A stretch of DNA of 64,000 nucleotides, from contig CBDEGM010000003.1 of the NCBI GenBank assembly GCA_965237715.1, forward strand, positions 1,746,375 through 1,810,374, read 5' to 3'. The notes below the pieces were generated by a model. It was not told where the DNA came from. It searched no databases and saw nothing but the letters and a program-made list of their open reading frames with translations. Numbering within the stretch: position 1 is the first letter of the stretch; every line of letters starts with the position of its first letter. The translations under genes were made by a program, and so were the position numbers. This DNA comes from Acidobacteriota bacterium (GTDB taxonomy: Bacteria > Acidobacteriota > UBA6911 > RPQK01 > CBDEGM01). This document shows positions 1 through 64,000 of the stretch, piece after piece.

Positions 1-40
1 ACGATTGCCTTCCTCAACTGGAAAAGGAGGAGGTAAGCCT

Positions 41-101
41 CTTTGTGTCTTGGTGTCTTTGTGGTAAAAAATTCTCACCACAAAGACACAAACACACAAA
101 G
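41..101. promoter_or_regulatory. Long imperfect hairpin (24-bp arms CTTTGTGTCTTGGTGTCTTTGTGG / CCACAAAGACACAAACACACAAAG, 13-nt loop) just upstream of holA. A related half-site CCACAAGGCACAAAGACAC lies upstream of murJ (12270-12295)
   Basis: Read directly; 22 of 24 arm positions pair; RBS-like CTCTTCCTCAT follows. Confidence 0.35.
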
Positions 102-115
102 ACTCTCTTCCTCAT

Positions 116-1063
116 ATGAACTTTTCCAAGTTTCAGAAGTCGGCCCAGTCTCCACAACCGATTTACCTGCTTGCGAGTGAGCAGGAGTATCTGAAGAAGC
201 AAGTGCGCGATCACTGCGCAGCCCAGGTAGATGAAGAGACTCGAGTTTTCAACTGGTCCGCCTTTGATCTGCAGAAAGATTCTGTGGCGGAGCTCCTGGA
301 TACGGCGCGAACCCTCCCCTGGATGGCTCCCCGGCGCTGGATCTATGCCAAGAATGCGGATCTCAGCTGGGAGGCATTCTCAGAATACTTGAAGAATCCC
401 TGCCTCCACACGGTACTGATTCTTGAGGTTAAGAGAATCCCCTCGAAGTGGCCTGCACTTCCCGTCATCCAAGTGAGCGAGAGGCTTGACTGCTTACGCT
501 GGGTCAGACAGAGAGCAGCAAGTGAGGGTTATCAGATCGAGCCGGATGCGGCGCAGGCTCTGGTCGACCTGGTGGGAGAGGATCTCCAATCCCTGGATTC
601 GGAATTAGAAAAACAGTTTCTGTGGCAGCTGGAGGGCCGGGAGATCACGCTTGATTCGGTGATGGAAATGACCTTCCTGGTGCGGGGAGAGGAGATCTTT
701 GCTCTGATCGATGCGATCGCATCGAGGCAAGCGGGGGCGGCGCTGCATATTCTGAACCGACTTTGCAACACCGGCATGTCTTCTGCCCAGATTCTTTCCA
801 TGCTCTATTTGAATTTTCGGCGGCTGCTCGTTGCCCGGGAAATGCTGGATCGAGGAGTGTCTTTTCAGAGGGCCCTTTCGGAGCTCAAGATTTGGAGCTA
901 CAAGGGAAAAGAAAGTCAGGTCAGACAATACTCGACGCGCTTGCTCATCGAAACTCTCATTCGTCTGTGCGAAGCCGATCGCCTCTTGAAAACGACCCAA
1001 TCGGACTCTAGAGCTCATTTGGAACGGGTGGTCGTTGACACCTGTCGTGCCGGCTCTCTATAA
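116..1063 (+). CDS. holA: DNA polymerase III delta subunit
   Basis: 315-aa ORF with a typical HolA N-terminus and length; classic holA-rpsT neighbourhood. Confidence 0.75.
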   Translation: MNFSKFQKSAQSPQPIYLLASEQEYLKKQVRDHCAAQVDEETRVFNWSAFDLQKDSVAELLDTARTLPWMAPRRWIYAKNADLSWEAFSEYLKNPCLHTVLILEVKRIPSKWPALPVIQVSERLDCLRWVRQRAASEGYQIEPDAAQALVDLVGEDLQSLDSELEKQFLWQLEGREITLDSVMEMTFLVRGEEIFALIDAIASRQAGAALHILNRLCNTGMSSAQILSMLYLNFRRLLVAREMLDRGVSFQRALSELKIWSYKGKESQVRQYSTRLLIETLIRLCEADRLLKTTQSDSRAHLERVVVDTCRAGSL

Positions 1064-1100
1064 TAGCGTCTGTTTTGGCGCGGGAGGGCGCGAGACGAAC

Positions 1101-1382
1101 ATGGCCAATAGCAAGTCGGCAGAAAAGCGAGTGCGGCAGAATGAGAGACGGAGGATGATCAACCGGCGCAATCTGAGCCGGCTCAAGACCGAGATCAAGA
1201 AATTTCGGCGCCTCCTGCAGCAGGAAAATCTTGCCGGCGCTCAGAAAATGCTCTCCCAAGTCTACCGCGTAATTGACCGTTCCTCCCAGAAGGGTGTGAT
1301 TCATTCCAACACGGCGGACCGGTATAAGTCTAGACTGACCCGGCGTTTGAGCGTGCTTGCCGGGGGCGCCGTGCCCTCGTAA
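1101..1382 (+). CDS. rpsT: 30S ribosomal protein S20
   Basis: MANSKSAEKRVRQNERRR... is a canonical S20; ATG at 1101 (the ORF-track start at 1035 is an upstream extension). Confidence 0.9.
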   Translation: MANSKSAEKRVRQNERRRMINRRNLSRLKTEIKKFRRLLQQENLAGAQKMLSQVYRVIDRSSQKGVIHSNTADRYKSRLTRRLSVLAGGAVPS

Positions 1383-1403
1383 AGGAGCCAGCGAACCAGC
1401 CAT

Positions 1404-1740
1404 TTGAAGAAAATCGTCTTACCCGACCGGGGTGCGGAGATTCTTTTTTCCGGCCAGGATCAGAATATCCGCTTTTTGGAATCTCTGTTTCACATCAACA
1501 TCAGTGTCCGAGGCCCTCAGCTCTCTGGTTTTTGCCATCGGGCCCGCAGGTACGGGAAAAACCTATCTTGCCGTAGCCATGGGTATTTCTTTTCTGATGG
1601 CCAAAGTGGTGCAGCGAATCATTTTGGCAAATCTCCGGCCTCACTCAGGCTCGTCAACTTCTGGGTAACGTCGAGGGAATCGCCTTCTGCGAATTTGACC
1701 AGAGGGATGTGGTGCGCCACAGGCTGGTCAAGCTGATTAT
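1404..1740 (+). pseudogene. PhoH-like ATPase remnant split over two frames
   Basis: Frame 1 gives LESLFHINISVRGPQLSG; frame 2 gives FAIGPAGTGKTYLAVAMG (PhoH Walker A); no full-length ORF. Confidence 0.5.
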
Positions 1741-1830
1741 CCAGGCTTACCAAAAAGAAAGCTGACCGGCTCACCGGCTGAGAGAAAAAGCTGACCTGCT
1801 GACCTCCTGACCAGCTGACCGCTTTCATCG
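1741..1830. repeat. Cluster of short GCTGACC/GGTCAGC repeats; the same motif clusters at 11131-11185
   Basis: agctgacc x4 within 90 bp; REP-like. Confidence 0.35.
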
Positions 1831-1938
1831 TAAGGTCAGCTGTCTACGGTCACGACGCCTTCTCAGGCCGGCCCTTTTGCGTCCATAGATAAGAATGTAA
1901 GCTGGCTCTATGATCTGGAGCCTGAACAGGTCGAGGCC

Positions 1939-2853
1939 GTGAAACAAGACAGTGTTCAGATCATCGGGGTTCCGATGGATTTGGGAGCTGGACGCAGAGG
2001 CGTGGATATGGGACCCTCCGCTATACGCATTGGCGGGCTGCATCAAGAACTTCGCGAAATCGGCTTTCGGGTCAAGGACAGTGGGAACATTGAGGTCAAG
2101 ATTCAGGAAGAAGCTCACTTCGGCGAGAAGAGACAGATGTACCTTCGAGAAATCTCCCAGGTGTGCAGGCAGTTGGCCCACTATCTCATTCAGGCTCTGG
2201 AGGAAGAGAAGCTTCCCGTGATCCTGGGCGGTGATCACTCCCTTGCCGCCGGAAGTATTGCCGGAACTGCTTCATTTCATCGGAGACAAAAAAAGAAGAT
2301 CGGCTTGATCTGGATGGACGCTCACACGGACATGAACGTCCCGGAAACCAGCCCTTCCGGGAATGTTCATGGGATGCCTCTGGCGGCAGTCATGGGACTC
2401 GGTCCCGGCGAGCTGAGTGAAATCGAGGGCTTTTCGCCCAAAATAGAAGTGGAAAACGTCACGCTCATTGGGACCCGAAATATTGATCCCCGGGAAAGGC
2501 AGAGACTCAAGGAGAAACAGATGCGGGTCATCACCATGAAAGAGCTGGATATGCGAGGCATGAAATCGGTCATGGAAGAGGCCCTGCAGCAGGCGACGCA
2601 GGGAACGGAGGGATTTCACTGCAGCTTTGATCTGGATGCTGTTGATCCCCAGGTGGCACCGGGCGTGGGAACACCCGTTCGGGGGGGAATGACCTATCGA
2701 GAAGCCCACCTTGCCATGGAAATGGTCTGGGATAGCCGCAAACTCCTGTCCCTCGACTTTGTGGAGGTAAACCCCGTGCTGGACCGAGGTAACATTACGG
2801 GTTTATTGGCGGTCGAGCTGATCTGCTCGGCACTGGGAAAGAAGATCCTGTGA
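1939..2853 (+). CDS. Arginase-family ureohydrolase (arginase-like)
   Basis: GGDHSLA, DAHTDMN and SFDLDAVDP motifs for the binuclear Mn site; 304 aa; GTG start. Confidence 0.8.
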   Translation: MKQDSVQIIGVPMDLGAGRRGVDMGPSAIRIGGLHQELREIGFRVKDSGNIEVKIQEEAHFGEKRQMYLREISQVCRQLAHYLIQALEEEKLPVILGGDHSLAAGSIAGTASFHRRQKKKIGLIWMDAHTDMNVPETSPSGNVHGMPLAAVMGLGPGELSEIEGFSPKIEVENVTLIGTRNIDPRERQRLKEKQMRVITMKELDMRGMKSVMEEALQQATQGTEGFHCSFDLDAVDPQVAPGVGTPVRGGMTYREAHLAMEMVWDSRKLLSLDFVEVNPVLDRGNITGLLAVELICSALGKKIL

Positions 2854-2854
2854 A

Positions 2855-3913
2855 ATGATGCAACATGTCCTCACCCTTTGCGGGGGTCGATCGGCTGAGC
2901 ATGAGGTGTCTCTGCTCTCCGCATCTTCGATCATAAACAGACTCGATCGAACAAAGTATCGCACTTCGGTTGTCGGAATAAAAAGGGACGGATCTCTCTA
3001 CCCCCCACAAGCGATACGAGACAAGCTGGAGATTGATCCGGGCAGGGAAATCCAGTTTCCTTCGGGTGATCACTGGATGGGTTTGTTGATCCAACTGCAT
3101 CCGCCCGTCGATATCGTTTTCCCGGTTCTGCACGGCCCTTTCGGCGAAGATGGGACCGTGCAAGGAGCACTTGAGCTCTTGGATCTCCCCTACGTGGGAG
3201 CGGGAGTTTGGGGTTCCGCCGTGGGGATGGATAAGATCCACAGCAAGCGACTACTGGCAGGTTCCGGCCTGCCTGTGCTTCCACACCTGGCAGTAGCCAC
3301 GACACAGTGGCAGGAGGGAGCAGAGGGCATGCTGGCGCTCGCGGAGAGGAAATTGGATTATCCGATGTTTGTCAAGCCGGCCAACATGGGTTCCTCCGTG
3401 GGGATCAACAAGAGCAAGAACCGTCAGCAGCTGGCGGAGCATGTCCAGATTGCGTTTCAATACGACGGGTTTATCGTTATCGAACAGGGAATCGAGGCGC
3501 GTGAAATTGAAGTTGCTGTTTTGGGAAATCTAGAGGCGAGGGCTTCTGTTGCGGGTGAGATCATCCCCTCGCGAGAGTTTTACTCCTACGAGTCCAAGTA
3601 TGTGGATACAACGACCCAGTTGTTGATTCCAGCCCCGGTATCTGAAATGGAGATGGAGGAGGTTCGGGACCTTGCCTTGAAAGCTTACAAGGCCCTTCAG
3701 CTGGAAGGGATGGCGAGGGTAGACTTTCTGATGGACAGGAAGAATGGCCGGTTTTGGATCAGCGAGCCAAACACCATTCCAGGTTTTACTCAGATCAGTA
3801 TGTATCCGAAACTCTGGGAGGCCTCCGGGTTGCCCTATCAGAAGCTGTTGGATGAACTCATTGAGCTGGGCCTGGAGCGGTACCGGCGGCGGCGGTTTTC
3901 GACGGAGCGATGA
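2855..3913 (+). CDS. ddl: D-alanine--D-alanine ligase
   Basis: ATP-grasp Ddl pattern (GPFGEDGTVQG..LLD.PYVG; C-terminal EPNTIPGFT). Confidence 0.85.
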   Translation: MMQHVLTLCGGRSAEHEVSLLSASSIINRLDRTKYRTSVVGIKRDGSLYPPQAIRDKLEIDPGREIQFPSGDHWMGLLIQLHPPVDIVFPVLHGPFGEDGTVQGALELLDLPYVGAGVWGSAVGMDKIHSKRLLAGSGLPVLPHLAVATTQWQEGAEGMLALAERKLDYPMFVKPANMGSSVGINKSKNRQQLAEHVQIAFQYDGFIVIEQGIEAREIEVAVLGNLEARASVAGEIIPSREFYSYESKYVDTTTQLLIPAPVSEMEMEEVRDLALKAYKALQLEGMARVDFLMDRKNGRFWISEPNTIPGFTQISMYPKLWEASGLPYQKLLDELIELGLERYRRRRFSTER

Positions 3914-3922
3914 TGGGAACTA

Positions 3923-4138
3923 GCCTGCATTTTTCATCACCCCTCTACTGCATCGGTGTCGCCTTCACCTGAGCGAAGTGAAGAAATCATCCGTCCTAAC
4001 TGCGTTGCGCTCGTTCGGCCTTCTCGACGTACTGCAAGAGTACGTCTCCGGGGGCCTCGGTCGCGCGCCTTGTCAGGCCGGCCCTTCCGCCGCTTGACAC
4101 GAGTGTCTTCGTAACGAGCAGTGATGAGAAATGCAGGC
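3923..4138. repeat. 216-bp element bounded by 18-bp perfect inverted repeats GCCTGCATTTTTCATCAC, with internal hairpins (one with a GCAA tetraloop). Candidate small MITE or structured RNA
   Basis: IRs at 3923-3940 and 4121-4138; internal stems cttcac..gtgaag and gacgtact-gcaa-gagtacgtc. Confidence 0.35.
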
Positions 4139-4185
4139 CAGTACTCCCTGCCATAAATACGATGACGTATGCTTACGCGGGTAAT

Positions 4186-4257
4186 CCCGCGGATCACACA
4201 GATTATCCGCGGCTATCCGTGTCCATCCGTGAGATCCGCGTGCTGATCCGCGGGATC
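4186..4257 (+). promoter_or_regulatory. Four spaced copies of a GATCCGCGG / CCGCGGAT motif upstream of the DUF465 gene; candidate operator array
   Basis: Motifs at 4186, 4205, 4233 and 4245. Confidence 0.3.
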
Positions 4258-4355
4258 TTCTTGATTGGACGAACTCGATCTGCTAGATTGAGCGCCAGGA
4301 AATGCTTCCAGGCAAGCCAGCCAAGCTGAAGACCCAACTCAGAGGGGGGATCAAT

Positions 4356-4586
4356 ATGGAAGGTACGAGTGTCAAAGAGCGCTTGATTAGAAGCGATCAT
4401 GATTTCCGAAAGCTGGCGGAACAACACCGGGAATATGAACGCCAGTTGGACGAATTAGTTCATAGGCCCTACCTCAACGAACAGGACCGGCTGCAAGAGA
4501 CGATGATCAAGAAGAAAAAGCTGGCCATTAAGGATCAAATGCAGATCCTCATTGATCGGTATCAATCAGAGCAGTCGCTGCGCTGA
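4356..4586 (+). CDS. DUF465 (YdcH-like) small protein
   Basis: 76-aa coiled-coil protein; strong GAGGGGGG RBS before the ATG at 4356. Confidence 0.55.
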   Translation: MEGTSVKERLIRSDHDFRKLAEQHREYERQLDELVHRPYLNEQDRLQETMIKKKKLAIKDQMQILIDRYQSEQSLR

Positions 4587-4657
4587 ACCCGCTTTTGGAA
4601 GTTCGTTAGCTGGCCCGTTGGAGGGCGCGAGCTGCGTCTTTCAGCGGGTTTTTTTGT
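4587..4657 (+). terminator. Stem (aacccgct / agcgggtt) followed by TTTTTTT
   Basis: Hairpin and poly-T immediately downstream of the DUF465 gene. Confidence 0.4.
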
Positions 4658-4666
4658 TGCTGCACC

Positions 4667-5269
4667 ATGGTCAAAGATGCCTACTACTTTCTCATTCCAG
4701 CTATGGCCCTGGCGATCGGTGCATTCTACGCAGGAATGGAAGCACTCACCTGGCTCGGGTTTGCGTTAGCTGCTTTTCTCGCTCTTTTCTTCAGGGATCC
4801 GAACCGTGAGGTTCCCGCCGATCCCAATGTGGTGGTGAGTCCCGCTGATGGAAAGATCATCCGGTTGACCGCGGACGAAACCGGAACAACCTTGAGCATT
4901 TTTCTTTCCGTTTTTGATGTGCACGTGAATCGCGCGCCCGTCGGAGGTGTGATACTCAGGCAGGAGTATCAACCGGGCAGGTTCCTGCCCGCTTTTGACC
5001 AGCGGGCTTCGCTGGAAAATGAGCGAATGATTGTGACTATCGAAGGGAATCGTAAACTCACTTTTTCTCTGATCGCTGGAGTCGTGGCACGTCGTATCGT
5101 GGCCTGGAAAAGGGAAGGGGACCGAGTCTGCAAAGGTGATAGAATAGCTTTCATCCGATTCGGCAGTCGGGTCGACCTTTTCCTGCCTCCCGATTGTGAA
5201 GTAACTGTCAGGAAGGGCGATCGGGTTCGAGGGGGAAGCAGCGTGATCGGTTACTGGAGGGCTTCGTGA
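4667..5269 (+). CDS. psd: Phosphatidylserine decarboxylase proenzyme (short archaeal-type)
   Basis: 200 aa; FDVHVNRAPVGGVI and FGSRVDL motifs. Confidence 0.85.
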   Translation: MVKDAYYFLIPAMALAIGAFYAGMEALTWLGFALAAFLALFFRDPNREVPADPNVVVSPADGKIIRLTADETGTTLSIFLSVFDVHVNRAPVGGVILRQEYQPGRFLPAFDQRASLENERMIVTIEGNRKLTFSLIAGVVARRIVAWKREGDRVCKGDRIAFIRFGSRVDLFLPPDCEVTVRKGDRVRGGSSVIGYWRAS

Positions 5270-5289
5270 AGACGAGGAAAAGGCGAATC

Positions 5290-6069
5290 ATGGTCAAGGA
5301 GGCCGAACAGGTCTTCAGTCCTCGCAAAAAGCTGCGTCGGAGCATCTATCTGCTTCCGACCGTTTTTACGGTAGGAAACCTATTCGCCGGATTCTTTGCC
5401 CTGATCTCCACCTTGAACGAGGAATACCAGAGTGCGGCTGTGGCGATAGGGATTGCCGTTCTTTTGGATGGTCTGGATGGCCGCGTGGCGCGGCTGGCAA
5501 ACGCTACCAGCGACTTTGGCCTTCAACTGGATTCACTGGCGGATGTCGTCAGCTTCGGGATTGCCCCTTCAATCCTGATCTACTCTTGGGGCCTCGCGGA
5601 TCTTGGGGACTTTGCCCGCCTCTCCTCTTTTGTTTTTCTCATCTGCGGTGTCATGCGACTGGCGCGCTTTAACGCGCAGGTGCAGGAACTCAGGCAGTTT
5701 ATGGGGTTGCCAATTCCTGCCGGTGCCGGTTTTGTGGCCGCCACCGTACACTTCTTCGGGCAGCCTCCCGCGACTGGACTTTTCAAGTTCTATCTGGTGA
5801 TCATCACTTTTCTGATCGCGTTCCTGATGATTAGCACCATTCGTTATCCTTCTTTGAAGCAGCTCGACCTGGGGCGGGGAAAATCCCATCTGAACGTGCT
5901 GTTTCTCGCTCTGCTGATGGCAAGCTTGATCTGGTATTCCCAGACCGTTCTGATGGCGGTTGCCGCGGTTTACATTTCTACCGGCATTTTCATCCGCCTC
6001 TATCAATTTGTGAGATACCGCATTCGCAAGGCTGAAGAATTTCCCGCCCAGGAACCCTACCCAGAGTAG
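5290..6069 (+). CDS. pssA: CDP-diacylglycerol--serine O-phosphatidyltransferase
   Basis: CDP-alcohol phosphatidyltransferase motif DGLDGRVAR...DSLADVVSFG; start could alternatively be the GTG at 5266. Confidence 0.8.
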   Translation: MVKEAEQVFSPRKKLRRSIYLLPTVFTVGNLFAGFFALISTLNEEYQSAAVAIGIAVLLDGLDGRVARLANATSDFGLQLDSLADVVSFGIAPSILIYSWGLADLGDFARLSSFVFLICGVMRLARFNAQVQELRQFMGLPIPAGAGFVAATVHFFGQPPATGLFKFYLVIITFLIAFLMISTIRYPSLKQLDLGRGKSHLNVLFLALLMASLIWYSQTVLMAVAAVYISTGIFIRLYQFVRYRIRKAEEFPAQEPYPE

Positions 6070-6077
6070 ACCGACAG

Positions 6078-7436
6078 ATGCAGAAGCCCCATGTTTTAGC
6101 AGGATCGGTCCGGAAACTCCTCAGACGCCAGGCCCACGGCCACGTTGCAAAGGTTCTCGACAAGCTACGCCCTGGAGACGTCTCTTCCATCATGATGGAG
6201 CTCAATGAACGCGACCAGTCCTCTCTCTTTACCGTGCTGATGAAGCACAGTCGGCAACACGCCGCGGAAACCCTAAAGGACCTGGACCTGGAAGTGGGGC
6301 TGGAGCTGTTGAAGCGATTTCCCAGTCAGGAAATCACGCAGGTGCTCCGAGAACTGAAAACTGATGACGTGGTCGGCTTTATCTCTGCCTTGCCGGAGGA
6401 ACTGGCGCAAGAAGTCATGGAAGGAATGAGGGTTGAGGAATCGAACGAGATCCAGGAGCTGCTCCAACACGAGGAAGAGACGGCGGGTCGAATCATGACG
6501 CCGAACGTTTTTGCATTGCGGGAAGATCTTTCGGTGAGCGAAGCCGTACACACGATTCAGACGACCGAAGAACTGGAGATGGTTTTTTACCTGTATGTCG
6601 TGGATGAGCGGAATCACCTCGTGGGTGTCGTCTCACTCCGGCAACTGCTGATGACTCCTCCCGTAGCGCTTTTGAAAGAGGTCATGTCTACAGATTTGAT
6701 CTCTGTAGGAACCGATACCGATCAGGAAGAAGTGGCCCGCCAGATCGCTCTCTACGATCTGTTGGCGATCCCGGTTGTGAATCATGAGAACAAGCTGATG
6801 GGTGTAGTCACGGTGGATGACATTATCGACGTCATTAAGGAGGAGGCCACCGAGGATATTTTCTATCTGGCGGGTGTCGTGGACGATCACATTTACACAT
6901 CGCCCAGAGCCTCGATTGGAAAAAGGCTTCCCTGGCTGGTGATGAATCTGGCAACGGCTTTGATCGCTGCTACCGTGGTAGCCTTCTACGAACCCACCAT
7001 AGCGAGTTTCGCTTTCCTGGCAGTTTTTCTCCCCGTAGTAGCCGGGATGGGAGGAAACTGCGGCACATAAACTCTCACCGTCATGGTCCGAGGATTGGCG
7101 CTGGGCGAGATCAGTTGGGGAACGAGCCGTTCAACTATTTTCAAAGAGGTCGTCGTGGGGACCGCCAATGGCTTGGCCACGGGAGTTCTGGCGGGAGCGG
7201 TCGCATATCTGTGGAAAGGGAATTTCATTCTTGGATTGGTCCTTGGGGCCGCAATGATCATCAACATGTTTGTCGCCGGGATCGTGGGCACTCTGATACC
7301 TCTCTTCTTGAAGAGGATTAATGTCGACCCTGCCATCGCCTCGAGTATCTTTCTCACTACCTTCACAGACGTCATTGGTTTTCTTTCCTTTCTGGGATTG
7401 GCCACGCTGCTGCAGCAACACCTTCCGACAACATGA
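6078..7436 (+). pseudogene. mgtE: Magnesium transporter MgtE interrupted by an in-frame TAA (7068-7070) at the conserved GNxGTQ position
   Basis: ORFs 6078-7070 and 7083-7436 are in the same frame; the stop sits where MgtE has the conserved Gln (GNAGTQSLTV). Confidence 0.7.
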
Positions 7437-8077
7437 ATCTGCACCAGTCTGAGGCGCTGACCCTCAGGACGTACTCGTACGCAGAATCCGACAAGATTGT
7501 GGTTTTCCTGTCTCGACAATTTGGGAAAGTCCGGGGGATCGCCTACGGCGCTAAGAAACCGAAGAGCCGTTTTGGCGGCAGCTTGGAGCCGCTGACTCAA
7601 GTCCAGCTCACCTTCTCCCGAAAAGAAGGACAGGAGCTGGCCGTTATCCGCAATTGTGAAATCCTGCATGCCGTTCCGATCCATAGGCTCAAGTGGGAAG
7701 TCAACCTGCATCTGAGCTATTTTGCCGAGCTGTTAGTGGAGTTCGGAAAGGAGGGAGAGGAGAGCGAGCGGCTCTTTCGATTGACCAGAGCCGTCCTGGA
7801 AGCTGTTCGGGAGGTCAGTATTCAATGCGTGGCTCGCTATTTCGAATTGTGGCTCCTGAGGCTGGAAGGGGTTTTGCCCAGTCTGGAGGATCACCTTCCC
7901 CCGGATCTGGTCGCCAAGATCGAAGCCATGCTGAAGCTTCACCCAGCACGACTTGGGGATTTCGATTTCACAGCAGATGAGGCGAAAACGTTAGAAACCC
8001 TGTCAGGGGACTTGATAGAATACCACCTGGAAAAGCGGTTGAAAGCGCGGAAGTTGTTGAGGGAGCTGTTGCGTTGA
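7433..8077 (+). CDS. recO: DNA repair protein RecO
   Basis: N-terminal OB-fold pattern and length. Confidence 0.8.
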   Translation: MNLHQSEALTLRTYSYAESDKIVVFLSRQFGKVRGIAYGAKKPKSRFGGSLEPLTQVQLTFSRKEGQELAVIRNCEILHAVPIHRLKWEVNLHLSYFAELLVEFGKEGEESERLFRLTRAVLEAVREVSIQCVARYFELWLLRLEGVLPSLEDHLPPDLVAKIEAMLKLHPARLGDFDFTADEAKTLETLSGDLIEYHLEKRLKARKLLRELLR

Positions 8078-8150
8078 GGGTTATTAGATTTGGATTTCTA
8101 CACCCATCCTATTTGGGAGCGAAACACATAGCCATTTAACTTTTTTCGCC

Positions 8151-9032
8151 ATGAAGAGTGCGGAAAACACGCCACTCCCATTCCAGGAGGTCGTCCACCA
8201 GTTATTGGGCTACTGGATGGAGTGCGGCTGCGCTGTGCAACAGCCCTATGATGTGGAGATGGGCGCCGGGACCATGCATCCAGAAACCTTCTTTCGAGTT
8301 CTGGGGCCCGAGCCCTACCGAGTCACCTATGTGCAGCCCTCACGCCGTCCGACCGATGGACGTTACGGGGAAAACCCCAATCGCGTCTATCGTCATCACC
8401 AACTTCAGGTAATCTTGAAGCCCGCTCCCGATCTGATACAGGAGATGTATCTGGAGAGTCTTCTCAGGCTGGGCATTCCACTAAAAAAGCATGATTTGCG
8501 TTTCGAAGAAGACAACTGGGAGAGCCCCACCCTGGGTGCTTGGGGCATCGGTTGGCAAGTCTTGCTCGATGGCTTGGAGATTACTCAGTTTACCTACTTC
8601 CAGCAGGCGGGTGGGCGGGATCTGATGCCGATTTCGGGGGAGATTACTTATGGTCTCGAGCGCATCGCCGCCTTCATCAATGGGGTCGACAGCGTCTTCG
8701 ATCTGAAGTGGAACGCGGACCTTACCTACGGAGACGTGAGAAGGCGCGAAGAGGCCGAGTTTTCAAAGTACAACTTCGAGCTCGCTGACAAGGAAATGCT
8801 TTTCCAGCTCTTCCATCTTTACGAACAAGAGTGTCTTCGATGTCTGGAGAGTACCTGCCTGCTGCCGGCATATGACTATTGCCTGAAGTGCTCTCACACC
8901 TTTAATCTGCTCGAAAGTCGAGGGGCGATCAGTGTCACCGAGCGAGTGGGCCTTATTACCCGGATTCGGAGCCTCGCTGTCAGAATCGCCGACCAGTACC
9001 TGGAGCATGAAGAAGAACAAGTTCCTCTTTGA
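8151..9032 (+). CDS. glyQ: Glycine--tRNA ligase alpha subunit
   Basis: Highly conserved GlyQ motifs ([19 protein letters not shown]). Confidence 0.9.
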
Positions 9033-11067
9033 ACTGGGAACGGAAGAGATTCCTGCGAACATGATTTCTCCGGCCCTGGACGAAATGCGCCAGAGCTTCG
9101 AGGAGTTGTTCAAGGGGCATCAAATCCACTGCGATTCGATGAAATCCTACTGTACTGCGCGTCGGCTCGCGATCATTCTGGAGGGACTTCCCGAGCGTGA
9201 GCCGGAACGGGAAGAGGTCGTTTTGGGACCTCCTAAATCGAAGGCCCTGGACGCCCAGGGCCAACCCGCCAGGGCGGGCCAGGGTTTTGCCCGTAAGATG
9301 GGCGTCTCCTTTCAGGATCTGGTCATCGTGCCCACCGAGCGTGGTGAATATATGGCCTGTCGAAGGCGGCAGAAAAGCAGGCTCCTGTCGGACATCCTGC
9401 GGGAGGCTTTGCCTCAGATCATCTCTTCCATTTCCTGGTCCAAGAACATGTTCTGGAGGCAGAGCCGGTTCCGATTTGTTCGGCCCTTGCGATGGTATGT
9501 GACCCTCTGGAACGGGAAGACACTTCCTTTTGAGTTTGAAGGAGTACGAGCAGCTCAGTTCACGGTTGGGCATCGGTTCCTGGGAAAGAAAAAGATTCGA
9601 ATGGCCAGCGTGGATGGATACCTGAAGAAGTTAAGGGAGAACTACGTGCTGGCGGACGTGGAGGAGAGGCGGGCCAAGATCCTTGAAGAAATAAGAGAAC
9701 AGACCCCCAATGATCTGCACATCCTCCCGGACCCTGATCTACTGGAGGTCGTGGTTCATCTCAACGAGTATCCCACCGTTTTGCGCGGCTCGTTTGATGA
9801 AAAATTTCTGGAAATCCCCCAAGAAGTACTGGTAACGGTGATGCGGCATCACCAGAAATACTTCTCTATCCTGAACGAAAATAGGGAAATTCAGCCTTAT
9901 TTTCTGACGGTGGTCAACACCAGTCGAGATTCGGAGGGGATCATCCGGCGAGGTCATGAGAAAGTCCTTAAGGCGCGACTGGAGGATGCCGCCTTTTTTT
10001 GGGGCACGGATCAGAAAATAACCCTGAAGGATCGTGTGCAGCAGTTAGATCACATCGTGTTTCAAGAGAAGCTGGGAAGTTATCGAGATAAGACGGAGCG
10101 AGTTCGTGCCCTGTGCCGGCAGTTGGGAGGTGACCAGGATCTGGAGACGGCTGCGCAGCTCTCGAAGGCCGATCTCAACACAAAAATGGTTCGTGAGCTG
10201 CCCGAACTGCAAGGGGTCATGGGTGGCCTGTATGCGCGCGAAGAAGGCTATTCGGAACCGGTATGGAAGGCCATTTATGAGCATTACCGGCCGGTCTCTT
10301 TGGAGGATGACTCTCCTTCGACTCGAAATGGAGCTCTCCTGTCGATCAGCGACAAACTGGACACAGTGGGAGGTTGTTTGAGCGTTGGAATCGTCCCCAC
10401 GGGTTCCAGTGATCCGTTTGCCTTGCGCCGGCAGGCACAGGGCATAGTGAAAATTCTGTTTGATTGTCAGCTCGACTATCCGTTGCCTCGGCTGGTAGAG
10501 ATGGTTCAGTACGACTTCTCTTCCGAGAGGTCCGAGCAGGATCTGCGTCAGGAGATTTTGCAGTTTTTGCAGCGACGAGTGCGTTTCCTTCTCCAGGACA
10601 AAGGAATTCCTTACGATGTGCTCAACGCAGTACTGGCGGTCGGGATCGAAGCGGTGTATCCGGCCTATCAGAAAGCGCAGGCACTGGTCAATCTGAAGGG
10701 TGAGGCTGACTTTGAGGCAGTGGCCTCTGCCTACAAGAGAATCAAGAATATCCTTGCTCATCAGAACATCGAGGCCTCGTCTGTGGCGGAGTCCGACCTG
10801 GTAGAGCCTGCGGAGGTGAACCTCTATCAGGCATTTCGCGACCTGGAAACCAAAGTGGAAGCCGACTTGAAAGGGTCTGATTACTCCCGCGCGCTCAGGC
10901 GGATTGCAGGCCTGAGAGATCCTGTGGACCGATTCTTTGACGAGGTGCTAGTGCTCACCGACGATGAGAGACTGCGCAGAAATCGATTGCGGCTGCTGCA
11001 CGACCTGTCGCAGCTTTTCCTTGGCATCGCGGACATTTCAGAAATGGTGGGAAGTTCCGGCAATTGA
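9007..11067 (+). CDS. glyS: Glycine--tRNA ligase beta subunit
   Basis: [16 protein letters not shown] start overlapping the glyQ stop; 686 aa. Confidence 0.85.
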
Positions 11068-11130
11068 GCCTGGCCGACCGAGAAATTCGCGAATTTCGTG
11101 GTTCGAATGATGAATGACACCGCCCCCTGT

Positions 11131-11163
11131 GCTGATAGCTGACCAGCCTGGTCAGCTATCAGC
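11131..11163. terminator. 33-bp near-perfect palindrome GCTGATAGCTGACCAG-C-CTGGTCAGCTATCAGC between convergent glyS and lpxD (bidirectional terminator), followed by GGTCAGC repeats
   Basis: Read directly. Confidence 0.55.
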
Positions 11164-12199
11164 AGGTCAGCAGGTCAGCCAGTTTCTTGCGCAGCTCGCC
11201 GATTTCCTTCTCCATTCGCTTTATTTTTCTCACTAAATCAGGAAAATCCCGCATTAGAAGGTAGTTCTTTTTCCAAAGAGATACATCCATTTCCGGGCTT
11301 CCTGAAATCATCTTGCCTGCTTTTACCGAACGGGCAATTCCTGTCTGAGGGACGGCCACGACGTGATCTCCGATGGTCAGATTCTGAGATACGCCGACCT
11401 GCCCTCCCAGCATGACCTGATTGCCAATTCGCGTCGTGCCTGCGAGTCCGACCTGAGCTGCCAGTACCGTGTCTTCCCCCACCTGGCAGCCATGGCCGAT
11501 CTGCACCAGATTATCAATTTTTGTGCCTCGCCTCACACGTGTTTCTCCTACCGTGGCTCGATCCACACAGGCATGAGCCCCAATTTCTACGTCATCCTCC
11601 AGGACTGCAATTCCCGACTGGATGATCTTGTAGTAGCTTCCGTCGGCCTGGGGTGCAAATCCAAAACCGTCTGCGCCTACGACGGCTCCATTTTGCAGGA
11701 TGACCCGGTCGCCAATTCTGCAGTATTCCCTCACCACGCTGTTGGAATGGGCGGTGAAGTGGTCACCGATTACTGCATGGGGATAGATGGTGACGTTAGC
11801 GTACAGCGCAGCGTGGTTGCCGATTCGGACCTCTTCACCGATGACCACGTTGGCTCCAATGGAGTAGTGCTCACCGAGCACGGCGCTCTCCGCGAGGGTG
11901 GCCGTAGGGTGGATCCCCGCTATGGGTTCTGGACTCGAATAGAAGAGTTCGACTGCCCGGGCGAAGGCGAGATAAGGATTCTCGGACACCAGTGTGGGGA
12001 TCGAGCTTGCGGGAGCGTCTGGCCCCAGGATAATGGCGCCGGCCCCAGTTCTCTTGATCTTCGACAGGTACCTGGGATCGGAAACGAAGGTGAGCTCGTT
12101 TTGCCCCGCTTCTTCGATGCCGGAGACGCCGGTGATCTCCAGATCCTCCGCTCCTCGAAGCTTGCAGTTGAGTTTTCTGGCGACCTCTCCCAATTTCAT
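11159..12199 (-). CDS. lpxD: UDP-3-O-(3-hydroxyacyl)glucosamine N-acyltransferase
   Basis: LpxD N-terminus and hexapeptide repeats. Confidence 0.85.
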   Translation of the reverse strand: MKLGEVARKLNCKLRGAEDLEITGVSGIEEAGQNELTFVSDPRYLSKIKRTGAGAIILGPDAPASSIPTLVSENPYLAFARAVELFYSSPEPIAGIHPTATLAESAVLGEHYSIGANVVIGEEVRIGNHAALYANVTIYPHAVIGDHFTAHSNSVVREYCRIGDRVILQNGAVVGADGFGFAPQADGSYYKIIQSGIAVLEDDVEIGAHACVDRATVGETRVRRGTKIDNLVQIGHGCQVGEDTVLAAQVGLAGTTRIGNQVMLGGQVGVSQNLTIGDHVVAVPQTGIARSVKAGKMISGSPEMDVSLWKKNYLLMRDFPDLVRKIKRMEKEIGELRKKLADLLTC

Positions 12200-12306
12200 G
12201 AGTTCTCTGGCTCCCGAGTCAGGTAAAGATGATAACGTAACTTAATACTAACTTTCATAAATATGTGGAAGGCTCTTACCACAAGGCACAAAGACACGAA
12301 GAATCC

Positions 12307-13890
12307 ATGATTCGACGTGCTCAGTCAGCTCGTGCAGCGGGAGCGGTGAGTCTTGCCGTTTTCCTCAGCCGCATCCTGGGTGTGGTCCGGGAACAGGTTT
12401 TTGCCCGATTCTTCGGCGCAGGTATTTATAACGACGCCTGGCTGGTCGCTTTTCGCATCCCCAACCTCTTGAGAGACCTTTTCGCCGAAGGGGCCCTGAG
12501 CTCGGCCTTTGTTCCGACCTTTACCGGACATCTGCGTCAGAAAGGACTTTCGGAAGCATGGCTCCTGGCGAACCTGGTGTTCAGTGGACTCCTCATGGTC
12601 CTGGGCACCATTACCCTTATTCTCGTGACTTTCCCCACTTTCTTTGTGCTGCTCCTGGGAGCGGGTTTTGCAGAGGTTCCGGGAAAGATTGAAATCACGG
12701 CCAGCCTGACCCGCATTCTCTCGCCTTTCTTGATGTTGGTGGCGATGGCCTCCGTCGCCATGGGTGTCTTGAATGCGCTCAACCACTTTTTCATTCCGGC
12801 ACTGGCTCCGGCGCTGTTCAACGCCGCGCTGATCCTATCTGGTTTTTTTCTGGCGCCGCAGTTCAAAGAGTGGGGTATCGAACCTATTTTTGCCATGGCG
12901 GTGGGGGCATTGATAGGAGGTTTCTTGCAGTACGGAGTGCAGGTGCCCCTGTTGCGCCGGCACGGCTACCGCTTTCGTTTTCTGATCGACTTTCATCACG
13001 AAGGAGTGCGCAGAATGGCACGACTGATGGCACCCGCGGTGGTGGGAATCAGTGCTCTGCAGATCAACATTGTGGTTACCACGTTCATTGCTTCTTTTTT
13101 GCGAGACAACGGTCCCATCTCGTGGCTGAACTACGCCTTTCGCATTGTTTACCTTCCTATTGGCCTTTTTGGGGTTGCGGTGGGTACTGTCAACCTTCGC
13201 GAAGTGTCTATCTCTGCGGCAGAGCAGGAGTGGGAGGATTTGAAGGAAACTGTGGCTCATTCGGTCAAGCTGGTCTCCCTTTTGGCGGTACCGTCGATGG
13301 TTGGGCTGATCCTTCTGTCCAGGCCCATCGTGAAGGTGCTCTTTGAGCGGGGAGAGTTTACCCATGGGGACACCCTATCAACCGCAAATGCGCTGACTTT
13401 CTACTCTCTCGGACTTCTTGCCTACTGCCTGGTCAAGATCTACGGACCCACCTTCTATGCTCTGGATGACACCCGCACACCGGTCCGTATCAGCGTGACG
13501 GCGGTGGTCACCAACATCATCACGAACCTCATTCTTGTCTGGACGCTGCCCTCGGGTTACCAATACCTTGGCCTCGCATGCGGGACCGCCTTTTCAGTGA
13601 GCCTTAATGCCATCCTCCTGGCGCGGGGTTTTCGAAAAAAGGTCGGTTCTCTGGGGCACTACCACGTGTCCATGACGATTGTAAAGATGGTCACGTCGGC
13701 TGCCGTTATGGGGCTCCTGGTCTTTTTTCTCCACCACCTGTTGGAAGGCCGCTGGGAGGAGATGGGTTTTCCTGGGGAAGTCTCGGCTCTTTTGGTCTCG
13801 GTATGCGTCGGCATAGGAGTGTATTTTTGGTGCTGTCGGCTTTTTAGGATACAGGAAGTGAACTATCTGTTCGATCGTCTTCATCTCTAG
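12307..13890 (+). CDS. murJ: Lipid II flippase MurJ
   Basis: MurJ/MviN signature NDAWLVAFRIPNLLRDLFAEGALSSAFVP; ATG at 12307. Confidence 0.85.
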   Translation: MIRRAQSARAAGAVSLAVFLSRILGVVREQVFARFFGAGIYNDAWLVAFRIPNLLRDLFAEGALSSAFVPTFTGHLRQKGLSEAWLLANLVFSGLLMVLGTITLILVTFPTFFVLLLGAGFAEVPGKIEITASLTRILSPFLMLVAMASVAMGVLNALNHFFIPALAPALFNAALILSGFFLAPQFKEWGIEPIFAMAVGALIGGFLQYGVQVPLLRRHGYRFRFLIDFHHEGVRRMARLMAPAVVGISALQINIVVTTFIASFLRDNGPISWLNYAFRIVYLPIGLFGVAVGTVNLREVSISAAEQEWEDLKETVAHSVKLVSLLAVPSMVGLILLSRPIVKVLFERGEFTHGDTLSTANALTFYSLGLLAYCLVKIYGPTFYALDDTRTPVRISVTAVVTNIITNLILVWTLPSGYQYLGLACGTAFSVSLNAILLARGFRKKVGSLGHYHVSMTIVKMVTSAAVMGLLVFFLHHLLEGRWEEMGFPGEVSALLVSVCVGIGVYFWCCRLFRIQEVNYLFDRLHL

Positions 13891-13913
13891 TGGGTGGGAC
13901 AGGATACGAGTAG

Positions 13914-14810
13914 ATGCAAGAGCGTGCCTTTGGGAACTACCTGAGCTATCTTCGCGTTGAAAAGGGCTTGGCTGCCAATACAGTCGACGCGTATGAACGG
14001 GATACGCGGAGGTTTCTGTCATTCCTGCAACGCGAAGGCTGGATTCTGGAGAAGGTAGGCAAGGACGAACTACTGCATTATCTGCAACATCTTTACGAAG
14101 ACCTTTCCCCGCGGACGATTGTCCGAACCCTCGCCAGCTTGCGCTCATTCTACCGATTTCTTCTTCTGGACGGGTATTTGACAAAAGACCCATCGGAGAC
14201 CCTGGACTCTCCCAGGACCTGGCGGACCTTGCCTCAGTTTTTGACCCAGGAGGAAGTCGAGCAGCTGCTCGAGCAGCCGGATCCAAAAACCCCTCATGGC
14301 CTTCGGAATCGAGCCATGCTTGAGACCCTTTACGCGACGGGTCTGCGCGTGAGCGAACTGGTGCACCTCAGAAGTGATGAGGTCAGTCTGGAGGCCGGTT
14401 TCCTGAGAACGCTTGGCAAGGGAAACAGGGAACGGATTGTTCCCATCGGAGATTCCGCTGTAGGTCGGATCCGGCGCTACCTTGCGGAGGCCAGGTCGTG
14501 CTTCCTGCGCAGGCGCCCCCCAAGCCCTTTCCTCTTCCTCACCCAGAGAGGGGGAGCCATGAGCCGTCAGTATTTCTGGACGATCGTGAGTCAGTACGGC
14601 GAGAGGGCCGGGATTGAAAAGAAACTCAGCCCCCACGTCCTTCGACACAGCTTCGCCACACATCTGCTGGATCATGGAGCGGACCTGCGCGCAGTCCAGA
14701 TGATGCTTGGCCATGCCGACATATCGACTACTCAGATCTACACTCATGTGAGCCGAGAACGTCTCAAGAAGATCTATGACAAATACCACCCAAGGGCACT
14801 TGGGGAATGA
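13914..14810 (+). CDS. xerD: Tyrosine recombinase XerD-like (XerC/D family)
   Basis: Phage-integrase fold with the catalytic C-terminus HxLRHSFATHLL...Y. Confidence 0.75.
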   Translation: MQERAFGNYLSYLRVEKGLAANTVDAYERDTRRFLSFLQREGWILEKVGKDELLHYLQHLYEDLSPRTIVRTLASLRSFYRFLLLDGYLTKDPSETLDSPRTWRTLPQFLTQEEVEQLLEQPDPKTPHGLRNRAMLETLYATGLRVSELVHLRSDEVSLEAGFLRTLGKGNRERIVPIGDSAVGRIRRYLAEARSCFLRRRPPSPFLFLTQRGGAMSRQYFWTIVSQYGERAGIEKKLSPHVLRHSFATHLLDHGADLRAVQMMLGHADISTTQIYTHVSRERLKKIYDKYHPRALGE

Positions 14811-14868
14811 CGGGGACCGGCTGACCGGCCGAGAACGAACAACTGACAATGAGGCTTGCTCGAAAGGG

Positions 14869-15696
14869 GGTTCTGGTGCAGATAGGATTGTCGGAGCGAT
14901 AAGGCCAGGAGTGCGCCCCGGCGATGCGGCCTATGTTGCCATGACGTGACGCCAGATCACCACGGGATTCGGCTGCCATGGGATCGGAATTGAGAACTGG
15001 CGTTTGTGAATCTTCTGCGCCAGCTCGATGCCGATAATGACACGTCGCGCATTGTAGAACGTCTTGAATCCCAACATGGGGCGCAATCGCCCCTTCACCC
15101 GGCGGTGGTCCTGCTCCACAACGTTGTTCAGGTATTGACAGCAACGAATCTTCACCGGGTTCCGCCCCCGGAAGTTGAACTCCCCGTTCATTCCCATGTG
15201 CCGCAGGGCGCTATGGCTCGGCCGGTGGCCATCCAGAGTGATGCTGTGTGGCTCCCGATGATGCTTCAGCGCCTTGCGAAAGAAGGCCTTCGCCGCTGCG
15301 ATGCCACGTGCCCGACTGAGAAAGAACTCCACAGTGTTGCCCTGTCCGTCCACGGCGCGGTACAGATACATCAACTGGCCCCGAATCTTGATAAACGTTT
15401 CATCAACCCGCCAGCTCCCACCCACCGGTCGTTCGAATCGGCTCCAACGCCTTTCGCAGGTTTCGGCATAGCGAACGACCCACCGCAAGATCGTGGTATG
15501 CGAAATCGGTAAACCCCGCTCACCTAAAATCTCGACCAGGTCCCGGTAACTCAGTTTGAAGCGGAAATACCAGCGAAGGCAGAGAAGAATGATGTCGTCT
15601 TCGAACCAACGTCCGGCAAATAGAGGATTCCGTTCCGTTTTACGATGCGCCATATCTCATTATCGCCAATCCCCGTTGGCTGTCTGCACCAGAACC
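14869..15696 (-). mobile_element. IS6-family IS (828 bp), terminal IRs GGTTCTGGTGCAGA, no TSD
   Basis: IRs at 14869-14882 and 15683-15696 flank the transposase. Confidence 0.8.
14931..15653 (-). CDS. IS6-family (IS26-like) transposase
   Basis: 240 aa; RWYFRFKLSYRDLVEILGERG...WRVDETFIKIRG...YLYRAVD. Confidence 0.85.
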   Translation of the reverse strand: MAHRKTERNPLFAGRWFEDDIILLCLRWYFRFKLSYRDLVEILGERGLPISHTTILRWVVRYAETCERRWSRFERPVGGSWRVDETFIKIRGQLMYLYRAVDGQGNTVEFFLSRARGIAAAKAFFRKALKHHREPHSITLDGHRPSHSALRHMGMNGEFNFRGRNPVKIRCCQYLNNVVEQDHRRVKGRLRPMLGFKTFYNARRVIIGIELAQKIHKRQFSIPIPWQPNPVVIWRHVMAT

Positions 15697-16190
15697 GGCG
15701 GTTTGTTGGATCAGGCGTTAATCCACACCGGAACCGCCCCCACAGTCGTCGGCATCCCGTTGGAGATCAACGTCAGATAAAAGCTGCTTATCGTTTCTTT
15801 GGAAGTGGCGCCTCTGTCTTGTCTGAGGCGCATGGGAGAATAAAGCTATGGTGCGTAAACGAGACGGGTTGGTTCCCATTGGTGAAGTCATCGCCGATCT
15901 GCCCGAACCCGTCCAGGCGCTCCGCGAAGCACCCCGACCGGCGCAACACCACTTCACCCAAGCCGATCAGGTGCACCAGCTTGTTTCGGCCAGCGAAGCG
16001 GACCCCGACCGGGGCTTCATGGCGCGGCTGATGGCGCTGTGCAGTCTGCCCCGCACCAACCGGCAACCGACTTCTTTACAGGCGCGTCAACGGCCCCTAC
16101 CGCCCCTGCATGCAGGCCGGGCCGGAGACCAGACGATTAACTGGATCGCCTGGACTACTTTGACGGCAGCAGCCATACGACTGTAGTGTT

Positions 16191-18359
16191 ATGAGTACAG
16201 CTTCGCCGACCCCTTCTCCCGAAAGTGTGCTCCTGGTTCAATGCTGTCATCTTCCCCAGTTTTTCTACCTTGCTGAGAAGCTGCGACAGCGCAACCCTGA
16301 ATGGATCCTCTCAGCTCTCGTTACCGACCGGCCACAAGTCCGTTTCTACCTGGAACTGTTCCCACCCTTCGACCATCTTTTCTTCTTCGATAAGAAGTTG
16401 CCCGAGATGCCGGGTGCGTTCGATCAGATCCTGTTCCCACTTTTGAACCGCGGCTATTTGCGTATCAAGAGAGCCGCCCGCCAGCTTCCGGGGACCGCGT
16501 ATGAAATCGATTACCAAGGAGAACATCGAGCCTTGAAGCTGGGGACCTTGGTTCGGTCGTTTGCCGCGCCCCTTCACAGGCCTTCTGAAGAATTTGTCCA
16601 GTACCTGGAAGATTTTCCGCATAGACCTCTGGGAGAAAAAGTCCTCGTTGTCGAAACCTGTCATCGGTCGCTGGCCGACTCGAGTGAAGAGAAATGGGGC
16701 CGCCTGATTCCTGATCAGGCCGAGGTCACCAGGATCTCTGTTTCGACAGAAGGGCGAGGCTGGAGAGCTTTACGCCGACAGAGTTTCGACAGCGGAGTGG
16801 TCTTTTTCTCAGGTGAGAAAGGATTCGCTAATCTGAAGCTGCTTCCCTTCCTCCTAGGGATTCCCAAGATCCTAGTAGTTAACGAGCATGGCGACCACTT
16901 CTATGCCACCTCCCGCAGTCTTCTGCGATTTCTATGGGGGCGCGTCTGGCAGGGAGCCCCATTGCCCAAACCATCCCCTCGCATTCTGGTGATACAGACC
17001 GAAAGTCCGACCTACGTCAGGCGGGCGATCGAAGTTTTGAGAAAGCCGGAAATGTTCCCTCGTTCACGGATCTGCCTTCTGTGCCGGAAGGAAGACGCCG
17101 ACAGATTCCGGAATGTATCGGGCCTGGAAAGTGTTTTGACCTACTCCCGTCGGAAGGTTGGGAGCAACGTGGGATTGTGGAGGGATCTGAAGGGGTTCGA
17201 CGCGGTTGCGGCTGTCTTTTCGGGAAGGGGTGTTTTTCGGAAGCAGAAGCTGCTGTATTTTCTGCTCCCCATTCGCCATCATTTAGCTTTCAATGCCCGA
17301 TCGGATTGCTATCGCCTGACACCCCGGACCCTTTTCTGGACGCTTCGCAAGGATCCCTCCTTTTTCGCAGCCGAGAAGCAACCTGTCTCTCCCATTCTAT
17401 TTCTTCTCACGGACAAGGACTCCAGAGCCCGCAAGGCCATCGAGAGGCTGCAGGATCCCAAGGTGGTCTCGCCTCAACCCATCTGGGTCTTCTGCCGCGA
17501 GGACAAGCGCCCTTTGTACGAAGCCCTGCCCGGGGTAGAGGAGGTTCGGACCTATGCTCCGGGACGGACCCGGGAGAACCTGAAGGCGGTTCTGGCCCTG
17601 GCCCGCTCCCGAGTGGAAGTCGTCTCCTCGATCTTCTCTCCCCAGCCCGCTTTCCGGCTGCAGAAGCTGCTCTTTGTGCTCCTGCCGGCGAGACATCGGC
17701 TGGCCTTCAACCAGGAGGATCTCAACTGCTACTATCTGAAAGGCCGCCACGGTCGTCGAGGCCAACCTTCGGTCTGGGGAACGTTGTTCCGCGTGCTGCT
17801 CACGCGAAGTCGGCGGGCCTCCCGCCCCACGTTGTTTTTCCCCACTGCGGAAGATTCCAAAGCTGTAGAGGCCATCGAGAGGCTGCAGGATCCCAAGGTT
17901 GCCGCTAAATCGATTGTGGTCTTCTGCAGAGAGGACAAGCGACCTTTATACGAGGATCTTCCCACCGTCGAAGCAGTCTGGACATACGCTTCAGGTAGCA
18001 GTTTAAGGCATCTGAGGACGTGGGTGAGGCTGCTGCGAACCAGAGTGGATCTGGTTTGTGCCATCTTCACCGGTCGGCCGATCTTCCGCTTGCAGAAGTT
18101 CCTGTTTCTCACCTTACGTGCCCGGAATCGGCTGGTCTTCAACGAGGACCTCAACTGCTACATGCTAAGAGGCAACCTGGGCCGGTTCCTGCAACCCAAG
18201 GGAGGACATCGGGAGCTGGATCATTTGGCTCTGAAACTCGTTGTGCGGAAGGTCCTCAAAGGGTTTCTGTTTGTCCCCAGATTTTTGTACCTGATCCTCT
18301 GGGCAGCTGTTGTCACCATGAGAGCGAGGCACCGTATTTCCCAAGAAAGGAGACGCTAA
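16191..18359 (+). CDS. Hypothetical 722-aa protein built from four tandem 120-150-aa modules resembling the N-terminal Rossmann segment of GT9 heptosyltransferases (modules 2-4 end in the motif LQK(L/F)L..L..R.RL.FN..(L)NCY.L)
   Basis: Internal repeats read directly (e.g. KAIERLQDPKV..VFCREDKRPLYE..P.VE.V.TYA); the GT9 likeness is from the pattern ILVI..S..D....AIE.LR...P..RI..L. Confidence 0.45.
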   Translation: MSTASPTPSPESVLLVQCCHLPQFFYLAEKLRQRNPEWILSALVTDRPQVRFYLELFPPFDHLFFFDKKLPEMPGAFDQILFPLLNRGYLRIKRAARQLPGTAYEIDYQGEHRALKLGTLVRSFAAPLHRPSEEFVQYLEDFPHRPLGEKVLVVETCHRSLADSSEEKWGRLIPDQAEVTRISVSTEGRGWRALRRQSFDSGVVFFSGEKGFANLKLLPFLLGIPKILVVNEHGDHFYATSRSLLRFLWGRVWQGAPLPKPSPRILVIQTESPTYVRRAIEVLRKPEMFPRSRICLLCRKEDADRFRNVSGLESVLTYSRRKVGSNVGLWRDLKGFDAVAAVFSGRGVFRKQKLLYFLLPIRHHLAFNARSDCYRLTPRTLFWTLRKDPSFFAAEKQPVSPILFLLTDKDSRARKAIERLQDPKVVSPQPIWVFCREDKRPLYEALPGVEEVRTYAPGRTRENLKAVLALARSRVEVVSSIFSPQPAFRLQKLLFVLLPARHRLAFNQEDLNCYYLKGRHGRRGQPSVWGTLFRVLLTRSRRASRPTLFFPTAEDSKAVEAIERLQDPKVAAKSIVVFCREDKRPLYEDLPTVEAVWTYASGSSLRHLRTWVRLLRTRVDLVCAIFTGRPIFRLQKFLFLTLRARNRLVFNEDLNCYMLRGNLGRFLQPKGGHRELDHLALKLVVRKVLKGFLFVPRFLYLILWAAVVTMRARHRISQERRR

Positions 18360-18698
18360 CATCCTTCGCCAGATTGCTGATTGACGCTGGACCGAAATGG
18401 CTCCGGGGGCCGATGCGGGAGTCGAAGACTGGATCTCGGCGCATTCGTCCCGGGGCCTCTGTGGTAGAACTGCAGACCCCGGGGGCTAGTTGTCCGCCCG
18501 GGTGACTCCCGCCGCCGATCCATTTCTTGCGGATCATTGGTTGTCCTTTTTAGAAATCGAATTAGAATGGCCCGCCGAGATGGAAAATCGAATCCGCTAT
18601 CGGGTGTGGCGATGATATGCGGCACCCCTAACATTTTGCCCGAGCCCCCGGTATCGGTGCCACGCGGGGCCTTCACCATGGGCTACGAGCTGGCGGAT

Positions 18699-19058
18699 TC
18701 AGGGTCTCGGTCGGGGCCGAAAGTGCCAGTTCGCCGTGTCCTGGGGCCGGGGATAGTTTGACTCCGAAGCCCTCCCATCGTGGGAGATGATGAAGACTCG
18801 GATCTCGGTACCCTTGGAATCATCGAAATCGTCGATTGAGAATTCGAACAGATAGCCGCTGTTTTCGATCTCGGTGCTTCCGTACTGTGTTACGACGTCA
18901 CTTCTGTGTCGTCCGGTGCGACCCGCGTAGAAGAACTCGCCGTCTCGAAACACCACGATGGCCCGAGGCAGGACGAAGTTTTCCACATCGGCTCCCCAAC
19001 CTCCGATGAACATCCGGCTCTGGTCCGGACTCTGCCGAGAGACGACCCATCCGGTCAC
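18699..19058 (-). CDS. Hypothetical protein (119 aa) abutting an IS481-like end
   Basis: ORF only. Confidence 0.2.
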   Translation of the reverse strand: MTGWVVSRQSPDQSRMFIGGWGADVENFVLPRAIVVFRDGEFFYAGRTGRHRSDVVTQYGSTEIENSGYLFEFSIDDFDDSKGTEIRVFIISHDGRASESNYPRPQDTANWHFRPRPRP

Positions 19059-19261
19059 CCCCGGGTCCCGTAAGGTAAAAATATTCGGTCGGGCAGCGGA
19101 TCCTTAGGATAGAAGGGCTCATGGGCGTGCGAGCATCGGAATCTCAGGCGATTTCCGTTGAGAAACCAGCTTTTGGAAACGGGCTCCCGGTGTGAGGTCG
19201 TCGCTCCGGCACAGCGGTGCTGACTCGACCTTCTCCCCAGTCTTATGGAGTGTATCCGAAT

Positions 19262-19603
19262 TCAAGCAGCGTCTCGATAGTAGTATCGAAGCAAGCCAAC
19301 GAGCCTGGGACGGCAACTTAATTCGCCGTCCTTGCGACCCACTTCATCTCCCGCATCAATGATTCGGTTCGCGAGTCCCTGATGATTCCGTTCGTGGTGA
19401 AAGTGCTCTCCGAACTCTCTCAAGGCCCGACGCAATGACGCTTCACCAAAGAAGATCATACGGTTGAGACATTCAGATTTCAGGGAGCGCATGAAGCGTT
19501 CCAGATGAGCATTGAGATTAGGACTCTTGGGAGGTAAGACTACCGCCTCGATGGAGGCTGCCCCAAACTCAGTTGAAAGTGAAGGGCGGTTCAGGTTGAG
19601 CAC
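19262..19603 (-). pseudogene. C-terminal part of the IS481-like transposase (separated from its N-terminus by the IS256-like insertion)
   Basis: Identical to the last 113 aa of the 359-aa transposase. Confidence 0.7.
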
Positions 19604-20987
19604 GATCTTAAGCCACCTTTCGTTTGGCGTCCATAGAAACCTCGTCTCTGAGTTTGGCTTTCAGCATCCAGAGGTCCTGGTAGCCCTGGATGCGCCGGAA
19701 GTTCTTCTCCGTCTCCAGGAAGGCTGAGGCGGCCCAGCGCAGCACCATCTGGCTATCTTTCCAGCGGCTCACTCGGCGGGTCCGCATCCTCACGCCAGAG
19801 TGAGGGCTTTCAATCAGGTTGGTGCTGGCCAGACACAAGCGCAGGGAGGAAGACAACTCGAGTCGATTGATGGTGAAGGTCTCTTCCAGACCTTCTCGCA
19901 GGCTAGCTGCCGCATCGGGATGCAGCCCTTCGAGCCACTCCGCCTGCTTTCTGAGCCGAACCCTCCCTTCTTCCCAGGGCAGCCGATAAGCAGCCTGCAT
20001 CACTGACTTGACTTGCTCGGCCAGATCGTCCGGCAATCGATCGCACACGTTGCGAATCTTATGACGACGACATCTCTGCACCGGACTGCCCTTGCCAAAG
20101 ACCTTGTCAATGGCACATCGCAGGGCCCTGGAGCCGTCAATCACAAACAGATAGCGTCGCCCGGAATCCAGGCCTCGCTCCACCAGGTCTTCCAGCAAGG
20201 AGGTAGCGGTGGCGGCGTTTTCACTGGCCCCTTCCCGCAGCCCCAGCACGTGCTTTTGGCCCTCCGAGTCCACGCCGGCGGCACAGATCACGTGGTGCTC
20301 GCCAAAGACCAGGCCGTCGATGTAGATGATCAGAAACTCAACGTCATCAAAGTGTCGCTCGGCCAGCTGCTCCAGCTGCTGGCCGCTCTGCTCAATGAAC
20401 TGACGGCTCACGGACGATTTGCTGACTCCCACCGTGTCGGCCATCTGGGGGATCACGCGGCTGTAGTGGCGCGTGGAAACGTTGCACGTCAAGATCTCCA
20501 GCATGCGGCTGCCCAGCTCCCCGTTACGGTTGATCGCCTCATAGGCGGGGATCTCCACCTCCCCGCCTCGACCTTGGCCTTTCTTGCGCAGCCGTGGCTT
20601 TCGAACCCGCACTTGCCGCTCCGAAAGTCTGACTCGCCCTGGCTGAGTGCCGTACCAAACGACCTGCTTGCCTGGGCGCCCTTGTTGCTTTTCGCCGGCG
20701 ACACTTCGGGCAGAAAGCTGCAAGACCGCTTCCATGCTCGCTCGCCCCAGGATGTCGATCAACTCGTCAATGGCCATCCGGGGGGCTTCGATCAGCTCCA
20801 CCATCGGGAGCAACAGTTGCCCGTTCTGGGCCAGATAATCAGCCAGCCCCTGACTGTTCTTCCGGGTGACAATTCGATATGATTTCTTCATGGCTGTTCC
20901 TCCTTAAAAGGTTGTTGACCAACCCGATTCTAACGAGTCGGTCGGACGAACCGCCTCTCAACTTTCAACTAAACCCGGGACAGTCTC
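19554..20987 (-). mobile_element. IS256/ISLre2-like IS (1434 bp), roughly 38-bp IRs, 8-bp TSD CCTCGATG
   Basis: TSD at 19546-19553 and 20988-20995; the uninterrupted IS481-like sequence carries a single CCTCGATG. Confidence 0.8.
19608..20891 (-). CDS. Mutator-type (IS256/ISLre2 family) transposase
   Basis: 427 aa; DGSRALRCAIDKVFG...VQRCRRHKIRNV motif. Confidence 0.8.
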   Translation of the reverse strand: MKKSYRIVTRKNSQGLADYLAQNGQLLLPMVELIEAPRMAIDELIDILGRASMEAVLQLSARSVAGEKQQGRPGKQVVWYGTQPGRVRLSERQVRVRKPRLRKKGQGRGGEVEIPAYEAINRNGELGSRMLEILTCNVSTRHYSRVIPQMADTVGVSKSSVSRQFIEQSGQQLEQLAERHFDDVEFLIIYIDGLVFGEHHVICAAGVDSEGQKHVLGLREGASENAATATSLLEDLVERGLDSGRRYLFVIDGSRALRCAIDKVFGKGSPVQRCRRHKIRNVCDRLPDDLAEQVKSVMQAAYRLPWEEGRVRLRKQAEWLEGLHPDAAASLREGLEETFTINRLELSSSLRLCLASTNLIESPHSGVRMRTRRVSRWKDSQMVLRWAASAFLETEKNFRRIQGYQDLWMLKAKLRDEVSMDAKRKVA

Positions 20988-21782
20988 CCTCGATGTCGCT
21001 GGACTTCAAGATCTGACGCAACGGCAAGTGCTTCGTGTCACGGTCAAGGATGACGTGGGCCGAGCTGCGGAAAAAACCGTCGACACAGCCGGTCAGGTTC
21101 CTTCCGAGTTGCTGCATCCATTCGGAGTTGGGGTGAGGCGTCGCACCCGCGATTTCAATGCGCCGCGTCTTTAGATGCATCACCACAAGGACGTAGAACG
21201 TGACCAGTCCTGACCGAGTCCAGACCTCAACGGTCGTAAAGTCGGCGGCTGCGATCGAATCCCAGTGAGCAGCAAGGAAGGTACGCCAGGCCGTGCGGCT
21301 CTCGCGCTCTGGAGCTGGCTCGATGCCGTGGGCTTTGAGAATGTTGCCAACCGTGGTGTCAGAGATGTGGAAGCCCAGGTTGGCTAAAGCACCCTGGATA
21401 CGGTCATAGCCCCAGCTAGGATTCTCCTGAGCCATGCGCAGAGCCAAGTCCACAATCTGTGTCGAATGCGTGGCCGGCCAACGGATTGCCTCTTGTCTGA
21501 GTGATCCCACTTGCGAGCGATAAGCTCTCGATGCCAGCGCAGAAGCGTGTCGGGCCTGACGATCTTGGCCAGTTTGCCGAGGCTTTTTCGGCCCAGCACC
21601 TTGCCCTTGACGGCCAAGCGTCGACGCTGGCCGTCGTTGAGCAGAATGCGGCGCTTGCCGAGCTTTTCTCTGAGTACCTGATTCTCAGTCAAAAGATACT
21701 CGATCGCGTCCTGCTGGTCTCTGTTGATCCAACCGGCCAAGATCAGGAGCAGCAGCTGCCAGGGCCTGAGCACGAAGTTCAT
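20965..21782 (-). pseudogene. N-terminal two-thirds of the IS481-like transposase, with two frameshifts
   Basis: ORFs 20965-21510 and 21384-21782; the [22 protein letters not shown] segment marks the shifted frame. Confidence 0.6.
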
Positions 21783-21927
21783 GGTTGATTAGATGCTCAC
21801 GTCAAGTGCTCAGACGCAAAGGGGGAAAACATTGGGGCTCAACCAAGGCTGACTTCTGTTTGCCGTGACGGTTACAACTTGTTGCACAATAGAGACTTGT
21901 GGGTCGGCTGAATATTTTGACCTTACG

Positions 21928-22151
21928 CCCTCGCTGGATTGGCCTCTACACGAGCCAGGGGCAGGAAGGGAGGGCGCCCTCACGCGCTGAGCAAAGCGCA
22001 GGTGCGGCTAGCTCAGGCAGCGATGGCGCAGCGCGACACGAAGGTCAGCGAGCTATGCCTAGAGCTAGGCGTAACCAAGGCGACGATCTACCGCTACGTA
22101 GCGCCAGATGGTTCCTTGAGAAACCGAGGGCGACAGGTCCTGGCTCGCTAG
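21928..22151 (+). pseudogene. Serine recombinase (resolvase) C-terminal HTH fragment, 5'-truncated by the IS481-like copy
   Basis: GRKGGRPHALSKAQVRLAQAAMA...VTKATIYRYV. Confidence 0.55.
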
Positions 22152-22169
22152 GCGGTCCCAAGAGCGGCC

Positions 22170-22207
22170 CTTAACGTGTGATTTTGCTCCGTTACTGTCG
22201 GAACCCC
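22170..22207. repeat. Tn3-family 38-bp terminal inverted repeat (reverse complement GGGGTTCCGACAGTAACGGAGCAAAATCACACGTTAAG)
   Basis: Matches the Tn3-family IR consensus GGGG.......ACG.A..AAA.TCACGTTAAG; lies directly downstream of the resolvase fragment. Confidence 0.6.
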
Positions 22208-22208
22208 T

Positions 22209-23227
22209 ATGCGCCAAACTCGGTTTCTTCGTTGGATCCGGTGGACGACCGGAGCGCTGCTACTCCCTATCATCGCCATGCCGATCATGGCAGCAGCGCA
22301 GGGTCGGTAACTGCAGCTCGTGTCGACGGTGTGGCCGCCGTTCACCAACGCGCCAGAACAGCCGCGGTTTGCCCTCGATCTAGTCGGCGTGGCTCTCGAA
22401 CGCGTGGGGATCATCGCCGAAACGGTCATCGTGGACGAGTCCAGGCTGACGCCCTCACTGCTGAGCGGCGAGTTCGACGGAAGCGCGGCCTCTGGAAGGA
22501 CACGGAGCGCGAACGCGCGCTAATTTACTCGCAGCCGTATCTAGAGAACCGGTTGATCCTCGTCGGGCGGCAGGGCAGCGACGTGTCCGCGACCTCGCTG
22601 GCCGGCCTCGCCGGCAAGCGGATTGCCCTGGTCGCCGGATACGCGTATGGCGAGGCAGTCGAGACGACGGACGGGCCGATCTTCGTTGGTTCGAACAGCG
22701 AAGAGGACAGCGTCGCAAAACTCCTCGACGGTGAGGCGGACTATACGCTGATGGATGACCTAGTCATCCAGTACCTCATCAGCAACCACGGAGAAGAAGC
22801 TCGAACGCGGTTGGCGTTCGGCTCGACGCTGCTGCTCACACGCTCGCTGCACCTCGCCGACCGCCGGTCGCTTCCGGACGCCGAGTCGATCATCTCGCGG
22901 TTCAACGCCGAACTGCGCGGCATGATCGCCGACCGCAGCTACCATCGCCTGCTCCATCTTGACTGGCTTAGAGCGGACGGCGACGGCGACGGTCGCACGG
23001 AGCACGTGCCTCATGACGATCAAACCGGACCGCACCCGCCGGAGCATTCCTACGAGCTCTTCGCGATGGGCAGTCCGACCACGGAGCCAGGCAGGACGCG
23101 GCGCTTCTACTTTGGCGGCAACATCTATGAAGGCTGGTCCACCGTGCCCGACCAGTACAAGGCCCTGGACTTCCCCGGGCCCGACCCGAGACAACGTACG
23201 ATCAGAATCTTCACGTTCAGGTTTTAG
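22209..23227 (+). pseudogene. Family-3 solute-binding protein (amino-acid ABC transporter, periplasmic) with an in-frame stop after the signal peptide plus a frameshift
   Basis: Signal peptide MRQTRFLRWIRWTTGALLLPIIAMPIMAAAQGR then TAA; the SBP3 core is split between ORFs 22320-22523 and 22178-23227; GC about 67%. Confidence 0.5.
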
Positions 23228-23999
23228 CGGGAGCGAGTCCACCGCGCTCGTGTTACATGATCCCGTAGGGAATCTGCCCAGATCGCCGTCATGAGGCGAC
23301 GGCTGGCAGGAGCATTCGGGGTGGAGGCGCCGTCGAGGGCGGTGCAAGGCGGCTCGTGCTGAGGGCAGTGATGGTTCGGCGCGGTGGGAAACGCACGGGC
23401 GCGGATGGCGTGACGGCGTTAGCGGTCTCTGAACTGGGAGGCACCGTTGGACACCCGCATCGGACCACCAAAGGGGGTTCATATCACGAAATTGACCGGC
23501 GCCTACGAGGCTCTGAACAACTCCTACAACACGCTCGTGAAGGATTTGGAAGAGCTCATTCGTTAATCCATGCCGAGGCCGAGCAGAAGCGGAAGGCCGG
23601 GCACCGGTGGGACCGCGTTGAGAGCAGAATTGAGAGCCTTATCCAAGGCCGGGTGCGTAGCCGTAGCCATGACTTCGACCGGTAGTTCTCACGGCTGCAC
23701 ATCGAATGTTTTCACCGTTCATCTCCAGGATGTGGACGTGATGGGTCAAGCGATCCAGTAGGGCGCCGGTCAGGCGCTCGGAGCCGAGCACCTAGGTCCA
23801 TTCGTTGAAGGGCAGGTTGCTGGTAAGCATCGTTGCGCCGCGTTCATAGCAGGTAGGCGTCTTCCATGTTTTTCCACCAATTTCTTCCTTTCGTTGCGCT
23901 TACACGGCTTGTGGGCATCTGTTTTCGCTTGCAACGCCTACGGCTAGCTTGCTTAATGGGCAAGTTTTCTGAGCTGCCGACCAGGCCGAAACGGGCGAG

Positions 24000-25898
24000 C
24001 TACTCCTGGAGGCCCTCCGTGTCCGGCGGCAGACCGACGGCGTGTAGCGCTTGGTCAAGCGCTCGTTCCGCCTCGCTGCCCGGAGCGAGATCAAGTGCTG
24101 CCTGGCGGAGGACCGCTGCGGCGATCGGCAACGACGCAGCAGCAGGCATCAGATCCCTCATCGCATGGAAAAAGATCCGCTCCATCTCTTCCCGGTTGGC
24201 TCCCCCAATGCCTTCGACCGTCATGCCGTTAGTGCGATGCGTGCCGCCCTCGACGGCCAGATAGTACGCATGGCTTAGTATCAGCGAATTCCAATGGTGG
24301 CCGCCATATCCAAAATCATCGGTAGAGTCGATGTACTGGCCATCGACGAATACGAACCCGGAGTAGTCCCAGTTCTCGTCTTCGTCCAGAGTGAGGGCGA
24401 ACTCGTAGCGGTCGCGGTAGACATCCGGATAAAAGCCGTCACGGAGCGACTTGGGGTCGCTCAGGGAGCGAATGGGTCCGCGCTTCGTTTCGCCGCCCAC
24501 GAGATAGTCGGCTGTGGCGCCTTGATTTTCATAGAAGAATTCGAGGGATTCTCCGAAGATGTCGGAGTAAGCTTCGTGGATGGCGCCGTCTCCCGAGTAA
24601 GCGAGGAGGAACCGCCCGTCGACACACCAGGCCGGGACCAGGCCTTCTTCCGGCCCCTCCATTGCCGCCCCCAAGCCGGGGAACCGTGCGGTGGCGCACG
24701 TGTAGATTTCACCGTCGACGTCGGTGAAGCTTTCCGGACCGAGTCTCGTGTCCAGAGGGAAGGGGTTGGCAAGACCAAAGGGGCTTCCGGTGCGATTGCT
24801 CACGGAGAAGTGCGTCACACCGTGCATTAACTCGTGGCCAACGATATCGAGCACCATCAACGGGTCCTCGCTCGTTTCGTCGATAGCCCGGCCGAAAACG
24901 AATATGCCTCTGCCTTCCGGGCCAAACGGCGGGGGAGCAAAAAAGGCATTATCCGCGTCAATATTGACCATGGTGATCGTGCGTCCGTTCGCGCCGTCGA
25001 TGCCTTCCCAACCGTGTCTGCCGAAGAAATAATCGTACGTCCAGCCGCTGTAGACATGGGCGCCCACCACAGCCGGGTCATCCCATTCGTTATCCGCGTC
25101 GGCGGAGACGTCGTCCATTGTCCAGAGCGGTTCTCCGGGCGACATCTGATTGAAGAGATGACCGAAGAGTAGACGACTAGCACGCAGGAGGTTGAACCGG
25201 GCGTCCAGAGTGACGATTTCCCCCGGCCGCATCCGGTCGTATGCTCCGAAGCCGGCCCCCCCCTGCGTCGTACTCAGCTTCCTCCGCATACCCGTGGAGT
25301 CTGCGCCGGCCCCGACCGCCGACTGCGACTTGAGCGCATGGACGCGGTGCAGAAGTTTGCCGTTGGCGGCACCGACGAAATAGAAGTGTCCGTTACTCAT
25401 GGCGACTTGATAGGCCAGGACGTATGAGCCGTCAGGCCGCGGCAGTATACTCAGCGGCGGTTGCCGGTCGGCGACGAACTCTCCGCCGCGCATCACTTCG
25501 AGAAGCGCGGCGACCTCGGCCCCGGACAGCGCCGGCGTCGTATCCGCGGCGATCCCCTGGTGCAAGGTGCCGAACAGCGACACGGTGACGCCGCTACCGT
25601 CGAGCTGCCGGGATACGCCGCCGCCGTGCACGGGAATGCCTGCATGGTACTGCGCGAGATACTCGTGGGTGCGGCTTTCCAGGGAGGCGTCGCTCCGGCG
25701 CGACATGACGACGAGTTCACTGGTGCGCTCCATGCCGTAGACCGTCGCGTCCCACCGTTGCAACGTGTCGAGGCCTAGAGCTTGTCCGGCTGCGATGGAA
25801 ACGACATCGAGTTCCTGGGCCGTAGCGTCGTGCCCCGTTGCCATGAGTGCGAAACCGATGAGGCCCAGAGCGATAAAGATTCGTGGAGCGACTCTCAT
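24000..25898 (-). CDS. M4 (thermolysin-like) zinc metalloprotease with signal peptide
   Basis: HELMHGVTH zinc motif plus the downstream HEAYSDIFGE third-ligand motif; 632 aa. Confidence 0.7.
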   Translation of the reverse strand: MRVAPRIFIALGLIGFALMATGHDATAQELDVVSIAAGQALGLDTLQRWDATVYGMERTSELVVMSRRSDASLESRTHEYLAQYHAGIPVHGGGVSRQLDGSGVTVSLFGTLHQGIAADTTPALSGAEVAALLEVMRGGEFVADRQPPLSILPRPDGSYVLAYQVAMSNGHFYFVGAANGKLLHRVHALKSQSAVGAGADSTGMRRKLSTTQGGAGFGAYDRMRPGEIVTLDARFNLLRASRLLFGHLFNQMSPGEPLWTMDDVSADADNEWDDPAVVGAHVYSGWTYDYFFGRHGWEGIDGANGRTITMVNIDADNAFFAPPPFGPEGRGIFVFGRAIDETSEDPLMVLDIVGHELMHGVTHFSVSNRTGSPFGLANPFPLDTRLGPESFTDVDGEIYTCATARFPGLGAAMEGPEEGLVPAWCVDGRFLLAYSGDGAIHEAYSDIFGESLEFFYENQGATADYLVGGETKRGPIRSLSDPKSLRDGFYPDVYRDRYEFALTLDEDENWDYSGFVFVDGQYIDSTDDFGYGGHHWNSLILSHAYYLAVEGGTHRTNGMTVEGIGGANREEMERIFFHAMRDLMPAAASLPIAAAVLRQAALDLAPGSEAERALDQALHAVGLPPDTEGLQE

Positions 25899-25960
25899 TA
25901 TGTGTCGATCTCCTTTGGGTCAAGCGAACGAGTTTGCCGGTTCGCTATGTGGAGGCGCAT

Positions 25961-26797
25961 TCAGAACCGCAAGCGCAGGCCCCCGGCCGTATGCAGCCCA
26001 CCGGGCTTGATGTCCAGTGTTCCGTTGCCCGCGGACGGAAGTTCCAACGCCGCCCGGCTGTAACGGGTGAACCAGCCGATACCGACGTGGTCAGTGAAGT
26101 AATAGGTGACGTCGGCTCCCACGTTGAATCCGATAGTCGAGGCGGATTCCGTGCTGGCGGCCGCACTGGAGAACGTAGCCGTGTCGAAGGGGTATGCGTG
26201 GACGAAATTCACGTCGGTGACAAGTTGCTGCTTCACGTTGAAGAACGTGGGTCCGGCAAAGCCCATTACCGTGAGCGAGTTCGTGGCCGGCACCACCACG
26301 TACGCTTGCAGGTGGACGGCCATCTCGCTGCGGGTGAGAGGCGACGAAACGCCCGAGATTGAGCGGTTGCGGTTGAAGTAGAGCGGGTGCGGCAACTGCG
26401 CCGATACGCTGGCCGTTTTCTCGGTGTTGAACCACGATATACCGGCACCGAGCGCGAAGTACGGCGCGATGCGCACGCCGCCGCTCACATCAAAGAGCGC
26501 CCCGGTCCTGTAGCGGCAGTCGCTCTCAAAGCGGGCCTGCTCCTGGGCTGCAGCCGCTGACAGGACCTCGCGATACACACCTCCCGATTCCGGAAAGTCG
26601 ACGCTTTCGGAGAAGCTGCCGGTCAGTGCTTGCAGTCCTCCGTTGATGCTAATGAACGTCCGCGCGTTCCCTGCGGCCTGCTGTGCGTGGGAGGGCGCGA
26701 CGCCAGTTAGTGTCAGGACTGCGGCGGACAGCCAGAGGGCCAGTGCCGACGACGATCGCGTGTTCGAATGTGTGGTTATGAGGTTTCCTATGGTCAA
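25961..26797 (-). CDS. Outer-membrane beta-barrel protein (OmpA-like/porin family)
   Basis: Signal peptide, alternating amphipathic strands, C-terminal ...GLRLRF. Confidence 0.5.
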   Translation of the reverse strand: MTIGNLITTHSNTRSSSALALWLSAAVLTLTGVAPSHAQQAAGNARTFISINGGLQALTGSFSESVDFPESGGVYREVLSAAAAQEQARFESDCRYRTGALFDVSGGVRIAPYFALGAGISWFNTEKTASVSAQLPHPLYFNRNRSISGVSSPLTRSEMAVHLQAYVVVPATNSLTVMGFAGPTFFNVKQQLVTDVNFVHAYPFDTATFSSAAASTESASTIGFNVGADVTYYFTDHVGIGWFTRYSRAALELPSAGNGTLDIKPGGLHTAGGLRLRF

Positions 26798-26866
26798 GGA
26801 GACATATTACATCATCAAATTGGGATGTGTTGCAACTTTCAAAAAGCGGCAGGAGAGCGATGGGTT

Positions 26867-26903
26867 GGGGTCGACCAATCTCCGTCTCATGCAGCCACCT
26901 CGA
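26867..26903. repeat. About 35-bp sequence GGTCGACC...CTCCGTCTCATGCAGCCACCTCGA, also present at 35553-35590
   Basis: 24 consecutive identical bases plus a conserved GTCGACC. Confidence 0.4.
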
Positions 26904-27549
26904 ACAGCTGGTTACGGCAACGAGCTTCACCTTTTGACCTGCCCCCACCAACGAGACCACCCTCTAAGTTAGCCCCGGGACCATTTAAAGTCCACTCCAG
27001 GGAGCAGAGCCAGGGTCTGGGATCTCGGGAAGCTTACGCCCGGACCTAGCCAAGGCGGTGACCGTGCATCCAATCTGTCAGGAATAACTCTAGAACCCTG
27101 GACGGGATGTGTCCATCAATCCAAATGAGAACTCTATTCTGACGCCTTAGCGTCCCGGTCGATCGGCTTTTTACCGACTCGACTTCAGGTATGGACACGC
27201 AGCGTCCTCAACCTAGTGGTCGCCGCCATCGTGCTATGGAACACGGTTTACCTAGTGGGTAGTGCACGCTCGCTTTGTGGGACGCTGAAAACGCGGACGA
27301 CAGCCTGTTTGCCTCCACCTGTCGCCACTGGGCTCGGAGCCCATCAACCTGACTGGAGACTACAACTGGCGGCAGAACAAGCAAGTCAAACAGGGTGACT
27401 TCCGCCCCTTACCGCCGCTCAATTGGCCTTAGAGTACGATTCCGTTTCGTGAGGTGACGCCTACACGCTGGGGTCAGCGTTCCTGCGCAATGACGTACTA
27501 CCCGTCATGCCTCCATACGTTGGCGTTGATTGGTTTCTCTCGGTTTTTC

Positions 27550-27793
27550 TTAGCTTGGTTCCCGTGCATGTCGCTCTATCGCGATGTCGATTGTTCTGTT
27601 GATCGTCTGCGCCGGGATGACTACCCCGATTCCAGCGGGTATCCCTTCCCATTGTGCCGTTCCGCTGACCATTCCAAGTAAGGAGCTTTTGGTATATTTC
27701 TGGGTTCCGTCGAGTGCCGTTGGCGCTGGTTTCGTTACCACCGGACCTCCGCTATTGCCAAACCATGTTGCTCCGTCGATTAGGATTATTTCG
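27550..27793 (-). pseudogene. Trypsin-like (S1) serine protease C-terminal fragment, truncated by IS6 element 2
   Basis: GNSGGP active-site serine motif. Confidence 0.45.
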
Positions 27794-28605
27794 GGCACTG
27801 TCAGAGGAAAGTCGCAAGGACTGAGTTCTCCACCGACGACAGGGAATTAGGCCGCCCCGAGCTGACGCCACTCGGCGAGTGCGGCGGCGCGGTTGAGCTT
27901 GAAATTGTCTCGTGAGCAGAGGTGTCGTGCCTGGTTGAAGTGATTGTAAACGGAAGAATGAACGGTGGCGAATTTCTGGAGGCTTTGCATCCGCCTGAAA
28001 CGGAGCATGGCGTGTTCTCGTCGCCGGAACGGCAGGTGTGAATTCTCCGCACGATTGTTCAGCCAGCGGCCGGCTTGTTGCAGACCGGATCCGCCCAGTT
28101 CGCGCAACGCCGCTCGGTAAGACCTCAGCCGATCAGTGATGATCGCATCCGGCCTGCCGTAGCGCTTCATTAGTTTCCTGAGGAATTTCAAAGCGGCTTC
28201 GCGGTCTCTCTTCTTCGAGACAAAGGCCTCAAGCACCTCGCCTTCCTGGTCGACGGCTCGCCAAAGGTAATGGCCTTCGCCGTTGATCTTCACGAACATC
28301 TCATCGAGGTGCCACCGCCAACCCGAAAACGCGCGCATTCGATCCATCCGCTTCTTGCGGATCTCGGCGGCGAAGATCGGGCCGAACCGGTTCCACCAGA
28401 ACCGGATCGTCTCGTGGCTCACCTCGATCCCACGCTCGTGAAGAAGGTCCTCGACATTGCGTAGCGACAGTGGGAAGCGAACATACATCATCACTGCCAG
28501 GCGGATGATCTCGGGCGAGGTCTTGAAATAGCGAAAGGGGTTCTTCATCCGAAGACACTACAAGGCGCATCTCGCCGACTCAAGCCAGTTTCCTCTGACA
28601 ATGCC
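27794..28605 (-). mobile_element. IS6-family element 2 (812 bp), IRs GGCACTGTCAGAGGAAA / GGCATTGTCAGAGGAAA
   Basis: IRs read directly at both ends. Confidence 0.75.
27847..28548 (-). CDS. IS6-family transposase (distinct from 14931-15653)
   Basis: 233 aa; IS6 pattern SLRNVEDLLHERG...HLDEMFVKING. Confidence 0.85.
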   Translation of the reverse strand: MKNPFRYFKTSPEIIRLAVMMYVRFPLSLRNVEDLLHERGIEVSHETIRFWWNRFGPIFAAEIRKKRMDRMRAFSGWRWHLDEMFVKINGEGHYLWRAVDQEGEVLEAFVSKKRDREAALKFLRKLMKRYGRPDAIITDRLRSYRAALRELGGSGLQQAGRWLNNRAENSHLPFRRREHAMLRFRRMQSLQKFATVHSSVYNHFNQARHLCSRDNFKLNRAAALAEWRQLGAA

Positions 28606-28687
28606 GAGTTTGGCGAATGCATATGGTCCGAGGCGATCGTCGTGAGCATAAAGCCCCCTAAGCCTGCTGGATGCTTCGCGAAACGAT

Positions 28688-28813
28688 ACTGTCAAGTTAA
28701 CCGAAATGCACTCTTTTTCGATGCGAAATCAATTCTAGCCAGCATGGAAAATCAACGACTTAGCTAGTACGTCAATCAGGGTTAACCTCCAGAAAATCAG
28801 TTAACTTGACAGT
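28688..28813. mobile_element. MITE copy a (126 bp; TIR ACTGTCAAGTTAAC, variant-1 interior)
   Basis: Perfect 14-bp TIRs. Confidence 0.6.
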
Positions 28814-29337
28814 GCCGTATCGAGCAATACCTGGATTGCCGGCCGGTCCCCCGGCCGGTCGCCGACATGGTGTAGCCGAACGACTCCCTCCGGGTCGACG
28901 AGCACGTCGCCTCCCAGTTGGCTGACATCGCCACTCGGCATCCGGAGACGCCGCCCCCGTAACAGCAGCTTCATATAGGCCCACCAAGACGGCGGTCCGA
29001 AAATACTCCACCAGTGCCCCCGGTTCATGCCATAGGCCTGATACACCTCCAGCGCACTGTCGATCAGTATCGGCCACTCCAGACGCGTGTCCCGCACATA
29101 GGCCTCGGCGACCGGGCCGCTCTGGAAGGTGACGACGACGACCTGGACATCGAGTTTCTTCAACTCCTTCTTGTGCTGTCGCAACTGCGACAGGTGTTCC
29201 CGGCACGGCAGTCAGGCTAGGTGCCGGTGAAACACCAGCAGTAGCCAGTGTCCGGAGTAGTCCGCGAGCTGGTGCCAGCGGCCTGTGAACTCGGGTAAAC
29301 GGAACCCGACGGCAGGTTGTCCGCGTTTAGTTTCCAT
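28801..29337 (-). CDS. Thioredoxin-fold TlpA/ResA-like redoxin with an in-frame TGA (29212-29214) at the CxxC first-Cys position (U-L-P-C). Candidate selenoprotein, copy A; the last codons and stop lie inside the MITE TIR
   Basis: ORFs 29212-29412 and 28801-29184 are in the same frame, separated only by TGA; alignment to TlpA (F.LP...G..L.D..G..LLV.F....U.PCR.E.P.L; WPILID; YQAYGM; VLVDPEGVV..HVG); hairpin CUGUCGC-AGUU-GCGACAG 21 nt after the UGA. Confidence 0.6.
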
Positions 29338-29474
29338 CGCCTGTGAGGGTGTGGGCAAGGCGCGCAGCAGCTTCGGGACGGTCTGCTCGGCCGTAAACCG
29401 ATTCCGTGACATTCCTAGGACTCTCCCTGGGGCACAGAACCTGCACGATTCTACACCTTATTGACAGGTCCAGT

Positions 29475-30336
29475 CGCGTTGTTGCACAATTCCGGCCGGG
29501 TCACGGACCGATCCCAGTCCTGTTTGAATGCTATCGAATTCGCACTGACTCAGGCATGCCCCGGCTTGACATACGATTCAGCACCTCACATTTGATGATG
29601 GCCTCGACCCGTTGATTGTCGAATCGTCGGGCCGACAGCTTAGGCCCAAACAACGTCTTGAACCTCGACATCGCATTCTCTGCAAGGCTTTGCCTGGCGC
29701 AACCACTGGAGATGCGCCATTCATATCGACCGAGTCTCCTTATTTCTCGTAGATGGGCATCCCGCATTGCCCGCCAGGCAGGCGGGTCCACACTTTCACT
29801 CAGCCGCGCACTGCGTCGCGGAGGGATGGTGGCGACAGCCTCCCGCTCGAGTATCGATTGATAACAGGCCCTCGTGTCATAGGCCCCGTCGCCCGAGACT
29901 TGAACGATGCGACCCGGAATCTGATCCAGCAGGGCCGGCAACAGACGACAGTCGTGGACCCGGCTCGGTGTAACCTCCACCGCCACAATCTCTTTCGTCC
30001 TCTCATCGACACCCAGGTGCAGCTTGCGCCAGGCTCTGCGCCGACCATGTCGATGCTTTCGGACGTGCCATTCACCCGAGCCGTACACTCTCAGGCCCGT
30101 CGCATCCACAACCACGTGCCGAGGCCGACTGCTTGGGCTAACAGTCAAGAACGTCGCCAAGGAACTCTGTCGTCTACTGAGAGTGCTGTAGTCTGGAACT
30201 GGCAGATCGAGTCTGAGCAACTCCAGGAGCGAAGAAACGAAGCCCTGCGTCGACCGAAGGCTAAGATGAAACACCGACTTCAATATCAGCGCACACTGAA
30301 TGGCCGTGTCGGAGTAAACCTTCGGAGCGCCGGGGC
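29475..30336 (-). mobile_element. IS903-group (IS5 family) element, truncated at its transposase-N-terminal end by IS481-like copy 7
   Basis: IR CGCGTTGTTGCACAATTCCGG at 29475; sequence near-identical to the full copy 39048-40111. Confidence 0.75.
29531..30283 (-). pseudogene. IS903-group transposase lacking about 65 N-terminal aa
   Basis: 250 aa aligning to residues 66-315 of the 315-aa transposase. Confidence 0.7.
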
Positions 30337-31555
30337 CGTAAGGTAAAAATATTCGGTCGGGCAGCGGATCCTTAGGATAGAAGGGCTCATGGGCGTGCGA
30401 GCATCGGAATCTCAGGCGATTTCCGTTGAGAAACCAGCTTTTGGAAACGGGCTCCCGGTGTGAGGTCGTCGCTCCGGCACAGCGGTGCTGACTCGACCTT
30501 CTCCCCAGTCTTATGGAGTGTATCCGAATTCAAGCAGCGTCTCGATAGTAGTATCGAAGCAAGCCACCGAGCCTGGGACGGCAACTTAATTCGCCGTCCT
30601 TGCGACCAACTTCATCTCCCGCATCAATGATTCGGTTCGCGAGTCCCTGATGATTCCGTTCGTGGTGAAAGTGCTCTCCGAACTCTCTCAAGGCCCGACG
30701 CAATGACGCTTCACCAAAGAAGATCATACGGTTGAGACATTCAGATTTCAGGGAGCGCATGAAGCGTTCCAGATGAGCATTGAGATTAGGACTCTTGGGA
30801 GGTAAGACTACCGCCTCGATGTCGCTGGACTTCAAGATCTGACGCAACGGCAAGTGCTTCGTGTCACGGTCAAGGATGACGTGGGCCGAGCTGCGGAAAA
30901 AGCCGTCGACACAGCCGGTCAGGTTCCTTCCGAGTTGCTGCATCCATTCGGAGTTGGGGTGAGGCGTCGCACCCGCGATTTCAATGCGCCGCGTCTTTAG
31001 ATGCATCACCACAAGGACGTAGAACGTGACCAGTCCTGACCGAGTCCAGACCTCAACGGTCGTAAAGTCGGCGGCTGCGATCGAATCCCAGTGAGCAGCA
31101 AGGAAGGTACGCCAGGCCGTGCGGCTCTCGCGCTCTGGAGCTGGCTCGATGCCGTGGGCTTTGAGAATGTTGCCAACCGTGGTGTCAGAAATGTGGAAGC
31201 CCAGGTTGGCTAAAGCACCCTGGATACGGTCATAGCCCCAGCTAGGATTCTCCTGAGCCATGCGCAGAGCCAAGTCCACAATCTGTTGTCGAATGCGTGG
31301 CCGGCCAACGGATTGCCTCTTGTCTGAGTGATCCCACTTGCGAGCGATAAGCTCTCGATGCCAGCGCAGAAGCGTGTCGGGCCTGACGATCTTGGCCAGT
31401 TTGCCGAGGCTTTTTCGGCCCAGCACCTTGCCCTTGACGGCCAAGCGTCGACGCTGGCCGTCGTTGAGCAGAATGCGGCGCTTGCCGAGCTTTTCTCTGA
31501 GTACCTGATTCTCAGTCAAAAGATACTCGATCGCGTCCTGCTGGTCTCTGTTGAT
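30337..31555 (-). mobile_element. IS481-like copy 7 (minus), 5' end removed by MITE copy c
   Basis: Right-end IR at 30337; homology stops at 31555, where the MITE TIR begins. Confidence 0.75.
30530..31519 (-). CDS. IS481-like transposase (ORF starts about 25 aa into the protein)
   Basis: 329 aa identical to the 359-aa family. Confidence 0.7.
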   Translation of the reverse strand: MTENQVLREKLGKRRILLNDGQRRRLAVKGKVLGRKSLGKLAKIVRPDTLLRWHRELIARKWDHSDKRQSVGRPRIRQQIVDLALRMAQENPSWGYDRIQGALANLGFHISDTTVGNILKAHGIEPAPERESRTAWRTFLAAHWDSIAAADFTTVEVWTRSGLVTFYVLVVMHLKTRRIEIAGATPHPNSEWMQQLGRNLTGCVDGFFRSSAHVILDRDTKHLPLRQILKSSDIEAVVLPPKSPNLNAHLERFMRSLKSECLNRMIFFGEASLRRALREFGEHFHHERNHQGLANRIIDAGDEVGRKDGELSCRPRLGGLLRYYYRDAA

Positions 31556-31556
31556 G

Positions 31557-31684
31557 GTACTGTCAAGTTAAGTGGAATTCTCGGGTTTTGGAGGCGAAAT
31601 CGGTCGTCGGTCGAACGTAGAATCAACAATTTAGGGACTTGCCAAGGCGCTGATTAGGCACCAAACCGGTTAACTTGACAGTAC
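31557..31684. mobile_element. MITE copy c (128 bp, TA-flanked, variant-2 interior)
   Basis: TIRs GTACTGTCAAGTTAAG / GTTAACTTGACAGTAC. Confidence 0.6.
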
Positions 31685-31898
31685 CCTAAAAAGGGCTTGA
31701 GAGACGGGCGTGTGAAAACGGTACGCCAACGCCACGCAGAAGCGTCTCTGCCAACCGAAGCCCCTCACCAGAGCATCGGCAAGCGCCCGGGATTTGGGCG
31801 GAAAACGGGGACGAGATCCACAAAAAACGTAGCAATATCAGAGATATAAGGGCGTGGCGGTGGGCGCAGTCTGGAGCGAACCCGTCTCTGGCCCGATT

Positions 31899-32095
31899 TC
31901 CCTGTTTAACAGGGAAAAAACAGGGAATTTCGTGGATTCGGCCTCGAATAGGCGGGATCGAAGCCTCCTAACCCACTGATATCATGGGGTTTCAGTTTCG
32001 AATTCCCTACGCCACGGAACAGGGAATTTGTTTGGTCGAACAGGGAATTTTCTGGGGGGAACAGGGAAAACCAGTTCGTGGAACAGGGAAGACCA
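31899..32095. repeat. Iteron-like array: four GAACAGGGAA(t/a)TT direct repeats at 21/21/22-bp spacing (32018, 32039, 32060, 32082), plus two more copies and inverted copies (31899-31927, 32001-32009)
   Basis: Read directly; the array ends 5 bp before the group II intron 5' GTGCG. Confidence 0.6.
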
Positions 32096-32100
32096 GTGCT

Positions 32101-34165
32101 GTGCGCGCGCACCGGATGCGCTGCGAATCGCAGCATCGATCCGGACAACGGGGTTCCTGCCGGCGGATGGGGTTCGCGCCGAACTACGGTGTCTTTCGCG
32201 GGTCGAGCAGCCCTATCTCAGTGGATGTCGATGAGGTAGTGATATCGGCGCACGAGACAGCGGCTGTCGTCAAGGCTCATCAGGTTGCGGAGGAATGCGT
32301 TGCAACACTTAGCTCGAAGGGTCGCCAACATCAGTGTGCCGCAGCAAGCGGCGTGAGAGATGGGAGTAGGCCTCCCGCAACCGGCTTGCAGGAGCAGGTT
32401 GCAAACCACCGTAAGTGGCTGTGGTTAAAAGCCGCGGTCGTGAGCGTTACGGAAAAGGTGCTCTAGAAGCATCAGGTGTGGATCAGGAAGACGAACACAA
32501 GTGAACCACCGTTCAAGTGCCGAAAGGACGAGATGGTGTCGAAACCGGGGAGTTGGTGTTGCCCCGGGACGAATCTGGCGGAAACCTGTCTACTGGTCAG
32601 GTGGCACCCGGCATAGAGGTGGCGTGAGCTTGATCTGGGCTCTCATGTTGAACTGCGGGAACCTGGAGCAACGATGCTAAGAGAAAGGCACAAGCAGAGA
32701 ACCTGCGAGGCCGACAGTATCGAAGCGTTGCCCAGGGGCGGACAAGCTCGTAGTAGCGATGAGGCTGCCGTAATGGCAGCGGAGCGAAGGGGCTTGGTCA
32801 CTCGGCTACAGACAAGCGGCCAACTGCTAGGCAGGAGGAGCCCTTGAAAGTAGCAAAGCCATTTGAGGTTTCTAAGAAGCTGGCAGGGCAAGCATACTTG
32901 GAGGTGAAGTCCAAAGGAGGTGCCGCAGGAGTCGATGGCGAGTCGCTTGAACTCTTCGAGCACAACTTGAAGAACAACCTCTATCGAATCTGGAACCGGC
33001 TGTGCTCCGGGAGCTATTTTCCACCACCCGTGAAAGCCGTGCCAATCCCGAAGAAATCGGGGGGCACGCGTGTTCTCGGAGTGCCTGCGGTCTCTGATCG
33101 AATCGCACAGACAGTGGTGAAGCAAGCCCTGGAGCCGATACTGGAACCGGTGTTCGATGAGGATTCTTTCGGCTATCGACCGGGAAAGTCTGCCCATGAC
33201 GCGATTGCCATCACCCGGAAACGGTGTTGGCGATACGACTGGGTGGTGGAGTTCGATATCCGCGCCCTGTTCGACAACATTGACCACGAACTGCTCATGA
33301 AGGCGTTACGCCACCATTGTCAGTGTCGTTGGGTGTTGTTGTACGTGGAGCGCTGGTTGCAGGCTCCACTTGAGCAGCCCGGCGGCAGTCTACAGGCGCG
33401 CGACAAAGGCACACCGCAAGGTGGAGTTGTGAGCCCTATTCTGGCAAATCTGTTCTTGCACTACGCGTTTGACGCGTGGGTGAGACGCCAACTGCCGGGG
33501 GTTCCATTTTGTCGATACGCCGACGATGGGCTGCTGCACTGCAAGAGCCAGTCTCAGGCGGAATACGTGATGAGCCTTATCTCGGAACGCTTCCGTGAGT
33601 GTGGGTTGGAGATCCATCCCGACAAATCGTCGATCGTCTATTGCAAGGATGTGAATCGCCTGGAAGAGCATTCGCGAATCAGCTTTGATTTCCTTGGTTA
33701 CACTTTCCGTCCGCGACGGTGTGTGAACAAGAAAGGGCAGGTTCACCCGAACTTTCTTCCTGCGATCAGTATCTCCTCGAAGAAGGAGATCAATCGATGC
33801 ATGCGTAGCTGGCATGTCCAGCTCAAGAACGAGAAGACGTTGTTGGATCTGTCTCAGATGTTCAATCCGAAACTCCGTGGTTGGCAAGCCTGCTATGGTT
33901 GCTTCCACGCGTCGGCACTGCGTCAACTGTGGCGGAACTTCAACCGGTATCTTGTGCAGTGGGTGCGAAGGAAACTCAAAAGATTTTCTGGGCATCGGCA
34001 ACGGGCGAGGCGTTACCTCGACCAGATTGCCCGTGCCAATCCGCATCTATTTATTCATTGGCGTCTTGGAGTCTTTCCTTGTGGCTTGAGTGATAGGAGC
34101 CGGATGAGCTGAGAGGTTCACGTCCGGTTCTTGGAGGGGCTGGGGGTGAGACTCCCCCGGCCTAC
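32101..34165 (+). mobile_element. Group II intron (5' GUGCG; domain V at 34097-34130; ORF in domain IV)
   Basis: Domain V GAGCCGGAUGAGCUGAGAGGUUCACGUCCGGUUC with the AGC triad; the 3' boundary is approximate. Confidence 0.7.
32844..34112 (+). CDS. Group II intron reverse transcriptase/maturase
   Basis: RT domains 0-7 with YADD; maturase X domain; 422 aa. Confidence 0.9.
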   Translation: MKVAKPFEVSKKLAGQAYLEVKSKGGAAGVDGESLELFEHNLKNNLYRIWNRLCSGSYFPPPVKAVPIPKKSGGTRVLGVPAVSDRIAQTVVKQALEPILEPVFDEDSFGYRPGKSAHDAIAITRKRCWRYDWVVEFDIRALFDNIDHELLMKALRHHCQCRWVLLYVERWLQAPLEQPGGSLQARDKGTPQGGVVSPILANLFLHYAFDAWVRRQLPGVPFCRYADDGLLHCKSQSQAEYVMSLISERFRECGLEIHPDKSSIVYCKDVNRLEEHSRISFDFLGYTFRPRRCVNKKGQVHPNFLPAISISSKKEINRCMRSWHVQLKNEKTLLDLSQMFNPKLRGWQACYGCFHASALRQLWRNFNRYLVQWVRRKLKRFSGHRQRARRYLDQIARANPHLFIHWRLGVFPCGLSDRSRMS

Positions 34166-34736
34166 TCAACCATCTTCTTCAACCACAACAAGGAAACTAG
34201 TTCGCCACCTCTTCGGTACATTTGCCCCCTTGATCTCTATGATGGACCGGAACTCCCCGCCGATGCTAGCGTGCCCGCTTACGCCGATTCATGCACCAAT
34301 GCCCTTCAACTAGTGTAGCGATCGGGACCCTCATTTCACTTGCGAAAAGTTTCCCCATTTTTCAAAAAGTTCACCCGTTCCACTTGTTAATCTTCCTAAC
34401 TCAACCATGTCAATTGGTTAGCAGAATCTCACCTGAATTTTTGGGGAAACTCCTGCAAGTGGCATGTACTAAAAAATCGGGGGAAAAAAAGGGAGGAAGG
34501 GCAGAGAAATTTAGGCGGACAAGCGGCCCTGAAAATGCATTATGCCGCGCGGGAGCGCAATGTCCGGAGCGACAGCATTTTACAACAGAGCATGAGCTGG
34601 CTACAATAACGGTCCGCTGAGATGGAGGCGTAAGCTTCCCCAGAAAAGACCCCATCCAAAAGTAGAATTTTCTGGCCCAAGGACAGAAGATGGGACAGGT
34701 TTCGCAGCAGATCGGGGTGACCGAGCAGACCTACTT

Positions 34737-34788
34737 GGGGTCACCTCTGTCCAGTTGAGGCATGCCTCAACTGGACAGAGGTGACCCC
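34737..34788. repeat. 52-bp perfect palindrome (24-bp arms GGGGTCACCTCTGTCCAGTTGAGG around CATG)
   Basis: Read directly. Confidence 0.5.
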
Positions 34789-35075
34789 TTCATAGCCAAG
34801 GCAGCGGTTGGATTTCTCGCGCTGATGGTGTAGTCCGCGCCCGCTGGCGGATGAATGGTAAAATAGACCCATGGGGAAGAAGATGACAGAAACGACAACG
34901 ATCCGGGGCGCACTGAAAGAGGCCGGATGCGAGCCCACTTTTCGCAAGACAGCGTCAGGACGAATCTCAGGGAAGTCATCCCCGTCTCAAAGGGTCTCAA
35001 AAGGGTATTGATGCCCAGGCCGGGTTACAGTACATTGGCCCCGTGGCATTGGCCCCGTGCTGAAGGGAGTACTCT

Positions 35076-35519
35076 ATGACTGGAACCATCCGTCGCGTCG
35101 ACTATTTTTATCTGACAGTACCCAACAAATCGGGCGAAGAGGTCCGGATATTAAGCACCCTAAAAGAAGCGGGTATTAACCTGCTGGCATTTTCAGGATT
35201 TCCAAGCGGCCGTCGAAGTCAGATTGACTTCGTACCTGAAGACCCCGTTGCGTTTCGAAAAGTAGCCAGAAAATCTGGCTGGAAACTAAGTCCCCGCAAG
35301 TCGTGTTTTCTAATTGAAGGAAAAGACCAGGCCGGAGCGTTTTTCGATGTGGTGTCGCGCCTCGCTGACGCGAAGATCAATGTCACAGCGTCGGCCGCCG
35401 TTTGCACGGGAGAGGGACACTATGGGGCGCTTCTATGGGTCAAACCCCCGGATGTAGGAAAAGCTGTAAGAAAACTCGGCATCAAGAAGCAGGTTGCGGC
35501 TCCTGTGTCCAGTAAATGA
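35076..35519 (+). CDS. Hypothetical protein, possible tandem ACT-like domain protein
   Basis: 147 aa; two beta-alpha-beta-beta-alpha-beta-like halves; weak. Confidence 0.3.
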   Translation: MTGTIRRVDYFYLTVPNKSGEEVRILSTLKEAGINLLAFSGFPSGRRSQIDFVPEDPVAFRKVARKSGWKLSPRKSCFLIEGKDQAGAFFDVVSRLADAKINVTASAAVCTGEGHYGALLWVKPPDVGKAVRKLGIKKQVAAPVSSK

Positions 35520-35552
35520 ATGGGGGCAAGTCGGCCGCCGGGGAATTGTTGG

Positions 35553-35590
35553 TCGAGTCGACCGGGCTCCGTCTCATGCAGCCACCTCGA
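35553..35590. repeat. Second copy of the roughly 35-bp GTCGACC...CTCCGTCTCATGCAGCCACCTCGA repeat
   Basis: See 26867-26903. Confidence 0.4.
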
Positions 35591-35709
35591 TCTGTCTCAG
35601 CACTGTTACGATCTGCTCTGGCTTGTACCTCCGTATCGGCATCTGTCTTGTCCTCCTCCGTAAGATTCTCTCTCACTTCAGTTGGTACAAATCCCCCAGG
35701 CCGGGTCAC

Positions 35710-35760
35710 CATCGAAGACAAGCCCCCCCCGAAGCGATTCATGCAACAAGCCGTCTTGGA
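35710..35760. repeat. Degenerate IS903-group-like terminal IR remnant (CGAAGCGATTCATGCAACAAGCCG)
   Basis: Compare CGAAGCGATTTATGCAACAACGCG at 40091-40111. Confidence 0.4.
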
Positions 35761-35825
35761 ACCCCAAAGCATTGTGCCGAAGACGACCCCGAGCAAGATG
35801 GGGGGCAGGAAGCTGCCGCCGACAA

Positions 35826-36362
35826 ATGGAAACTAAACGCGGACAACCTGCCGTCGGGTTCCGTTTACCCGAGTTCACAGGCCGCTGGCACCAGCTCGCG
35901 GACTACTCCGGACACTGGCTACTGCTGGTGTTTCACCGGCACCTAGCCTGACTGCCGTGCCGGGAACACCTGTCGCAGTTGCGACAGCACAAGAAGGAGT
36001 TGAAGAAACTCGATGTCCAGGTCGTCGTCGTCACCTTCCAGAGCGGCCCGGTCGCCGAGGCCTATGTGCGGGACACGCGTCTGGAGTGGCCGATACTGAT
36101 CGACAGTGCGCTGGAGGTGTATCAGGCCTATGGCATGAACCGGGGGCACTGGTGGAGTATTTTCGGACCGCCGTCTTGGTGGGCCTATATGAAGCTGCTG
36201 TTACGGGGGCGGCGTCTCCGGATGCCGAGTGGCGATGTCAGCCAACTGGGAGGCGACGTGCTCGTCGACCCGGAGGGAGTCGTTCGGCTACACCATGTCG
36301 GCGACCGGCCAGGGGACCGGCCGGCAATCCAGGTATTGCTCGATACGGCACTGTCAAGTTAA
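35826..36362 (+). CDS. TlpA-like redoxin candidate selenoprotein, copy B (TGA at 35949-35951, UxxC)
   Basis: Identical architecture to copy A; ORFs 35682-35951 and 35979-36362 in the same frame; the stop codon sits inside the MITE TIR. Confidence 0.6.
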
Positions 36363-36443
36363 CTGATTTTCTGGAGGTTACCCTGATTGACGTACTAGCT
36401 AAGTCGTTGATTTTCCATGCTGGCTAGAATTGATTTCGCATCG
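36349..36443. mobile_element. MITE copy b (variant 1), truncated by an IS903-group insertion
   Basis: One TIR plus about 80 bp of interior; the reverse complement matches copy a. Confidence 0.5.
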
Positions 36444-36825
36444 ACGCGTTGTTGCACAATTCCGGTCGGGGTCACGGACCGATCCCAGTCCTGTTTGAAT
36501 GCTATCGAATTCGCACTGACTCAGGCATGCCCCGGCTTGACATACGATTCAGCACCTCACATTTGATGATGGCCTCGACCCGTTGATTGTCGAATCGTCG
36601 GGCCGACAGCTTAGGCCCAAACAACGTCTTGAACCTCGACATCGCATTCTCTGCAAGGCTTTGCCTGGTGCAACCACTGGAGATGCGCCATTCATATCGA
36701 CCGAGTCTCCTTATTTCTCGTAGATGGGCATCCCGCATTGCCCGCCAGGCAGGCGGGTCCACACTTTCACTCAGCCGTGCACTGCGTCGCGGAGGGATGG
36801 TGGCGACAGCCTCCCGCTCGAGTTC
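36444..36825 (-). mobile_element. IS903-group fragment (IR plus the transposase C-terminal 86 codons)
   Basis: Homology to 39048-39430 stops at 36825. Confidence 0.65.
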
Positions 36826-37017
36826 CCCTTTACCCCTCTTTTCAACCTGACGGGCAACCCGGCTGCGAGTGTTCCCTGCGGCTTCAGCGAGGACGGCTTG
36901 CCGATCGGTCTACAGATCGTGGGTCGACTGAGGGACGAAGAGACGATCATAGCGGCTTCGGCCGTCTTCGAAGAGGGAAGACCCTGGGCAGAGAAGCAGC
37001 CGGGACGGTTTCCTTGA
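36826..37017 (+). pseudogene. Amidase-signature family (GatA/amidase) C-terminal fragment
   Basis: PLFNLTGNPAASVPCGF..GLPIGLQIVG.. Confidence 0.5.
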
Positions 37018-37082
37018 TGGTGGCGATAGCACTCTGAGGGGTCCAATTCAGCGTTGGTGACCGTCTCCTGGTGAGCTGAGCA

Positions 37083-38843
37083 ATGGAACATCTAGGCAAG
37101 AAGAAGGCAAAGCCGTCCTGGCAGACGGCCAAGTACGCCTTCCACCATATCATCTGGCCTCGTCGCCGGCTCCTTTTTCTAGGTCTATTCCTGATCGTCA
37201 TCAATCGAGCAGCGGGCCTGGTCTTGCCAGGTGCCAGCAAGATCCTGTTGGACAACGTTATCCCCGAGAACGACGAACAGCTGCTGTACCTGCTCTTGTC
37301 GGGTGTGACCCTGGCCATCCTGGTTCAGTCTTCCACGGCATTCTTCCTGACTCGGTTGCTGAGCGTGGAGGCCCAGCATCTGATTTCTCTCCTCCGAGCA
37401 GAGGTACAACGCCATATCCTCTACCTCCCCGTTCGGTTCTTCGACAACACCAAGTCAGGAGAGCTGGTTTCCCGCATCATGATCGACGTCGAGGGGGTCC
37501 GAAACCTGGTGGGCACAGGTTTTGTGCAAATGTTCGGGGGCGTCCTGACGGCCATCGCATCACTGGTACTTTTGTTGAAGATCAACGCCATGATGACGCT
37601 TTACACCCTGCTGCCTCTCAGCCTTTTTGGCTTGGTCTCACTGAAGGCGTTTGGTTACATTCGTCCGATTTTTGGGGAGCGGGGGAAGATCAACGCGGAG
37701 GTCACCGGGCGCCTCACAGAGTCACTGGGCGGTATTCGGGTCATCAAAGGGTTCAACGCCGAGAAGCAGGAGGTCCGGGTCTTCGAGAGGGGAGTCGATC
37801 GGATTTTCAACAACGTCAAGAAGTCCCTGACCGCTACCAGCCTGGTTACCAGCTCCTCCACCTTGCTGCTGGGTCTAGCCAGTGTCGGCATCATGGGGCT
37901 TGGGGCGTCGATGATCATGAGCGGCGACTTGAGCGTGGGCGACCTGTTTGCCTTCACCCTCTATCTGGGATTCCTGATCGCTCCTATCGTCCAGATGGGC
38001 AACATCGGGAGTCAGATCACGGAAGCCTTTGCCGGCCTCGATCGCACTGAAGAGATTCTGAGCCTGAAGCCCGAGCACGCTGAGCCGTCAAGGACTATTA
38101 CGCTGGACGAGGTGCAAGGAGATATCCGCTTCGAGGACGTCGATTTCTCCTATGAAGAGGGGAATCCGGTCCTCACGGGTATCAGCTTCGAAGCCCCAGC
38201 CGGCAGCGTCACGGCCCTGGTGGGGAGTTCCGGATCGGGGAAGACCACGATTGCCGGCCTGGCGGCTTCCTTCCTGAAACCCAACGGGGGGAAGATTCTG
38301 ATTGACGGACAAGACCTTTCCAGGGTGACGCTTGACTCTTATCGATCCAGGCTAGGCGTCGTCCTTCAGGACGATTTTCTCTACGAGGGGACGATCCGGG
38401 AAAACATCCTGTTTGCCAGGTCGGAAGCAAGCACGACGGAGCTGAGTGAATCGGTGGCCGCTGCCCATGTCAGCGAGTTCACCGATCGCTTCGACGAAGG
38501 CCTGGACACCCTCATTGGCGAACGCGGTGTGAAGCTTTCGGGCGGACAGAAGCAGCGGGTGACCATCGCTCGCGCCCTGTTAGCCGATCCACGGATCTTG
38601 ATTCTGGATGAGGCCACCTCGAACCTGGACACCGAAAGCGAGCTCTATATCCAGCAGAGTCTGGATCAGCTCCTGAAAGGCCGAACCACTTTTGTCATCG
38701 CCCACAGGCTCAGCACGATTCGGCGCGCGGACCAGATCCTGGTGGTGGAGGACGGTGAAATCGTCGAACGAGGGCGCCATGACGAGCTGATCGAAGCGAA
38801 GGGTCGATACTACCAACTCTATACCTACCAGGCCCGCATCTAA
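37083..38843 (+). CDS. ABC exporter, fused permease and ATP-binding protein (MsbA-like)
   Basis: Six-TM N-terminal half; Walker A GSSGSGKTT, LSGGQKQR, Walker B ILILDEATS. Confidence 0.8.
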   Translation: MEHLGKKKAKPSWQTAKYAFHHIIWPRRRLLFLGLFLIVINRAAGLVLPGASKILLDNVIPENDEQLLYLLLSGVTLAILVQSSTAFFLTRLLSVEAQHLISLLRAEVQRHILYLPVRFFDNTKSGELVSRIMIDVEGVRNLVGTGFVQMFGGVLTAIASLVLLLKINAMMTLYTLLPLSLFGLVSLKAFGYIRPIFGERGKINAEVTGRLTESLGGIRVIKGFNAEKQEVRVFERGVDRIFNNVKKSLTATSLVTSSSTLLLGLASVGIMGLGASMIMSGDLSVGDLFAFTLYLGFLIAPIVQMGNIGSQITEAFAGLDRTEEILSLKPEHAEPSRTITLDEVQGDIRFEDVDFSYEEGNPVLTGISFEAPAGSVTALVGSSGSGKTTIAGLAASFLKPNGGKILIDGQDLSRVTLDSYRSRLGVVLQDDFLYEGTIRENILFARSEASTTELSESVAAAHVSEFTDRFDEGLDTLIGERGVKLSGGQKQRVTIARALLADPRILILDEATSNLDTESELYIQQSLDQLLKGRTTFVIAHRLSTIRRADQILVVEDGEIVERGRHDELIEAKGRYYQLYTYQARI

Positions 38844-38866
38844 GCCGAAACTTCATTCGCAGAAGT

Positions 38867-38938
38867 AGCTTTGGCCTCCAGGCCGAAGTCTTATTCTTCT
38901 GAGTCTTTGGCTCGGACGGAGGCCTGGAGGCCAAAGCT
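38867..38938. terminator. Long inverted repeat (18-bp arms AGCTTTGGCCTCCAGGCC / GGCCTGGAGGCCAAAGCT) downstream of the ABC exporter gene
   Basis: Read directly. Confidence 0.4.
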
Positions 38939-39047
38939 AGTGCGCCTGCGAAGGCGTTTGATCAGAAGGGTGCAAGTTCCCTTCCAGGCCAACGTTACCG
39001 GCCTGAAGTCGACAGTGGTAACTGCGTTTCCGTGAGGAAAGGTGGAG

Positions 39048-40111
39048 ACGCGTTGTTGCACAATTCCGGTCGGGTCACGGACCGATCCCAGTCCTGTTTG
39101 AATGCTATCGAATTCGCACTGACTCAGGCATGCCCCGGCTTGACATACGATTCAGCACCTCACATTTGATGATGGCCTCGACCCGTTGATTGTCGAATCG
39201 TCGGGCCGACAGCTTAGGCCCAAACAACGTCTTGAACCTCGACATCGCATTCTCTGCAAGGCTTTGCCTGGTGCAACCACTGGAGATGCGCCATTCATAT
39301 CGACCGAGTCTCCTTATTTCTCGTAGATGGGCATCCCGCATTGCCCGCCAGGCAGGCGGGTCCACACTTTCACTCAGCCGCGCACTGCGTCGCGGAGGGA
39401 TGGTGGCGACAGCCTCCCGCTCGAGTATCGATTGATAACAGGCCCTCGTGTCATAGGCCCCGTCGCCCGAGACTTGAACGATGCGGCCCGGAATCTGATC
39501 CAGCAGGGCCGGCAACAGACGACAGTCGTGGACCCGTCTCGGTGGAACCTCCACCGCCACAATCTCTTTCGTCCTCTCATCGACACCCAGGTGCAGCTTG
39601 CGCCAGGCTCTGCGCCGGCCATGTCGATGCTTTCGGACGTGCCCTTCACCCGAGCCGTACACTCTCAGGCCCGTCGCATCCACAACCACGTGCCGAGGCC
39701 GACTGCTTGGGCTAACAGTCAAGAACGTCGCCAAGGAACTCTGTCGTCTACTGAGAGTGCTGTAGTCTGGAACTGGCAGATCGAGTCTGAGCAACTCCAG
39801 GAGCGAAGAAACGAAGCCCTGCGTCGACCGAAGGCTAAGATGCAACACCGACTTCAATATCAGCGCACACTGAATGGCCGTGTCGGAGTAAACCTTCGGA
39901 GCGCTGGGGCCCTTGGGCGGGTCGGCGTTCCGCCAGGCGGCAACGGCGTCCTCATCGAACCAAAAGGTCAGACGCCCCCTGGCGATCAGCGCCCGATTGT
40001 AGTCTGACCAGTTGCGTACTCGGTACCGGAACGTGTATTGATTCGGCGTCATTCCTCATGCTGGCACCCTGGCCCATCGGAGACAAGCGGACGTGCCGAA
40101 GCGATTTATGC
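39048..40111 (-). mobile_element. IS903-group (IS5 family) IS, full copy of about 1064 bp, IRs CGCGTTGTTGCA(C/T)AA
   Basis: IRs at both ends. Confidence 0.8.
39105..40052 (-). CDS. IS903-group transposase (315 aa)
   Basis: IS903-like core (VVDATGLRVYGSGEGHVRKHRHGRRRAWRKLHL), DDE, C-terminal MPESVRIR. Confidence 0.85.
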   Translation of the reverse strand: MTPNQYTFRYRVRNWSDYNRALIARGRLTFWFDEDAVAAWRNADPPKGPSAPKVYSDTAIQCALILKSVLHLSLRSTQGFVSSLLELLRLDLPVPDYSTLSRRQSSLATFLTVSPSSRPRHVVVDATGLRVYGSGEGHVRKHRHGRRRAWRKLHLGVDERTKEIVAVEVPPRRVHDCRLLPALLDQIPGRIVQVSGDGAYDTRACYQSILEREAVATIPPRRSARLSESVDPPAWRAMRDAHLREIRRLGRYEWRISSGCTRQSLAENAMSRFKTLFGPKLSARRFDNQRVEAIIKCEVLNRMSSRGMPESVRIR

Positions 40112-40202
40112 AACAACGCGTTTCGTTGTAACAAAAGCCAGCTCCGCTGATGGTCAAGCCTCCGGAGCCTTAGTCCTAGTAACAATTCCAAAAGGTACGG
40201 GG

Positions 40203-43200
40203 TCAATCTCCGGAAAATGCTTCAAGCTGGCTTGAGTTCGGATGTATCCGATCCGTGTAGAGGTGCCGTTTAAAACGATTGTCGTCAAGGCGATAGATCG
40301 CAGTGTGACGCAAGCGGCCACCAAACCCAGAGCCCACTTGAATCCCGCCGTAGGCACTCTTCTCACCAGCGATCACCCAGATTGCTGAGAGATCTTGCCG
40401 GTTGAGCATCTGCAAAAATGCGTCGCGATCGACAAGAGCCCCTGCGGGGCCAGATTCAACGACGGACGGATCATAGAATGTGCCTTGTCCATCTGAGCCG
40501 ACAAAAATCAGCGATCTCCCACTCGACAGCCGAAGTCCCATTTTCTCGGCTAGCCAGGGAGCAGGTATTTTGAATATAATCGTCTGATCGATTGAGTAGT
40601 CATAGTCGCCGCTCTCGCATGCGTAGGAGGCGATCGTTGGGCGTGTTGGCACGGCGAAGGCCTGCTGATCGTCGTGCGAACTCCACCGTCCGAATTCGCT
40701 CATTTCTGGGTGCCAAGGATATTCTCCGAGGTGAAAATACCCAGAATAAAGTTCGATCTTTGGGAATGAGCTGGGATCTGTCAGAATTTTGTCCTGGAGA
40801 CTTTTGACCATCTTAGCTTGGTCTTTGCGGCGTACGACGATGCAGGTAAGCCGAAACCACGTTTCCCGCTGAATCTCCCTCTTCCCGGCCCGCACGCCAG
40901 CACCTTTCCATGTTGAAAATCCCGAGAGGGCAAGCCATCTTCGGCCCGTCTTTGGATTACACAAATCAATCAGAGCTTTATTGTTGATGATGTCGCTGTC
41001 ACTGTCCAGCCAAGCAAGACGCTCGTGGGGATCCACCGCGCGAAGCGTAGGATTGAAAGGCACCCACCACGTTTTGCGCCACTCGGCCCAACCCTTGTAA
41101 TAGGTCTGAGTAGTCAAGAAGGACGGATCGATATCGCATAGTCCGACTTCACGGGCTCCTCGATATAGGGGTGGTTCGTCATCGTCTTGTTTCCATGGAT
41201 TGTCTAAGAAGGCAAGATTGTCCGCCATGCGGGCTACAAGTTCTTGGAGTGCAAGCCATTGGTACTTCTTGCCGATGCGTTCGATCCTGTGGCCGTTTCG
41301 GTCGTAGCCGCAGAAGTGATTGTCGAAATCACCGAAGCGTTTCGATGTCCAACCCAGTTCATGGGCTCGCTTGCAGATCCATCGACGGCCCCAATGAACG
41401 TCGAAGTGTGCGGCTCGATCCGCAAAGAGTTTGTGCCGGAAAAAGTCCTTTGCTCGAACTCGGAAGTCTTCCCATTGGTCCGACGCCATCGTCTGCTGAA
41501 GAGCCCCCTCGGCGGCGGCCAACCGCTCCGCCTCCGGACTGGACTGATGGCCGTGAACATCCTTAATTCCCTCGGTGGTGCTAACATATTCCTTAAAGGC
41601 CACAAGTTGGTCTGCGGTTGCACTGGCGACAAATTCCTGTATCCAGGTTCTGCAAATGTCGAGCGAAGTCGGTAGCGGCATTGCTCCGATTTTTGCAGGA
41701 CTCCATTTGTTCACCTTGTGATCAACTACATATCGCGCAAAGTCGCCCTCATGGACGGTGGAGAATACAATCGCGTCGCCAACGGACCCGCGCCCATGAT
41801 CCTCGGTATAGCCCTTAATCAATTCGTCCGGTACCGGTTCGATAGGCCAAGGACTTTGATATGGCGGCCGTGCAAGCGCAAGGTCGATTGAGCTATCCAG
41901 TACGCCGCAGTACGCTGCGTACTCTACAATACATCGGGCATGGTCGCGCAGAAGCGCATTCGCCGGTGGTTTCCCGTTGGCAAAGACCGTGTCGAAAACC
42001 ACCTGGGCAAGTTTGCCGAGTCCCGCTTCCCGCGTTCCTTGAAGAGCGGCGCCATAGCAAGCAGCCAACAGACGCTCAAGAACATACGGATCATTCACAC
42101 TCACAAAGTCGCCCAGTAAACGAGCGGCGAGCAAAAGCCGCCGACTCAGCACGCTAGCAAGGGCCTTGGTAGCCTTATCCCTGACCTCCCGGTGCGATGT
42201 GGCAAGGAACCAAGTGAGCATTGTCGAAGCCAAGTACGCACGATCCCCGTCTATATGCTCAAGATCACTTTGAAGCGCCCAGGAAATCAGTGTCTTGACA
42301 GGCTCATCGAAGCCACGCTCTGCCAAATAGACCGACCAGCGCGCATCGCGCTCCGGCATCGTCATTCCCATGAGCCGCTTATGGACAAAGAGTGCATTGA
42401 ATTTGTTAGACGTCTCTGTGCTGATTGCGACAAGCAGGTCGGTCAACTCGTCCGCTTGAACCAAGCCTCGAACTAGTTCGAACGTGTGACTAGTAAAGTG
42501 AGACTGCTCACGCCAAAGGAGGCTATTCAGAAAAGCGTCCCGCACTGTATACGAAGCGTCAGATCCAACATCCAATATCTCAACGCGGGTCCGTTCCGGG
42601 AGTTGAATGGTCATCGCCTCGATGATTCCGGCGCGTTCATAATTCTCCGTCCCGAAAACACACTTATGGAGAGGCTGGTCGGCTTGAAAGGAACTAGCCA
42701 CATTGTGGGTATTGAGATGGTCATCGAGCAAGTGCGACGCTATAGCATGATCGCTGAAACGCTCGAACGTGAAGCGAACCATTTCAGCAAGCGATCCATC
42801 ATCTTGCCGCAAGGGTTCGACGGTGAGAAGACCTCCGTTTTCCAGCTGCGCTAGCAGACTCTTCTCAAGGCTTCCTCTCGAGTCGAGAACCGATTCAAAC
42901 AGAGTAACTACGTCGCTTTTCGCGGCATATCCTTTGCCGGCGCCCACGAGTAATTGCGCAAAGCTGGCGATAGCCTTTGATACGATTTCCAGATGAGGGT
43001 CGAGCCTCATTCCCCGGTTCAGCGACTGAGATACAGCCTCGTTGTAGAATTTAAAGATCGATGTGACGCCGCGCAAACCTCTAGGAAATTCGGTTTTTCC
43101 CTCCTTTTCCAAGGAGTCGCAGCACATTTTCAAGAAAAGCGGATTTTCAAACTCGGGAACGAGATTAGGTGCCCCAGGTCGGACCATTCCTCGTTTGTCG

Positions 43201-44702
43201 AGGTACACCTTCGCAGCTTCGCCCCCGTTCGCCGCAAAGCCTCTGTGATCGACACGGAGGAGCCGATCTTCATCTATGTCATCCGGGATCACATGCCGAA
43301 CATAGGTCGAGCGGCATGACACGATCACGCTGACTCGCGGGAAAGCCTCGAAAGTATTGAGAAAGGCTGCGAGACGCTGCGGCCAGACATTAACGCCGTT
43401 GCGTTCGTTCAAAGCATCGATGCACACAATTGCTCTCAAGCTCGCGGCCTGCGCTGCTGCGTCCAGACTCGCGAGGAAGTATTTGAACTGCACCGTTGGT
43501 GGATGATCGAGTTGATCGCGAATCTGCGGCCACAGTTCAGCGTCGATAAACGCTTCGCCGAGAAAGAGCAGCGCTGGCCCACCTTCGTGAAGTTGATGCT
43601 CCACGATGTCGGCAAGCAAATGGGACTTACCGATGCCGGCCGGGCCCTGAAGCAGAACTGCCTGCGCGTTGGTCAGCCGCCAACGGTTCGAAGCGAGGTC
43701 GCTCTTGATTTCATGCAGTACCTCCATCAGTTCATAGAGGGTATGTTGCACCAAGCGTTCGGACTTGATGCCCATACTGCCGGGCTTGGAAGGCGGAAGG
43801 TCGTAGGACCAACGAAGGGCCTTTCTAGCGAGGTCGAGACCGTCTGCAGCTGCGGCACTCCAATCGGTTACAGGATAGGGTTGGTCGGGGCCGATTGGAT
43901 CCCCGTCAAGCAAAGACGTCAGAGCACAAATTGCCTCATCCAGAGGATCGATATGGGTTTCGGCTTCCTCCGCACCTGTTCCGCGTATGGCTTTTACGGC
44001 GCCGCTTCCTTTTTCGTTGACGCGTATAAACCACCCATCGATCTGCCTCTGAAGCTCAGGATGGCGTGCGAAGGCGAGGAAGTCCTGTCTGATTGGGAGT
44101 TCAACGTTTGTTTCGGGAGTGTATCGGCTGCCCAGAGACGCCCTTGCCTTCCCAAATTGCTCCTTGAACCAAGTCGTTGTTAGGGCCGCGTGGCCGAACC
44201 AGTACAGGACTCGACCTGAGTGGGCGGGGTCTTCTCTGACCAGACGAAGGCTGAGTTCGCTCTTGCCCCACAACCTGATAGTCAGGTCACGCTTCTGCAA
44301 TGCGGCAAACTCTTCCCATTTCGTGCACCAAGCGTCCCACTTCTCTTGTGCGGTCTTGCCCTTGCCGGTTCGGGAATCGGGAAGATCGAACGGAAGGCAG
44401 ACGATGTAATTAACGAGATTCGGGTGCCTATTCAACGCCGTGCATATTGAAACGTCAAGCTGTGCTGTCAGGCTTGCATTCCAGCTAAAGAGGTACTTGG
44501 CTTGCCATCCGACTTCCGTCCCGTCTGCACGGCGGCGGTAGCATTCGACACCAGCGTCGCCGCCCCGGCCTTTCCGATAGAATTTTCCTTCCGTGGATGT
44601 TGGCTCCAAAGAGGCGAGTTGGCAACACATTTCCTCAAACCCGGCGTGACGGCTTCCGTCAACCGGGCGAATCTTCTCGAAATTGATGTCTGGTAGGCTC
44701 AT
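40203..44702 (-). CDS. Avs4-like antiviral STAND NTPase: N-terminal Mrr-type PD-(D/E)xK nuclease, P-loop STAND ATPase and a long helical C-terminal sensor (1499 aa)
   Basis: Mrr-cat-like GGDAGVEC..(13)..GWQAKY; Walker A GPAGIGKSHLL; Walker B IVCIDALNE; sensor-1 VSVIVSCRST; about 900 aa of C-terminal helical region. Confidence 0.55.
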   Translation of the reverse strand: MSLPDINFEKIRPVDGSRHAGFEEMCCQLASLEPTSTEGKFYRKGRGGDAGVECYRRRADGTEVGWQAKYLFSWNASLTAQLDVSICTALNRHPNLVNYIVCLPFDLPDSRTGKGKTAQEKWDAWCTKWEEFAALQKRDLTIRLWGKSELSLRLVREDPAHSGRVLYWFGHAALTTTWFKEQFGKARASLGSRYTPETNVELPIRQDFLAFARHPELQRQIDGWFIRVNEKGSGAVKAIRGTGAEEAETHIDPLDEAICALTSLLDGDPIGPDQPYPVTDWSAAAADGLDLARKALRWSYDLPPSKPGSMGIKSERLVQHTLYELMEVLHEIKSDLASNRWRLTNAQAVLLQGPAGIGKSHLLADIVEHQLHEGGPALLFLGEAFIDAELWPQIRDQLDHPPTVQFKYFLASLDAAAQAASLRAIVCIDALNERNGVNVWPQRLAAFLNTFEAFPRVSVIVSCRSTYVRHVIPDDIDEDRLLRVDHRGFAANGGEAAKVYLDKRGMVRPGAPNLVPEFENPLFLKMCCDSLEKEGKTEFPRGLRGVTSIFKFYNEAVSQSLNRGMRLDPHLEIVSKAIASFAQLLVGAGKGYAAKSDVVTLFESVLDSRGSLEKSLLAQLENGGLLTVEPLRQDDGSLAEMVRFTFERFSDHAIASHLLDDHLNTHNVASSFQADQPLHKCVFGTENYERAGIIEAMTIQLPERTRVEILDVGSDASYTVRDAFLNSLLWREQSHFTSHTFELVRGLVQADELTDLLVAISTETSNKFNALFVHKRLMGMTMPERDARWSVYLAERGFDEPVKTLISWALQSDLEHIDGDRAYLASTMLTWFLATSHREVRDKATKALASVLSRRLLLAARLLGDFVSVNDPYVLERLLAACYGAALQGTREAGLGKLAQVVFDTVFANGKPPANALLRDHARCIVEYAAYCGVLDSSIDLALARPPYQSPWPIEPVPDELIKGYTEDHGRGSVGDAIVFSTVHEGDFARYVVDHKVNKWSPAKIGAMPLPTSLDICRTWIQEFVASATADQLVAFKEYVSTTEGIKDVHGHQSSPEAERLAAAEGALQQTMASDQWEDFRVRAKDFFRHKLFADRAAHFDVHWGRRWICKRAHELGWTSKRFGDFDNHFCGYDRNGHRIERIGKKYQWLALQELVARMADNLAFLDNPWKQDDDEPPLYRGAREVGLCDIDPSFLTTQTYYKGWAEWRKTWWVPFNPTLRAVDPHERLAWLDSDSDIINNKALIDLCNPKTGRRWLALSGFSTWKGAGVRAGKREIQRETWFRLTCIVVRRKDQAKMVKSLQDKILTDPSSFPKIELYSGYFHLGEYPWHPEMSEFGRWSSHDDQQAFAVPTRPTIASYACESGDYDYSIDQTIIFKIPAPWLAEKMGLRLSSGRSLIFVGSDGQGTFYDPSVVESGPAGALVDRDAFLQMLNRQDLSAIWVIAGEKSAYGGIQVGSGFGGRLRHTAIYRLDDNRFKRHLYTDRIHPNSSQLEAFSGD

Positions 44703-45115
44703 TCAGGTGACGCCGCAGCCAGCGTTGGCTCGCTCAGTACTTTGGGTGACTCGGGTGGTTTGTCCGACATTTTTTGAGCGATCGTGGGGATATCCTGCTG
44801 GATTTTCTCCGTGCTCGGTGTCAACGCTTCCTGCAGCAGTGCATCAAGCAGGCGGCGGCGGGTGTCGTCGCCGCTGGCGAGGCTTGCCTCCAGCCGGTCG
44901 CATAGGATCATTAGCTCATCGACCTTGACGACGATGCGGTGCTGCTCCGGGAGGGGTGGGAGGGGGAATGGCGAGTTCGCAAAATATTCGATTGGCACCC
45001 GCTTCTGTCCAGCGGTGCCGGTCATTCTAGAAATGCCCGTCTCAATGAAGTGTGGGCACTTGAGGAAGACGATGATGTAATCCGGATTGACGATGAGCGG
45101 TCGAACAATGTGCAA
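44699..45115 (-). pseudogene. Type I restriction-modification HsdS C-terminal fragment; its stop overlaps the ATG of the Avs-like gene
   Basis: SPFPLPPLPEQHRIVVKVDELMILCDRLEASL; upstream part replaced by MITE copy d. Confidence 0.55.
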
Positions 45116-45123
45116 TTCGGTAC

Positions 45124-45245
45124 TGTCAAGTTAACCGATTTGGTGTCTAATCAGCGCCTCGGCCACTCCCTAAGTTGTTGATTCTACATTCGACCGCCGA
45201 CCGTTTCCGCCTCCAAAACCCGAGAACTCCACTTAACTTGACAGT
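45124..45245. mobile_element. MITE copy d (122 bp, variant 2)
   Basis: TA-CTGTCAAGTTAAC...GTTAACTTGACAG-TA. Confidence 0.6.
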
Positions 45246-45499
45246 ACCAGTTACCGGGTTCATCCTTGAAATTCGCTCCGATCGGATGAATCCAATAGTC
45301 GTACGTCTTACCCGAAGCGCCTTCCCACTTAATGATGTCAGCCATCGATTTTTCCCTCTGAACTCAACTACTACTAGTTGTCATTTTCCACCGAAGCTCC
45401 CGGCGCTCGGGGGCGAGGTGTCGCGGATCACCTTCACCGGCCCGCTCAGGCCGGAGCGGGCTTCGGCGATGGGAACCAAGCCGTCTTGTTGTTTACGCT

Positions 45500-45991
45500 T
45501 CATGCGACCCCCGCAATCCGTTGGAGCAGTCGATTCCCAATTTCCCGCAAGTAGGTCAGATACCTTTCGCGTAAGTCGTCAGAATCTTGGACGGCCTTCG
45601 TATCGAGCTTCCGACACTCAGCAGCTACCTGGTTGTGGTTGAATTCCATCGGTTCGGATGAGTGGGCAAATTTGTTTCGTATTCGCCGGACAGTATGCAG
45701 ATCTTTTCTAATTTTGCGATCATATAGGCCGAGCGCGAACGCAATATCGACCTTTGCCTTGAAAGTCGAAAGCGGTCCATAAGTCTTGAATATTTCGTCT
45801 ATTTCGTCCCGGCGATTCAACGCAACAAATCTTGTCATGATCGCATCACGTAGCCTGTCTTCGAAATACGCTGCGGCAAGAATAGCGGCAGCCCTGTCGC
45901 TCTCTTCGGCAAGTGCGATCTGGTAGTCATAGGCACGCTCGATGATTTGTCTGCGCGTTTTTTCTTCCTTACTCATTTTCCAGCGGCACAC
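45500..45991 (-). CDS. DUF4145-like (HEPN-superfamily) protein
   Basis: HTVRRIRNKFAH (Rx4-6H) in an all-helical 163-aa protein. Confidence 0.45.
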   Translation of the reverse strand: MCRWKMSKEEKTRRQIIERAYDYQIALAEESDRAAAILAAAYFEDRLRDAIMTRFVALNRRDEIDEIFKTYGPLSTFKAKVDIAFALGLYDRKIRKDLHTVRRIRNKFAHSSEPMEFNHNQVAAECRKLDTKAVQDSDDLRERYLTYLREIGNRLLQRIAGVA

Positions 45992-46230
45992 ACTCCATGT
46001 GGTGCAACGCCTGGAGGCGTGGCTTCGCGGAGCGCCTGGGCCGGGCCGCCCAAGCCGAACACGACTTCCCCGATCGGAACTAACTCGCCGTGTTGACGCT
46101 GCATGGCTTTATTCTCCCATGCGGCTCAGACAAGACAGGCGGCGGGAGAAGGGTTACAGGCCCAGGTGGCCGTCCTGGGAGCGCCCGCCCCCGTTTTAAC
46201 GGGTCTGGGACGGTCGTGCTGATAATGGCG

Positions 46231-47058
46231 TTAGATACCAGCATGCACGACTCCTTCCAATTGTTGCGCCATTAGGATCATCTTCGCGGGCGGGCCTTGG
46301 AAGACGATGCCCGCTTTCTCAAGTTTCATCTCGTCCAGGTAGCGCCATCCTTCAAACACGAGTTTGGTTCCCTCCCTTTTGAGAAATGCCTCGACGAAGC
46401 CCAGTGACTCGCCTTGCCGGGTGGCCTGAGCGAAGCGGCCCCACTCTGTGGACAGCAATTCTTCTGGATACCAGACCTCCGGGTTGCATGGAAATCCATT
46501 GATCATCTCCGCATGCGTCGGTTTGCAGATCCGAGTGATGTTCCTGGGACCCAACGCGGCATCCAATTTGACCACGACATCCCGCACCGTGGGGGATCCC
46601 TCGTGCAGCAGCTTAATTTGATACTGGTGGAAGGCTTCGTTATATTCCGCCTTCCGTTCGCTGTAATCGGGCGGCAGTTCCCGATGCCGACCGAGGTTTA
46701 GCGTCGCCTGCCCCGCCGCCTTACCGATGCGGTTTGCCGTCAAATCCCCCAACACTCCGTCCTGATAGGCGAGTTCGGCCTTGGTGCGGCTCTGATCATC
46801 CCACTTCATGAACAGCTCGCCGAGGTCGTGGCCCCAGGCCTCTTTTCGCGGAATGGCTCTCGGCCCCTTTTTGAGGTACACTTTCAGCAGCAGTTCCATG
46901 GTTTCATGCGCGGCGGTGTAGGCGGCGCTGATGAATCCCAGGTTGTACGGTGGGTACATATCCTGGAGATGTGATGCGGACAGTACTGCCGCCGCGTCTA
47001 GTTTGCTAGTGGCGTAAGCAAATGCTGCCGTATTACTAACTCCACCCGGATCACTCAT
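46231..47058 (-). CDS. Hypothetical 275-aa protein with a possible N-terminal HEPN-like motif (RKEAWGH)
   Basis: Rx5H motif in a helical N-terminal region; otherwise no recognisable family. Confidence 0.3.
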   Translation of the reverse strand: MSDPGGVSNTAAFAYATSKLDAAAVLSASHLQDMYPPYNLGFISAAYTAAHETMELLLKVYLKKGPRAIPRKEAWGHDLGELFMKWDDQSRTKAELAYQDGVLGDLTANRIGKAAGQATLNLGRHRELPPDYSERKAEYNEAFHQYQIKLLHEGSPTVRDVVVKLDAALGPRNITRICKPTHAEMINGFPCNPEVWYPEELLSTEWGRFAQATRQGESLGFVEAFLKREGTKLVFEGWRYLDEMKLEKAGIVFQGPPAKMILMAQQLEGVVHAGI

Positions 47059-47185
47059 TTCTCTGGCGACTCTCCCTCCATCGGTAGAATCTGCTGCTTC
47101 TCCGATGGATTGGATCTCACCCGCTGCGCCTTCTCGAAAGTCACGTCTTCGGCCAGGGGGTTGTCTACGCGCTTCCCGCCCAAGG

Positions 47186-47274
47186 GTACTGTCAAGTTAA
47201 CCGATTTGGTGTCTAATCAGCGCCTCGGCCACTCCCTAAGTTGTTGATTCTACATTCGACCGCCGACCGTTTCC
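47186..47274. mobile_element. MITE copy e (variant 2), 3'-truncated by insertion of IS481-like copy 1
   Basis: Identical to copy d up to ...CCGACCGTTTCC, then the IS IRL. Confidence 0.55.
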
Positions 47275-48691
47275 CGTAAGGTCAAAATATTCAGCCGACC
47301 CACAAGTCTCTATTGTGCAAAAAGTTGTAACCGTCACGGCAAACAGAAGTCAGCCTTGGTTGAGCCCCAATGTTTTCCCCCTTTGCGTCTGAGCACTTGA
47401 CGTGAGCATCTAATCAACCATGAACTTCGTGCTCAGGCCCTGGCAGCAGCTGCTCCTGATCTTGGCCGGTTGGATCAACAGAGACCAGCAGGACGCGATC
47501 GAGTATCTTTTGACTGAGAATCAGGTACTCAGAGAAAAGCTCGGCAAGGGCCGCATTCTGCTCAACGACGGCCAGCGTCGACGCTTGGCCGTCAAGGGCA
47601 AGGTGCTGGGCCGAAAAAGCCTCGGCAAACTGGCCAAGATCGTCAGGCCCGACACGCTTCTGCGCTGGCATCGAGAGCTTATCGCTCGCAAGTGGGATCA
47701 CTCAGACAAGAGGCAATCCGTTGGCCGGCCACGCATTCGACAACAGATTGTGGACTTGGCTCTGCGCATGGCTCAGGAGAATCCTAGCTGGGGCTATGAC
47801 CGTATCCAGGGTGCTTTAGCCAACCTGGGCTTCCACATTTCTGACACCACGGTTGGCAACATTCTCAAAGCCCACGGCATCGAGCCAGCTCCAGAGCGCG
47901 AGAGCCGCACGGCCTGGCGTACCTTCCTTGCTGCTCACTGGGATTCGATCGCAGCCGCCGACTTTACGACCGTTGAGGTCTGGACTCGGTCAGGACTGGT
48001 CACGTTCTACGTCCTTGTGGTGATGCATCTAAAGACGCGGCGCATTGAAATCGCGGGTGCGACGCCTCACCCCAACTCCGAATGGATGCAGCAAGCCGGA
48101 AGGAACCTGACCGGCTGTGTCGACGGCTTTTTCCGCAGCTCGGCCCACGTCATCCTTGACCGTGACACGAAGCACTTGCCGTTGCGTCAGATCTTGAAGT
48201 CCAGCGACATCGAGGCGGTAGTCTTACCTCCCAAGAGTCCTAATCTCAATGCTCATCTGGAACGCTTCATGCGCTCCCTGAAATCTGAATGTCTCAACCG
48301 TATGATCTTCTTTGGTGAAGCGTCATTGCGTCGGGCCTTGAGAGAGTTCGGAGAGCACTTTCACCACGAACGGAATCATCAGGGACTCGCGAACCGAATC
48401 ATTGATGCGGGAGATGAAGTTGGTCGCAAGGACGGCGAATTAAGTTGCCGTCCCAGGCTCGGTGGCTTGCTTCGATACTACTATCGAGACGCTGCTTGAA
48501 TTCGGATACACTCCATAAGACTGGGGAGAAGGTCGAGTCAGCACCGCTGTGCCGGAGCGACGACCTCACACCGGGAGCCCGTTTCCAAAAGCTGGTTTCT
48601 CAACGGAAATCGCCTGAGATTCCGATGCTCGCACCCCATGAGCCCTTCTATTCTAAGGATCCGCTGCCCGACCGAATATTTTTACCTTACG
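47275..48691 (+). mobile_element. IS481-like IS copy 1 (1417 bp), imperfect 25-bp IRs CGTAAGGT(C/A)AAAATATTC(A/G)G(C/T)CG
   Basis: Ends defined by comparing five full copies. Confidence 0.85.
47420..48499 (+). CDS. IS481-like rve-type DDE transposase (359 aa)
   Basis: HTH N-terminus, integrase core with ...SPNLNAHLERFMRSLKSE. Confidence 0.85.
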   Translation: MNFVLRPWQQLLLILAGWINRDQQDAIEYLLTENQVLREKLGKGRILLNDGQRRRLAVKGKVLGRKSLGKLAKIVRPDTLLRWHRELIARKWDHSDKRQSVGRPRIRQQIVDLALRMAQENPSWGYDRIQGALANLGFHISDTTVGNILKAHGIEPAPERESRTAWRTFLAAHWDSIAAADFTTVEVWTRSGLVTFYVLVVMHLKTRRIEIAGATPHPNSEWMQQAGRNLTGCVDGFFRSSAHVILDRDTKHLPLRQILKSSDIEAVVLPPKSPNLNAHLERFMRSLKSECLNRMIFFGEASLRRALREFGEHFHHERNHQGLANRIIDAGDEVGRKDGELSCRPRLGGLLRYYYRDAA

Positions 48692-48806
48692 ATGAGTGTT
48701 GAACTCATCAGCATCTTGACCGAAGTGTGGTCACGCTGTAGTGTCTGATGGGGTGTGCGTTGGCGCATGGTAGTAGAAACGATCTGAGTCCCAGGAGGAC
48801 TTAATC

Positions 48807-49040
48807 ATGGAACTTGCTTTGCGTGAGGCGAAAGCACGTCTTTCCGAGCTCGTCGTCGCCGCTCCGAACGGCGAACCGGCCGTCGAGTTCGTGCGCTGCC
48901 ATGGACGCGGTGGAATCGACTTCGGCAAGCTGGAGGCAATGCGTCGGCGCCTCGGGATCGAGGGAGACGGAGAGAGGTGGCCGAAGGAACTTAACGATCC
49001 TGCCCTCAGCCGCCGCGTGCTCGGACTCGACGACGAGTAG
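48807..49040 (+). CDS. Phd/YefM-type antitoxin
   Basis: MELALREAKARLSELV..GEP N-terminus typical of Phd/VapB antitoxins. Confidence 0.45.
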   Translation: MELALREAKARLSELVVAAPNGEPAVEFVRCHGRGGIDFGKLEAMRRRLGIEGDGERWPKELNDPALSRRVLGLDDE

Positions 49041-49061
49041 GTGGGCAAACCATGCGCATTC

Positions 49062-49088
49062 TTCTCGATACGTCCTATCTCTATGACC
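49062..49088 (+). pseudogene. vapC-like PIN toxin start (MRILLDTSYL) destroyed by IS6 element 3
   Basis: PIN N-terminal motif M.ILLDTS, then the IS6 IR. Confidence 0.4.
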
Positions 49089-49893
49089 GGCATTGTCACG
49101 TTAAGTGATCTAACCGCGACCTGGATTCTAGTGTAGCCTTTTGGGATGGACACCATCTCCTTCAAACGTCACCGCTTTCCACCGGAAATCATTCGACGCG
49201 CCGTTTGGCTCTATGCCAGGTTCACTCTGAGCTATCGGGATGTGGAGGATCTTCTTGCGGAGCGAGGTCTGGATATTTCCCACGAGAGCGTACGGCGCTG
49301 GTTCCTCAAGTTTGGTGCGCCGATTGCCCGAAACCTGCGCCACACGCGACCCATTCCCAACGGCTATTGGCATCTTGATGAGAGGGTCATCGTGATTCGC
49401 GGACAGCGTTATTGGTTATGGCGCGCGGTCGACAATGAAGGCGAGGTCCTGGATTTCCTCGTGCAATCGAAGCGGAACGCCCAAGCAGCGTTGAAGTTGA
49501 TGCGCAAGCTGCTGAAGAAACAAGGCTGGCCACCCACCCGGATTACAACCGATAAACTCAGGTCCTATCACGTCGCCATTCGAACCCTCGGCCTGACGGC
49601 TCAACACATCGACGATAGGCGTGCGAATCATCGTGCCGAGAATTCGCATCAGCCCGTCCGGCGTCGAGAACGAAAACAGCAGCGTTTCAAATCACCGGGT
49701 TCGGCCCAACGCTTTCTGAACATTCAATCCGCCGTTTACAACACCTTTTATGTCCAGCGGCATTTACGCAACAGATTCACGTTCAAACGATTTCGAAAAG
49801 ACGCATTCAATGTATGGGAAAGTGCGAGTGCGGCCGCCTGAAAGGGAATCCATGCGGGCCTTTGCGGCCCAACACGATTAACGTGACAATGCC
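49089..49893 (+). mobile_element. IS6-family element 3 (805 bp), IRs GGCATTGTCACGTTAA
   Basis: IRs at 49089 and 49878-49893. Confidence 0.75.
49146..49841 (+). CDS. IS6-family transposase (third distinct type)
   Basis: 231 aa; IS6 pattern. Confidence 0.85.
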   Translation: MDTISFKRHRFPPEIIRRAVWLYARFTLSYRDVEDLLAERGLDISHESVRRWFLKFGAPIARNLRHTRPIPNGYWHLDERVIVIRGQRYWLWRAVDNEGEVLDFLVQSKRNAQAALKLMRKLLKKQGWPPTRITTDKLRSYHVAIRTLGLTAQHIDDRRANHRAENSHQPVRRRERKQQRFKSPGSAQRFLNIQSAVYNTFYVQRHLRNRFTFKRFRKDAFNVWESASAAA

Positions 49894-49911
49894 CTCCCAG
49901 GTCCACCTAGA

Positions 49912-50667
49912 ATGCTCACGATTGTAGTCTCAGAAGAATGGGGCGTAGCGCGGGCCGCCGATATCGAAAAATTATTATCGGACGTCGCTTCACACATAAA
50001 TGGCCTGCTGAGAACGCCATGGGCCGGAGAGGTTCATGTAAGATCCGCGCCGCCTCGGGATCCAACTCCCAGGACTCTACTCCGTTCTTCGAAAACCGGC
50101 CCAATCGTTATTCAACTTAACTGCAAGGACCGTCGTTGGGCTCAGTATGCATACCAGTTTGCACATGAATTCTGTCATGTTCTATCCGGTTATGAGGTCT
50201 TAGAAGGCAATCCGAATAATTGGTTTCATGAGACGATCTGCGAACTTGCGTCGGTGTTCACACTTCGTCGAATGGCATCGCAGTGGCCCACGCATCCCCC
50301 CTACCCGGATGGGGCAGATTACTCGAAGCATTTGCTGGAATACGCTACGGAGCGGCAGAAGCGTGAAGAGGTCCAGTTGCCTATAGGCACCACTCCTCCC
50401 GATTGGCTATTGTCTCACGAATCTGGGTTACGTAAAGACCGATATCAAAGAGATAAGAACGATTTGGCGGCATACGCTCTTTTGCCAATTTTCGAGGAGT
50501 TGCCTGCTGGATGGAACGCCATCCGCAAATTCCCGAGTTCCTCGGGAGAACTCAAATATTACCTGTCTGACTGGGCATCGGCTGCCGCCCCGGATGACGT
50601 GCCGTTCGTGGTCCGTTTGGCAGATATGCTCGGACCTGCCATTGGCTCTGATACAGAATCCCGGTGA
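49912..50667 (+). CDS. Hypothetical HExxH-motif protein (possible small zinc metallopeptidase, ImmA/IrrE-like)
   Basis: YQFAHEFCHVL. Confidence 0.35.
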   Translation: MLTIVVSEEWGVARAADIEKLLSDVASHINGLLRTPWAGEVHVRSAPPRDPTPRTLLRSSKTGPIVIQLNCKDRRWAQYAYQFAHEFCHVLSGYEVLEGNPNNWFHETICELASVFTLRRMASQWPTHPPYPDGADYSKHLLEYATERQKREEVQLPIGTTPPDWLLSHESGLRKDRYQRDKNDLAAYALLPIFEELPAGWNAIRKFPSSSGELKYYLSDWASAAAPDDVPFVVRLADMLGPAIGSDTESR

Positions 50668-50705
50668 TCAGCGCCCAACACCTGGGCCGCCTTCTGATCA
50701 ACGCC

Positions 50706-51950
50706 GTCTGCTCCTGATCTTGGCCGGTTGGATCAACAGAGACCAGCAGGACGCGATCGAGTATCTTTTGACTGAGAATCAGGTACTCAGAGAAAAGCTC
50801 GGCAAGCGCCGCATTCTGCTCAACGGCGACCAGCGTCGACGCTTGGCCGTCAAGGGCAAGGTGCTGGGCCGAAAAAGCCTCGGCAAACTGGCCAAGATCG
50901 TCAGGCCCGACACGCTTCTGCGCTGGCATCGAGAGCTTATCGCTCGCAAGTGGGATCACTCAGACAAGAGGCAATCCGTTGGCCGGCCACGCATTCGACA
51001 CAGATTGTGGACTTGGCTCTGCGCATGGCTCAGGAGAATCCTAGCTGGGGCTTATGACCGTATCCAGGGTGCTTTAGCCAACCTGGGCTTCCACATCTCT
51101 GACACCACGGTTGGCAACATTCTCAAAGCCCACGGCATCGAGCCAGCTCCAGAGCGCGAGAGCCGCACGGCCTGGCGTACCTTCCTTGCTGCTCACTGGG
51201 ATTCGATCGCAGCCGCCGACTTTACGACCGTTGAGGTCTGGACTCGGTCAGGACTGGTCACGTTCTACGTCCTTGTGGTGATGCATCTAAAGACGCGGCG
51301 CATTGAAATCGCGGGTGCGACGCCTCACCCCAACTCCGAATGGATGCAGCAAGCCGGAAGGAACCTGACCGGCTGTGTCGACGGCTTTTTCCGCAGCTCG
51401 ACCCACGTCATCCTTGACCGTGACACGAAGCACTTGCCGTTGCGTCAGATCTTGAAGTCCAGCGACATCGGGGCGGTAGTCTTACCTCCCAAGAGTCCTA
51501 ATCTCAATGCTCATCTGGAACGCTTCATGCGCTCCCTGAAATCTGAATGTCTCAACCGTATGATCTTCTTTGGTGAAGCGTCATTGCGTCGGGCCTTGAG
51601 AGAGTTCGGAGAGCACTTTCACCACGAACGGAATCATCAGGGACTCGCGAACCGAATCATTGATGCGGGAGATGAAGTTGGTCGCAAGGACGGCGAATTA
51701 AGTTGCCGTCCCAGGCTCGGTGGCTTGCTTCGATACTACTATCGAGACGCTGCTTGAATTCGGATACACTCCATAAGACCGAGGAGAAGGTCGAGTCAGC
51801 ACCGCTGTGCCGGAGCGACGACCTCACACCGGGAGCCCGTTTCCAAAAGCTGGTTTCTCAACGGAACTCGCCTGAGATTCCGATGCTCGCACGCCCATGA
51901 GCCCTTCTATCCTAAGGATCCGCTGCCCGACCGAATATTTTTACCTTACG
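50706..51950 (+). mobile_element. IS481-like copy 2, lacking about 195 bp of its 5' end, with frameshifts in the transposase
   Basis: Homology starts inside the ORF; same [18 protein letters not shown] frame-shift signature as copy 6. Confidence 0.7.
50708..51757 (+). pseudogene. Degenerate IS481-like transposase
   Basis: Two compensating indels and E-to-G changes. Confidence 0.6.
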
Positions 51951-51951
51951 C

Positions 51952-53369
51952 CGTAAGGTCAAAATATTCAGCCGACCCACAAGTCTCTATTGTGCAACAA
52001 GTTGTAACCGTCACGGCAAACAGAAGTCAGCCTTGGTTGAGCCCCAATGTTTTCCCCCTTTGCGTCTGAGCACTTGACGTGAGCATCTAATCAACCATGA
52101 ACTTCGTGCTCAGGCCCTGGCAGCTGCTGCTCCTGATCTTGGCCGGTTGGATCAACAGAGACCAGCAGGACGCGATCGAGTATCTTTTGACTGAGAATCA
52201 GGTACTCAGAGAAAAGCTCGGCAAGGGCCGCATTCTGCTCAACGGCGACCAGCGTCGACGCTTGGCCGTCAAGGGCAAGGTGCTGGGCCGAAAAAGCCTC
52301 GGCAAACTGGCCAAGATCGTCAGGCCCGACACGCTTCTGCGCTGGCATCGAGAGCTTATCGCTCGCAAGTGGGATCACTCAGACAAGAGGCAATCCGTTG
52401 GCCGGCCACGCATTCGACAACAGATTGTGGACTTGGCTCTGCGCATGGCTCAGGAGAATCCTAGCTGGGGCTATGACCGTATCCAGGGTGCTTTAGCCAA
52501 CCTGGGCTTCCACATTTCTGACACCACGGTTGGCAACATTCTCAAAGCCCACGGCATCGAGCCAGCTCCAGAGCGCGAGAGCCGCACGGCCTGGCGTACC
52601 TTCCTTGCTGCTCACTGGGATTCGATCGCAGCCGCCGACTTTACGACCGTTGAGGTCTGGACTCGGTCAGGACTGGTCACGTTCTACGTCCTTGTGGTGA
52701 TGCGTCTAAAGACGCGGCGCATTGAAATCGCGGGTGCGACGCCTCACTCCAACTCCGAATGGATGCAGCAAGCCGGAAGGAACCTGACCGGCTGTGTCGA
52801 CGGCTTTTTCCGCAGCTCGGCCCACGTCATCCTTGACCGTGACACGAAGCACTTGCCGTTGCGTCAGATCTTGAAGTCCAGCGACATCGAGGCGGTAGTC
52901 TTACCTCCCAAGAGTCCTAATCTCAATGCTCATCTGGAACGCTTCATGCGCTCCCTGAAATCTGAATGTCTCAACCGTATGATCTTCTTTGGTGAAGCGT
53001 CATTGCGTCGGGCCTTGAGAGAGTCCGGAGAGCACTTTCACCACGAACGGAATCATCAGGGACTCGCGAACCGAATCATTGATGCGGGAGATGAAGTTGG
53101 TCGCAAGGACGGCGAATTAAGTTGCCGTCCCAGGCTCGGTGGCTTGCTTCGATACTACTATCGAGACGCTGCTTGAATTCGGATACACTCCATAAGACTG
53201 GGGAGAAGGTCGAGTCAGCACCGCTGTGCCGGAGCGACGACCTCACACCGGGAGCCCGTTTCCAAAAGCTGGTTTCTCAACGGAAATCGCCTGAGATTCC
53301 GATGCTCGCACGCCCATGAGCCCTTCTATCCTAAGGATCCGCTGCCCGACCGAATATTTTTACCTTACG
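51952..53369 (+). mobile_element. IS481-like copy 3, separated from copy 2 by a single base (head-to-tail tandem)
   Basis: ...ttaccttacg-c-cgtaaggtcaaaat... Confidence 0.85.
52097..53176 (+). CDS. IS481-like transposase
   Basis: 359 aa. Confidence 0.85.
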   Translation: MNFVLRPWQLLLLILAGWINRDQQDAIEYLLTENQVLREKLGKGRILLNGDQRRRLAVKGKVLGRKSLGKLAKIVRPDTLLRWHRELIARKWDHSDKRQSVGRPRIRQQIVDLALRMAQENPSWGYDRIQGALANLGFHISDTTVGNILKAHGIEPAPERESRTAWRTFLAAHWDSIAAADFTTVEVWTRSGLVTFYVLVVMRLKTRRIEIAGATPHSNSEWMQQAGRNLTGCVDGFFRSSAHVILDRDTKHLPLRQILKSSDIEAVVLPPKSPNLNAHLERFMRSLKSECLNRMIFFGEASLRRALRESGEHFHHERNHQGLANRIIDAGDEVGRKDGELSCRPRLGGLLRYYYRDAA

Positions 53370-53492
53370 GCGAGCGCGACGCGGTGTTCTCCCATGCCGA
53401 TCTGCAGCCGGCGGCGCTAGGGCGCGATCTGGGGTTGTGGGACGGTGTGACGCCGCCGGTCGCGCCGTGTACGCAATCCAGCAGATACAAAA

Positions 53493-55778
53493 CTAGGTCA
53501 GGTTCCCGACAATTTTGAGGGTTCGCTTGACGTAGTTCGAGAGTTCGATGTCATCGATCGACTCAGTCGCTGCGTTGGGATTCTCGCCATGGTGGTAGCG
53601 TTTAGTATATTCGTTCAAATCCTCAAGGTCCTCCGCGAGGGCCGAGAGCTGGTGCACCTTTCCTTCCGTCCTGATCCTGCCGATCATAGTGCCGAGGGTG
53701 TCACCGTCGGGGAACTGGCTCGGGTATAGATTTCGGCAGTAGCTTTCGAGCACGGGGCGAATTTTCTGAACGACATCGCGCGCATTGCCCCCCCTGTCGC
53801 TATAGTACCGCTGGAGCTTTTCCACGTCGAATCGGTAACGAGCCTTGACTGTCTCCTCTATATCCCATTCGGCAATCGTCGTATTAATTTCGCCGACGCG
53901 AACAAGCTGGACCGTCTTGCGGTCCGCCAGGGGGAGTTGATCCCAAACGAGTTTTAGGAAATACGGATCATGGGACAGAAGGACGACCTGCGCGCAGCGA
54001 TCGCCGCAGCGCTTAATCTCAATGGCAGTCTGTGTTCGGCGGAAGGCATCCTGACTGGTGAAAGGATCGTCCAGGACGACGGTCTTCTGGGCGCGGGATG
54101 GGTCCTGCTCAAGCTGTGCAAAGAAAAAGGCCAGTGCGAGCGTGCTGCGGTCGCCCGCACTGAGCGTGTTCTTGAAGCTAGGCTCAGATAGCAGTGTGTC
54201 CGGTTTGCCGAGGGCGACAGGCATTTCGTTAATCAGGATTTCATAGCTCGAACTTGGGATTCTACCTTTGTAGTCATGAGTCAGCCCTGAGATGCGGAAG
54301 CCCGTGTTGAACCGGTCGAGATAGCGATTGATGCTCCGCCCATACTGCGTGATAACGCTTTCGGTGTGCCCATCCAACTCTGCCTTGGCATCGGCCTTTT
54401 GGCCTTCGAGACCCCTTTTCTCGGCAAGTAAGTCTCGATAACTCTGGCAGGCCGCCCCAACAGCCTGAGTGTGGCGCGTCTTCTGCGCGTTGAGCCGGGT
54501 CAGTTCTGCCGCGACGGCCGCTACATCCGCAGCAGCAGCCTGTTCCTTCTTGGTCGCGATGAGTCCGTTTATCGTGGCGATGGATTGGTTGTAGGCTACG
54601 ATATTTCGCGTCAATATGGTAAAGGCTGATTCTGCCGTCACAAAATTATCGTCCGCGGCTAGCGTTTCGAGAGGAGCAGCTTTCTTGCGGTTCAGCAACG
54701 ATAGTGCGGCTGACCGCATATTCGCGAGGATGGCGGACAAATCAGTTTGCGAAGGAAGCCCCAGCGCTTCAAACGTGCAGTAGTCGTTCCAAAACGTGGC
54801 GACTTGGCCATTTTTTTCAAACGTGTTCCGGATTGTGGCAATGCCGGCATCGCCAAATACGTTATCGACCTGTTCGGCCAGCTTGGCAACCTCGTCTTTC
54901 AGGCTGTGGTAAGCCTCGCTGAAATAAGCCTTGTAGCTATCGATCAAGACAAGTCCGGTAAGATCCTGCCCGCAGAAAGGGCAGTCGTCATCGACGACAT
55001 AAGATAGGCCTTCCGAAAGCCACATCTCTCCGCGATCTTGCATATGGTGCGTGCGCATATGATCCGCGATCTGCCGTTCGGCATCGGCGGCGATGTCTTC
55101 GACCGTTTTGGCCAGTCCTTGTGAGAAATCGCGGGGCAGTTCTGGTAAAGAAACAGTGCTCAGGCCCTCGTGCCGGGCTATCTGGTCAGCTTTCTTTACG
55201 GCGTCTAAGTCGCCCTGCTTGGCGTTAATCCTGGCGTCAATATTGTTATCTGCTGCGAGTGTGAGAAATTCCTCGCTGGTCATGCCTTGTGGGATGTGGT
55301 TCTGGACAACTGCACGAGCCGCTTTGATCGCTCGGGATTTCTCACGGATCTGGGCATCAAGATCCTGAACACGTCGTGCAAGGACCACGCCACGGCTGCC
55401 GATTATCACCTGGTAGAGATTGCGCCGCTGCTGTGTATCGACAGCATTCCCAACATGGACGTTCTCGGCAATGTAAGTCTCATCAAAAACGGCAAGGGCG
55501 GCCATGGGCGCACTCCATGCGCCATTCTGAAAATTGGCCGGGCCGGTCTCAAGCAGGAACTCGACTTCAGGTTCATCGGGATAGCCTAAGGTCTTTCGCC
55601 CTAGGATGTAGGCGGGTTCACCCCACTGTAGGGAACGCAGGATCGCGCAGAGCGTCGTCTTGCCGCGGCCGTTCTCGGCAAAAACAAGAGTTCCCGCTTT
55701 AAACGTGACATCGTCGGCCGCAAAGCACTTTTGAAAGCGCCCTATATTCTTGATCGAGATGATCTTTTTCAGGGTCAT
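53493..55778 (-). CDS. RloC/PrrC-like AAA_13 ABC ATPase with a zinc-hook (CPFC) coiled-coil insert and a C-terminal HEPN-like region; candidate anticodon nuclease
   Basis: Walker A FAENGRGKTTL; CxxC hook DDDCPFCGQD in the coiled coil; signature LSAGDRS; Walker B VVLDDPFTSQD; H-loop LSHD; C-terminal GRIRTEGKVH; the true start is MTLKKIISIKNIGRF at 55778 (the ORF track extends it to 56111). Confidence 0.5.
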   Translation of the reverse strand: MTLKKIISIKNIGRFQKCFAADDVTFKAGTLVFAENGRGKTTLCAILRSLQWGEPAYILGRKTLGYPDEPEVEFLLETGPANFQNGAWSAPMAALAVFDETYIAENVHVGNAVDTQQRRNLYQVIIGSRGVVLARRVQDLDAQIREKSRAIKAARAVVQNHIPQGMTSEEFLTLAADNNIDARINAKQGDLDAVKKADQIARHEGLSTVSLPELPRDFSQGLAKTVEDIAADAERQIADHMRTHHMQDRGEMWLSEGLSYVVDDDCPFCGQDLTGLVLIDSYKAYFSEAYHSLKDEVAKLAEQVDNVFGDAGIATIRNTFEKNGQVATFWNDYCTFEALGLPSQTDLSAILANMRSAALSLLNRKKAAPLETLAADDNFVTAESAFTILTRNIVAYNQSIATINGLIATKKEQAAAADVAAVAAELTRLNAQKTRHTQAVGAACQSYRDLLAEKRGLEGQKADAKAELDGHTESVITQYGRSINRYLDRFNTGFRISGLTHDYKGRIPSSSYEILINEMPVALGKPDTLLSEPSFKNTLSAGDRSTLALAFFFAQLEQDPSRAQKTVVLDDPFTSQDAFRRTQTAIEIKRCGDRCAQVVLLSHDPYFLKLVWDQLPLADRKTVQLVRVGEINTTIAEWDIEETVKARYRFDVEKLQRYYSDRGGNARDVVQKIRPVLESYCRNLYPSQFPDGDTLGTMIGRIRTEGKVHQLSALAEDLEDLNEYTKRYHHGENPNAATESIDDIELSNYVKRTLKIVGNLT

Positions 55779-56048
55779 CCGCCTGCTTCCGTATACAGGG
55801 TAGCACGCAGAAACGTATAACCGTATACGGTAGAGTTCAGGCGCTTCCCGTCTCGACCAGCTCTGGTCGGAGCTTGTATTCCCCGTAGAGCACAACGTTG
55901 TCCCACTGCTGGAGTCTCCGCTTTGAGTACGGACTCCTCGAGGTGACGGAAAGACGAATCCGGTCCGGCGATAAACGAGGTGGACCCGCAGCTCGTAGGC
56001 GAGGCTCTGGAGGCTTCTGCCACTCTCGTTGCCCGACCTCGCGAATCC

Positions 56049-57466
56049 CGTAAGGTCAAAATATTCAGCCGACCCACAAGTCTCTATTGTGCAACAAGTT
56101 GTAACCGTCACGGAAAACAGAAGTCAGCCTTGGTTGAGCCCCAATGTTTTCCCCCTTTGCGTCTGAGCACTTGACGTGAGCATTTAATCAACCATGAACT
56201 TCGTGCTCAGGCCCTGGCAGCAGCAGCTCCTGATCTTGGCCGGTTGGATCAACAGAGACCAGCAGGACGCGATCGAGTATCTTTTGACTGAGAATCAGGT
56301 ACTCAGAGAAAAGCTCGGCAAGGGCCGCATTCTGCTCAACGACGGCCAGCGTCGACGCTTGGCCGTCAAGGGCAAGGTGCTGGGCCGAAAAAGCCTCGGC
56401 AAACTGGCCAAGATCGTCAGGCCCGACACGCTTCTGCGCTGGCATCGAGAGCTTATCGCTCGCAAGTGGGATCACTCAGACAAGAGGCAATCCGTTGGCC
56501 GGCCACGCATTCGACAACAGATTGTGGACTTGGCTCTGCGCATGGCTCAGGAGAATCCTAGCTTGGGCTATGACCGTATCCAGGGTGCTTTAGCCAACCT
56601 GGGCTTCCACATCTCTGACACCACGGTTGGCAACATTCTCAAAGCCCACGGCATCGAGCCAGCTCCAGAGCGCGAGAGCCGCACGGCCTGGCGCACCTTC
56701 CTTGCTGCTCACTGGGATTCGATCGCAGCCGCCGACTTTACGACCGTTGAGGTCTGGACTCGGTCAGGACTGGTCACGTTCTACGTCCTTGTGGTGATGC
56801 ATCTAAAGACGCGGCGCATTGAAATCGCGGGTGCGACGCCTCACCCCAACTCCGAATGGATGCAGCAAGCCGGAAGGAACCTGACCGGCTGTGTCGACGG
56901 CTTTTTCCGCAGCTCGGCCCACGTCATCCTTGACCGTGACACGAAGCACTTGCCGTTGCGTCAGATCTTGAAGTCCAGCGACATCGAGGCGGTAGTCTTA
57001 CCTCCCAAGAGTCCTAATCTCAATGCTCATCTGGAACGCTTCATGCGCTCCCTGAAATCTGAATGTCTCAACCGTATGATCTTCTTTGGTGAAGCGTCAT
57101 TGCGTCGGGCCTTGAGAGAGTTCGGAGAGCACTTTCACCACGAACGGAATCATCAGGGACTCGCGAACCGAATCATTGATGCGGGAGATGAAGTTGGTCG
57201 CAAGGACGGCGAATTAAGTTGCCGTCCCAGGCTCGGTGGCTTGCTTCGATACTACTATCGAGACGCTGCTTGAATTCGGATACACTCCATAAGACTGGGG
57301 AGAAGGTCGAGTCAGCACCGCTGTGCCGGAGCGACGACCTCACACCGGGAGCCCGTTTCCAAAAGCTGGTTTCTCAACGGAAATCGCCTGAGATTCCGAT
57401 GCTCGCACGCCCATGAGCCCTTCTATCCTAAGGATCCGCTGCCCGACCGAATATTTTTACCTTACG
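56049..57466 (+). mobile_element. IS481-like copy 4, inserted into an IS903-group copy
   Basis: Flanked on the right by the IS903-group transposase 3' region. Confidence 0.85.
56194..57273 (+). CDS. IS481-like transposase
   Basis: 359 aa. Confidence 0.85.
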   Translation: MNFVLRPWQQQLLILAGWINRDQQDAIEYLLTENQVLREKLGKGRILLNDGQRRRLAVKGKVLGRKSLGKLAKIVRPDTLLRWHRELIARKWDHSDKRQSVGRPRIRQQIVDLALRMAQENPSLGYDRIQGALANLGFHISDTTVGNILKAHGIEPAPERESRTAWRTFLAAHWDSIAAADFTTVEVWTRSGLVTFYVLVVMHLKTRRIEIAGATPHPNSEWMQQAGRNLTGCVDGFFRSSAHVILDRDTKHLPLRQILKSSDIEAVVLPPKSPNLNAHLERFMRSLKSECLNRMIFFGEASLRRALREFGEHFHHERNHQGLANRIIDAGDEVGRKDGELSCRPRLGGLLRYYYRDAA

Positions 57467-58074
57467 GCATCCCGCATTGCCCGCCAGGCAGGCGGGTCCA
57501 CACTTTCACTCAGCCGCGCACTGCGTCGCGGAGGGATGGTGGCGACAGCCTCCCGCTCGAGTATCGATTGATAACAGGCCCTCGTGTCATAGGCCCCGTC
57601 GCCCGAGACTTGAACGATGCGACCCGGAATCTGATCCAGCAGGGCCGGCAACAGACGACAGTCGTGGACCCGTCTCGGTGGAACCTCCACCGCCACAATC
57701 TCTTTCGTCCTCTCATCGACACCCAGGTGCAGCTTGCGCCAGGCTCTGCGCCGGCCATGTCGATGCTTTCGGACGTGCCATTCACCCGAGCCGTACACTC
57801 TCAGGCCCGTCGCATCCACAACCACGTGCCGAGGCCGACTGCTTGGGCTAACAGTCAAGAACGTCGCCAAGGAACTCTGTCGTCTACTGAGAGTGCTGTA
57901 GTCTGGAACTGGCAGATCGAGTCTGAGCAACTCCAGGAGCGAAGAAACGAAGCCCTGCGTCGACCGAAGGCTAAGATGAAACACCGACTTCAATATCAGC
58001 GCACACTGAATGGCCGTGTCGGAGTAAACCTTCGGAGCGCCGGGGCCCTTGGGCGGGTCGGCGTTCCGCCAGGC
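57467..58074 (-). mobile_element. IS903-group fragment (internal about 600 bp; both ends missing)
   Basis: Homology to 39480-39950. Confidence 0.65.
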
Positions 58075-58876
58075 ATCTCGCGGCAGGCGGACCTGGTGCG
58101 ATTGGTGCTGTCGCTCGCCGAACTCGGGTGAGGGCGGCGCGATCTGCTGCGACCCGCGCCAAGTGAGCGTGGCCGGCCGAGACGGCCGAGTTTCCAGACC
58201 ACGAGCCCGTCGCCCTTCCTCAGGGCGCGCACGCAGCTGTCGAGTCCTGGCCGATCGTCGCGTCCGCCGGACGCGAAGTCAGGGTACAGGTTGGCTGGGT
58301 CGTCGCTGCCAGCGGCCCCCACGCTACCCCTTCCCTCGCCGGGTCGGGCGGGAAGACGAAAGCGCGAGCCGCCCCGGGCACCGGTGTAACTTCGGAGACG
58401 GAGATATAGATCGGGCCGCTTCTCCAACGCGCATCCTCGTTGAAGGCCCTCGAGCCTCCTCAAAGCCCACTTCCTGGACGAACTCGTAGGCGCATTGAAC
58501 GAAGGCCTGGACATCCTCCGGTGTGCGCACGGCGCTGGCGACGATGGACTTATCCGCACAAGACAAGAATGTATCGGAGCCGAAAGTCGGCGCGGCCAGG
58601 AAGGTGAAGGGAATCAGGAAATAAGGCAGTCGATGCTTCATTGATGGGGGAAACTAACAAAATTGGAGGCCGTGTGGCAAGAGGCGCAGCTTCGAGGCTG
58701 AGACGAGTGGAGCTAACCTTGCCTCCTTCCGAAACCGAAAATCCTAACATTCACACTGGACTCGTTTCAGAGGGCAAGGGCAGATTGCTAGCTTGCCGGA
58801 TTGTCGGAACAATCCGGCTCCAGACATGTTCTCCTCCACCCAGTCACACGTGGGGTTCTCATACCCAGGGTGTAAT

Positions 58877-59788
58877 ATGGGAACCCTCATGCGTCTTGCA
58901 TCGTTCATTGCATCCGCCGTTGGTGGGATCCTGATGCTCTGTCCCATCTCCGACGTGGCGGCCCAGAGCGGGTCCGGAGGTCCACCGCGCTCCGGGTGGT
59001 ACGTCGGCGGTGGCATCGGAGCAAATTGGGCATCCGACTTGGACCAGGAGGGCTGGAACCGGGAGACGACCTGCTATCCGACAGCCGCTTGTTTCGATGC
59101 GAACCCTGTTCCCGAAATCTCCGGATACCGCTGGCGTTACGATATCGACGCTGCCTCCGGAGCCGTATTCGAGATCTCAGCCGGCCTTATTTTTGATCGC
59201 ATCCGCTTGGAGCTATCGCTCGCGCAGCGGAGGAATGGCCTTAACCAGATGTTCCGCAGCATCACCGATTACGATGGAATGCCCATGGAGGCACGGCGCG
59301 GCGGTTCGGTCGTATCCAATGGCCGGGCCTCGATCGACCATCTGATCGTGCGTACCCTTGCGTTCAATGCGTACTACGATTTTCCGGATGCGTCGTACCG
59401 CGGAATTTCTCCCTACCTGGGAGCTGGGCTGGGTCCCGCGTTCGTCGAGGTGTCCGGGGTGCATTTCTCCACCGATTACCAGGACACGTCGGGCAGCGCT
59501 CAGGCTTACGATCCTCCCCTGTCGTTCTACAACAGCCGCCAGGACGCGGACCTCTCCGATACGGTCTTGGCCGGACACCTCCACGCCGGGGCCGACTACG
59601 GCCTGAACGACAAGACATTGTTGGGACTGAAGCTGACCTACTCGATGATAAGCGACATCGAAGCCAGCGGCGGATACTCGCTTCACCCGTTTCACGAGCG
59701 GGACCCCGACTTACCCAACCACAACGCGTTCACCGGTTCGCGTTACTGGACCCTGACGCTTACCGTCAAACGCCTGTTCGGCAACTGA
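58877..59788 (+). CDS. Outer-membrane beta-barrel protein
   Basis: Signal peptide MGTLMRLASFIASAVGGILMLCPISDVAAQ; beta-strand pattern. Confidence 0.45.
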   Translation: MGTLMRLASFIASAVGGILMLCPISDVAAQSGSGGPPRSGWYVGGGIGANWASDLDQEGWNRETTCYPTAACFDANPVPEISGYRWRYDIDAASGAVFEISAGLIFDRIRLELSLAQRRNGLNQMFRSITDYDGMPMEARRGGSVVSNGRASIDHLIVRTLAFNAYYDFPDASYRGISPYLGAGLGPAFVEVSGVHFSTDYQDTSGSAQAYDPPLSFYNSRQDADLSDTVLAGHLHAGADYGLNDKTLLGLKLTYSMISDIEASGGYSLHPFHERDPDLPNHNAFTGSRYWTLTLTVKRLFGN

Positions 59789-59798
59789 GCCGGTCCAT

Positions 59799-60176
59799 TT
59801 GAGGATAGTCTTCGTGAGCACCGACTACGATGCGGTCGCAGAAGAGTATAAGCGTTCGAAGCTTGCCCCGTGGCGGACCTACCTAGAGCGGTATTCGCTG
59901 CTGAATCTGTTGGGTGAAGTGAGAGGAAAGTCGGTTCTAGACCTCGCCTGCGGGGAAGGCTTCTACTCGCGTCTCATCAGAGAGCGTGGCGCTGGCCGAG
60001 TAGTCGGTGTTGATTGGTCCAGCGGGATGATCGGCTTGGCTATTGCTGCCGAGAAAGAATCGCCTCTCGGCATCAAGTACCGGGTTGGCGATGCCATGGC
60101 ATACCAGACGGACGAACGGTTCGATATCGTTGCCGCAGCCTACCTTCTCGGTGCTTCATCAGGGAACTGTTGTTGA
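59799..60176 (+). pseudogene. Class I SAM-dependent methyltransferase, N-terminal part only
   Basis: Motif I VLDLACGEGFYS; ORF ends prematurely before the IS481-like copy. Confidence 0.4.
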
Positions 60177-60288
60177 TTGTCTCCCAGTGTCTCCTCAACT
60201 CATGATCCTACCTGGACTTCCTGGCGGTTGTCTGTCATCAAGACATGTATGAAGCGGAGCAAGGAGTCCAATCGCACTTGTCCCAACC

Positions 60289-61707
60289 CGTAAGGTCAAA
60301 ATATTCAGCCGACCCACAAGTCTCTATTGTGCAACAAGTTGTAACCGTCACGGCAAACAGAAGTCAGGCCTTGGTTGAGCCCCAATGTTTTCCCCCTTTG
60401 CGTCTGAGCACTTGACGTGAGCATCTAATCAACCATGAACTTCGTGCTCAGGCCCTGGCAGCTGCTGCTCCTGATCTTGGCCGGTTGGATCAACAGAGAC
60501 CAGCAGGACGCGATCGAGTATCTTTTGACTGAGAATCAGGTACTCAGAGAAAAGCTCGGCAAGGGCCGCATTCTGCTCAACGACGGCCAGCGTCGACGCT
60601 TGGCCGTCAAGGGCAAGGTGCTGGGCCGAAAAAGCCTCGGCAAACTGGCCAAGATCGTCAGGCCCGACACGCTTCTGCGCTGGCATCGAGAGCTTATCGC
60701 TCGCAAGTGGGATCACTCAGACAAGAGGCAATCCGTTGGCCGGCCACGCATTCGACAACAGATTGTGGACTTGGCTCTGCGCATGGCTCAGGAGAATCCT
60801 AGCTGGGGCTATGACCGTATCCAGGGTGCTTTAGCCAACCTGGGCTTCCACATCTCTGACACCACGGTTGGCAACATTCTCAAAGCCCACGGCATCGAGC
60901 CAGCTCCAGAGCGCGAGAGCCGCACGGCCTGGCGTACCTTCCTTGCTGCTCACTGGGATTCGATCGCAGCCGCCGACTTTACGACCGTTGAGGTCTGGAC
61001 TCGGTCAGGACTGGTCACGTTCTACGTCCTTGTGGTGATGCATCTAAAGACGCGGCGCATTGAAATCGCGGGTGCGACGCCTCACCCCAACTCCGAATGG
61101 ATGCAGCAAGGCGGAAGGAACCTGACCGGCTGTGTCGACGGCTTTTTCCGCAGCTCGGCCCACGTCATCCTTGACCGTGACACGAAGCACTTGCCGTTGC
61201 GTCAGATCTTGAAGTCCAGCGACATCGAGGCGGTAGTCTTACCTCCCAAGAGTCCTAATCTCAATGCTCATCTGGAACGCTTCATGCGCTCCCTGAAATC
61301 TGAATGTCTCAACCGTATGATCTTCTTTGGTGAAGCGTCATTGCGTCGGGCCTTGAGAGAGTTCGGAGAGCACTTTCACCACGAACGGAATCATCAGGGA
61401 CTCGCGAACCGAATCATTGATGCGGGAGATGAAGTTGGTCGCAAGGACGGCGAATTAAGTTGCCGTCCCAGGCTCGGTGGCTTGCTTCGATACTACTATC
61501 GAGACGCTGCTTGAATTCGGATACACTCCATAAGACTGGGGAGAAGGTCGAGTCAGCACCGCTGTGCCGGAGCGACGACCTCACACCGGGAGCCCGTTTC
61601 CAAAAGCTGGTTTCTCAACGGAAATCGCCTGAGATTCCGATGCTCGCACGCCCATGAGCCCTTCTATCCTAAGGATCCGCTGCCCGACCGAATATTTTTA
61701 CCTTACG
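60289..61707 (+). mobile_element. IS481-like copy 5 (1419 bp; 1-bp insertion in the leader)
   Basis: aagtcaggccttgg versus aagtcagccttgg. Confidence 0.85.
60435..61514 (+). CDS. IS481-like transposase
   Basis: 359 aa. Confidence 0.85.
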   Translation: MNFVLRPWQLLLLILAGWINRDQQDAIEYLLTENQVLREKLGKGRILLNDGQRRRLAVKGKVLGRKSLGKLAKIVRPDTLLRWHRELIARKWDHSDKRQSVGRPRIRQQIVDLALRMAQENPSWGYDRIQGALANLGFHISDTTVGNILKAHGIEPAPERESRTAWRTFLAAHWDSIAAADFTTVEVWTRSGLVTFYVLVVMHLKTRRIEIAGATPHPNSEWMQQGGRNLTGCVDGFFRSSAHVILDRDTKHLPLRQILKSSDIEAVVLPPKSPNLNAHLERFMRSLKSECLNRMIFFGEASLRRALREFGEHFHHERNHQGLANRIIDAGDEVGRKDGELSCRPRLGGLLRYYYRDAA

Positions 61708-62057
61708 CCGTCCTCCACAATCGAGTTCCGAATCTATGGCGAAGACGGGATCAACCCTTTGGGGGAGGGGCTTGCAAGAGTGGGAAACTTCAACCAGGTC
61801 GCTCGAACCATCCCAGAGTGGTTCGATGCGGATGGAATCAATACGGAGTTCCTCCAGGACTTTCGGGGAATCTTGCTGTTGCGATCCGAGGATGGCTCTT
61901 TGTTCGCTCCGATTGGGATACGATTTGGGAAGCGGGGAGAATCGCTCTCATCGGTTCCTGTGATCCGGGTCACAGCGGTTCCGGAGTAGCCCCGCAGTCC
62001 TGACGTCGGGAGTGGGCTCGTTTGCGGGGTAGATCAGGTGGAAAGCGAGGACTTAAA

Positions 62058-62087
62058 ATAGCACGATAACATACTTTATCGTGCTAT
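62058..62087. terminator. AT-rich palindrome ATAGCACGATAA-N6-TTATCGTGCTAT downstream of hicA
   Basis: 12-bp perfect arms. Confidence 0.35.
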
Positions 62088-62144
62088 ATATGAGGCGCTC
62101 AAATCTGTTTACATCTGGAAATCTCAGTTGAGGCCCGGAAGTCC

Positions 62145-62369
62145 TTATCGATATTCGAGAAACTTATCGACGGTAAGACCGATGTCCTTTGCGATCCGAC
62201 GCAACAGGAGTGGCGAAATGTCTCGGCCCGAGTGGAAGGGGACGGTTGTGCCTCTTCCATCAGGATGACGGAACTGTCTATGAGAACCACGCTGCCGGAC
62301 CTCGGCAAAGCCGAGATGCTTCAAAATCGCAGCCACCTCGCGCGGCTTGAGTACCGGCACCTTTGTCAT
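62145..62369 (-). CDS. hicA: HicA-family mRNA interferase toxin
   Basis: LGFAEVRQRGSHRQFRHPDGRGTTVPFH. Confidence 0.75.
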   Translation of the reverse strand: MTKVPVLKPREVAAILKHLGFAEVRQRGSHRQFRHPDGRGTTVPFHSGRDISPLLLRRIAKDIGLTVDKFLEYR

Positions 62370-62371
62370 AG

Positions 62372-62581
62372 TCAGGGGAGAGAGACTCGTTGAGTTCCGA
62401 CAAACTCTCCTTCAAGTGTCGGCTCGCCATCTTCCAAAAGCATGCCCATCACTTCGCGAAGGTTCTTATTGAGTTCATCGAGCGTGTCGGCTTGGGAGTG
62501 AGCTCCGGGGAATCCGGGAACGTAGCCTACATAGAGACCAGTCTCAGGATCTTGTTCGACAACCGCCGTATATTCTTTCAT
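62372..62581 (-). CDS. hicB: HicB-family antitoxin (UPF0150)
   Basis: YTAVVEQDPETGLYVGYVPGFPGAHSQADTLDE. Confidence 0.7.
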   Translation of the reverse strand: MKEYTAVVEQDPETGLYVGYVPGFPGAHSQADTLDELNKNLREVMGMLLEDGEPTLEGEFVGTQRVSLP

Positions 62582-62717
62582 AACTGATATATACCCTTTC
62601 TCTTTTGATCTGGTCCGACTGAGAGGCTAACACGGCCGATCCTCAGAGTGAAGCACGCGACCAGGGACTGGATCAAGCGGTGACCCAAGCTGTGGAGAAG
62701 CCGGGCTTGCCACTACT

Positions 62718-63788
62718 CGCATTGTTGCATAAATCGCTTCGGCACGTCCGCTTGTCTCCGATGGGCCAGGGTGCCAGCATGAGGAATGACGCCGAATCAA
62801 TACGCGTTCCGGTACCGAGTACGCAACTGGTCAGACTACAATCGGGCGCTGATCGCCAGGGGGCGTCTGACCTTTTGGTTCGATGAGGACGCCGTTGCCG
62901 CCTGGCGGAACGCCGACCCGCCCAAGGGCCCCGGCGCTCCGAAGGTTTACTCCGACACGGCCATTCAGTGTGCGCTGATATTGAAGTCGGTGTTGCATCT
63001 TAGCCTTCGGTCGACGCAGGGCTTCGTTTCTTCGCTCCTGGAGTTGCTCAGACTCGATCTGCCAGTTCCAGACTACAGCACTCTCAGTAGACGACAGAGT
63101 TCCTTGGCGACGTTCTTGACTGTTAGCCCAAGCAGTCGGCCTCGGCACGTGGTTGTGGATGCGACGGGCCTGAGAGTGTACGGCTCGGGTGAATGGCACG
63201 TCCGAAAGCATCGACATGGCCGGCGCAGAGCCTGGCGTAAGCCGCGCCTGGGTGTCGATGAGAGGACGAAAGAGATTGTGGCGGTGGAGGTTACACCGAG
63301 CCGGGTCCACGACTGTCGTCTGTTGCCGGCCCTGCTGGATCAGATTCCGGGTCGCATCGTTCAAGTCTCGGGCGACGGGGCCTATGACACGAGGGCCTGT
63401 TATCAATCGATACTCGAGCGGGAGGCTGTCGCCACCATCCCTCCGCGACGCAGTGCGCGGCTGAGTGAAAGTGTGGACCCGCCTGCCTGGCGGGCAATGC
63501 GGGATGCCCATCTACGAGAGATAAGGAGACTCGGTCGATATGAATGGCGCATCTCCAGTGGTTGCGCCAGGCAAAGCCTTGCAGAGAATGCGATGTCGAG
63601 GTTCAAGACGTTGTTTGGGCCTAAGCTGTCGGCCCGACGATTCGACAATCAACGGGTCGAGGCCATCATCAAATGTGAGGTGCTGAATCGTATGTCAAGC
63701 CGGGGCATGCCTGAGTCAGTGCGAATTCGATAGCATTCAAACAGGACTGGGATCGGTCCGTGACCCGACCGGAATTGTGCAACAACGC
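62718..63788 (+). mobile_element. IS903-group IS, full copy (plus orientation)
   Basis: IRs cattgttgcataaatcgcttcg / ggaattgtgcaacaacgc. Confidence 0.8.
62786..63733 (+). CDS. IS903-group transposase
   Basis: 315 aa. Confidence 0.85.
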   Translation: MTPNQYAFRYRVRNWSDYNRALIARGRLTFWFDEDAVAAWRNADPPKGPGAPKVYSDTAIQCALILKSVLHLSLRSTQGFVSSLLELLRLDLPVPDYSTLSRRQSSLATFLTVSPSSRPRHVVVDATGLRVYGSGEWHVRKHRHGRRRAWRKPRLGVDERTKEIVAVEVTPSRVHDCRLLPALLDQIPGRIVQVSGDGAYDTRACYQSILEREAVATIPPRRSARLSESVDPPAWRAMRDAHLREIRRLGRYEWRISSGCARQSLAENAMSRFKTLFGPKLSARRFDNQRVEAIIKCEVLNRMSSRGMPESVRIR

Positions 63789-64000
63789 TTTCCCCAGGAC
63801 TCTGGAACCACGACTTAGAGATCGTGGAAGGGGTGCTGGAAGCTCCTTGCGGTCAGATCCTATCCCAATTCTTTGCCGGCAGGCGAGGGAAGTAGTTATC
63901 CGGGCTCTGGCCTGCGTCGGTCTCAGTCGCGCGCCAGTCGGGTCCGCAGGCGTTAGCCTGCGGACCCGTGGGCTAAAGCCCACGGCTCTGTTAGCCGGCC

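Follow-up and report, generated by a model that had tools for sequence, protein, structure and literature searches.

The open reading frame at positions 16191 to 18359 of the window (the whole stretch of 64,000 nucleotides analysed here) is a genuine, conserved gene, starting with ATG. It encodes a 722-aa protein in which a module that profile comparisons relate to the N-terminal, acceptor-side lobe of GT9 heptosyltransferases is repeated several times in front of a long hydrophobic helix. We lean toward the view that this protein has no catalytic role of its own and serves a glycan-assembly machine as a membrane-tethered accessory or scaffold subunit.

The coordinates and length of the gene (Table 1) match exactly those given in a preliminary description of this DNA, which had also pointed to alternate-frame ORFs overlapping it and had considered that the real gene might lie in another frame. 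Such ORFs are present, yet the annotated frame is the selected one, as indicated by dN/dS values of 0.17–0.24 in comparisons with five relatives and by the fact that, in all five, most differences fall at codon position 3. The copy in the window is intact and still subject to purifying selection. The surrounding DNA, previously termed high-GC, is only moderately so (56–58% G+C). Scans of the protein against Pfam, NCBIfam and PADLOC gave no matches, no Pfam family being hit at E ≤ 10 either by this protein or by nine relatives, and neither the protein nor the module profile found a match among PDB sequences.

Table 1. Features of the gene, its product and its surroundings (window positions; aa numbers refer to the 722-aa protein)
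Feature	Position	Strand	Basis and remarks
IS6-family transposase gene	14931..15653	-	PF13610 DDE_Tnp_IS240, E 8e-39
Truncated RepA_C-type replication-initiator remnant (112-aa ORF)	15848..16186	+	first 71 aa 75% identical to N-terminus of the 326-aa RepA_C protein of locus L016
Multi-module protein gene	16191..18359	+	ORF; identical recorded protein P0046; dN/dS (see text); very basic product, pI 10.4, net charge +52
Module A (aa 12-122)	16224..16556	+	AF2 secondary structure; Rossmann-like, without helix 3; in conserved N-terminal "head"
Module B (aa 150-254)	16638..16952	+	diverged; second half fits module profile, HMM i-E 2e-21 (aa 178-242); blastp E 8e-8 to C; AF2
Module C (aa 264-385)	16980..17345	+	retains family motifs IQTE, LCR, SGRG, K, FN..DCY
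Module D (aa 402-520)	17394..17750	+	HMM i-E 4e-53; the unit whose tandem amplification makes the alleles of some close relatives longer
Module E (aa 547-660)	17829..18170	+	59% identity with D; the module nearest the helix
Long C-terminal helix (aa 674-721)	18210..18353	+	AF2 helix; hydropathy scan; putative membrane anchor
Integrase-core (rve_3) transposase gene, split	19262..21510	-	Pfam: rve_3 19262..19603, HTH 20965..21510
Mutator/IS256-type transposase gene interrupting the rve_3 gene	19608..20891		Pfam Transposase_mut

Structure prediction of the full-length protein with AlphaFold (AF2), a step suggested in the preliminary description, showed five beta/alpha modules (A–E), not the four counted there, followed by the long C-terminal helix. 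The relative placement of the modules in this model is unreliable (pTM 0.36); a model of a single module reached a pLDDT of 92.8. In each module the conserved residues are located immediately after strands and make up a polar face, with Q-T, C-R, G-R and N following strands 1, 2, 4 and 5, respectively, and D-C at strand 6.

Whole-protein self-BLAST returned the identity match alone, and the repeats emerged from segment-wise BLAST. Residues 406-545 and 546-722 shared 59% identity over 120 aa (E 4e-45), residues 271-405 were 34–36% identical to these two segments (E 2e-17 and 3e-15, respectively), and residues 141-270 matched 271-405 at 40% over 55 aa (E 8e-8). A search of the protein with the module profile gave four matches, at residues 178-242 (partial), 265-379, 402-519 and 547-661; module A had no significant match and was recognisable in the structure model only. 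The profile of the head (A plus B) is conserved in distant family members. By these statistics the internal repeats are well above chance. The mutual relatedness of the three later modules, seen already in the preliminary description, holds for C, D and E (E 1e-15 to 4e-45), and the repeat motif proposed at that time, KAIERLQDPKV...VFCREDKRPLYE...LQKLLF.LLPARHRLAFN.EDLNCY.L, is found in D and E. At the DNA level, TRF detected no tandem repeat in the window gene, since D and E share only 67% identity.

Alignment of the module profile with GT9 N-lobes by hhalign (95.6%, E 1.1e-8) indicates that the repeated modules are homologous to this lobe, and the same profile also matches the two N-lobes of a genuine double GT9 protein. 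The preliminary description had assigned a GT9 N-terminal character to the first two modules; the homology stands, but it rests on a profile of C/D/E type, not on module A. The second, nucleotide-sugar-binding lobe of the GT-B clamshell is absent, as had been noted, and the protein does not pass the Pfam PF01075 (Glyco_transf_9) profile, against which a true GT9 protein (P0266) scores 242 bits.

In HepI, the aspartate of the GT9 Gly-Asp loop acts as the catalytic base. Both residues of this "GD" loop after strand 1, G14 and D15, are invariant in the GT9 N-lobe alignment; the module consensus has no conserved Asp at that site, the stretch aligning to S-P-T-Y or to a gap. Consequently, "GT9-like" here denotes common descent and fold, not membership in the enzyme family. 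Since both the nucleotide-sugar-binding lobe and the catalytic aspartate are missing, the 722-aa protein alone is most likely not a glycosyltransferase, albeit the strongly conserved polar residues on the presumed ligand-binding face would also fit some catalytic activity.

A hydropathy scan placed the hydrophobic core of the C-terminal helix at aa 688-710 (nt 18252-18320), and several alignment columns within the helix are invariant (P696-R697-F698..L701..W704). A hydrophobic C-terminal helix occurs in most complete family members, single-module proteins included; the preliminary description did not mention it. The helix probably tethers the protein to the inner membrane on the cytoplasmic face. 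Basic residues occur on both sides, so that the positive-inside rule does not settle the topology.

With 213 cluster representatives out of 1.84 billion and 171 homologues found, the family is a rare one. It is also unnamed, annotation pipelines giving either no name or "heptosyltransferase", and a literature search did not turn up a description of the architecture. No relative was found in PLSDB plasmids, nor in viral contigs scanned with a single protein. The common plan is a head (A plus B), then n modules, then the C-terminal hydrophobic helix. The profile detects from one to at least eight modules per protein, the smallest members consisting of one module and the helix. Even near-identical proteins contain 4 to 7 detectable modules, and P0102, an independent amplification, reaches 8. 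The extra modules in P0029, P0006 and P0001 are 88–97% identical to module D and 93–100% to each other, with a repeat period of 432 bp; such figures indicate that module number shifts by recent tandem duplication of the module-D unit of 432–435 bp. This copy-number variation had not been picked up in the preliminary description.

In more distant Acidobacteriota, the family gene is found beside glycosyltransferase and methyltransferase genes. A GT2-GT4 gene lies immediately upstream at three loci (L011, L012 and L019, the two genes overlapping by 4 nt in L019), L017 has a GT4 gene upstream, and a methyltransferase gene is just upstream in both L017 and L019. Single-module genes lie between GT4 and GT2 genes (L014) or after a GT4 C-terminus (L013). 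The neighbouring glycosyltransferases of family loci are mutually homologous, and some partners are physically joined to the module, the fusions having the layouts TM + module + GT2 + GT4 (P0218), methyltransferase + module + GT2 + GT4 (P0251) and modules + methyltransferase (P0189). Derivation of the modules from the N-lobe of the partner GT4 itself was ruled out (hhalign 0.2%).

The genetic link to GT2, GT4 and methyltransferase genes had escaped the preliminary description. No such partner lies closer than about 10 kb to the gene, either in the window or in its close relatives (L002–L010, L015 and L016), so the functional link is carried over from homologues only 32–52% identical. The window as a whole contains neither a second copy of the gene nor a GT2-GT4 homologue. 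Two upstream genes considered as partners were rejected: the 112-aa ORF in the window is the repA remnant, and a 227-aa gene in L009 encodes an unrelated polytopic membrane protein.

As a membrane-tethered accessory subunit, the protein would be held at the cytoplasmic face of the inner membrane by its C-terminal helix, with five Rossmann-like modules, derived from the acceptor-side lobe of a GT9-type GT-B enzyme, in front of it. Elsewhere in Acidobacteriota, it would work with the GT2 plus GT4 pair and the SAM methyltransferase with which the family appears to be co-transcribed or is fused. What the scaffold keeps at the membrane may be a lipid-linked acceptor, a glycan under construction or the partner enzymes; the candidate binding surface is the polar face conserved in each module.

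The variation in module number could also mean that helix-tethered, rigid modules set the distance between a GT2/GT4 polymerase and a chain-terminating methyltransferase, so that module number tunes glycan chain length, much as WbdD and WbbB do with their coiled coils. The 4 to 7 modules of near-identical proteins, arising by 93–100% identical duplications, and the independent amplification in P0102 are consistent with such a ruler or spacer, as are the partners, a methyltransferase and two GT modules. In P0251, moreover, the module sits between methyltransferase and GT2-GT4, like the coiled-coil rulers in Klebsiella O7 and O12 proteins, and WbdD likewise has a C-terminal membrane-associated helix (PMC11231755). 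However, the 722-aa protein has no coiled coil, its low-pTM model lends no support to a rigid rod, ABC-transporter genes were not seen in the operons examined, single-module members could not serve as rulers, and a spacer has no need of the conserved pocket residues present in every module. We regard this explanation as unlikely. We are just as reserved about a broader version, in which tandem arrays of catalytically dead GT9 N-lobes would form a new, bead-type ruler or scaffold for glycan assembly in Acidobacteriota, chain length or architecture being tuned by VNTR-like gain and loss of the 432–435-bp module, and the gene of one clade would move on mobile DNA.

Single-module relatives consist exactly of one N-lobe and a membrane helix, and the conserved module face is, judging from residue positions and the general layout of the GT-B fold, the side toward the inter-lobe cleft. 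Both features would suit a split GT-B enzyme in the manner of Alg14, whose membrane-anchored acceptor half recruits a separately encoded donor half to give an active glycosyltransferase. Yet no orphan GT-B C-lobe gene lies beside any member examined or in the window: the adjoining GT4 and GT2 are complete enzymes, the small neighbours have no Pfam match or GT-B signature, and among the remaining ORFs of the fetched loci none matches the module profile. The catalytic Asp of GT9 is missing and the anchor is C-terminal, unlike that of Alg14, making this explanation quite improbable.

Another candidate reading is a ligand-sensing or otherwise enzymatic Rossmann array (e.g., for CARF-like nucleotide sensing), unrelated to glycan synthesis and carried as mobile-element cargo in the window clade. 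The extreme basicity of the protein and the transposase, resolvase, RepA_C and ArdC genes that surround the gene in this clade are compatible with it. Nonetheless, the sequence profiles tie the module specifically to GT9 N-lobes, there is no PADLOC match, effector domain or relative on viral contigs or in PLSDB, and all informative contexts outside the window clade are glycosyltransferase-rich; we give this proposal a small chance only.

In the window, the gene is an orphan that has moved away from its partner genes into an IS-rich region, beside a repA remnant. The same piece of repA also lies upstream of the gene in L015. The preliminary description had placed the gene between an IS6 element and an IS481-like copy; the former is there, and on the other side there is indeed an rve_3 integrase core, but split by a Mutator/IS256-type gene. 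An IS6-flanked composite transposon was rejected, as the window contains no second similar IS6 copy. That IS activity has stranded the window copy, leaving it without function as a passenger or as a remnant in decay, is improbable as well. In favour of this view, homology with L003 begins precisely at position 16190, the start codon, a truncated repA lies upstream, the region ahead of the gene shows neither a convincing promoter nor a convincing Shine-Dalgarno sequence, and IS elements flank the gene on both sides. Against it, the reading frame is intact, dN/dS is 0.20–0.24 even against the 96–97% identical L003 and L015, and the unit of repA remnant plus gene is retained in a second assembly (L015, 98%).

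GT-B enzymes normally work as a fixed pair of lobes. Here the acceptor lobe has been freed from the donor lobe, joined to a hydrophobic helix and multiplied, reaching eight copies or more, and in relatives it is genetically wired to a set of methyltransferase, GT2 and GT4. If the modules of the proposed scaffold subunit bind lipid-linked glycans or dock enzymes, they would make up a novel type of accessory subunit in the synthesis of envelope glycans, in a phylum that has received little study; a bead-type ruler, if true, would be a non-coiled-coil answer to the problem of chain-length control. Alleles differing in module number alone provide a clean natural experiment. At minimum, this is a domain family without annotation, and it merits a profile of its own.

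Among known systems, the GT9 heptosyltransferases (WaaC/HepI, 2h1f and 2gt1; WaaF, 1psw; a Veillonella GT9, 3tov) resemble the 722-aa protein in their N-terminal acceptor-binding lobe. The protein differs from them in having neither the C-terminal ADP-heptose-binding lobe nor a PF01075 match, in carrying a shorter Q-T-(E) loop in place of the invariant "GD" loop, and in repeating the lobe five times per chain before a hydrophobic helix. With respect to CARF proteins, the 722-aa protein shows neither a fused effector domain nor a defence-locus context.

In the split GT-B enzymes of Alg14/Alg13 type, the Alg14 N-lobe is a separate, membrane-anchored polypeptide. The closest counterparts in our family are the single-module members P0220, P0222 and P0237, each with one N-lobe and an anchor; the window protein has five lobes against the single one of Alg14, and tandem arrays are not known for Alg14. 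Furthermore, Alg14 belongs to a different GT family, with an N-terminal anchor and a dedicated C-lobe partner, whereas the anchor in our family is C-terminal and a partner gene was not found. GtfB of the streptococcal GtfA-GtfB pair is also derived from a glycosyltransferase and has lost catalysis, serving in substrate binding or partner activation; it differs from the family in retaining both GT-B lobes and in being soluble.

The rulers of WbdD, WbbB and Klebsiella O7 ORF6 are coiled coils whose partners are a terminating methyltransferase and a two-module polymerase (PMC11231755). In contrast, the family presents globular Rossmann modules strung together, its examined operons showed no ABC-transporter genes, and the only long helix in the model of the 722-aa protein is the C-terminal one. 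A polymerising GT pair and a methyltransferase are coupled to the module in the distant homologues and fusions, not in the window or in close relatives. Like WbdD-type rulers (PMC11231755), the family has an element of variable length that separates the terminator from the polymerase or the membrane.

The window holds a conserved gene for five tandem modules derived from the acceptor-side (N-terminal) lobe of GT9 heptosyltransferases and a hydrophobic C-terminal helix, with neither the donor lobe nor the catalytic loop of GT9. Each module has a conserved polar face, relatives are coupled to GT2, GT4 and methyltransferase genes, and module number has changed recently.

Our ORF call returned the gene at 16191..18359 (+), 722 aa, with an ATG start, the same coordinates as in the preliminary description. 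Several alternate-frame ORFs (100-324 aa) do overlap it, as had been remarked; selection nonetheless acts on the annotated frame, judging from dN/dS values of 0.17-0.24 against five relatives (77-97% nucleotide identity), which stay at 0.20-0.24 even among copies 96-97% identical, and from differences that fall mostly at codon position 3 (e.g., 135/81/273 versus the copy at locus L004). The surrounding DNA, previously called high-GC, measured 56-58% G+C. On record are one protein identical to the window protein and 170 other homologues, unnamed save for a few labelled 'hypothetical protein' and one with the JGI label 'ADP-heptose:LPS heptosyltransferase'.

When segments of the protein were compared with one another, the internal repeats proved far beyond chance: residues 406-545 and 546-722 are 59% identical (E 4e-45), 271-405 matches these two segments with E 2e-17 and 3e-15, respectively, and 141-270 matches 271-405 with E 8e-8. 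At the DNA level, similarity was detectable only between modules D and E (67%) and TRF found no tandem repeat in the window gene, meaning that the module copies of this allele are old. A module profile, iterated over all homologues, gave four matches, at 178-242 (partial), 265-379, 402-519 and 547-661. The full-length AlphaFold2 model (pLDDT 78.3, pTM 0.36) has five Rossmann-like units, not the four half-domains initially proposed, then one long helix. With so low a pTM, the model does not fix how the modules are arranged towards one another. Module C, predicted from a 46-sequence module alignment, reached a pLDDT of 92.8, with a Rossmann-like beta-alpha-beta-alpha-beta-alpha-beta-alpha-beta-beta fold. 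At the sequence level, module A did not match the module profile significantly. A conserved head (modules A and B) opens every multi-module member, distant ones included (E 1e-69 to 1e-110).

Coordinates of features in the window, its protein and related loci
Feature	Located on	Position	Strand	Remark
Module A	window protein	aa 12-122		AlphaFold2 model; without helix 3
Module B	window protein	aa 150-254		AlphaFold2 model
Module C	window protein	aa 264-385		AlphaFold2 model
Module D	window protein	aa 402-520		AlphaFold2 model
Module E	window protein	aa 547-660		AlphaFold2 model
C-terminal helix	window protein	aa 674-721		AlphaFold2 model
Polar residues	window protein	Q269-T270		past strand 1
Polar residues	window protein	C298-R299		strand 2 end
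Polar residues	window protein	G345-R346		past strand 4
Polar residue	window protein	K353		in helix 4
Polar residue	window protein	N368		past strand 5
Polar residues	window protein	D372-C373		in strand 6
IS6	window	14931-15653		
rve_3 integrase-core part	window	19262-19603	-	
Mutator/IS256-type transposase	window	19608-20891	-	inserted
HTH part of split transposase	window	20965-21510	-	
IS240-type transposase	window	27847-28548		second copy
M10-like peptidase/~200-aa genes	L011	3394-7191		
M10-like peptidase/~200-aa genes	L012	3525-7193		
M10-like peptidase/~200-aa genes	L019	529-4299		
M10-like peptidase/~200-aa genes	L017	2409-3895		

Direct sequence searches of Pfam, NCBIfam, PADLOC and PDB gave no match. 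Run against 1.84 billion representatives, the module profile did match P0266, a genuine GT9 protein of the double type (PF01075 at 242 bits), with a library-wide E of 8.5e-7, and the local module HMM matched the N-terminal lobes of both its GT9 units. By hhalign, the module aligned to P0266 residues 10-92 (83.5%) and, over 80 columns, to a small GT9 N-lobe alignment made of 3tov, 1psw, 2gt1 and both P0266 lobes (95.6%, E 1.1e-8); the negative control, N-lobes of GT4 enzymes encoded beside family members, gave 0.2%. These results identify the module as a diverged homologue of one particular part of GT9 enzymes, the acceptor-side lobe, as first proposed, and the reported absence of a donor-binding half was borne out. 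GT9's invariant Gly-Asp loop is not retained. Since three of the four GT9 features tested (Pfam profile, donor lobe and catalytic loop) are missing, the protein should not be annotated as a heptosyltransferase.

In the model, the conserved polar residues sit just past strands, at the edge where Rossmann-like sheets usually bind ligand; two conserved cysteines (C298, C373) recur in each module. Residues 688-710 (window 18252-18320) form the hydrophobic core of the C-terminal helix, with basic flanks on both sides, and P696, R697, F698, L701 and W704 of this helix are invariant in the family. Most complete members carry a similar helix, among them ~190-aa proteins consisting of one module plus helix. 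The invariant Pro-Arg-Phe/Trp and the basic flanks would be easier to reconcile with a re-entrant anchor, or with a specific contact inside the membrane, than with a plain transmembrane helix.

Of the 1.84 billion cluster representatives (clustered at 50% identity), just 213 match the module profile, and no curated profile in Pfam or NCBIfam covers the family. Architectures comprise one module plus helix, two modules (~340 aa), and the head with up to 7 further profile-detected modules, the most detected in one protein being eight (P0102). Homologues that share 83-97% identity with the window protein come in length steps of ~722, 870, 1020 and 1160 aa, the extra modules being copies of module D (93-100% identical). 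Within the 1161-aa allele of locus L016 (11296-13047), a 432-bp unit is repeated 4.1 times with 97% match according to TRF and behaves as a protein-domain VNTR. P0102 (locus L012), from another lineage, has its own independent run of 93-99% identical modules. The near-identical module D copies and this separate run imply that module number shifts by recent, recurrent tandem duplication. The close relatives' genomes are Acidobacteriota MAGs, one labelled UBA6911.

In distant Acidobacteriota (32-52% identity), the module gene is the last in a glycosyltransferase operon. A GT2-GT4 fusion gene (791-792 aa) lies directly 5' of it at L011 and L012; at L019 the order is 420-aa SAM methyltransferase, 760-aa GT2-GT4 and module gene, the last two sharing a 4-nt stop/start overlap, and at L017 it is methyltransferase, one small opposite-strand gene, GT4 and module gene. 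Divergent from the operon, these four loci have two further genes, one for a large M10-like peptidase and one of ~200 aa with a signal-peptide-like N-terminus; the L011 and L012 copies are mutually homologous. Together with the methyltransferase/GT2-GT4/module operon, they may form one conserved envelope gene cluster. ECF sigma/zf-HC2 anti-sigma gene pairs occur near the module loci in L011, L012 and L013. Single-module genes lie just after a GT4 C-terminus (L013) or are flanked by GT4 and GT2 genes, the gene boundaries overlapping (L014), and the neighboring GTs are homologous to the fused GT2-GT4 enzyme (32-43% identity). The link to GTs and methyltransferases is confirmed by fusions, namely, TM + module + GT2 + GT4 (P0218), methyltransferase + module + GT2 + GT4 (P0251) and three modules + methyltransferase (P0189). 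No fetched locus held a second module-bearing ORF.

The GT2/GT4/methyltransferase linkage is gone in the window's own clade, and the window copy has lost its informative genomic context: neither a GT2-GT4 homologue nor a second module gene is present in the 64 kb. Transposase, resolvase, RepA_C and ArdC genes surround the gene in the window, L015 and L016. One acidobacterial clade, the window's, carries the module gene on mobile-element-rich DNA; searches of IMG/VR viral contigs and PLSDB plasmids brought up no relatives. The window and L003 become similar at 16190, 1 base 5' of the start codon. The 112-aa ORF 5' of the gene (15848..16186, +) is what is left of a RepA_C-type replication-initiator gene after truncation: over its first 71 aa it is 75% identical to a 326-aa L016 protein. 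L015 has the same repA-remnant/module-gene junction. Shorter RepA_C-related pieces lie ~30 kb 3' (~45393-45494, ~46009-46138 (-)), a recurrence that suggests a plasmid- or ICE-like element once integrated here and now reduced to remnants.

An rve_3 transposase gene (19262-21510, -) appears to have been interrupted when a Mutator/IS256-type transposase gene inserted into it. Conserved housekeeping genes (MgtE, RecO, GlyQ/GlyS, LpxD and MurJ, as called in L001, an identical locus) stop at a gene for a 298-aa XerC/D-like tyrosine recombinase (13914-14810, +), and directly after it starts an IS-rich stretch reaching ~28548. The two IS6-family copies showed no similarity at the DNA level. At L009/L010, which also lack the GT linkage (76% identical; 9314-14869), a 227-aa polytopic membrane protein gene precedes the module gene with a 3-nt gap, genes for a 620-aa sulfatase-family protein (PF00884) and a DedA/VTT protein lie 3', and an LpxL-type acyltransferase gene is nearby, a setting that differs from the GT operons yet is also envelope-related.

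The family is well supported and carries no annotation. Its fold and superfamily are known; the architecture is new (we found no description of tandem GT-B N-lobe arrays in the literature), the VNTR-like behavior unusual and the genetic partnership reproducible, and the family offers a testable hypothesis on function. The window protein has no signal peptide and its bulk is very basic (pI 10.4, net charge +52). On balance, we infer that it is probably a non-catalytic accessory or scaffold, with the C-terminal helix tethering it to the cytoplasmic side of the membrane. In the way that the N-lobe of GT9 enzymes holds the acceptor, the modules would bind a lipid-linked acceptor, the growing glycan or partner enzymes, without catalysis.

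By analogy, the modules could conceivably act as a bead-type molecular ruler, which we consider rather unlikely, with the P0251 module sitting where the coiled-coil ruler does in WbdD/WbbB-type proteins. There is little chance that the protein is half of an Alg14-like split GT-B enzyme: no C-lobe partner gene was found at the examined loci, where the small neighbors without known function had no Pfam match pointing to a GT-B C-lobe. A role outside glycan synthesis, as a ligand sensor or an enzyme borne by mobile DNA, is equally improbable, the CARF-type fold matches being generic and without sequence support. That the window genome holds a functionless, stranded copy is very doubtful given the low dN/dS even among nearly identical copies.

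In WbdD/WbbB, coiled coils set the terminating methyltransferase apart from the polymerase modules, and WbdD, too, has a C-terminal membrane helix (PMC11231755). Whereas those rulers are coiled coils, the counterpart in the present family would be a string of modules.

Follow-up and report, generated by a model that had tools for sequence, protein, structure and literature searches.

Mobile elements and defense genes in the window

The window analyzed here, a 64-kb stretch of DNA from an uncultured Acidobacteriota lineage, includes a region of ~45 kb (positions 19069 to 63788) in which insertion sequences (IS) and MITEs account for 38% of the bases. Seven elements with an rve_3-type transposase (hereafter IS481-like), five IS903-group copies or fragments, and two IS6-family elements (a third lies upstream) are found there together with three copies of a 130-bp MITE, two MITE variants, and a group II intron, the defense genes Avs2 and PDC-S06 being interspersed among them (Table 1).

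TABLE 1 Mobile-element features and their positions in the 64-kb window
Feature	Position	Strand	Remarks
IS6-family element	14869-15696		NCBIfam IS6
c19, IS481-like, right-end (IRR-side) arm	19069-19553	-	99% identity to c56 positions 934-1418; contains first copy of the 8-bp duplication
IS256-family element, 1,434 bp	19554-20987	-	NCBIfam IS256 and Pfam Transposase_mut; flanks read directly
IS256-family transposase gene	19608-20891		427 aa
c19, IS481-like, left-end (IRL-side) arm	20988-21927	-	98.8% identity to c56 positions 1-941; has the second 8-bp repeat, plus the 5' portion (frameshifted) of the transposase gene
IS6-family element b, 812 bp	27794-28605	-	NCBIfam IS6
IS903-C (IS5 family), positions 1-861 of 1071	29476-30336		Cut by right end of c30t; 99% identity to 62927-63788 and 39050-39911
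c30t, IS481-like	30337-31555	-	Lacks first ~200 nt; intact right end adjoins IS903-C
m31, complete 130-bp MITE	31556-31685		GGTACTGTCAAGTTAA termini; adjoins truncated end of c30t
IS903-D fragment, positions 1-378	36446-36823		End adjoins truncated MITE variant 36347-36445
IS903-A, full length, 1,071 bp	39050-40120	-	315-aa transposase gene 39105-40052; no 9-bp duplication
m45, complete MITE	45119-45248		Reference "empty" MITE
m47, MITE, first 90 nt only	47185-47274		100% identity to 45119-45208; cut by left end of c47
c47, IS481-like, full length	47275-48691	+	Intact 359-aa gene 47420-48499; 1-nt deletion in noncoding right part
IS6-c, IS6-family element	49089-49893		NCBIfam IS6
c50t, IS481-like	50710-51950	+	Lacks first 178 nt; shared -1 deletion and private +1 insertion; most diverged copy
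c51, IS481-like, full length	51952-53369	+	Intact ORF 52097-53176; head to tail after c50t, with a lone C (51951) between the ends
c56, IS481-like, full length	56049-57466	+	Intact ORF 56194-57273; right end adjoins IS903-E
IS903-E fragment, positions ~282-889	57467-58074		Truncated at both ends
c60, IS481-like, full length	60289-61707	+	Intact ORF 60435-61514; nearest to consensus, 1 difference
IS903-B, full length	62718-63788	+	315-aa gene 62786-63733

All seven IS481-like copies listed in the original prediction were mapped. Four carry an intact 359-aa transposase gene, two are 5' truncated, and c19 is split. The four intact copies (c47, c51, c56, and c60), described as nearly identical, do all retain the 359-aa ORF, but c51 does not fit this description, with six private or rare changes in the seven-copy alignment, four of which alter amino acids. 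For c47, c56, and c60, with intact ORFs and ends and one to three differences from the consensus, activity can reasonably be presumed.

The IS903-group transposase scored 314.7 bits with NF033579 (NCBIfam IS5; cutoff 140) and matches PF13737 (DDE_Tnp_1_5) and PF01609 (DDE_Tnp_1), and the ends of the element (GCGTTGTTGCAyAAwT) resemble those of IS903. Members of the IS903 group (IS5 family) generate a 9-bp target duplication. Neither this nor any other flanking repeat was found at IS903-A or IS903-B, a difference from the group that we read as the product of later rearrangement and not as evidence against family membership.

The IS6-family elements scored 197 to 220 bits with NCBIfam IS6 (cutoff 125), and no target site duplication (TSD) was seen at any of the three. 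The MITE is noncoding and has perfect termini of 16 nt; eight of its end motifs were found versus 0.15 expected, and further copies occur in genomes L004 and L041. No duplication (8-bp ones included) or reverse-complement signature was detected at any MITE copy. The ends of IS6-c (GGCATTGTCACGTTAA) match the MITE ends at 13 of 16 positions. Replicative transposition of IS26 and other IS6-family elements produces adjacent deletions and inversions, and m31, flush with a truncated neighbor and with no TSD, looks as it would after such an adjacent deletion. In contrast to IS26/IS6 transposition, however, no transposase is linked to the MITE, the connection being one of end resemblance only.

Seven further Acidobacteriota MAGs contain the same elements at 98 to 99% identity, and several (L041, L052, L069, and L014) have nested or truncated copies of their own. 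The OMP gene and the IS cluster are also present at 1.47 to 1.58 Mb of OZ252113.1. Exact-protein look-ups of the Avs2-like ORF, a 331-aa ORF, c60, and IS903-B returned no record, the likely reason being that starts were called differently or that the contig versions differ in some bases. The elements are new representatives of familiar kinds, and their nesting is ordinary transposon stacking.

The structure of the window was the same in a matching 1.40-Mb contig, ctg495427_10.80x_l of assembly ERZ26167216. The two contig versions differ at 13 to 14 positions, mostly within IS copies (the ENA version has a 2-nt insertion in IS903-A), so that lineage markers of one base cannot be relied on fully. 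The nest and truncated junctions described below could conceivably be assembly artifacts, near-identical repeats having led to chimeric joins in a metagenome assembled at ~11x. The low coverage (10.8x per the contig name), the seven copies at 99% identity, which favor misjoins, the concentration of contig differences inside repeats, and the two metagenome scans, one each for the IS481/IS256 junction and the head-to-tail (IRR-IRL) junction, neither of which gave a match elsewhere, all lean in this direction. However, a misjoin would not create the perfect 8-bp TSD and complete inverted repeats seen at both IS256 junctions, every IS481-like copy has private variants, and similar nested or truncated copies are present in independent MAGs; moreover, the elements (1.4 kb; 2.9 kb when nested) are probably far below the length of typical long reads, to judge from the contig naming style. 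We consider artifacts very unlikely and the structure, which looks well assembled, very probably real.

An IS256-family element within c19

The IS481-like copy c19 is interrupted by an IS256-family element flanked by a perfect 8-bp duplication (CCTCGATG, positions 19546 to 19553 and 20988 to 20995). In a comparison with c56, the two arms of c19 overlap by exactly 8 nt on the full-length copy, far beyond chance, and taking out the IS256-family element plus one repeat yields an uninterrupted c19 of 1,418 bp. These data confirm the insertion and clean 8-bp TSD that had been predicted; the interval given for the nest (19070 to 21927) is correct at its end but starts one base too far to the right.

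The inserted element has imperfect terminal inverted repeats of ~27 bp (GAGGCTGCCCC.../GAGACTGTCCC..., read directly), and its transposase scores 203.5 bits with NF033543 (cutoff 150) and 111 bits with PF00872 (Transposase_mut; cutoff 21). IS256-family members produce target duplications of 8 to 9 bp and have imperfect terminal inverted repeats of ~25 to 30 bp. With the family the element shares its Mutator-type DDE transposase, its size of ~1.4 kb, its imperfect inverted repeats, and its 8-bp duplication; it is a member without a name in which nothing unusual was noticed, multicopy in relatives and with 99% identical proteins in related MAGs as its closest kin.

When the IS256-family element arrived, c19, with its rve_3-type DDE transposase gene, was already resident and had lost its reading frame to the deletion of one base. 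The newcomer entered this gene at around codon 263 through a staggered 8-bp cut, as is typical of the IS256 family, and the filling-in of the cut produced the CCTCGATG duplication. That c19 is older than its insert, as originally predicted, is borne out by the ends of the IS256-family element being intact and c19 being the interrupted partner. The left end of c19, in turn, cuts into a gene for a serine recombinase, of which a related genome (L058) has an uninterrupted version; because this gene is cut and its upstream half is absent from the 64-kb window, the sequences flanking c19 are not contiguous.

Nested insertions are known as a relative clock, classically from the intergenic nested retrotransposons of maize and also from IS-in-IS nests in IS-rich bacterial genomes. 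The case described here is alike in that an intact-ended element with a target duplication lies inside another element, the host being the older of the two; it differs in that there is a single complete nest, the remaining ones being one-sided and ordering single events without a family chronology. Overall, we hold with considerable confidence that the interval represents one clean IS-in-IS insertion in a 45-kb mobile-element-packed region with later reshuffled flanks and no simple family chronology.

Family placement and target sites of the IS481-like element

The designation "IS481-like" is apt insofar as IS481 (NF033577) is the best-scoring IS family profile, but the score of 78.9 bits is below the curated cutoff of 224 and the ends are not of the TGT type. 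The IS3 and IS630 profiles gave 67.9 bits (cutoff 160) and 53.4 bits (cutoff 100), the rve_3 domain scored 43 bits (cutoff 26.5), and the PGAP name of relatives is only "integrase core domain-containing protein." In common with the IS481 family, the element has a single ORF, free of programmed frameshifts, that combines a helix-turn-helix (HTH) region with a DDE domain of the integrase-core (rve_3) type. IS481-family ends usually begin with 5'-TGT, whereas those of the copies here are CGTAAGG...CCTTACG, and CGTAnGG...CCnTACG clade-wide in relatives that are 60 to 85% identical. TGT...ACA ends have been described for IS481EU relatives (PMC10045372), and the target duplication of the family is 2 to 15 bp, mostly 6 bp (PMC10045372, citing ISfinder).

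Among 32 copies of the IS481-like element from at least 12 genomes, none had a flanking repeat as long as 4 bp, and one had 3 bp. Matches of 2 bp between the flanks numbered 8 versus 5 expected (P = 0.09). A search for empty sites covering the window and 80 loci gave a sole match, namely, c51, whose position coincides with the right end of c50t, and ORFs spanning the rejoined flanks of each full-length copy were uninformative as to empty site or TSD length.

Specific candidate duplications were also discarded. A 2-bp CG duplication (with ends TAAGG...CCTTA) conflicts with the intact IS903 copies, which lack CG at both insertion points; the same two points rule out an IS630-like duplication of TA within a CGTACG target; and a GGCC-type 4-bp duplication, for which each end would shift inward by 1 bp, fits L001 only.

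As far as these sequences go, the rve_3 element may make no TSD at all, and a missing TSD alone would therefore be no proof of rearrangement for this family. With at least 7,900 homologues, the element might belong to a large uncurated rve_3 IS clade with CGTAnGG termini, no detectable TSD, palindromic W-N-S-S/S-S-N-W flanks, frequent insertion beside sequences resembling its own ends, and recent movement among Acidobacteriota species and into Verrucomicrobiota of the same habitat, a picture that in its entirety is speculative.

Order of insertions and the shared frameshift

Only one of the five predicted nestings, the IS256 insertion, is complete, with both junctions and a TSD; the other four are one-sided, the partner half being missing. 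There are five further junctions at which the intact end of one element lies on the interior of another, and each gives the order of its two events; the reciprocal half is missing at all five. As predicted for c30t and c56, an intact IS481-like end adjoins internal IS903-group sequence, identified by comparison with the intact IS903 copies, at 30336/30337 and 57466/57467. Neither site, however, has a matching second junction, c30t being truncated and the left flank of c56 corresponding to the region upstream of a defense gene and not to IS903. The complete m31 does adjoin the cut c30t (IS481-like position ~200, at 31555/31556), but the truncation attributed to it is one-sided, with no reciprocal junction. 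Similarly, the predicted insertion of c47 into a MITE at 47275 has a MITE cut at nt 90 by the intact left end of c47, but the remaining 40 nt are not at 48692 or beyond. At 36445/36446, a MITE variant is cut short by the end of IS903-D.

At each junction, the intact-ended element came after the cut element. Locally, therefore, c19 preceded the IS256-family element, c30t and c56 each followed an IS903-group copy, the MITE event came after c30t, and c47 came after m47. Four of the junctions have no matching second junction and are therefore not simple insertions. The missing reciprocal halves, with no TSD beyond that of the IS256-like element, suggest that the flanks were later reshuffled, possibly by deletion beside element ends together with homologous recombination between near-identical copies.

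The original prediction took all junctions as simple nests and read from them a timeline of IS families, with the IS903 group oldest, followed by the IS481-like and then the IS256-like element, the MITE being contemporaneous with the IS481-like one, and with c50t and c19 both stemming from one frameshifted master copy. Taken as a whole, this reading is improbable. The direction of every junction does fit the proposed family order, and the IS903-group copies are slightly more diverged (98.5 to 99.5% pairwise identity) than the IS481-like ones (99.0 to 99.8%). Against it, apart from the single two-sided nest, stand the 315-aa genes that two IS903-group copies keep intact and the MITE variant cut by an IS903-group end, and with these the claim that the IS481-like family is the younger fails. 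Together with the multicopy state of the IS256-like element in relatives, they indicate that the families overlap in activity; there is therefore no linear chronology, and what the junctions record are single-event orders.

The frame-shift signature said to be common to c50t and c19 does exist: in the alignment, one base is deleted at column 469 in only these two of the seven copies, which gives rise to the 22-residue frame-shift peptide. In c50t, a +1 insertion 53 nt past the deletion restores the reading frame, a feature missed in the original prediction. Descent of both copies from one mutated lineage has the shared deletion in its favor but hangs on that one change, and the informative substitutions conflict. 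Thus, c19 and c30t share 823C/824T, c50t and its neighbor c51 share 295G/298A, and c19 has 5 substitution differences from c30t, its closest copy, and 13 from c50t, which pairs with c51. The deletion lies outside any homopolymer run, and none of 23 copies in other genomes has it, which favors a frameshifted master copy; the substitution differences and the pairing of c50t with c51 speak against such an origin. As a lineage marker, the shared frameshift is weak evidence.

Alternatively, the column-469 deletion may have spread by gene conversion or arisen twice, rather than through trans-mobilization of one defective lineage. Shared variants define four incompatible groupings among the seven copies, (c50t, c51), (c50t, c19), (c19, c30t), and (c47, c51, c30t), a conflict that would point to gene conversion between copies; a neighbor-joining tree sets c19 apart from c50t, and the two adjacent variants common to c50t and c51 involve physical neighbors. 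However, the informative sites are very few, and one shared site, column 276 in c50t, differs between the two contig versions. Frameshifts are, in addition, common to several copies in other genomes (e.g., a +T at column 479 in L014, L019, and L060), and defective copies therefore do seem to propagate. We regard conversion or recurrence as a serious possibility, somewhat short of an even chance.

Overall, we read the locus as a hot spot, something of a junkyard, in which IS activities overlap, rather than as a layered record of a simple succession of families. What can safely be drawn from IS nesting is the order of two events at an intact-end junction; it is unsafe to infer the ages of families or to call lineages on the strength of one indel. 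The practical value of the analysis is in annotation and method, the sole point possibly of interest to transposon specialists being an rve_3 element outside the curated IS family models at which no target duplication is seen. For the uncultured Acidobacteriota lineage itself, the region represents a defense-gene island under reshaping by at least five mobile-element families.

An IS256-like element nested in an rve_3 copy

The window contains seven copies (c19 to c60) of a 1418-bp rve_3 element, which runs from CGTAAGG to CCTTACG with ~26-bp inverted repeats and encodes a single 359-aa ORF. One of these, c19, is interrupted by a 1434-bp element bounded by ~27-bp imperfect inverted repeats. 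In self-BLAST with the full-length query, the c19 arms 21927-20988 and 19553-19062 matched positions 1-941 and 934-1418 of the rve_3 element at 99% identity, sharing exactly 8 nt of overlap, and CCTCGATG flanks the inserted element on both sides (19546-19553 and 20988-20995). The 427-aa protein of the inserted element scored 203.5 bits against the NCBIfam IS256 profile (cutoff, 150) and also matched Pfam Transposase_mut. The original prediction of an IS256-like element nested in this copy with an 8-bp target site duplication is thus fully borne out, its interval needing only a one-base correction at the start. Proteins 99% identical to this transposase form a 176-sequence cluster in related assemblies, and a 93% variant is present on the same contig.

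That the nest is an assembly artifact is unlikely because a mis-join would not produce a perfect duplication together with two complete ends; in addition, every rve_3 copy in the window carries private variants, and comparable nested or truncated copies occur in independent MAGs. Two metagenome scans, one for the junction of c19 with the IS256-like element and one for a head-to-tail junction of rve_3 ends, gave no hits. Base calls within the repeats are uncertain, as versions of the contig differ mostly inside IS copies. One piece of the corresponding ENA contig (metagenome assembly ERZ26167216, ctg495427_10.80x_l, 1,403,066 bp; adding about 281,318 to a window position gives the contig coordinate) lies within the window without any difference, while two pieces compared with 38390-57754 (L079 and L080) showed 13 to 14 differing positions over about 40 kb, including 7 in IS903-A (among them a 2-nt indel breaking its gene), 1 in c50t, and 2 in IS903-E.

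Mobile elements and neighboring features (window positions)
Feature	Position	Strand	Description
xerD	within 13914-15696		TIGR02225, 380 bits
First IS6-family element	14869-15696
c19	19069-21927		Split rve_3 copy
IS256-like element	19554-20987		Inside c19
IS6-b	27794-28605		IS6-family element
MITE variants	28685-28816, 36347-36445
Inverted duplication	28718-29337, 35826-36444		620 bp, 99.7% identical; AhpC-TSA_2-like gene
c30t	30337-31555		rve_3 copy lacking about 200 nt
MITEs m31, m45, m47	31556-31685, 45119-45248, 47185-47274		130-bp element
Group II intron	~32360-34170	+	Rfam group-II-D1D4-2, 112 bits; Intron_gpII, 59.6 bits
Intron reverse transcriptase/maturase gene	32844-34112		Intact, 422 aa; TIGR04416, 395 bits
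Palindrome	34737-34788		Perfect, 52 bp
IS903-A	39050-40120		Full copy
IS903-B	62718-63788		Full copy
IS903-C, IS903-D, IS903-E			Fragments
Avs2	40203-44702	-	1499 aa; PADLOC, 1705 bits; NCBIfam, 940.6 bits, just below cutoff of 1000
c47		+	Full-length rve_3 copy, intact ORF
c50t	50710-51950		rve_3 copy, 5' end without 178 nt
c51	51952-53369	+	Full-length rve_3 copy, intact ORF
PDC-S06/AAA_13 ATPase	53493-55778	-
c56	56049-57466	+	Full-length rve_3 copy, intact ORF
c60		+	Full-length rve_3 copy, intact ORF

Family and target sites of the rve_3 element

The name "IS481-like" is treated here as a label for the nearest family rather than as membership in it, on the basis of the profile score, the ends, and the flanks. 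The best IS profile for the transposase was indeed IS481, at 78.9 bits against a cutoff of 224, followed by IS3 and IS630; Pfam returned rve_3 plus weak HTH and DDE_3 matches, and the ~8,000 homologues, where named, are "integrase core domain-containing protein" or "InsO family." The ends, CGTAnGG...CCnTACG, are conserved in relatives only 60 to 85% identical from Planctomycetota, Eisenbacteria, and Verrucomicrobiota MAGs. IS481 elements generate target duplications of 2 to 15 bp (ISfinder as cited in PMC10045372), whereas among 32 rve_3 copies from at least 12 genomes (those in the window plus L001-L040) flanking repeats of ≥4 bp were found at none and of 3 bp at one; two-base matches numbered 8 against 5 expected (P = 0.09). 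A hidden CG or TA duplication was excluded at the two insertion points in IS903 copies by comparison with intact copies, a duplication of zero or one base giving the best fit. The flanks are symmetric (W-N-S-S to the left, S-S-N-W to the right), with C or G at -1/-2 and +1/+2 in about 30/32 copies, where the left side favors C and the right side G, and A or T at -4 in 28/32.

c51 lies head-to-tail behind c50t (50710-53369) with one C between the two ends, and several other insertions adjoin sequences resembling the element's own ends, CCCCGTAGGG, CCCGTAAGGTCAG, and CGTAGATGG (L024, L033, L003, and the IS903 target 39320-39330), which hints that insertion may be targeted to such sequences.

Junctions, shared frameshift, and relative order of insertions

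The other junctions are one-sided. IS903-group elements (transposase NF033579, 314.7 bits) are present as full copies A and B and as fragments C, D, and E. Two of the fragments meet the intact right end of c30t at 30336/30337 (IS903-C) and the right end of c56 at 57466/57467 (IS903-E), in keeping with the proposed insertion of these copies into IS903-group elements; however, the left flank of c56 is not IS903 but the region upstream of the PDC-S06-type defense gene, and c30t is truncated at its opposite end. Perfect 16-nt termini bound the 130-bp MITE (8 end motifs found versus 0.15 expected). As predicted, the complete copy m31 is flush with position ~200 of c30t and the left end of c47 cuts m47 after 90 nt, but the reciprocal half is absent at both junctions. 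The left end of c19 breaks a serine recombinase gene whose L058 counterpart is uninterrupted; the upstream half of the broken gene is absent from the window. In the window, no target duplication was found at elements other than the IS256-like one, nor at any MITE copy. Because of these missing halves and duplications, we infer that deletion beside element ends, with homologous recombination among near-identical copies, would have created the one-sided junctions. The MITE ends, GGTACTGTCAAGTTAA, match those of the IS6-family element at 49089-49893 at 13/16 positions, and the MITE may be mobilized by an IS6-type transposase.

Divergence from the rve_3 consensus was 1 to 3 positions for c60, c56, and c47, 6 for c51, 7 for c19, and 10 for c50t. 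Of 30 copies aligned from eight genomes, only c50t and c19 lack one base at column 469, a deletion that yields the peptide originally quoted as a frameshift signature; in c50t a +1 insertion 53 nt downstream restores the frame. Descent of both from a single mutated lineage, as had been proposed, is weakly supported by this deletion and conflicts with other sites. Informative sites, few in number, form the mutually incompatible groups (c19, c30t), (c50t, c51), (c47, c51, c30t), and (c50t, c19); the neighbor-joining tree places c19 with c30t and c50t with its neighbor c51; and c50t column 276 differs between the two contig versions. Gene conversion among the copies, or a second independent deletion, is hence a live alternative, although frameshifts common to several copies in other genomes indicate that defective copies do spread.

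Every junction with an intact end puts two events in order, and the pairwise orders originally proposed all hold on this basis. They do not add up to a chronology of families, because IS903-group genes are still intact, the end of IS903-D cuts a MITE variant (36445/36446), and relatives carry multiple copies of the IS256-like element.

Genomic setting and spread of the elements

The GC content is 56.5%, and within a species-representative collection the nearest genomes are long-contig Acidobacteriota MAGs. xerD stops 58 bp short of the first IS6-family element, and here the variable region begins. Five rve_3 copies (c47, c50t, c51, c56, and c60) share one orientation within 14.4 kb (47275-61707), with unique DNA between them; the inverted copies c19 and c30t lie 16 to 28 kb upstream. 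Two anti-phage defense genes, Avs2 and the PDC-S06/AAA_13 ATPase gene, lie inside the IS-dense region, the latter bracketed by c51 and c56 in direct orientation in a composite-transposon-like arrangement whose outer flanks both begin or end with GC. IS903-C, c30t, m31, and the group II intron all sit between the arms of the inverted duplication, a segment that could therefore invert; the palindrome is about 570 bp 3' of the intron.

Seven different Acidobacteriota MAGs of the species-representative collection (among L001-L019, L036, and L058) carry the rve_3 element at 98 to 99% DNA identity; in Opitutales and "Ca. Moanabacter" MAGs (Verrucomicrobiota; L030, L037, and L074) it is present at about 80 to 83%. 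Some MAGs carrying it also have IS6-b and the MITE, and a 203-bp IS903-group fragment was found in L003 only. The IS6-b transposase is encoded identically on at least 21 contigs (L081-L083), one of them circular (116,911 bp) with Thoeris-like, SIR2-HerA-like, and other defense genes. The sharing of the rve_3 element, IS6-b, and the MITE by different MAGs suggests recent horizontal spread within one habitat.

Overall, the observation is genuine and most of its original reading was correct; the interpretation, right on pairwise order, goes too far in its family chronology, lineage, and family name. Nesting of this kind is a familiar phenomenon, and the elements, although unnamed, belong to known kinds, with the possible exception of the rve_3 element, which lies outside the curated families and at which no target duplication was seen.

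Follow-up and report, generated by a model that had tools for sequence, protein, structure and literature searches.

An in-frame UGA and a covarying SECIS-type hairpin in a duplicated SelL-related redoxin gene from the mobile DNA of an Acidobacteriota bacterium

Layout of the locus

The window (the entire 64-kb stretch of DNA analyzed here) carries two copies of a small redoxin gene, placed head-to-head in an IS-dense island, and the DNA all around them is mobile. In copy 1, two minus-strand ORFs (29212-29412 and 28801-29184) lie in the same frame, and the ORF list and its translations put a single stop codon, TGA, between them. The features of this part of the island are as follows.

27794-28605, minus strand: IS6-family insertion sequence whose inverted repeat (I3) opens with GGCACTGTCA; it encodes a 233-aa DDE_Tnp_IS240 transposase (27847-28548; Pfam, 2e-41) and has a 99% identical copy in the related locus L003
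28801-29337, minus strand: copy 1 of the predicted selenoprotein gene, 178 aa including Sec42, from the conserved ATG 29337 to TAA 28801-28803 (ORFs, NF040769 match, DNA homology)
29176-29193, minus strand: SECIS-type hairpin CUGUCGC-AGUU-GCGACAG with a 7-bp stem and an AGUU loop (RNAalifold, covariation)
29212-29214, minus strand: predicted Sec codon UGA, opening the U-L-P-C motif (motif codons 29203-29214) and aligned with Cys in homologs
29338-29474, minus strand: non-native segment of 137 nt upstream of copy 1, unlike the upstream DNA of every relative and present once in the window
29475-30337, minus strand: fragment of an IS5-like element that bounds copy 1 upstream (Pfam DDE_Tnp_1, self-blast)

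The start codon of copy 1 was assigned from DNA homology with the related loci L001 to L012, which begins exactly at ATG 29337. An alternative in-frame ATG at 29410-29412, found only in the window, would yield a product of 203 aa with 25 additional residues (MSRNRFTAEQ...). The 137-nt upstream segment had no match in a Pfam search. The idea that this leader represents the start of an IS3 orfA gene was dropped, as it had no Pfam support and no second copy.

Sec/Cys column and coding potential

The joined protein, searched with Cys in place of U, matched the NCBIfam model NF040769 (“SelL-related redox protein”) at model positions 4 to 172 of 173, with a score of 173.2 bits (cutoff 120, E = 3.7e-51). 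It also matched two Pfam domains, PF00578 (AhpC-TSA; 69.8 bits, cutoff 26, 2.6e-19) and PF13911 (AhpC-TSA_2; 54 bits, cutoff 27, 2.6e-14), and both of these matches cross the TGA. By these profile scores, the protein is assigned to the SelL-related/peroxiredoxin-like-2 family (NF040769, PF13911). When Cys-containing homologs (database proteins P0004, P0006, P0008, P0017, P0019, and P0105) were aligned with the window gene, the TGA column fell on the first Cys of the motif HRHLGCLPCREH. The earlier note on this DNA had described two ORFs in one frame, split only by a TGA and joining into a 178-aa redoxin of the thioredoxin fold, with the TGA in place of the first CxxC cysteine, and the ORF, translation, and homolog comparisons agree with it on each of these points.

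Related loci were retrieved independently of the Sec site, using the pattern QLGGDV.., which lies far from it. Of the 83 loci obtained, 81 have TGA at the motif codon and the remainder have Cys (TGT or TGC), so that Sec forms predominate overwhelmingly among the loci retrieved. The TGA-bearing loci span at least 8 phyla: Acidobacteriota, Planctomycetota, Myxococcota, Gammaproteobacteria, Verrucomicrobiota, Rokubacteria, Chloroflexota, and Hydrogenedentota. The 41 N-terminal codons that precede the TGA are conserved in the 83 loci. Within the closest clade, the dN/dS ratio is 0.21 upstream of the TGA and 0.36 downstream of it, and the gene is under purifying selection on either side of the codon.

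Public gene calls for this family consist mostly of fragments of 125 to 138 aa that begin just past the TGA, or else read the TGA as Trp; one of them ends at ...HRHLA. Thus, database entries P0005, P0013, and P0072 show Trp at the TGA, and P0022 and P0032 begin with MPCREH. Such entries, many of which begin at the Leu codon after the TGA, are what could be cited for a different decoding, i.e., reassignment of UGA to Trp or Gly, plain readthrough, or a C-terminal product of 127 to 138 aa started from the TTG or CTG that follows the UGA. However, TGA is the ordinary stop codon of 13 of the 22 ORFs in the window, so the genetic code there is standard, and the sense-coded homologs have Cys in the Sec column, never Trp or Gly. 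A C-terminal fragment would have neither the N-terminal strands of the fold nor its first redox residue, whereas it is precisely the 41 codons ahead of the TGA that show the lowest dN/dS. A decoding other than Sec is therefore regarded as highly improbable. The family is systematically misannotated in public gene calls, and the case illustrates that a selenoprotein gene can be recognized from the raw sequence.

SECIS-type hairpin

The hairpin begins 18 nt past the last base of the UGA, that is, 21 nt past its U, with 25 nt separating the UGA from the loop. The published limits for bacterial SECIS elements are a loop of 3 to 9 nt with G in one of its first two positions, a stem of 4 to 16 bp, a spacing of 16 to 37 nt between UGA and loop, and a minimum free energy of no more than -7.5 kcal/mol (PMC13188914). 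The window hairpin falls within all of them, having a 4-nt AGUU loop (G second, followed by U), a 7-bp stem, the 25-nt spacing, and an energy of -14 kcal/mol for a 50-nt segment. The energy of the window sequence folded alone is no better than chance (z = -0.16, with 76 of 200 shuffled sequences equally stable), and single-sequence folding was accordingly rejected as evidence. The significance of the hairpin derives from the comparison across loci only. A search of Rfam at a permissive threshold gave no family for it.

In the cross-locus alignment, RNAalifold recovered the same helix de novo, with 94.7% of the cells paired compared to 81.8% in shuffled alignments (0 of 500 reached the observed value). 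The alignment contains 65 compensatory cells against 17 in the shuffles (again 0 of 500), and 4 of the 7 pairs covary, counts that ignore phylogeny and involve paired codons that are also under protein constraint. Control helices slid to other positions had 18 to 72% of their cells paired. The AGUU loop is identical in all 82 TGA sequences, and at least 6 of the 7 pairs are retained in 81 of them. Cys forms from five independent lineages, in contrast, retain 2 to 5 of the 7 pairs and have variable loops. Synonymous sites within the hairpin are frozen: the loop leucine is encoded by TTG in 81 of 81 sequences, compared with 18% elsewhere, and the Gln codon is CAG in 81 of 81, compared with 61% elsewhere. 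The stem-loop that the earlier note had put forward as a SECIS element, starting 21 nt after the UGA, is thus backed by covariation and by its decay in the Cys forms. With Sec forms so prevalent among the retrieved loci and the SECIS apex invariant across phyla, the family is an easy one to reannotate, and the hairpin could serve as a convenient natural SECIS element for reporter work.

These data also bear on the view that the gene is a pseudogene derived from a Cys-type redoxin, its TGA having arisen as an inactivating nonsense mutation or as an error of assembly. A single in-frame stop codon amid transposable elements does look like a pseudogene, and gene callers treat the locus in this way. 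Nevertheless, the TGA is shared by both window copies and by the great majority of the related loci across the phyla listed above, the loci have identities of 50 to 90% and hence are not copies of one misassembled sequence, dN/dS is well under 1 on either side of the codon, and the covarying hairpin accompanies the TGA and is missing from the Cys forms. This makes a pseudogene or an assembly error extremely improbable. The selenoprotein reading is a strong one because of the prevalence of the TGA, the covariation of the hairpin and its loss in the Cys forms, and the low dN/dS in both halves; the locus is accordingly predicted to be a selenoprotein gene.

Second copy and element-derived 3′ end

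The earlier note had spoken of two copies, and the second one was located in an inverted duplicate of 620 bp (35826-36444) that is 99.7% identical to the copy 1 region. The features of copy 2, together with the short element found at the 3′ ends of both copies, are listed below.

28685-28816, minus strand: noncoding short element of ~132 bp with IS6-like terminal inverted repeats GGCACTGTCAAGTTAAC and GATACTGTCAAGTTAAC (inverted repeat I1), seen from its junction relative to the related loci L002 to L012
35754-35825, plus strand: native leader of 72 nt, kept by copy 2 only and common to the related loci L001 to L012 (blastn extents, alignment)
35826-36362, plus strand: copy 2 of the gene, with the UGA at 35949-35951 and the hairpin at 35970-35987, encoding a protein identical to that of copy 1 (blastn, tblastn, pairwise alignment)
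36347-36444, plus strand: second copy of the short element, lying at the 3′ end of copy 2 and truncated at 36445 by an IS5-like insertion

The arms of the short element (26 nt) are 85% complementary and have the core ACTGTCAAGTTAAC. Its first 10 nt, GGCACTGTCA, also open the inverted repeat I3 of the IS6-family element next to it, and the remainder differs. The last four codons of copy 1, GCA CTG TCA AGT (ALSS), and the TAA stop codon (28801-28815) lie inside the element end GGCACTGTCAAGTTAAC, which runs downwards from position 28816. In the relatives, the native proteins end in ...LLDTVRRGRHRAF or ...VRRGRQR; in both window copies the last 9 to 11 codons of this tail (VRRGRHRAF) are replaced by ALSS and a stop codon, and the far side of the short element does not resume the gene. 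The interruption of the short element in copy 2 (36445-36823) is by the same IS5-like element that bounds copy 1 upstream. Comparison with the relatives indicates that the IS6-like short element replaced the tail of the gene in both copies and that copy 1 additionally lost its native leader, its new one possibly also being supplied by the end of a mobile element.

The earlier proposal that a mobile-element end provides the last four codons and the stop codon is therefore borne out by the junction seen against the relatives. Its designation of that element as a MITE holds in part: the element is short, noncoding, and bounded by terminal inverted repeats, but it has no flanking direct repeat (target-site duplication), and no independent second copy was detected in the window or in the 83 related loci, the other copy being part of the 620-bp duplicate. 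Window sites 45119 and 47185 have only the terminal repeat in common with the short element.

The state of the two copies raises another explanation, namely, that the family is a genuine selenoprotein family and both window copies are dead passengers of IS rearrangements, unexpressed or inactive. It draws on the wholly mobile surroundings, on the loss of the native 3′ end in both copies and of the native leader in copy 1, and on a promoter scan that found no sigma-70-like site on the sense strand upstream of copy 1 or copy 2. Both copies nonetheless keep an intact frame, UGA, and hairpin, as does the 99.6% identical copy of L001, although the intactness of the window copies says little because the duplication is recent. 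In addition, the swapped residues are poorly conserved and lie past position 172 of the 173-position family model, copy 2 retains the leader that is common to all close relatives, and the clade as a whole is under purifying selection. On balance, the demise of both copies seems unlikely.

A block of ~600 bp, comprising the 72-nt leader and the coding sequence, is ~90% identical at the nucleotide level in nine species-representative MAGs with unrelated flanks and is found twice in one contig (L007 and L010). The inverted 620-bp duplication, with the ends of the IS6-like element pointing outward, resembles a composite transposon. It is conceivable, if somewhat doubtful, that the gene and its internal SECIS element move horizontally as one small unit among soil Acidobacteriota. 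If so, IS-type elements would spread and rewire a Sec-encoding gene among Sec-competent hosts. For now, the link to mobile elements is a minor twist of unproven significance.

Sec machinery and gene neighborhoods

Selenoproteins have been reported in some Acidobacteria (PMC1794560). ARAGORN detected no tRNA-Sec in the 64-kb window or in the related loci, and six-frame searches of the window and the 83 loci gave neither SelA and SelD motifs nor the GTP-binding motif that SelB shares with other translational GTPases; these searches were confined to the window and about 800 kb of related-locus flanks. Clustering of the flanking ORFs of all loci revealed no conserved operon partner that could hint at the substrate: the clusters contained only shadow ORFs antisense to the gene and, in 9 loci, an ABC transporter.

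Predicted fold and reaction

The AlphaFold model of the Cys homolog P0004, which is 57% identical to the window protein, has a pLDDT of 93. Its first Cys opens the helix 43-54 that follows the strand 31-36. The solved structure nearest to this model is that of the human prostamide/PGF synthase PRXL2B (PDB 9usa; TM scores of 0.76 and 0.84, rmsd of 2.0 Å, 24% identity). Endoperoxide is a known substrate for PRXL2B only, and its transfer to the window protein would be by analogy.

The product of the locus is very likely a cytoplasmic oxidoreductase with a thioredoxin fold that belongs to the SelL-related/peroxiredoxin-like-2 family and in which Sec has taken the place of the first, nucleophilic Cys of the CxxC motif (U42-L-P-C45). 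SelB carrying Sec-tRNA(Sec) would bind the hairpin 18 nt downstream and thereby allow the in-frame UGA to be recoded, with the AGUU loop presenting the G-U that bacterial SECIS elements expose. The selenolate, placed where the first helix begins, could then attack an oxidized substrate, either a disulfide or, as in PRXL2B, a peroxide or endoperoxide. A selenenylsulfide would form with Cys45, to be rereduced by a thioredoxin-type donor. The insertion of Sec by this host and the expression of either copy are predictions made from the sequence, as are the proposed substrate and reductant.

Comparison with known systems

The earlier note had aligned the joined product with TlpA/ResA as its family. 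With these proteins, the window protein has in common the thioredoxin fold and a CxxC-type center, and the similarity in sequence and fold is weak. Membership was rejected: the scores are far below the cutoffs of the ResA (NF002854; 41.3 bits versus 170) and TlpA (NF047696; 20.3 versus 230) models, the N terminus METKRGQPAVGFRLPEFTGRWHQLADYSGH is devoid of a hydrophobic segment that could act as an anchor or signal, and the motif A-U-L-P-C does not have the tryptophan of WCxxC. The P-x-x-x-T-x-x-C motif of the peroxiredoxins (AhpC/BCP/PrxQ) is likewise absent; the window protein reads R-H-L-A-U-L-P-C, with Sec at the Thr position and no Pro four residues ahead, and in the comparison with 2cx3 the peroxidatic Cys aligned only with the second Cys of the window motif. 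PRXL2B has its CxxC center (C44, C47) at a site equivalent to the window motif, but it is a eukaryotic protein with Cys rather than Sec.

SelL, known from aquatic animals and marine bacteria, is a Prx-like selenoprotein that adopts the thioredoxin fold and has its redox motif at the same place as in the window protein. It reportedly carries two Sec residues in a UxxU motif that form a diselenide, as Shchedrina and colleagues are said to have described in 2007. The window protein, with UxxC, is set apart from it by this description of SelL, not by a direct sequence comparison. In the literature, SelL is named “SelL (a Prx-like protein)” and UxxU variants are reported in a Prx-like family (PMC2398784). 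A parallel in architecture is offered by the Prx-like/Redoxin UxxC selenoproteins found in bacterial genomes and ocean metagenomes (Kryukov and Gladyshev 2004; Zhang et al. 2006, 2008; table of the 2026 review), which, like the window gene, combine UxxC in a PF00578/PF08534-type fold with Cys homologs and an intragenic SECIS element; NF040769 is not named in the table of that review.

As in the bSECISearch model and the SECIS element of E. coli fdhF, the window hairpin is intragenic, located just after the UGA, and has a stable stem and a small loop with G followed by U. The SECIS elements of bacteria are described as differing, in general, from one family to another (PMC13188914); within the window family, the GC-AGUU-GC apex is invariant in sequence across phyla. 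The biology of UxxC thioredoxin-fold selenoproteins is already well known, and the locus adds another member to the SelL-related redoxin family, itself already known. NF040769 members have the same HRHL(G/A)-[U/C]-LPC-REH center as the window protein, and the Cys-form relative P0004 bears the family name at NCBI. Nothing essential distinguishes the window copies from these proteins, the difference being the last 9 to 11 native residues exchanged for ALSS.

Gene, frame, and family

The earlier note had described a candidate selenoprotein gene made up of two minus-strand ORFs in one frame, parted solely by a TGA, and had mentioned two copies; both statements were borne out by the sequence.

29212-29412, minus strand: upstream ORF half of copy 1, in the same frame as 28801-29184
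28801-29184, minus strand: downstream ORF half of copy 1, in the same frame as 29212-29412
29193-29176, minus strand: hairpin CUGUCGC-AGUU-GCGACAG, starting 18 nt past the UGA
35826-36362, plus strand: copy 2 (UGA at 35949-35951, hairpin at 35970-35987)

The single stop between the two halves is the TGA at 29212-29214, and the Pfam matches of the read-through product, AhpC-TSA (2.6e-19) and AhpC-TSA_2 (2.6e-14), span it. Homology with the DNA of relatives starts exactly at the ATG at 29337 (METKRG...), so the conserved product comprises 178 aa; the alternative ATG at 29412 lies within a 137-nt segment that has no match elsewhere in the window or the related loci compared. Assignment to the TlpA/ResA family had to be abandoned, as the read-through product scores far under the cutoffs of the ResA (41 vs 170) and TlpA (20 vs 230) models and instead reaches 173 bits, over a cutoff of 120, with the curated NCBIfam model NF040769 ("SelL-related redox protein"), of which it covers positions 4-172 of 173. 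No signal or anchor was found at its N terminus.

The SelL-related family is systematically misannotated in public gene calls. Database homologues (proteins P0001-P0104) are mostly 125-138-aa C-terminal fragments that start just past the TGA position, "SelL-related redox protein" being the name given to the fragment in some records; three entries render the Sec codon as Trp, and one stops at ...HRHLA.

TGA as a probable selenocysteine codon

Full-length Cys homologues carry HRHLG-C-LPC-REH where the window has HRHLA-TGA-LPC-REH, which places the TGA at the first Cys of the redox motif, as had been proposed. The codon is TGA in 81 of 83 loci and TGT in 2, a ratio that is skewed to close relatives of the Sec-type query and is not a whole-family estimate. 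These loci, 80 from species-representative genomes (retrieved with a peptide pattern far from the TGA site) and 3 from metagenomic contigs, belong to Acidobacteriota, Planctomycetota, Myxococcota, Gammaproteobacteria, Verrucomicrobiota, Rokubacteria, Chloroflexota, and Hydrogenedentota. The closest relatives are Acidobacteriota (86-89% amino acid identity), and in the closest clade the 41 codons preceding the TGA have a dN/dS of 0.21, those following it 0.36. The genetic code is standard, given that 13 of 22 ordinary ORFs in the window stop at TGA. No genes for tRNA-Sec, selA, selB, or selD were found in the 64-kb window or the locus flanks; some Acidobacteria have been reported to have selenoproteins (PMC1794560).

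The SECIS-type hairpin

Folded on its own, the hairpin does no better than chance (-14 kcal/mol, z = -0.16); the stem-loop predicted at the SECIS position is upheld by comparison of 75 distinct TGA sequences in a gap-free alignment. RNAalifold yields exactly the CUGUCGC-AGUU-GCGACAG helix, with 94.7% of cells paired vs 81.8% in shuffles (0 of 500 reach the observed value), and sliding the partner lowers this fraction to 18-72%. Double changes occur in four of the seven pairs (65 cells vs 17 expected), and GC-AGUU-GC at the apex never varies. All 81 of 81 sequences use TTG for the loop Leu, a codon that makes up 18% of Leu codons in the rest of these genes, and CAG for the Gln ahead of it (81/81, vs 61% elsewhere). 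Such codon use shows that synonymous sites here are constrained at the RNA level. Cys-type homologues from five independent lineages retain just 2-5 of the 7 pairs and have variable loops. The hairpin fits the published bacterial SECIS model on all four of its constraints: a loop of 3-9 nt, a stem of 4-16 bp, a G within the first two loop positions and then a U, a UGA-to-loop distance of 16-37 nt (25 nt here), and a minimum free energy of -7.5 kcal/mol or lower (PMC13188914). No matching family was found in Rfam.

The mobile-element end of the gene

about 28685-28816: short element, 132 bp, non-coding, with 26-nt arms 85% complementary
45119-45208 and 47185-47274: a pair of 90-bp segments with 100% mutual identity, both starting with the terminal repeat of the short element (GCACTGTCAAGTTAAC...)

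In close relatives the gene ends in LLDTVRRGRHRAF or ...VRRGRQR, and both window copies end in LLDT-ALSS-stop, from the junction GATAC|GGCACTGTCAAGTTAA; the ALSS tail substitutes solely residues past the last conserved positions of the family model. The native 3' end was not found past the short element. The first 10 nt of this element are identical to the inverted repeat of the adjoining IS6-family element (27794-28605). A mobile-element end does supply ALSS and the stop, as the earlier note held, but its status as a MITE is only partly supported: there is no target-site duplication, the one further copy belongs to a segmental duplication, and the 83 related loci contain none, so "MITE-like, IS6-related end" is as far as the data go. 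The 90-bp segments, of which 47185-47274 is interrupted by an IS insertion, may mark a longer relative of the short element.

The 99.6% identical gene of metagenomic contig L001 is broken at the same base as window position 28816 (around 10377, GATAC|GGCACTGTC). Its element shares the GGCACTGTC start with that of the window and diverges after 9 nt; the shared junction base suggests exchange between IS6-like elements or a common insertion hotspot.

Second copy and genomic surroundings

Copy 2 is carried by a 620-bp inverted duplicate (28718-29337 = 36444-35826, 99.7%), and its 72-nt leader is common to all close relatives. An IS5-like element cuts its short element at 36445 and also bounds copy 1 at 29475. 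No promoter-like site was found on the sense strand of either copy. The two copies are oriented head to head at a distance of 6.5 kb, and their short-element ends face outwards. IS fragments and a group II intron occupy the core between them; the arrangement is reminiscent of a composite transposon. The window past 14.8 kb is an IS-dense island. A 1.40-Mb ENA/NCBI contig encodes a GlyQ identical to that of the window and is its probable source.

1-14.8 kb: housekeeping genes (arginase, ddl, psd, pssA, mgtE, recO, glyQS, lpxD, murJ, tyrosine recombinase)
32362-34170, plus strand: group II intron (Rfam group-II-D1D4-2, 32362-32477, 112 bits; Intron_gpII, 34095-34170, 60 bits)
32844-34112: reverse-transcriptase/maturase ORF of the intron
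47272-48691, 51951-53369, 56047-57466, 60287-61707: 1.42-kb IS with 359-aa rve_3 transposase
30337-31555, 50708-51950, 19069-19553 + 20988-21927: partial copies of this IS
40203-44702, minus strand: large ATPase ORF in the island, 1499 aa, weak NACHT/AAA_16 matches
53493-56111, minus strand: large ATPase ORF in the island, 872 aa, AAA_13 match (3e-30)

The rve_3 IS, present in at least 7 full or partial copies that are mutually 99% identical, one of them divided by a Mutator-family IS (transposase ORF 19608-20891), is also found in metagenomic contigs L001 and L002 (98-99% identical).

The 72-nt leader and CDS (about 4930-5580 of each of loci L004-L012) are ~90% identical in nucleotide sequence in nine Acidobacteriota species-representative MAGs with unrelated flanks, and in one genome contig CBDCKA010000002.1 carries two copies (L007 and L010) separated by 1.5 Mb. 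It is conceivable, if rather doubtful, that a ~600-bp unit comprising the gene and its internal SECIS could move with IS-type elements among Acidobacteriota. Read on its opposite strand, the leader looks like what is left of a membrane-protein gene (L010 ORF 4498-5010).

Fold, chemistry, and relation to known selenoproteins

The structure modelled was that of Cys homologue P0004, with 57% identity to the window protein. The model (pLDDT 93) has a thioredoxin/peroxiredoxin fold with the first motif residue at the start of helix 43-54, past strand 31-36; a helix start after a strand is the usual site of the attacking Cys in CxxC enzymes. The protein would be a cytoplasmic selenol/thiol reductase whose cycle passes through a Se-S bond joining U42 to C45. 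No conserved neighbor gene at the related loci points to a substrate or reductant. At one locus (L085, 1-2567), a Cys-type homologue lies between genes for a 512-aa pyridine-nucleotide disulfide oxidoreductase (upstream) and a radical-SAM protein (downstream), with a 4-nt overlap at each; these neighbors could be a clue to the redox partner.

Among solved structures, human prostamide/prostaglandin F synthase (PRXL2B), itself a CxxC enzyme, matches the P0004 model best (TM 0.76/0.84, rmsd 2.0 Å); BCP/PrxQ peroxiredoxins and ResA come next. Unlike peroxiredoxins, the window protein lacks the PxxxTxxC motif and has Sec at the Thr position. Prx-like and redoxin UxxC selenoproteins have been in published catalogues since 2004-2008, and the window gene adds a member to a known family with its own NCBIfam model, so its interest is modest.

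Follow-up and report, generated by a model that had tools for sequence, protein, structure and literature searches.

The five interspersed repeats of the window (the whole stretch of DNA that was analysed, 64 kb) are most probably copies of a 130–132-bp non-autonomous transposon (MITE) that belongs to the IS6/IS26 family and moves by the IS6 pathway, a reading to which we assign a probability of roughly 80%. When up to two mismatches were allowed, the core of the terminal inverted repeat (TIR), CTGTCAAGTTAAC, matched eight times in the window against 0.72 matches expected, a number reached in none of 100 shuffles of the window, and all eight matches were located inside the five copies (a to e) named in an earlier note on this DNA. 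The enrichment of the TIR core thus showed that the repeat family described there is real. The positions given for its members were also correct but their extents were not, as the true ends lie about 3 nt further out on each side. Three of the copies are complete (a, c and d; 130–132 bp), and two (b and e) are truncated (Table 1). Copy e matches copy d over its first 90 nt with 100% identity. Copies a and b cannot be counted as independent, since both reside within an inverted segmental duplication of 620 bp (28718-29337 / 35826-36444), the arms of which are 100% complementary except for a 1-nt indel. The interiors of the two subfamilies, v1 and v2, had been regarded as unrelated. Instead, they turned out to be equal in length and alignable, and they share invariant blocks, AATCAAC.A.TTAG among them.

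Table 1. Positions of the MITE copies, neighbouring IS elements, central motifs and affected genes in the window.
Feature	Position	Strand	Description
MITE copy a	28685..28816	+	Subfamily v1, 132 bp, complete; TIRs GATACTGTCAAGTTAAC / GTTAACTTGACAGTGCC
MITE copy b	36347..~36444	-	Subfamily v1; ~98 nt left, then cut by an IS5-family fragment
MITE copy c	31556..31685	+	Subfamily v2, 130 bp, complete
MITE copy d	45119..45248	-	Subfamily v2, 130 bp, complete; hsdS 3' fragment on one side, 3'-truncated small ORF on the other
MITE copy e	47185..47274	-	Subfamily v2; cut by the inserted IS481-like element
Central WATCAANNNNTTR motif, copy c	31621..31633	+	IHF-consensus match
Central motif, other copies	28750-28762, 36400-36412, 45171-45183, 47237-47249	+, -, -, -	
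IS6-family element	49089..49893	+	805 bp, TIR GGCATTGTCACGTTAAG; transposase 49146-49841
Second, more distant IS6-family element	27794..28605	-	812 bp, TIR GGCACTGTCAGAGG; transposase 27847-28548
IS481-like element	47275..48691	+	1417 bp, TIR CGTAAGGTnAAAATATTC; transposase 47420-48499; interrupts copy e
IS481-like element, 5'-truncated	30337..31555	-	Positions 200-1417 of the same element as at 47275..48691
SelL-related redoxin gene	28801..29337	-	In-frame TGA 29212-29214; 3' end from copy a
Duplicate redoxin gene	35826-36362	+	Terminates in copy b
hsdS fragment (type I R-M specificity subunit)	44699..45115	-	5'-truncated; ends 3 nt from copy d

The inverted repeat of the MITE spans 17 nt, GGYACTGTCAAGTTAAS, of which the conspicuous 'TA' forms nt 3-4. 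Its GG tips, CTGT motif and length within 15–20 bp agree with the signature of the IS6 family, whose members are recognised by GG tips, cTGTt, 8-bp repeats and their size of ~800 bp (PMC7986276). The termini among metagenomic copies read GGTAC in 116 and GGCAC in 25 of the 158 ends (together 141/158). Further copies, the lack of which the earlier note had named as speaking against the family, abound in related genomes: 37 complete non-redundant copies were collected from the window and many Acidobacteriota MAGs, and 79 additional copies from metagenomes brought the set to 116. These copies measure 120–141 bp, mostly 130–131 bp, contain no transposase ORF and have unrelated flanks, and the 128–131-bp class comprises 11 divergent subfamilies of one length. 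Some copies were found inside other ISs, near-identical copies occur at separate loci of one genome, and flank BLAST among loci returned matches on one side only. A paired-TIR scan of viral contigs gave no matches.

An autonomous partner was found in an Acidobacteriota MAG (L045, 4018-4821; 804 bp). Its IRL and IRR are identical to those of MITE subfamily v2 over 17 and 22 nt, and they show the same asymmetry, with IRL continuing to ...TTAAG and IRR to ...TTAACCGG. The ORF of this element (232 aa) scored 216 bits against NF033587 (cutoff 125), which identifies it as an IS6 transposase; its identity to plasmid-borne IS6 transposases does not exceed 61%. Decayed copies of the same type of IS are present in L002, L016, L024, L037 and L043. 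Indeed, all longer elements bounded by the MITE TIR that we examined encode an IS6 transposase, whole or in fragments, and the IS630-family parent with this TIR that the earlier note had envisaged was not found. Likewise, the window ORFs scanned (26–50 kb) included no IS630-family transposase above cutoff. A cognate IS with MITE-identical ends was absent from the 64-kb window, where the nearest IS6 differs at 3-4 of the 17 TIR positions. The element at 49089..49893 is the closest in-window candidate helper, its transposase being 50% identical to the cognate one; the more distant IS6 element lies 79 nt from copy a. When the MITE was aligned to six IS6 elements, homology was confined to the terminal 16-24 nt, which leaves an origin by simple internal deletion of known ISs unsupported, and similarity between the MITE interior and that of the cognate IS was not found.

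To describe the insertion sites, duplications of 2-9 bp were searched in nine registers for 37 copies. None of the 37 carried a target duplication in any register, the sole signal being the palindromic TA/GTAC within the TIR. In the complete set, 115 of the 116 copies lacked a target duplication of any length, and flank matches occurred at random expectation. The single exception, L086, is a member of a 121-bp subfamily without the central motif and displays a perfect 8-bp duplication, TGGTTTTG, exactly outside the GG...TC tips; about 0.002 perfect 8-bp flank matches would be expected by chance (116 x 4^-8). Four junctions with a known uninterrupted target were available (window copy c, L029, L057 and L015). 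At each of them the MITE starts at GG, the target contains neither TA nor GGTA, and the opposite flank never continues the target. The left end of copy c joins position 200 of the truncated IS481-like element, precisely the point of its truncation, while copy d, L050 and L059 are each situated between two different truncated sequences. Many copies lie in IS-dense regions, and later recombination could also delete duplications. Reciprocal 8-mer flank pairs, the signature of replicative inversion, were not present among the sampled ends (each genome sampled in part, duplicated loci aside). Reading frames 'restored' across each copy were mostly spurious high-GC ORFs, and none of them made a convincing case for a simple insertion within a gene. 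It has been described that intramolecular replicative transposition results in deletion or inversion and that flanking repeats are lost (Varani et al., PMC7986276). The missing duplications and one-sided junctions therefore fit IS6-type replicative or targeted transposition, which yields deletions and inversions.

The second constant feature of the family is a motif that matches the IHF consensus, WATCAANNNNTTR, at nt 66. It is exact in 31 of 37 copies, and none of the 11 divergent clusters in the 128–131-bp class lacks it; in the window, its five matches all fall within the five copies, against 0.89 expected. Across cluster consensuses, the majority fraction was 0.97 at the specified motif positions, compared with 0.68 at the N positions and 0.55 in the remaining interior. 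The central motif is as strongly conserved as the TIRs. For Acidobacteriota it is a predicted IHF site, on the basis of the E. coli consensus. One element of 131 bp with IS6-C-like ends (L042) has no motif at nt 66. A -10 promoter was considered as well and rejected, since the TAGAAT overlapping the motif varies across subfamilies whereas the IHF-consensus positions are conserved.

That the copies alter genes in this region, as had been proposed, was borne out. The redoxin gene owes its final four codons and its TAA to copy a (...D T A L S S *), and its duplicate likewise owes them to copy b, in agreement with the idea that the MITE supplies the stop codon. The hsdS gene had been thought to be split, but it is truncated instead: a single 3' fragment of 138 codons abuts copy d, and a different, 3'-truncated small ORF lies on the other side. 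A GIY-YIG-like nature of the ORF to the right of copy d was unsupported, as Pfam gave no match on the 34-aa fragment. The truncated hsdS and IS genes adjoin an Avs2 defence gene.

The classification as a MITE in the earlier note thus stands, but not its assignment to Tc1/IS630-derived Stowaway-like elements, which would insert at TA and duplicate it. This reading was suggested by the ggTACTG...CAGTAcc boundaries of copies c and d and accords with a palindromic TA or GTAC in the same register at both ends of 28/37 and 59/79 copies. The 'TA on both sides' attributed to all complete copies is true of c and d only, as copy a reads GATAC...GTGCC, and the TA belongs to nt 3-4 of an IS6-type TIR. Among related ends the sequences GGCAC, GGTGC and GGCAT occur, and a 'TA duplication' is therefore impossible there. 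Neither TA nor GGTA is found in the four uninterrupted targets, and the only real duplication is one of 8 bp outside GG...TC. Moreover, the autonomous element with identical ends encodes an IS6 and not an IS630 transposase. A TA target preference, the lack of which the earlier note had named as speaking against such MITEs, was not found. A Tc1/IS630 origin is thereby left with almost no credence.

Conceivably, an IS6-derived MITE could normally make simple insertions with 8-bp duplications that were later scrambled by RecA recombination or rearrangements in IS-dense regions. The window does abound in IS copies, in insertions nested within one another and in inverted duplications with 100% identity, and one copy has retained a clean 8-bp duplication. 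This scenario would, however, require loss of the duplication in more than 99% of 116 copies in many genomes; the sampled ends revealed no redistributed duplication halves within genomes (the left flank of one copy matching the right flank of another), and the distribution of flank matches was that of pure chance. We regard it as unlikely. Far less probable still is that the repeats are not mobile as a unit, but instead either represent a conserved regulatory element or structured RNA, or are what remains of full-length IS6 elements after decay. The conserved central motif would be in line with such a role, and single copies fold well (z-scores of -4 to -5), but this is due to the TIR stem. 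The consensus fold of 12 divergent copies consists of the TIR stem alone without compensatory changes, for which the RNA-element idea was dropped, and Rfam detected only a group II intron in the whole window and no family matching the copies. Furthermore, the interiors of MITE and IS are unrelated, and 116 fixed-length copies reside in unrelated contexts, some inside other ISs and one with an 8-bp duplication.

We propose that the 17-nt ends are predicted binding and cleavage sites for an IS6-type DDE transposase, which an autonomous IS of ~804 bp with identical ends, of the type found in L045, would provide in trans. Movement would then be IS6-like, by replicative (cointegrate) or targeted transposition, and within a chromosome this pathway would produce deletions and inversions instead of simple insertions. 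Copies may thus have been left at rearrangement breakpoints without target duplications, with neighbours such as the redoxin, hsdS and IS481-like sequences truncated or re-terminated by these events, while a rare simple insertion would generate the 8-bp duplication typical of the family. A DNA-bending protein may bind the central IHF-type site, which is placed at constant spacing from the ends, and so draw the two termini of so short an element together. More tentatively, the 131-bp class could be a 'bent' MITE in which an IHF/HU-type site is required for synapsis by the IS6 transposase, and which spreads nearly duplication-free as a portable rearrangement breakpoint. If so, a MITE shorter than the DNA persistence length would be folded by a central site at fixed distance, and with its every move it would delete or invert DNA or exchange flanks, reshaping the defence and IS islands of Acidobacteriota.

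Placement in IS6 rather than Tc1/IS630 corrects a family assignment that was otherwise liable to propagate. Although rearrangement is driven to an important degree by IS6/IS26 elements, few MITEs of this family are on record, and here we describe an abundant, multi-subfamily IS6 MITE from soil Acidobacteriota. Its 116 almost duplication-free copies therefore constitute a natural data set on how IS6 replicative or targeted transposition shapes chromosomes, and the fixed-position IHF-type motif offers a testable hypothesis on end synapsis in very short elements. Locally, the MITE accounts for the way a selenoprotein-like redoxin gene, present in duplicate, is changed at its 3' end, as well as for the truncated hsdS and IS genes.

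With ISs of the IS6/IS26 family (IS26, IS257, IS6100 and, in Acidobacteria, ISSus3) the MITE shares GG tips, a CTGT core and TIRs of 15-20 bp, and its partner shares the length of ~800 bp and the single DDE transposase (NF033587). The 8-bp target duplication of this family was seen in one MITE copy. Unlike these ISs, the MITE is 130 bp long and has no ORF, and after position 9 its TIR reads CAAGTTAAC, whereas that of IS26 reads TGCAAA. Flanking repeats are often absent after intramolecular or targeted events of IS26 (PMC7986276), as they are in the MITE.

Stowaway-like Tc1/mariner-IS630 MITEs resemble the present element in being short, in having TIRs and, superficially, in the TA beside a CTG...CAG core; the present MITE differs by having no TA target or duplication and no IS630-type partner, its TA being internal to the TIR. 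The Correia elements of Neisseria are reported to duplicate TA, and no transposase is known for them. These elements (NEMIS/CREE) are MITEs of ~105-155 bp that have long TIRs and bind IHF at an internal site, and genes acquire ends as well as regulatory signals from them (PMC2229807, PMC10969869). The present MITE, by contrast, has IS6-type ends and does not duplicate TA, and its IHF binding is only predicted. IS6-derived MITEs are a kind already known but rarely reported, to which the present element adds. ISfinder holds only two in the IS6 family, MITEBth2 and MITEHarch3, of 227 and 336 bp (PMC6807381, PMC7986276), and a review of prokaryotic MITEs (2024) mentions neither IS6 nor IS26. Like the present MITE, these two are non-autonomous, with IS6-type ends and no transposase. 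By their descriptions they are set apart from the present element, which is shorter (130-132 bp), occurs in another phylum and comprises many fixed-length subfamilies with a conserved central IHF-type motif.

The 13-mer CTGTCAAGTTAAC (≤2 mismatches) has eight matches in the 64-kb window versus 0.72 expected, a count reached in none of 100 shuffles, and all eight fall within the five repeat copies a to e. The earlier note was right in calling these repeats a MITE family, while their limits needed correction (table). Copy b is cut at the start of an IS5-family fragment and copy e by the 1417-bp IS481-like element at 47275-48691, which bears its own inverted ends, CGTAAGGTnAAAATATTC. Since copies a and b both lie within a 620-bp inverted duplication (28718-29337 / 35826-36444; 100% complementary save for a 1-nt indel), which includes the whole redoxin gene, they represent one event. 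Beyond the window, a scan for TACTGTCAAGTTAACCG with one genome per species yielded 61 loci, mostly in long-read Acidobacteriota/Terriglobia MAGs, with 37 non-redundant complete copies (window copies counted in), and 79 further copies came from a metagenome scan for paired ends. At 141 of 158 ends, the element starts with GGTAC or GGCAC, with the complement at the other end. Because these termini are constant while the flanks differ, the TIR comprises 17 nt, GGYACTGTCAAGTTAAS, and the presumed flanking TA is its positions 3-4. The ends carry the GG tips and cTGTt motif that constitute the IS6-family signature (PMC7986276).

Coordinates of the MITE copies and associated features in the window
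Feature	Position	Details
MITE copy a (v1)	28685-28816	complete, 132 bp
MITE copy b (v1)	36347-~36444	truncated
MITE copy c (v2)	31556-31685	complete, 130 bp
MITE copy d (v2)	45119-45248	complete, 130 bp
MITE copy e (v2)	47185-47274	truncated
IS6 element	27794-28605	TIR GGCACTGTCAGAGG; transposase 44% identical to that of L045
IS6 element	49089-49893	TIR GGCATTGTCACGTTAAG; transposase 50% identical to that of L045
IS481-like copies	20988-21927, 30337-31555, 47275-48691, 50708-51950, 51950-53370, 56045-57467, 60288-61707	
IS5-family element, full and partial copies	29463-30336, 36444-36823, 39037-40124, others (57466-58074, 62718-63788)	transposase 39105-40052: NF033579, 308 bits
Group II intron with reverse transcriptase/maturase ORF	~32190-34170 (+)	Rfam matches 32362-32477, 34095-34170; ORF 32844-34112
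Palindrome just downstream of intron	34737-34788	perfect, 52 nt; two adjoining 26-nt arms (GGGGTCACCTCTGTCCAGTTGAGGCA / its complement)
Redoxin gene, duplicated	28801-29337 (-), 35826-36362 (+)	
Avs2 gene	40203-44702 (-)	1499 aa; PADLOC PDLC02164, 1705 bits

At some loci, the ends of the MITE also flank elements of ~800 bp. The 804-bp one in L045 (4018-4821) has an intact ORF for a 232-aa protein, which reaches 216 bits with the NCBIfam model NF033587 ('IS6 family transposase'; cutoff 125). The IRL (...TTAAG) and IRR (...TTAACCGG) of this element differ from each other in the same way as the left and right ends of MITE subfamily v2. Decayed or interrupted copies of this IS type were found in L002, L016, L024, L037 and L043, and related elements in Pyrinomonadaceae and Vibrio. 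That a same-ended autonomous element encodes an IS6 transposase refutes the proposed Tc1/IS630 origin; an IS630-family parent was also sought, and none of the ORFs scanned between 26 and 50 kb of the window exceeded the cutoff for such a transposase. Comparison of the MITE interior with that of the L045-type IS revealed no relatedness. We conclude, with a probability of about 0.8, that the repeats are an IS6-family MITE, which would be mobilised in trans.

The insertion sites likewise spoke against the supposed TA target. Where the MITE lies beside a repeat or gene with a known uninterrupted sequence, homology ends at the MITE's first G or last C, the opposite flank is not the target's continuation, and the intact targets have no TA or GGTA at the junction point. 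Such junctions are provided by copy c, at which an IS481-like copy is truncated, by L029 and L057, where a repeat equal to window 31848-32186 is interrupted, and by L015, in an integrase-like gene that is intact in L013. Copy d and the copies of L050 and L059 each lie between two different truncated sequences. Around the 37 copies, no direct repeats of 2-9 bp were detected in any register, save the palindromic TA/GTAC inside the TIR. Matches between left and right flanking 8-mers in 116 copies followed a chance distribution with the single exception of L086 (1107-1227), where a perfect TGGTTTTG...TGGTTTTG stands exactly outside GG...TC. By our own estimate (116 copies x 4^-8), ~0.002 such pairs are expected by chance, and this sole real duplication, of 8 bp, is an IS6 hallmark.

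Intramolecular replicative events of IS6 elements predict deletions or inversions in which the flanking repeats are lost (PMC7986276), which the junction picture fits, and targeted exchange of the IS26 type would be expected to leave the same picture. Later recombination in these IS-dense regions could also account for the missing duplications, which we regard as the weaker alternative. Reciprocal 8-mer pairs proving a given inversion were not found in the sampled parts of the genomes. For the replicative or targeted pathway as the explanation of the absent duplications, we see roughly even odds.

The two interiors, previously described as unrelated, align and are equal in length. The 116 interiors fall into 21 clusters, 11 of which form a 128-131-bp class that is highly diverged apart from WATCAANNNNTTR (0-1 mismatch), the standard IHF consensus (e.g. 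PMC9452768, PMC10380432). All 11 have this motif, whose first position is nt 66, or nt 65 in the 128-bp cluster. Across the 11 cluster consensuses, the majority fraction was 0.96-0.97 in the TIRs, 0.97 at the specified motif positions, 0.68 at its N positions and 0.55 in the rest of the interior. The window contains five matches, one per copy and none elsewhere, versus 0.89 expected. A bending protein at this central motif could help to bring the ends of so short an element together, and we tentatively consider such a role for IHF possible, judging from the sequence. The motif is missing from the 120- and 140-bp classes, which share these ends; no conserved RNA structure was seen beyond the TIR stem, and Rfam gave no match on the MITE copies. 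The motif is also absent from a 52-bp mini-version with two IRR-type arms (L033 4514-4565) and from the near-perfect palindromes of metagenome cluster C3 in the 140-bp class (e.g. L082 5498-5637), both with the same TIR.

The redoxin belongs among SelL-related redox proteins; the 127-aa piece scanned scored 110 bits with NF040769, short of the cutoff of 120. Its in-frame TGA at 29212-29214, read as A-U-L-P-C, falls within a U-x-x-C motif (HLA-U-LPC), which makes the redoxin a probable selenoprotein. The MITE does supply the gene's stop, contributing the last four codons and TAA; as the profile match reaches position 172 of 173, little protein was lost. One end of the inverted duplication coincides with the ATG, and the two gene copies therefore have different upstream regions. 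The hsdS ORF beside copy d retains only the 3′ portion (~100 residues) of a type I specificity subunit. Beyond copy d the 5′ part does not follow, so the gene was truncated rather than split. Since the gene for Avs2, an antiviral STAND NTPase, lies directly downstream of this remnant, the MITE/IS cluster sits within a decayed defence island.

A single 1417-bp IS481-like element is represented in the window by at least seven full or partial copies of 98-100% identity, some adjoining each other. One terminus of this element abuts a MITE end exactly in L059/L060, and copy e contains it as an insertion; the element may have a preference for sites at or near MITE copies. Of the IS5-family fragments, one truncates copy b and a second is interrupted by the IS481-like element. 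The repeat at 31848-32186, just upstream of the group II intron, recurs in several Acidobacteriota MAGs. The window is 96% identical over 3 kb to CBDBID010000044, and its IS copies are 98-99% identical to those of other Acidobacteriota MAGs. A 1.49-kb segment with the gene for a 465-aa BNR-like protein lies between two inverted MITE copies in L022 (1319-3071) and L053 (5979-~7630); this unit, 96-99% identical in the two genomes but with outer flanks that differ at one side or both, is a possible composite bounded by the MITE. Contig CBDANJ010000005.1 (69.7 kb; labelled Dehalococcoidia 'chromosome_1') carries three v2 copies (L019, L021, L052) nearly identical to Acidobacteriota copies and a segment sharing ~93% identity with window 14864-15696; this contig is possibly mis-binned, or is itself transferred or plasmid-like.

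The only IS6-family MITEs in ISfinder are MITEBth2 (227 bp) and MITEHarch3 (336 bp) (PMC6807381, PMC7986276), and a 2024 review of prokaryotic MITEs mentions neither IS6 nor IS26; the present MITE is thus a new and abundant example of a known, rarely reported sort. It stands out by its near-total absence of target duplications and its fixed central IHF-type motif. IHF sites are known from Correia MITEs (PMC2229807, PMC10969869), whereas here the motif is recognised by its match to the consensus.
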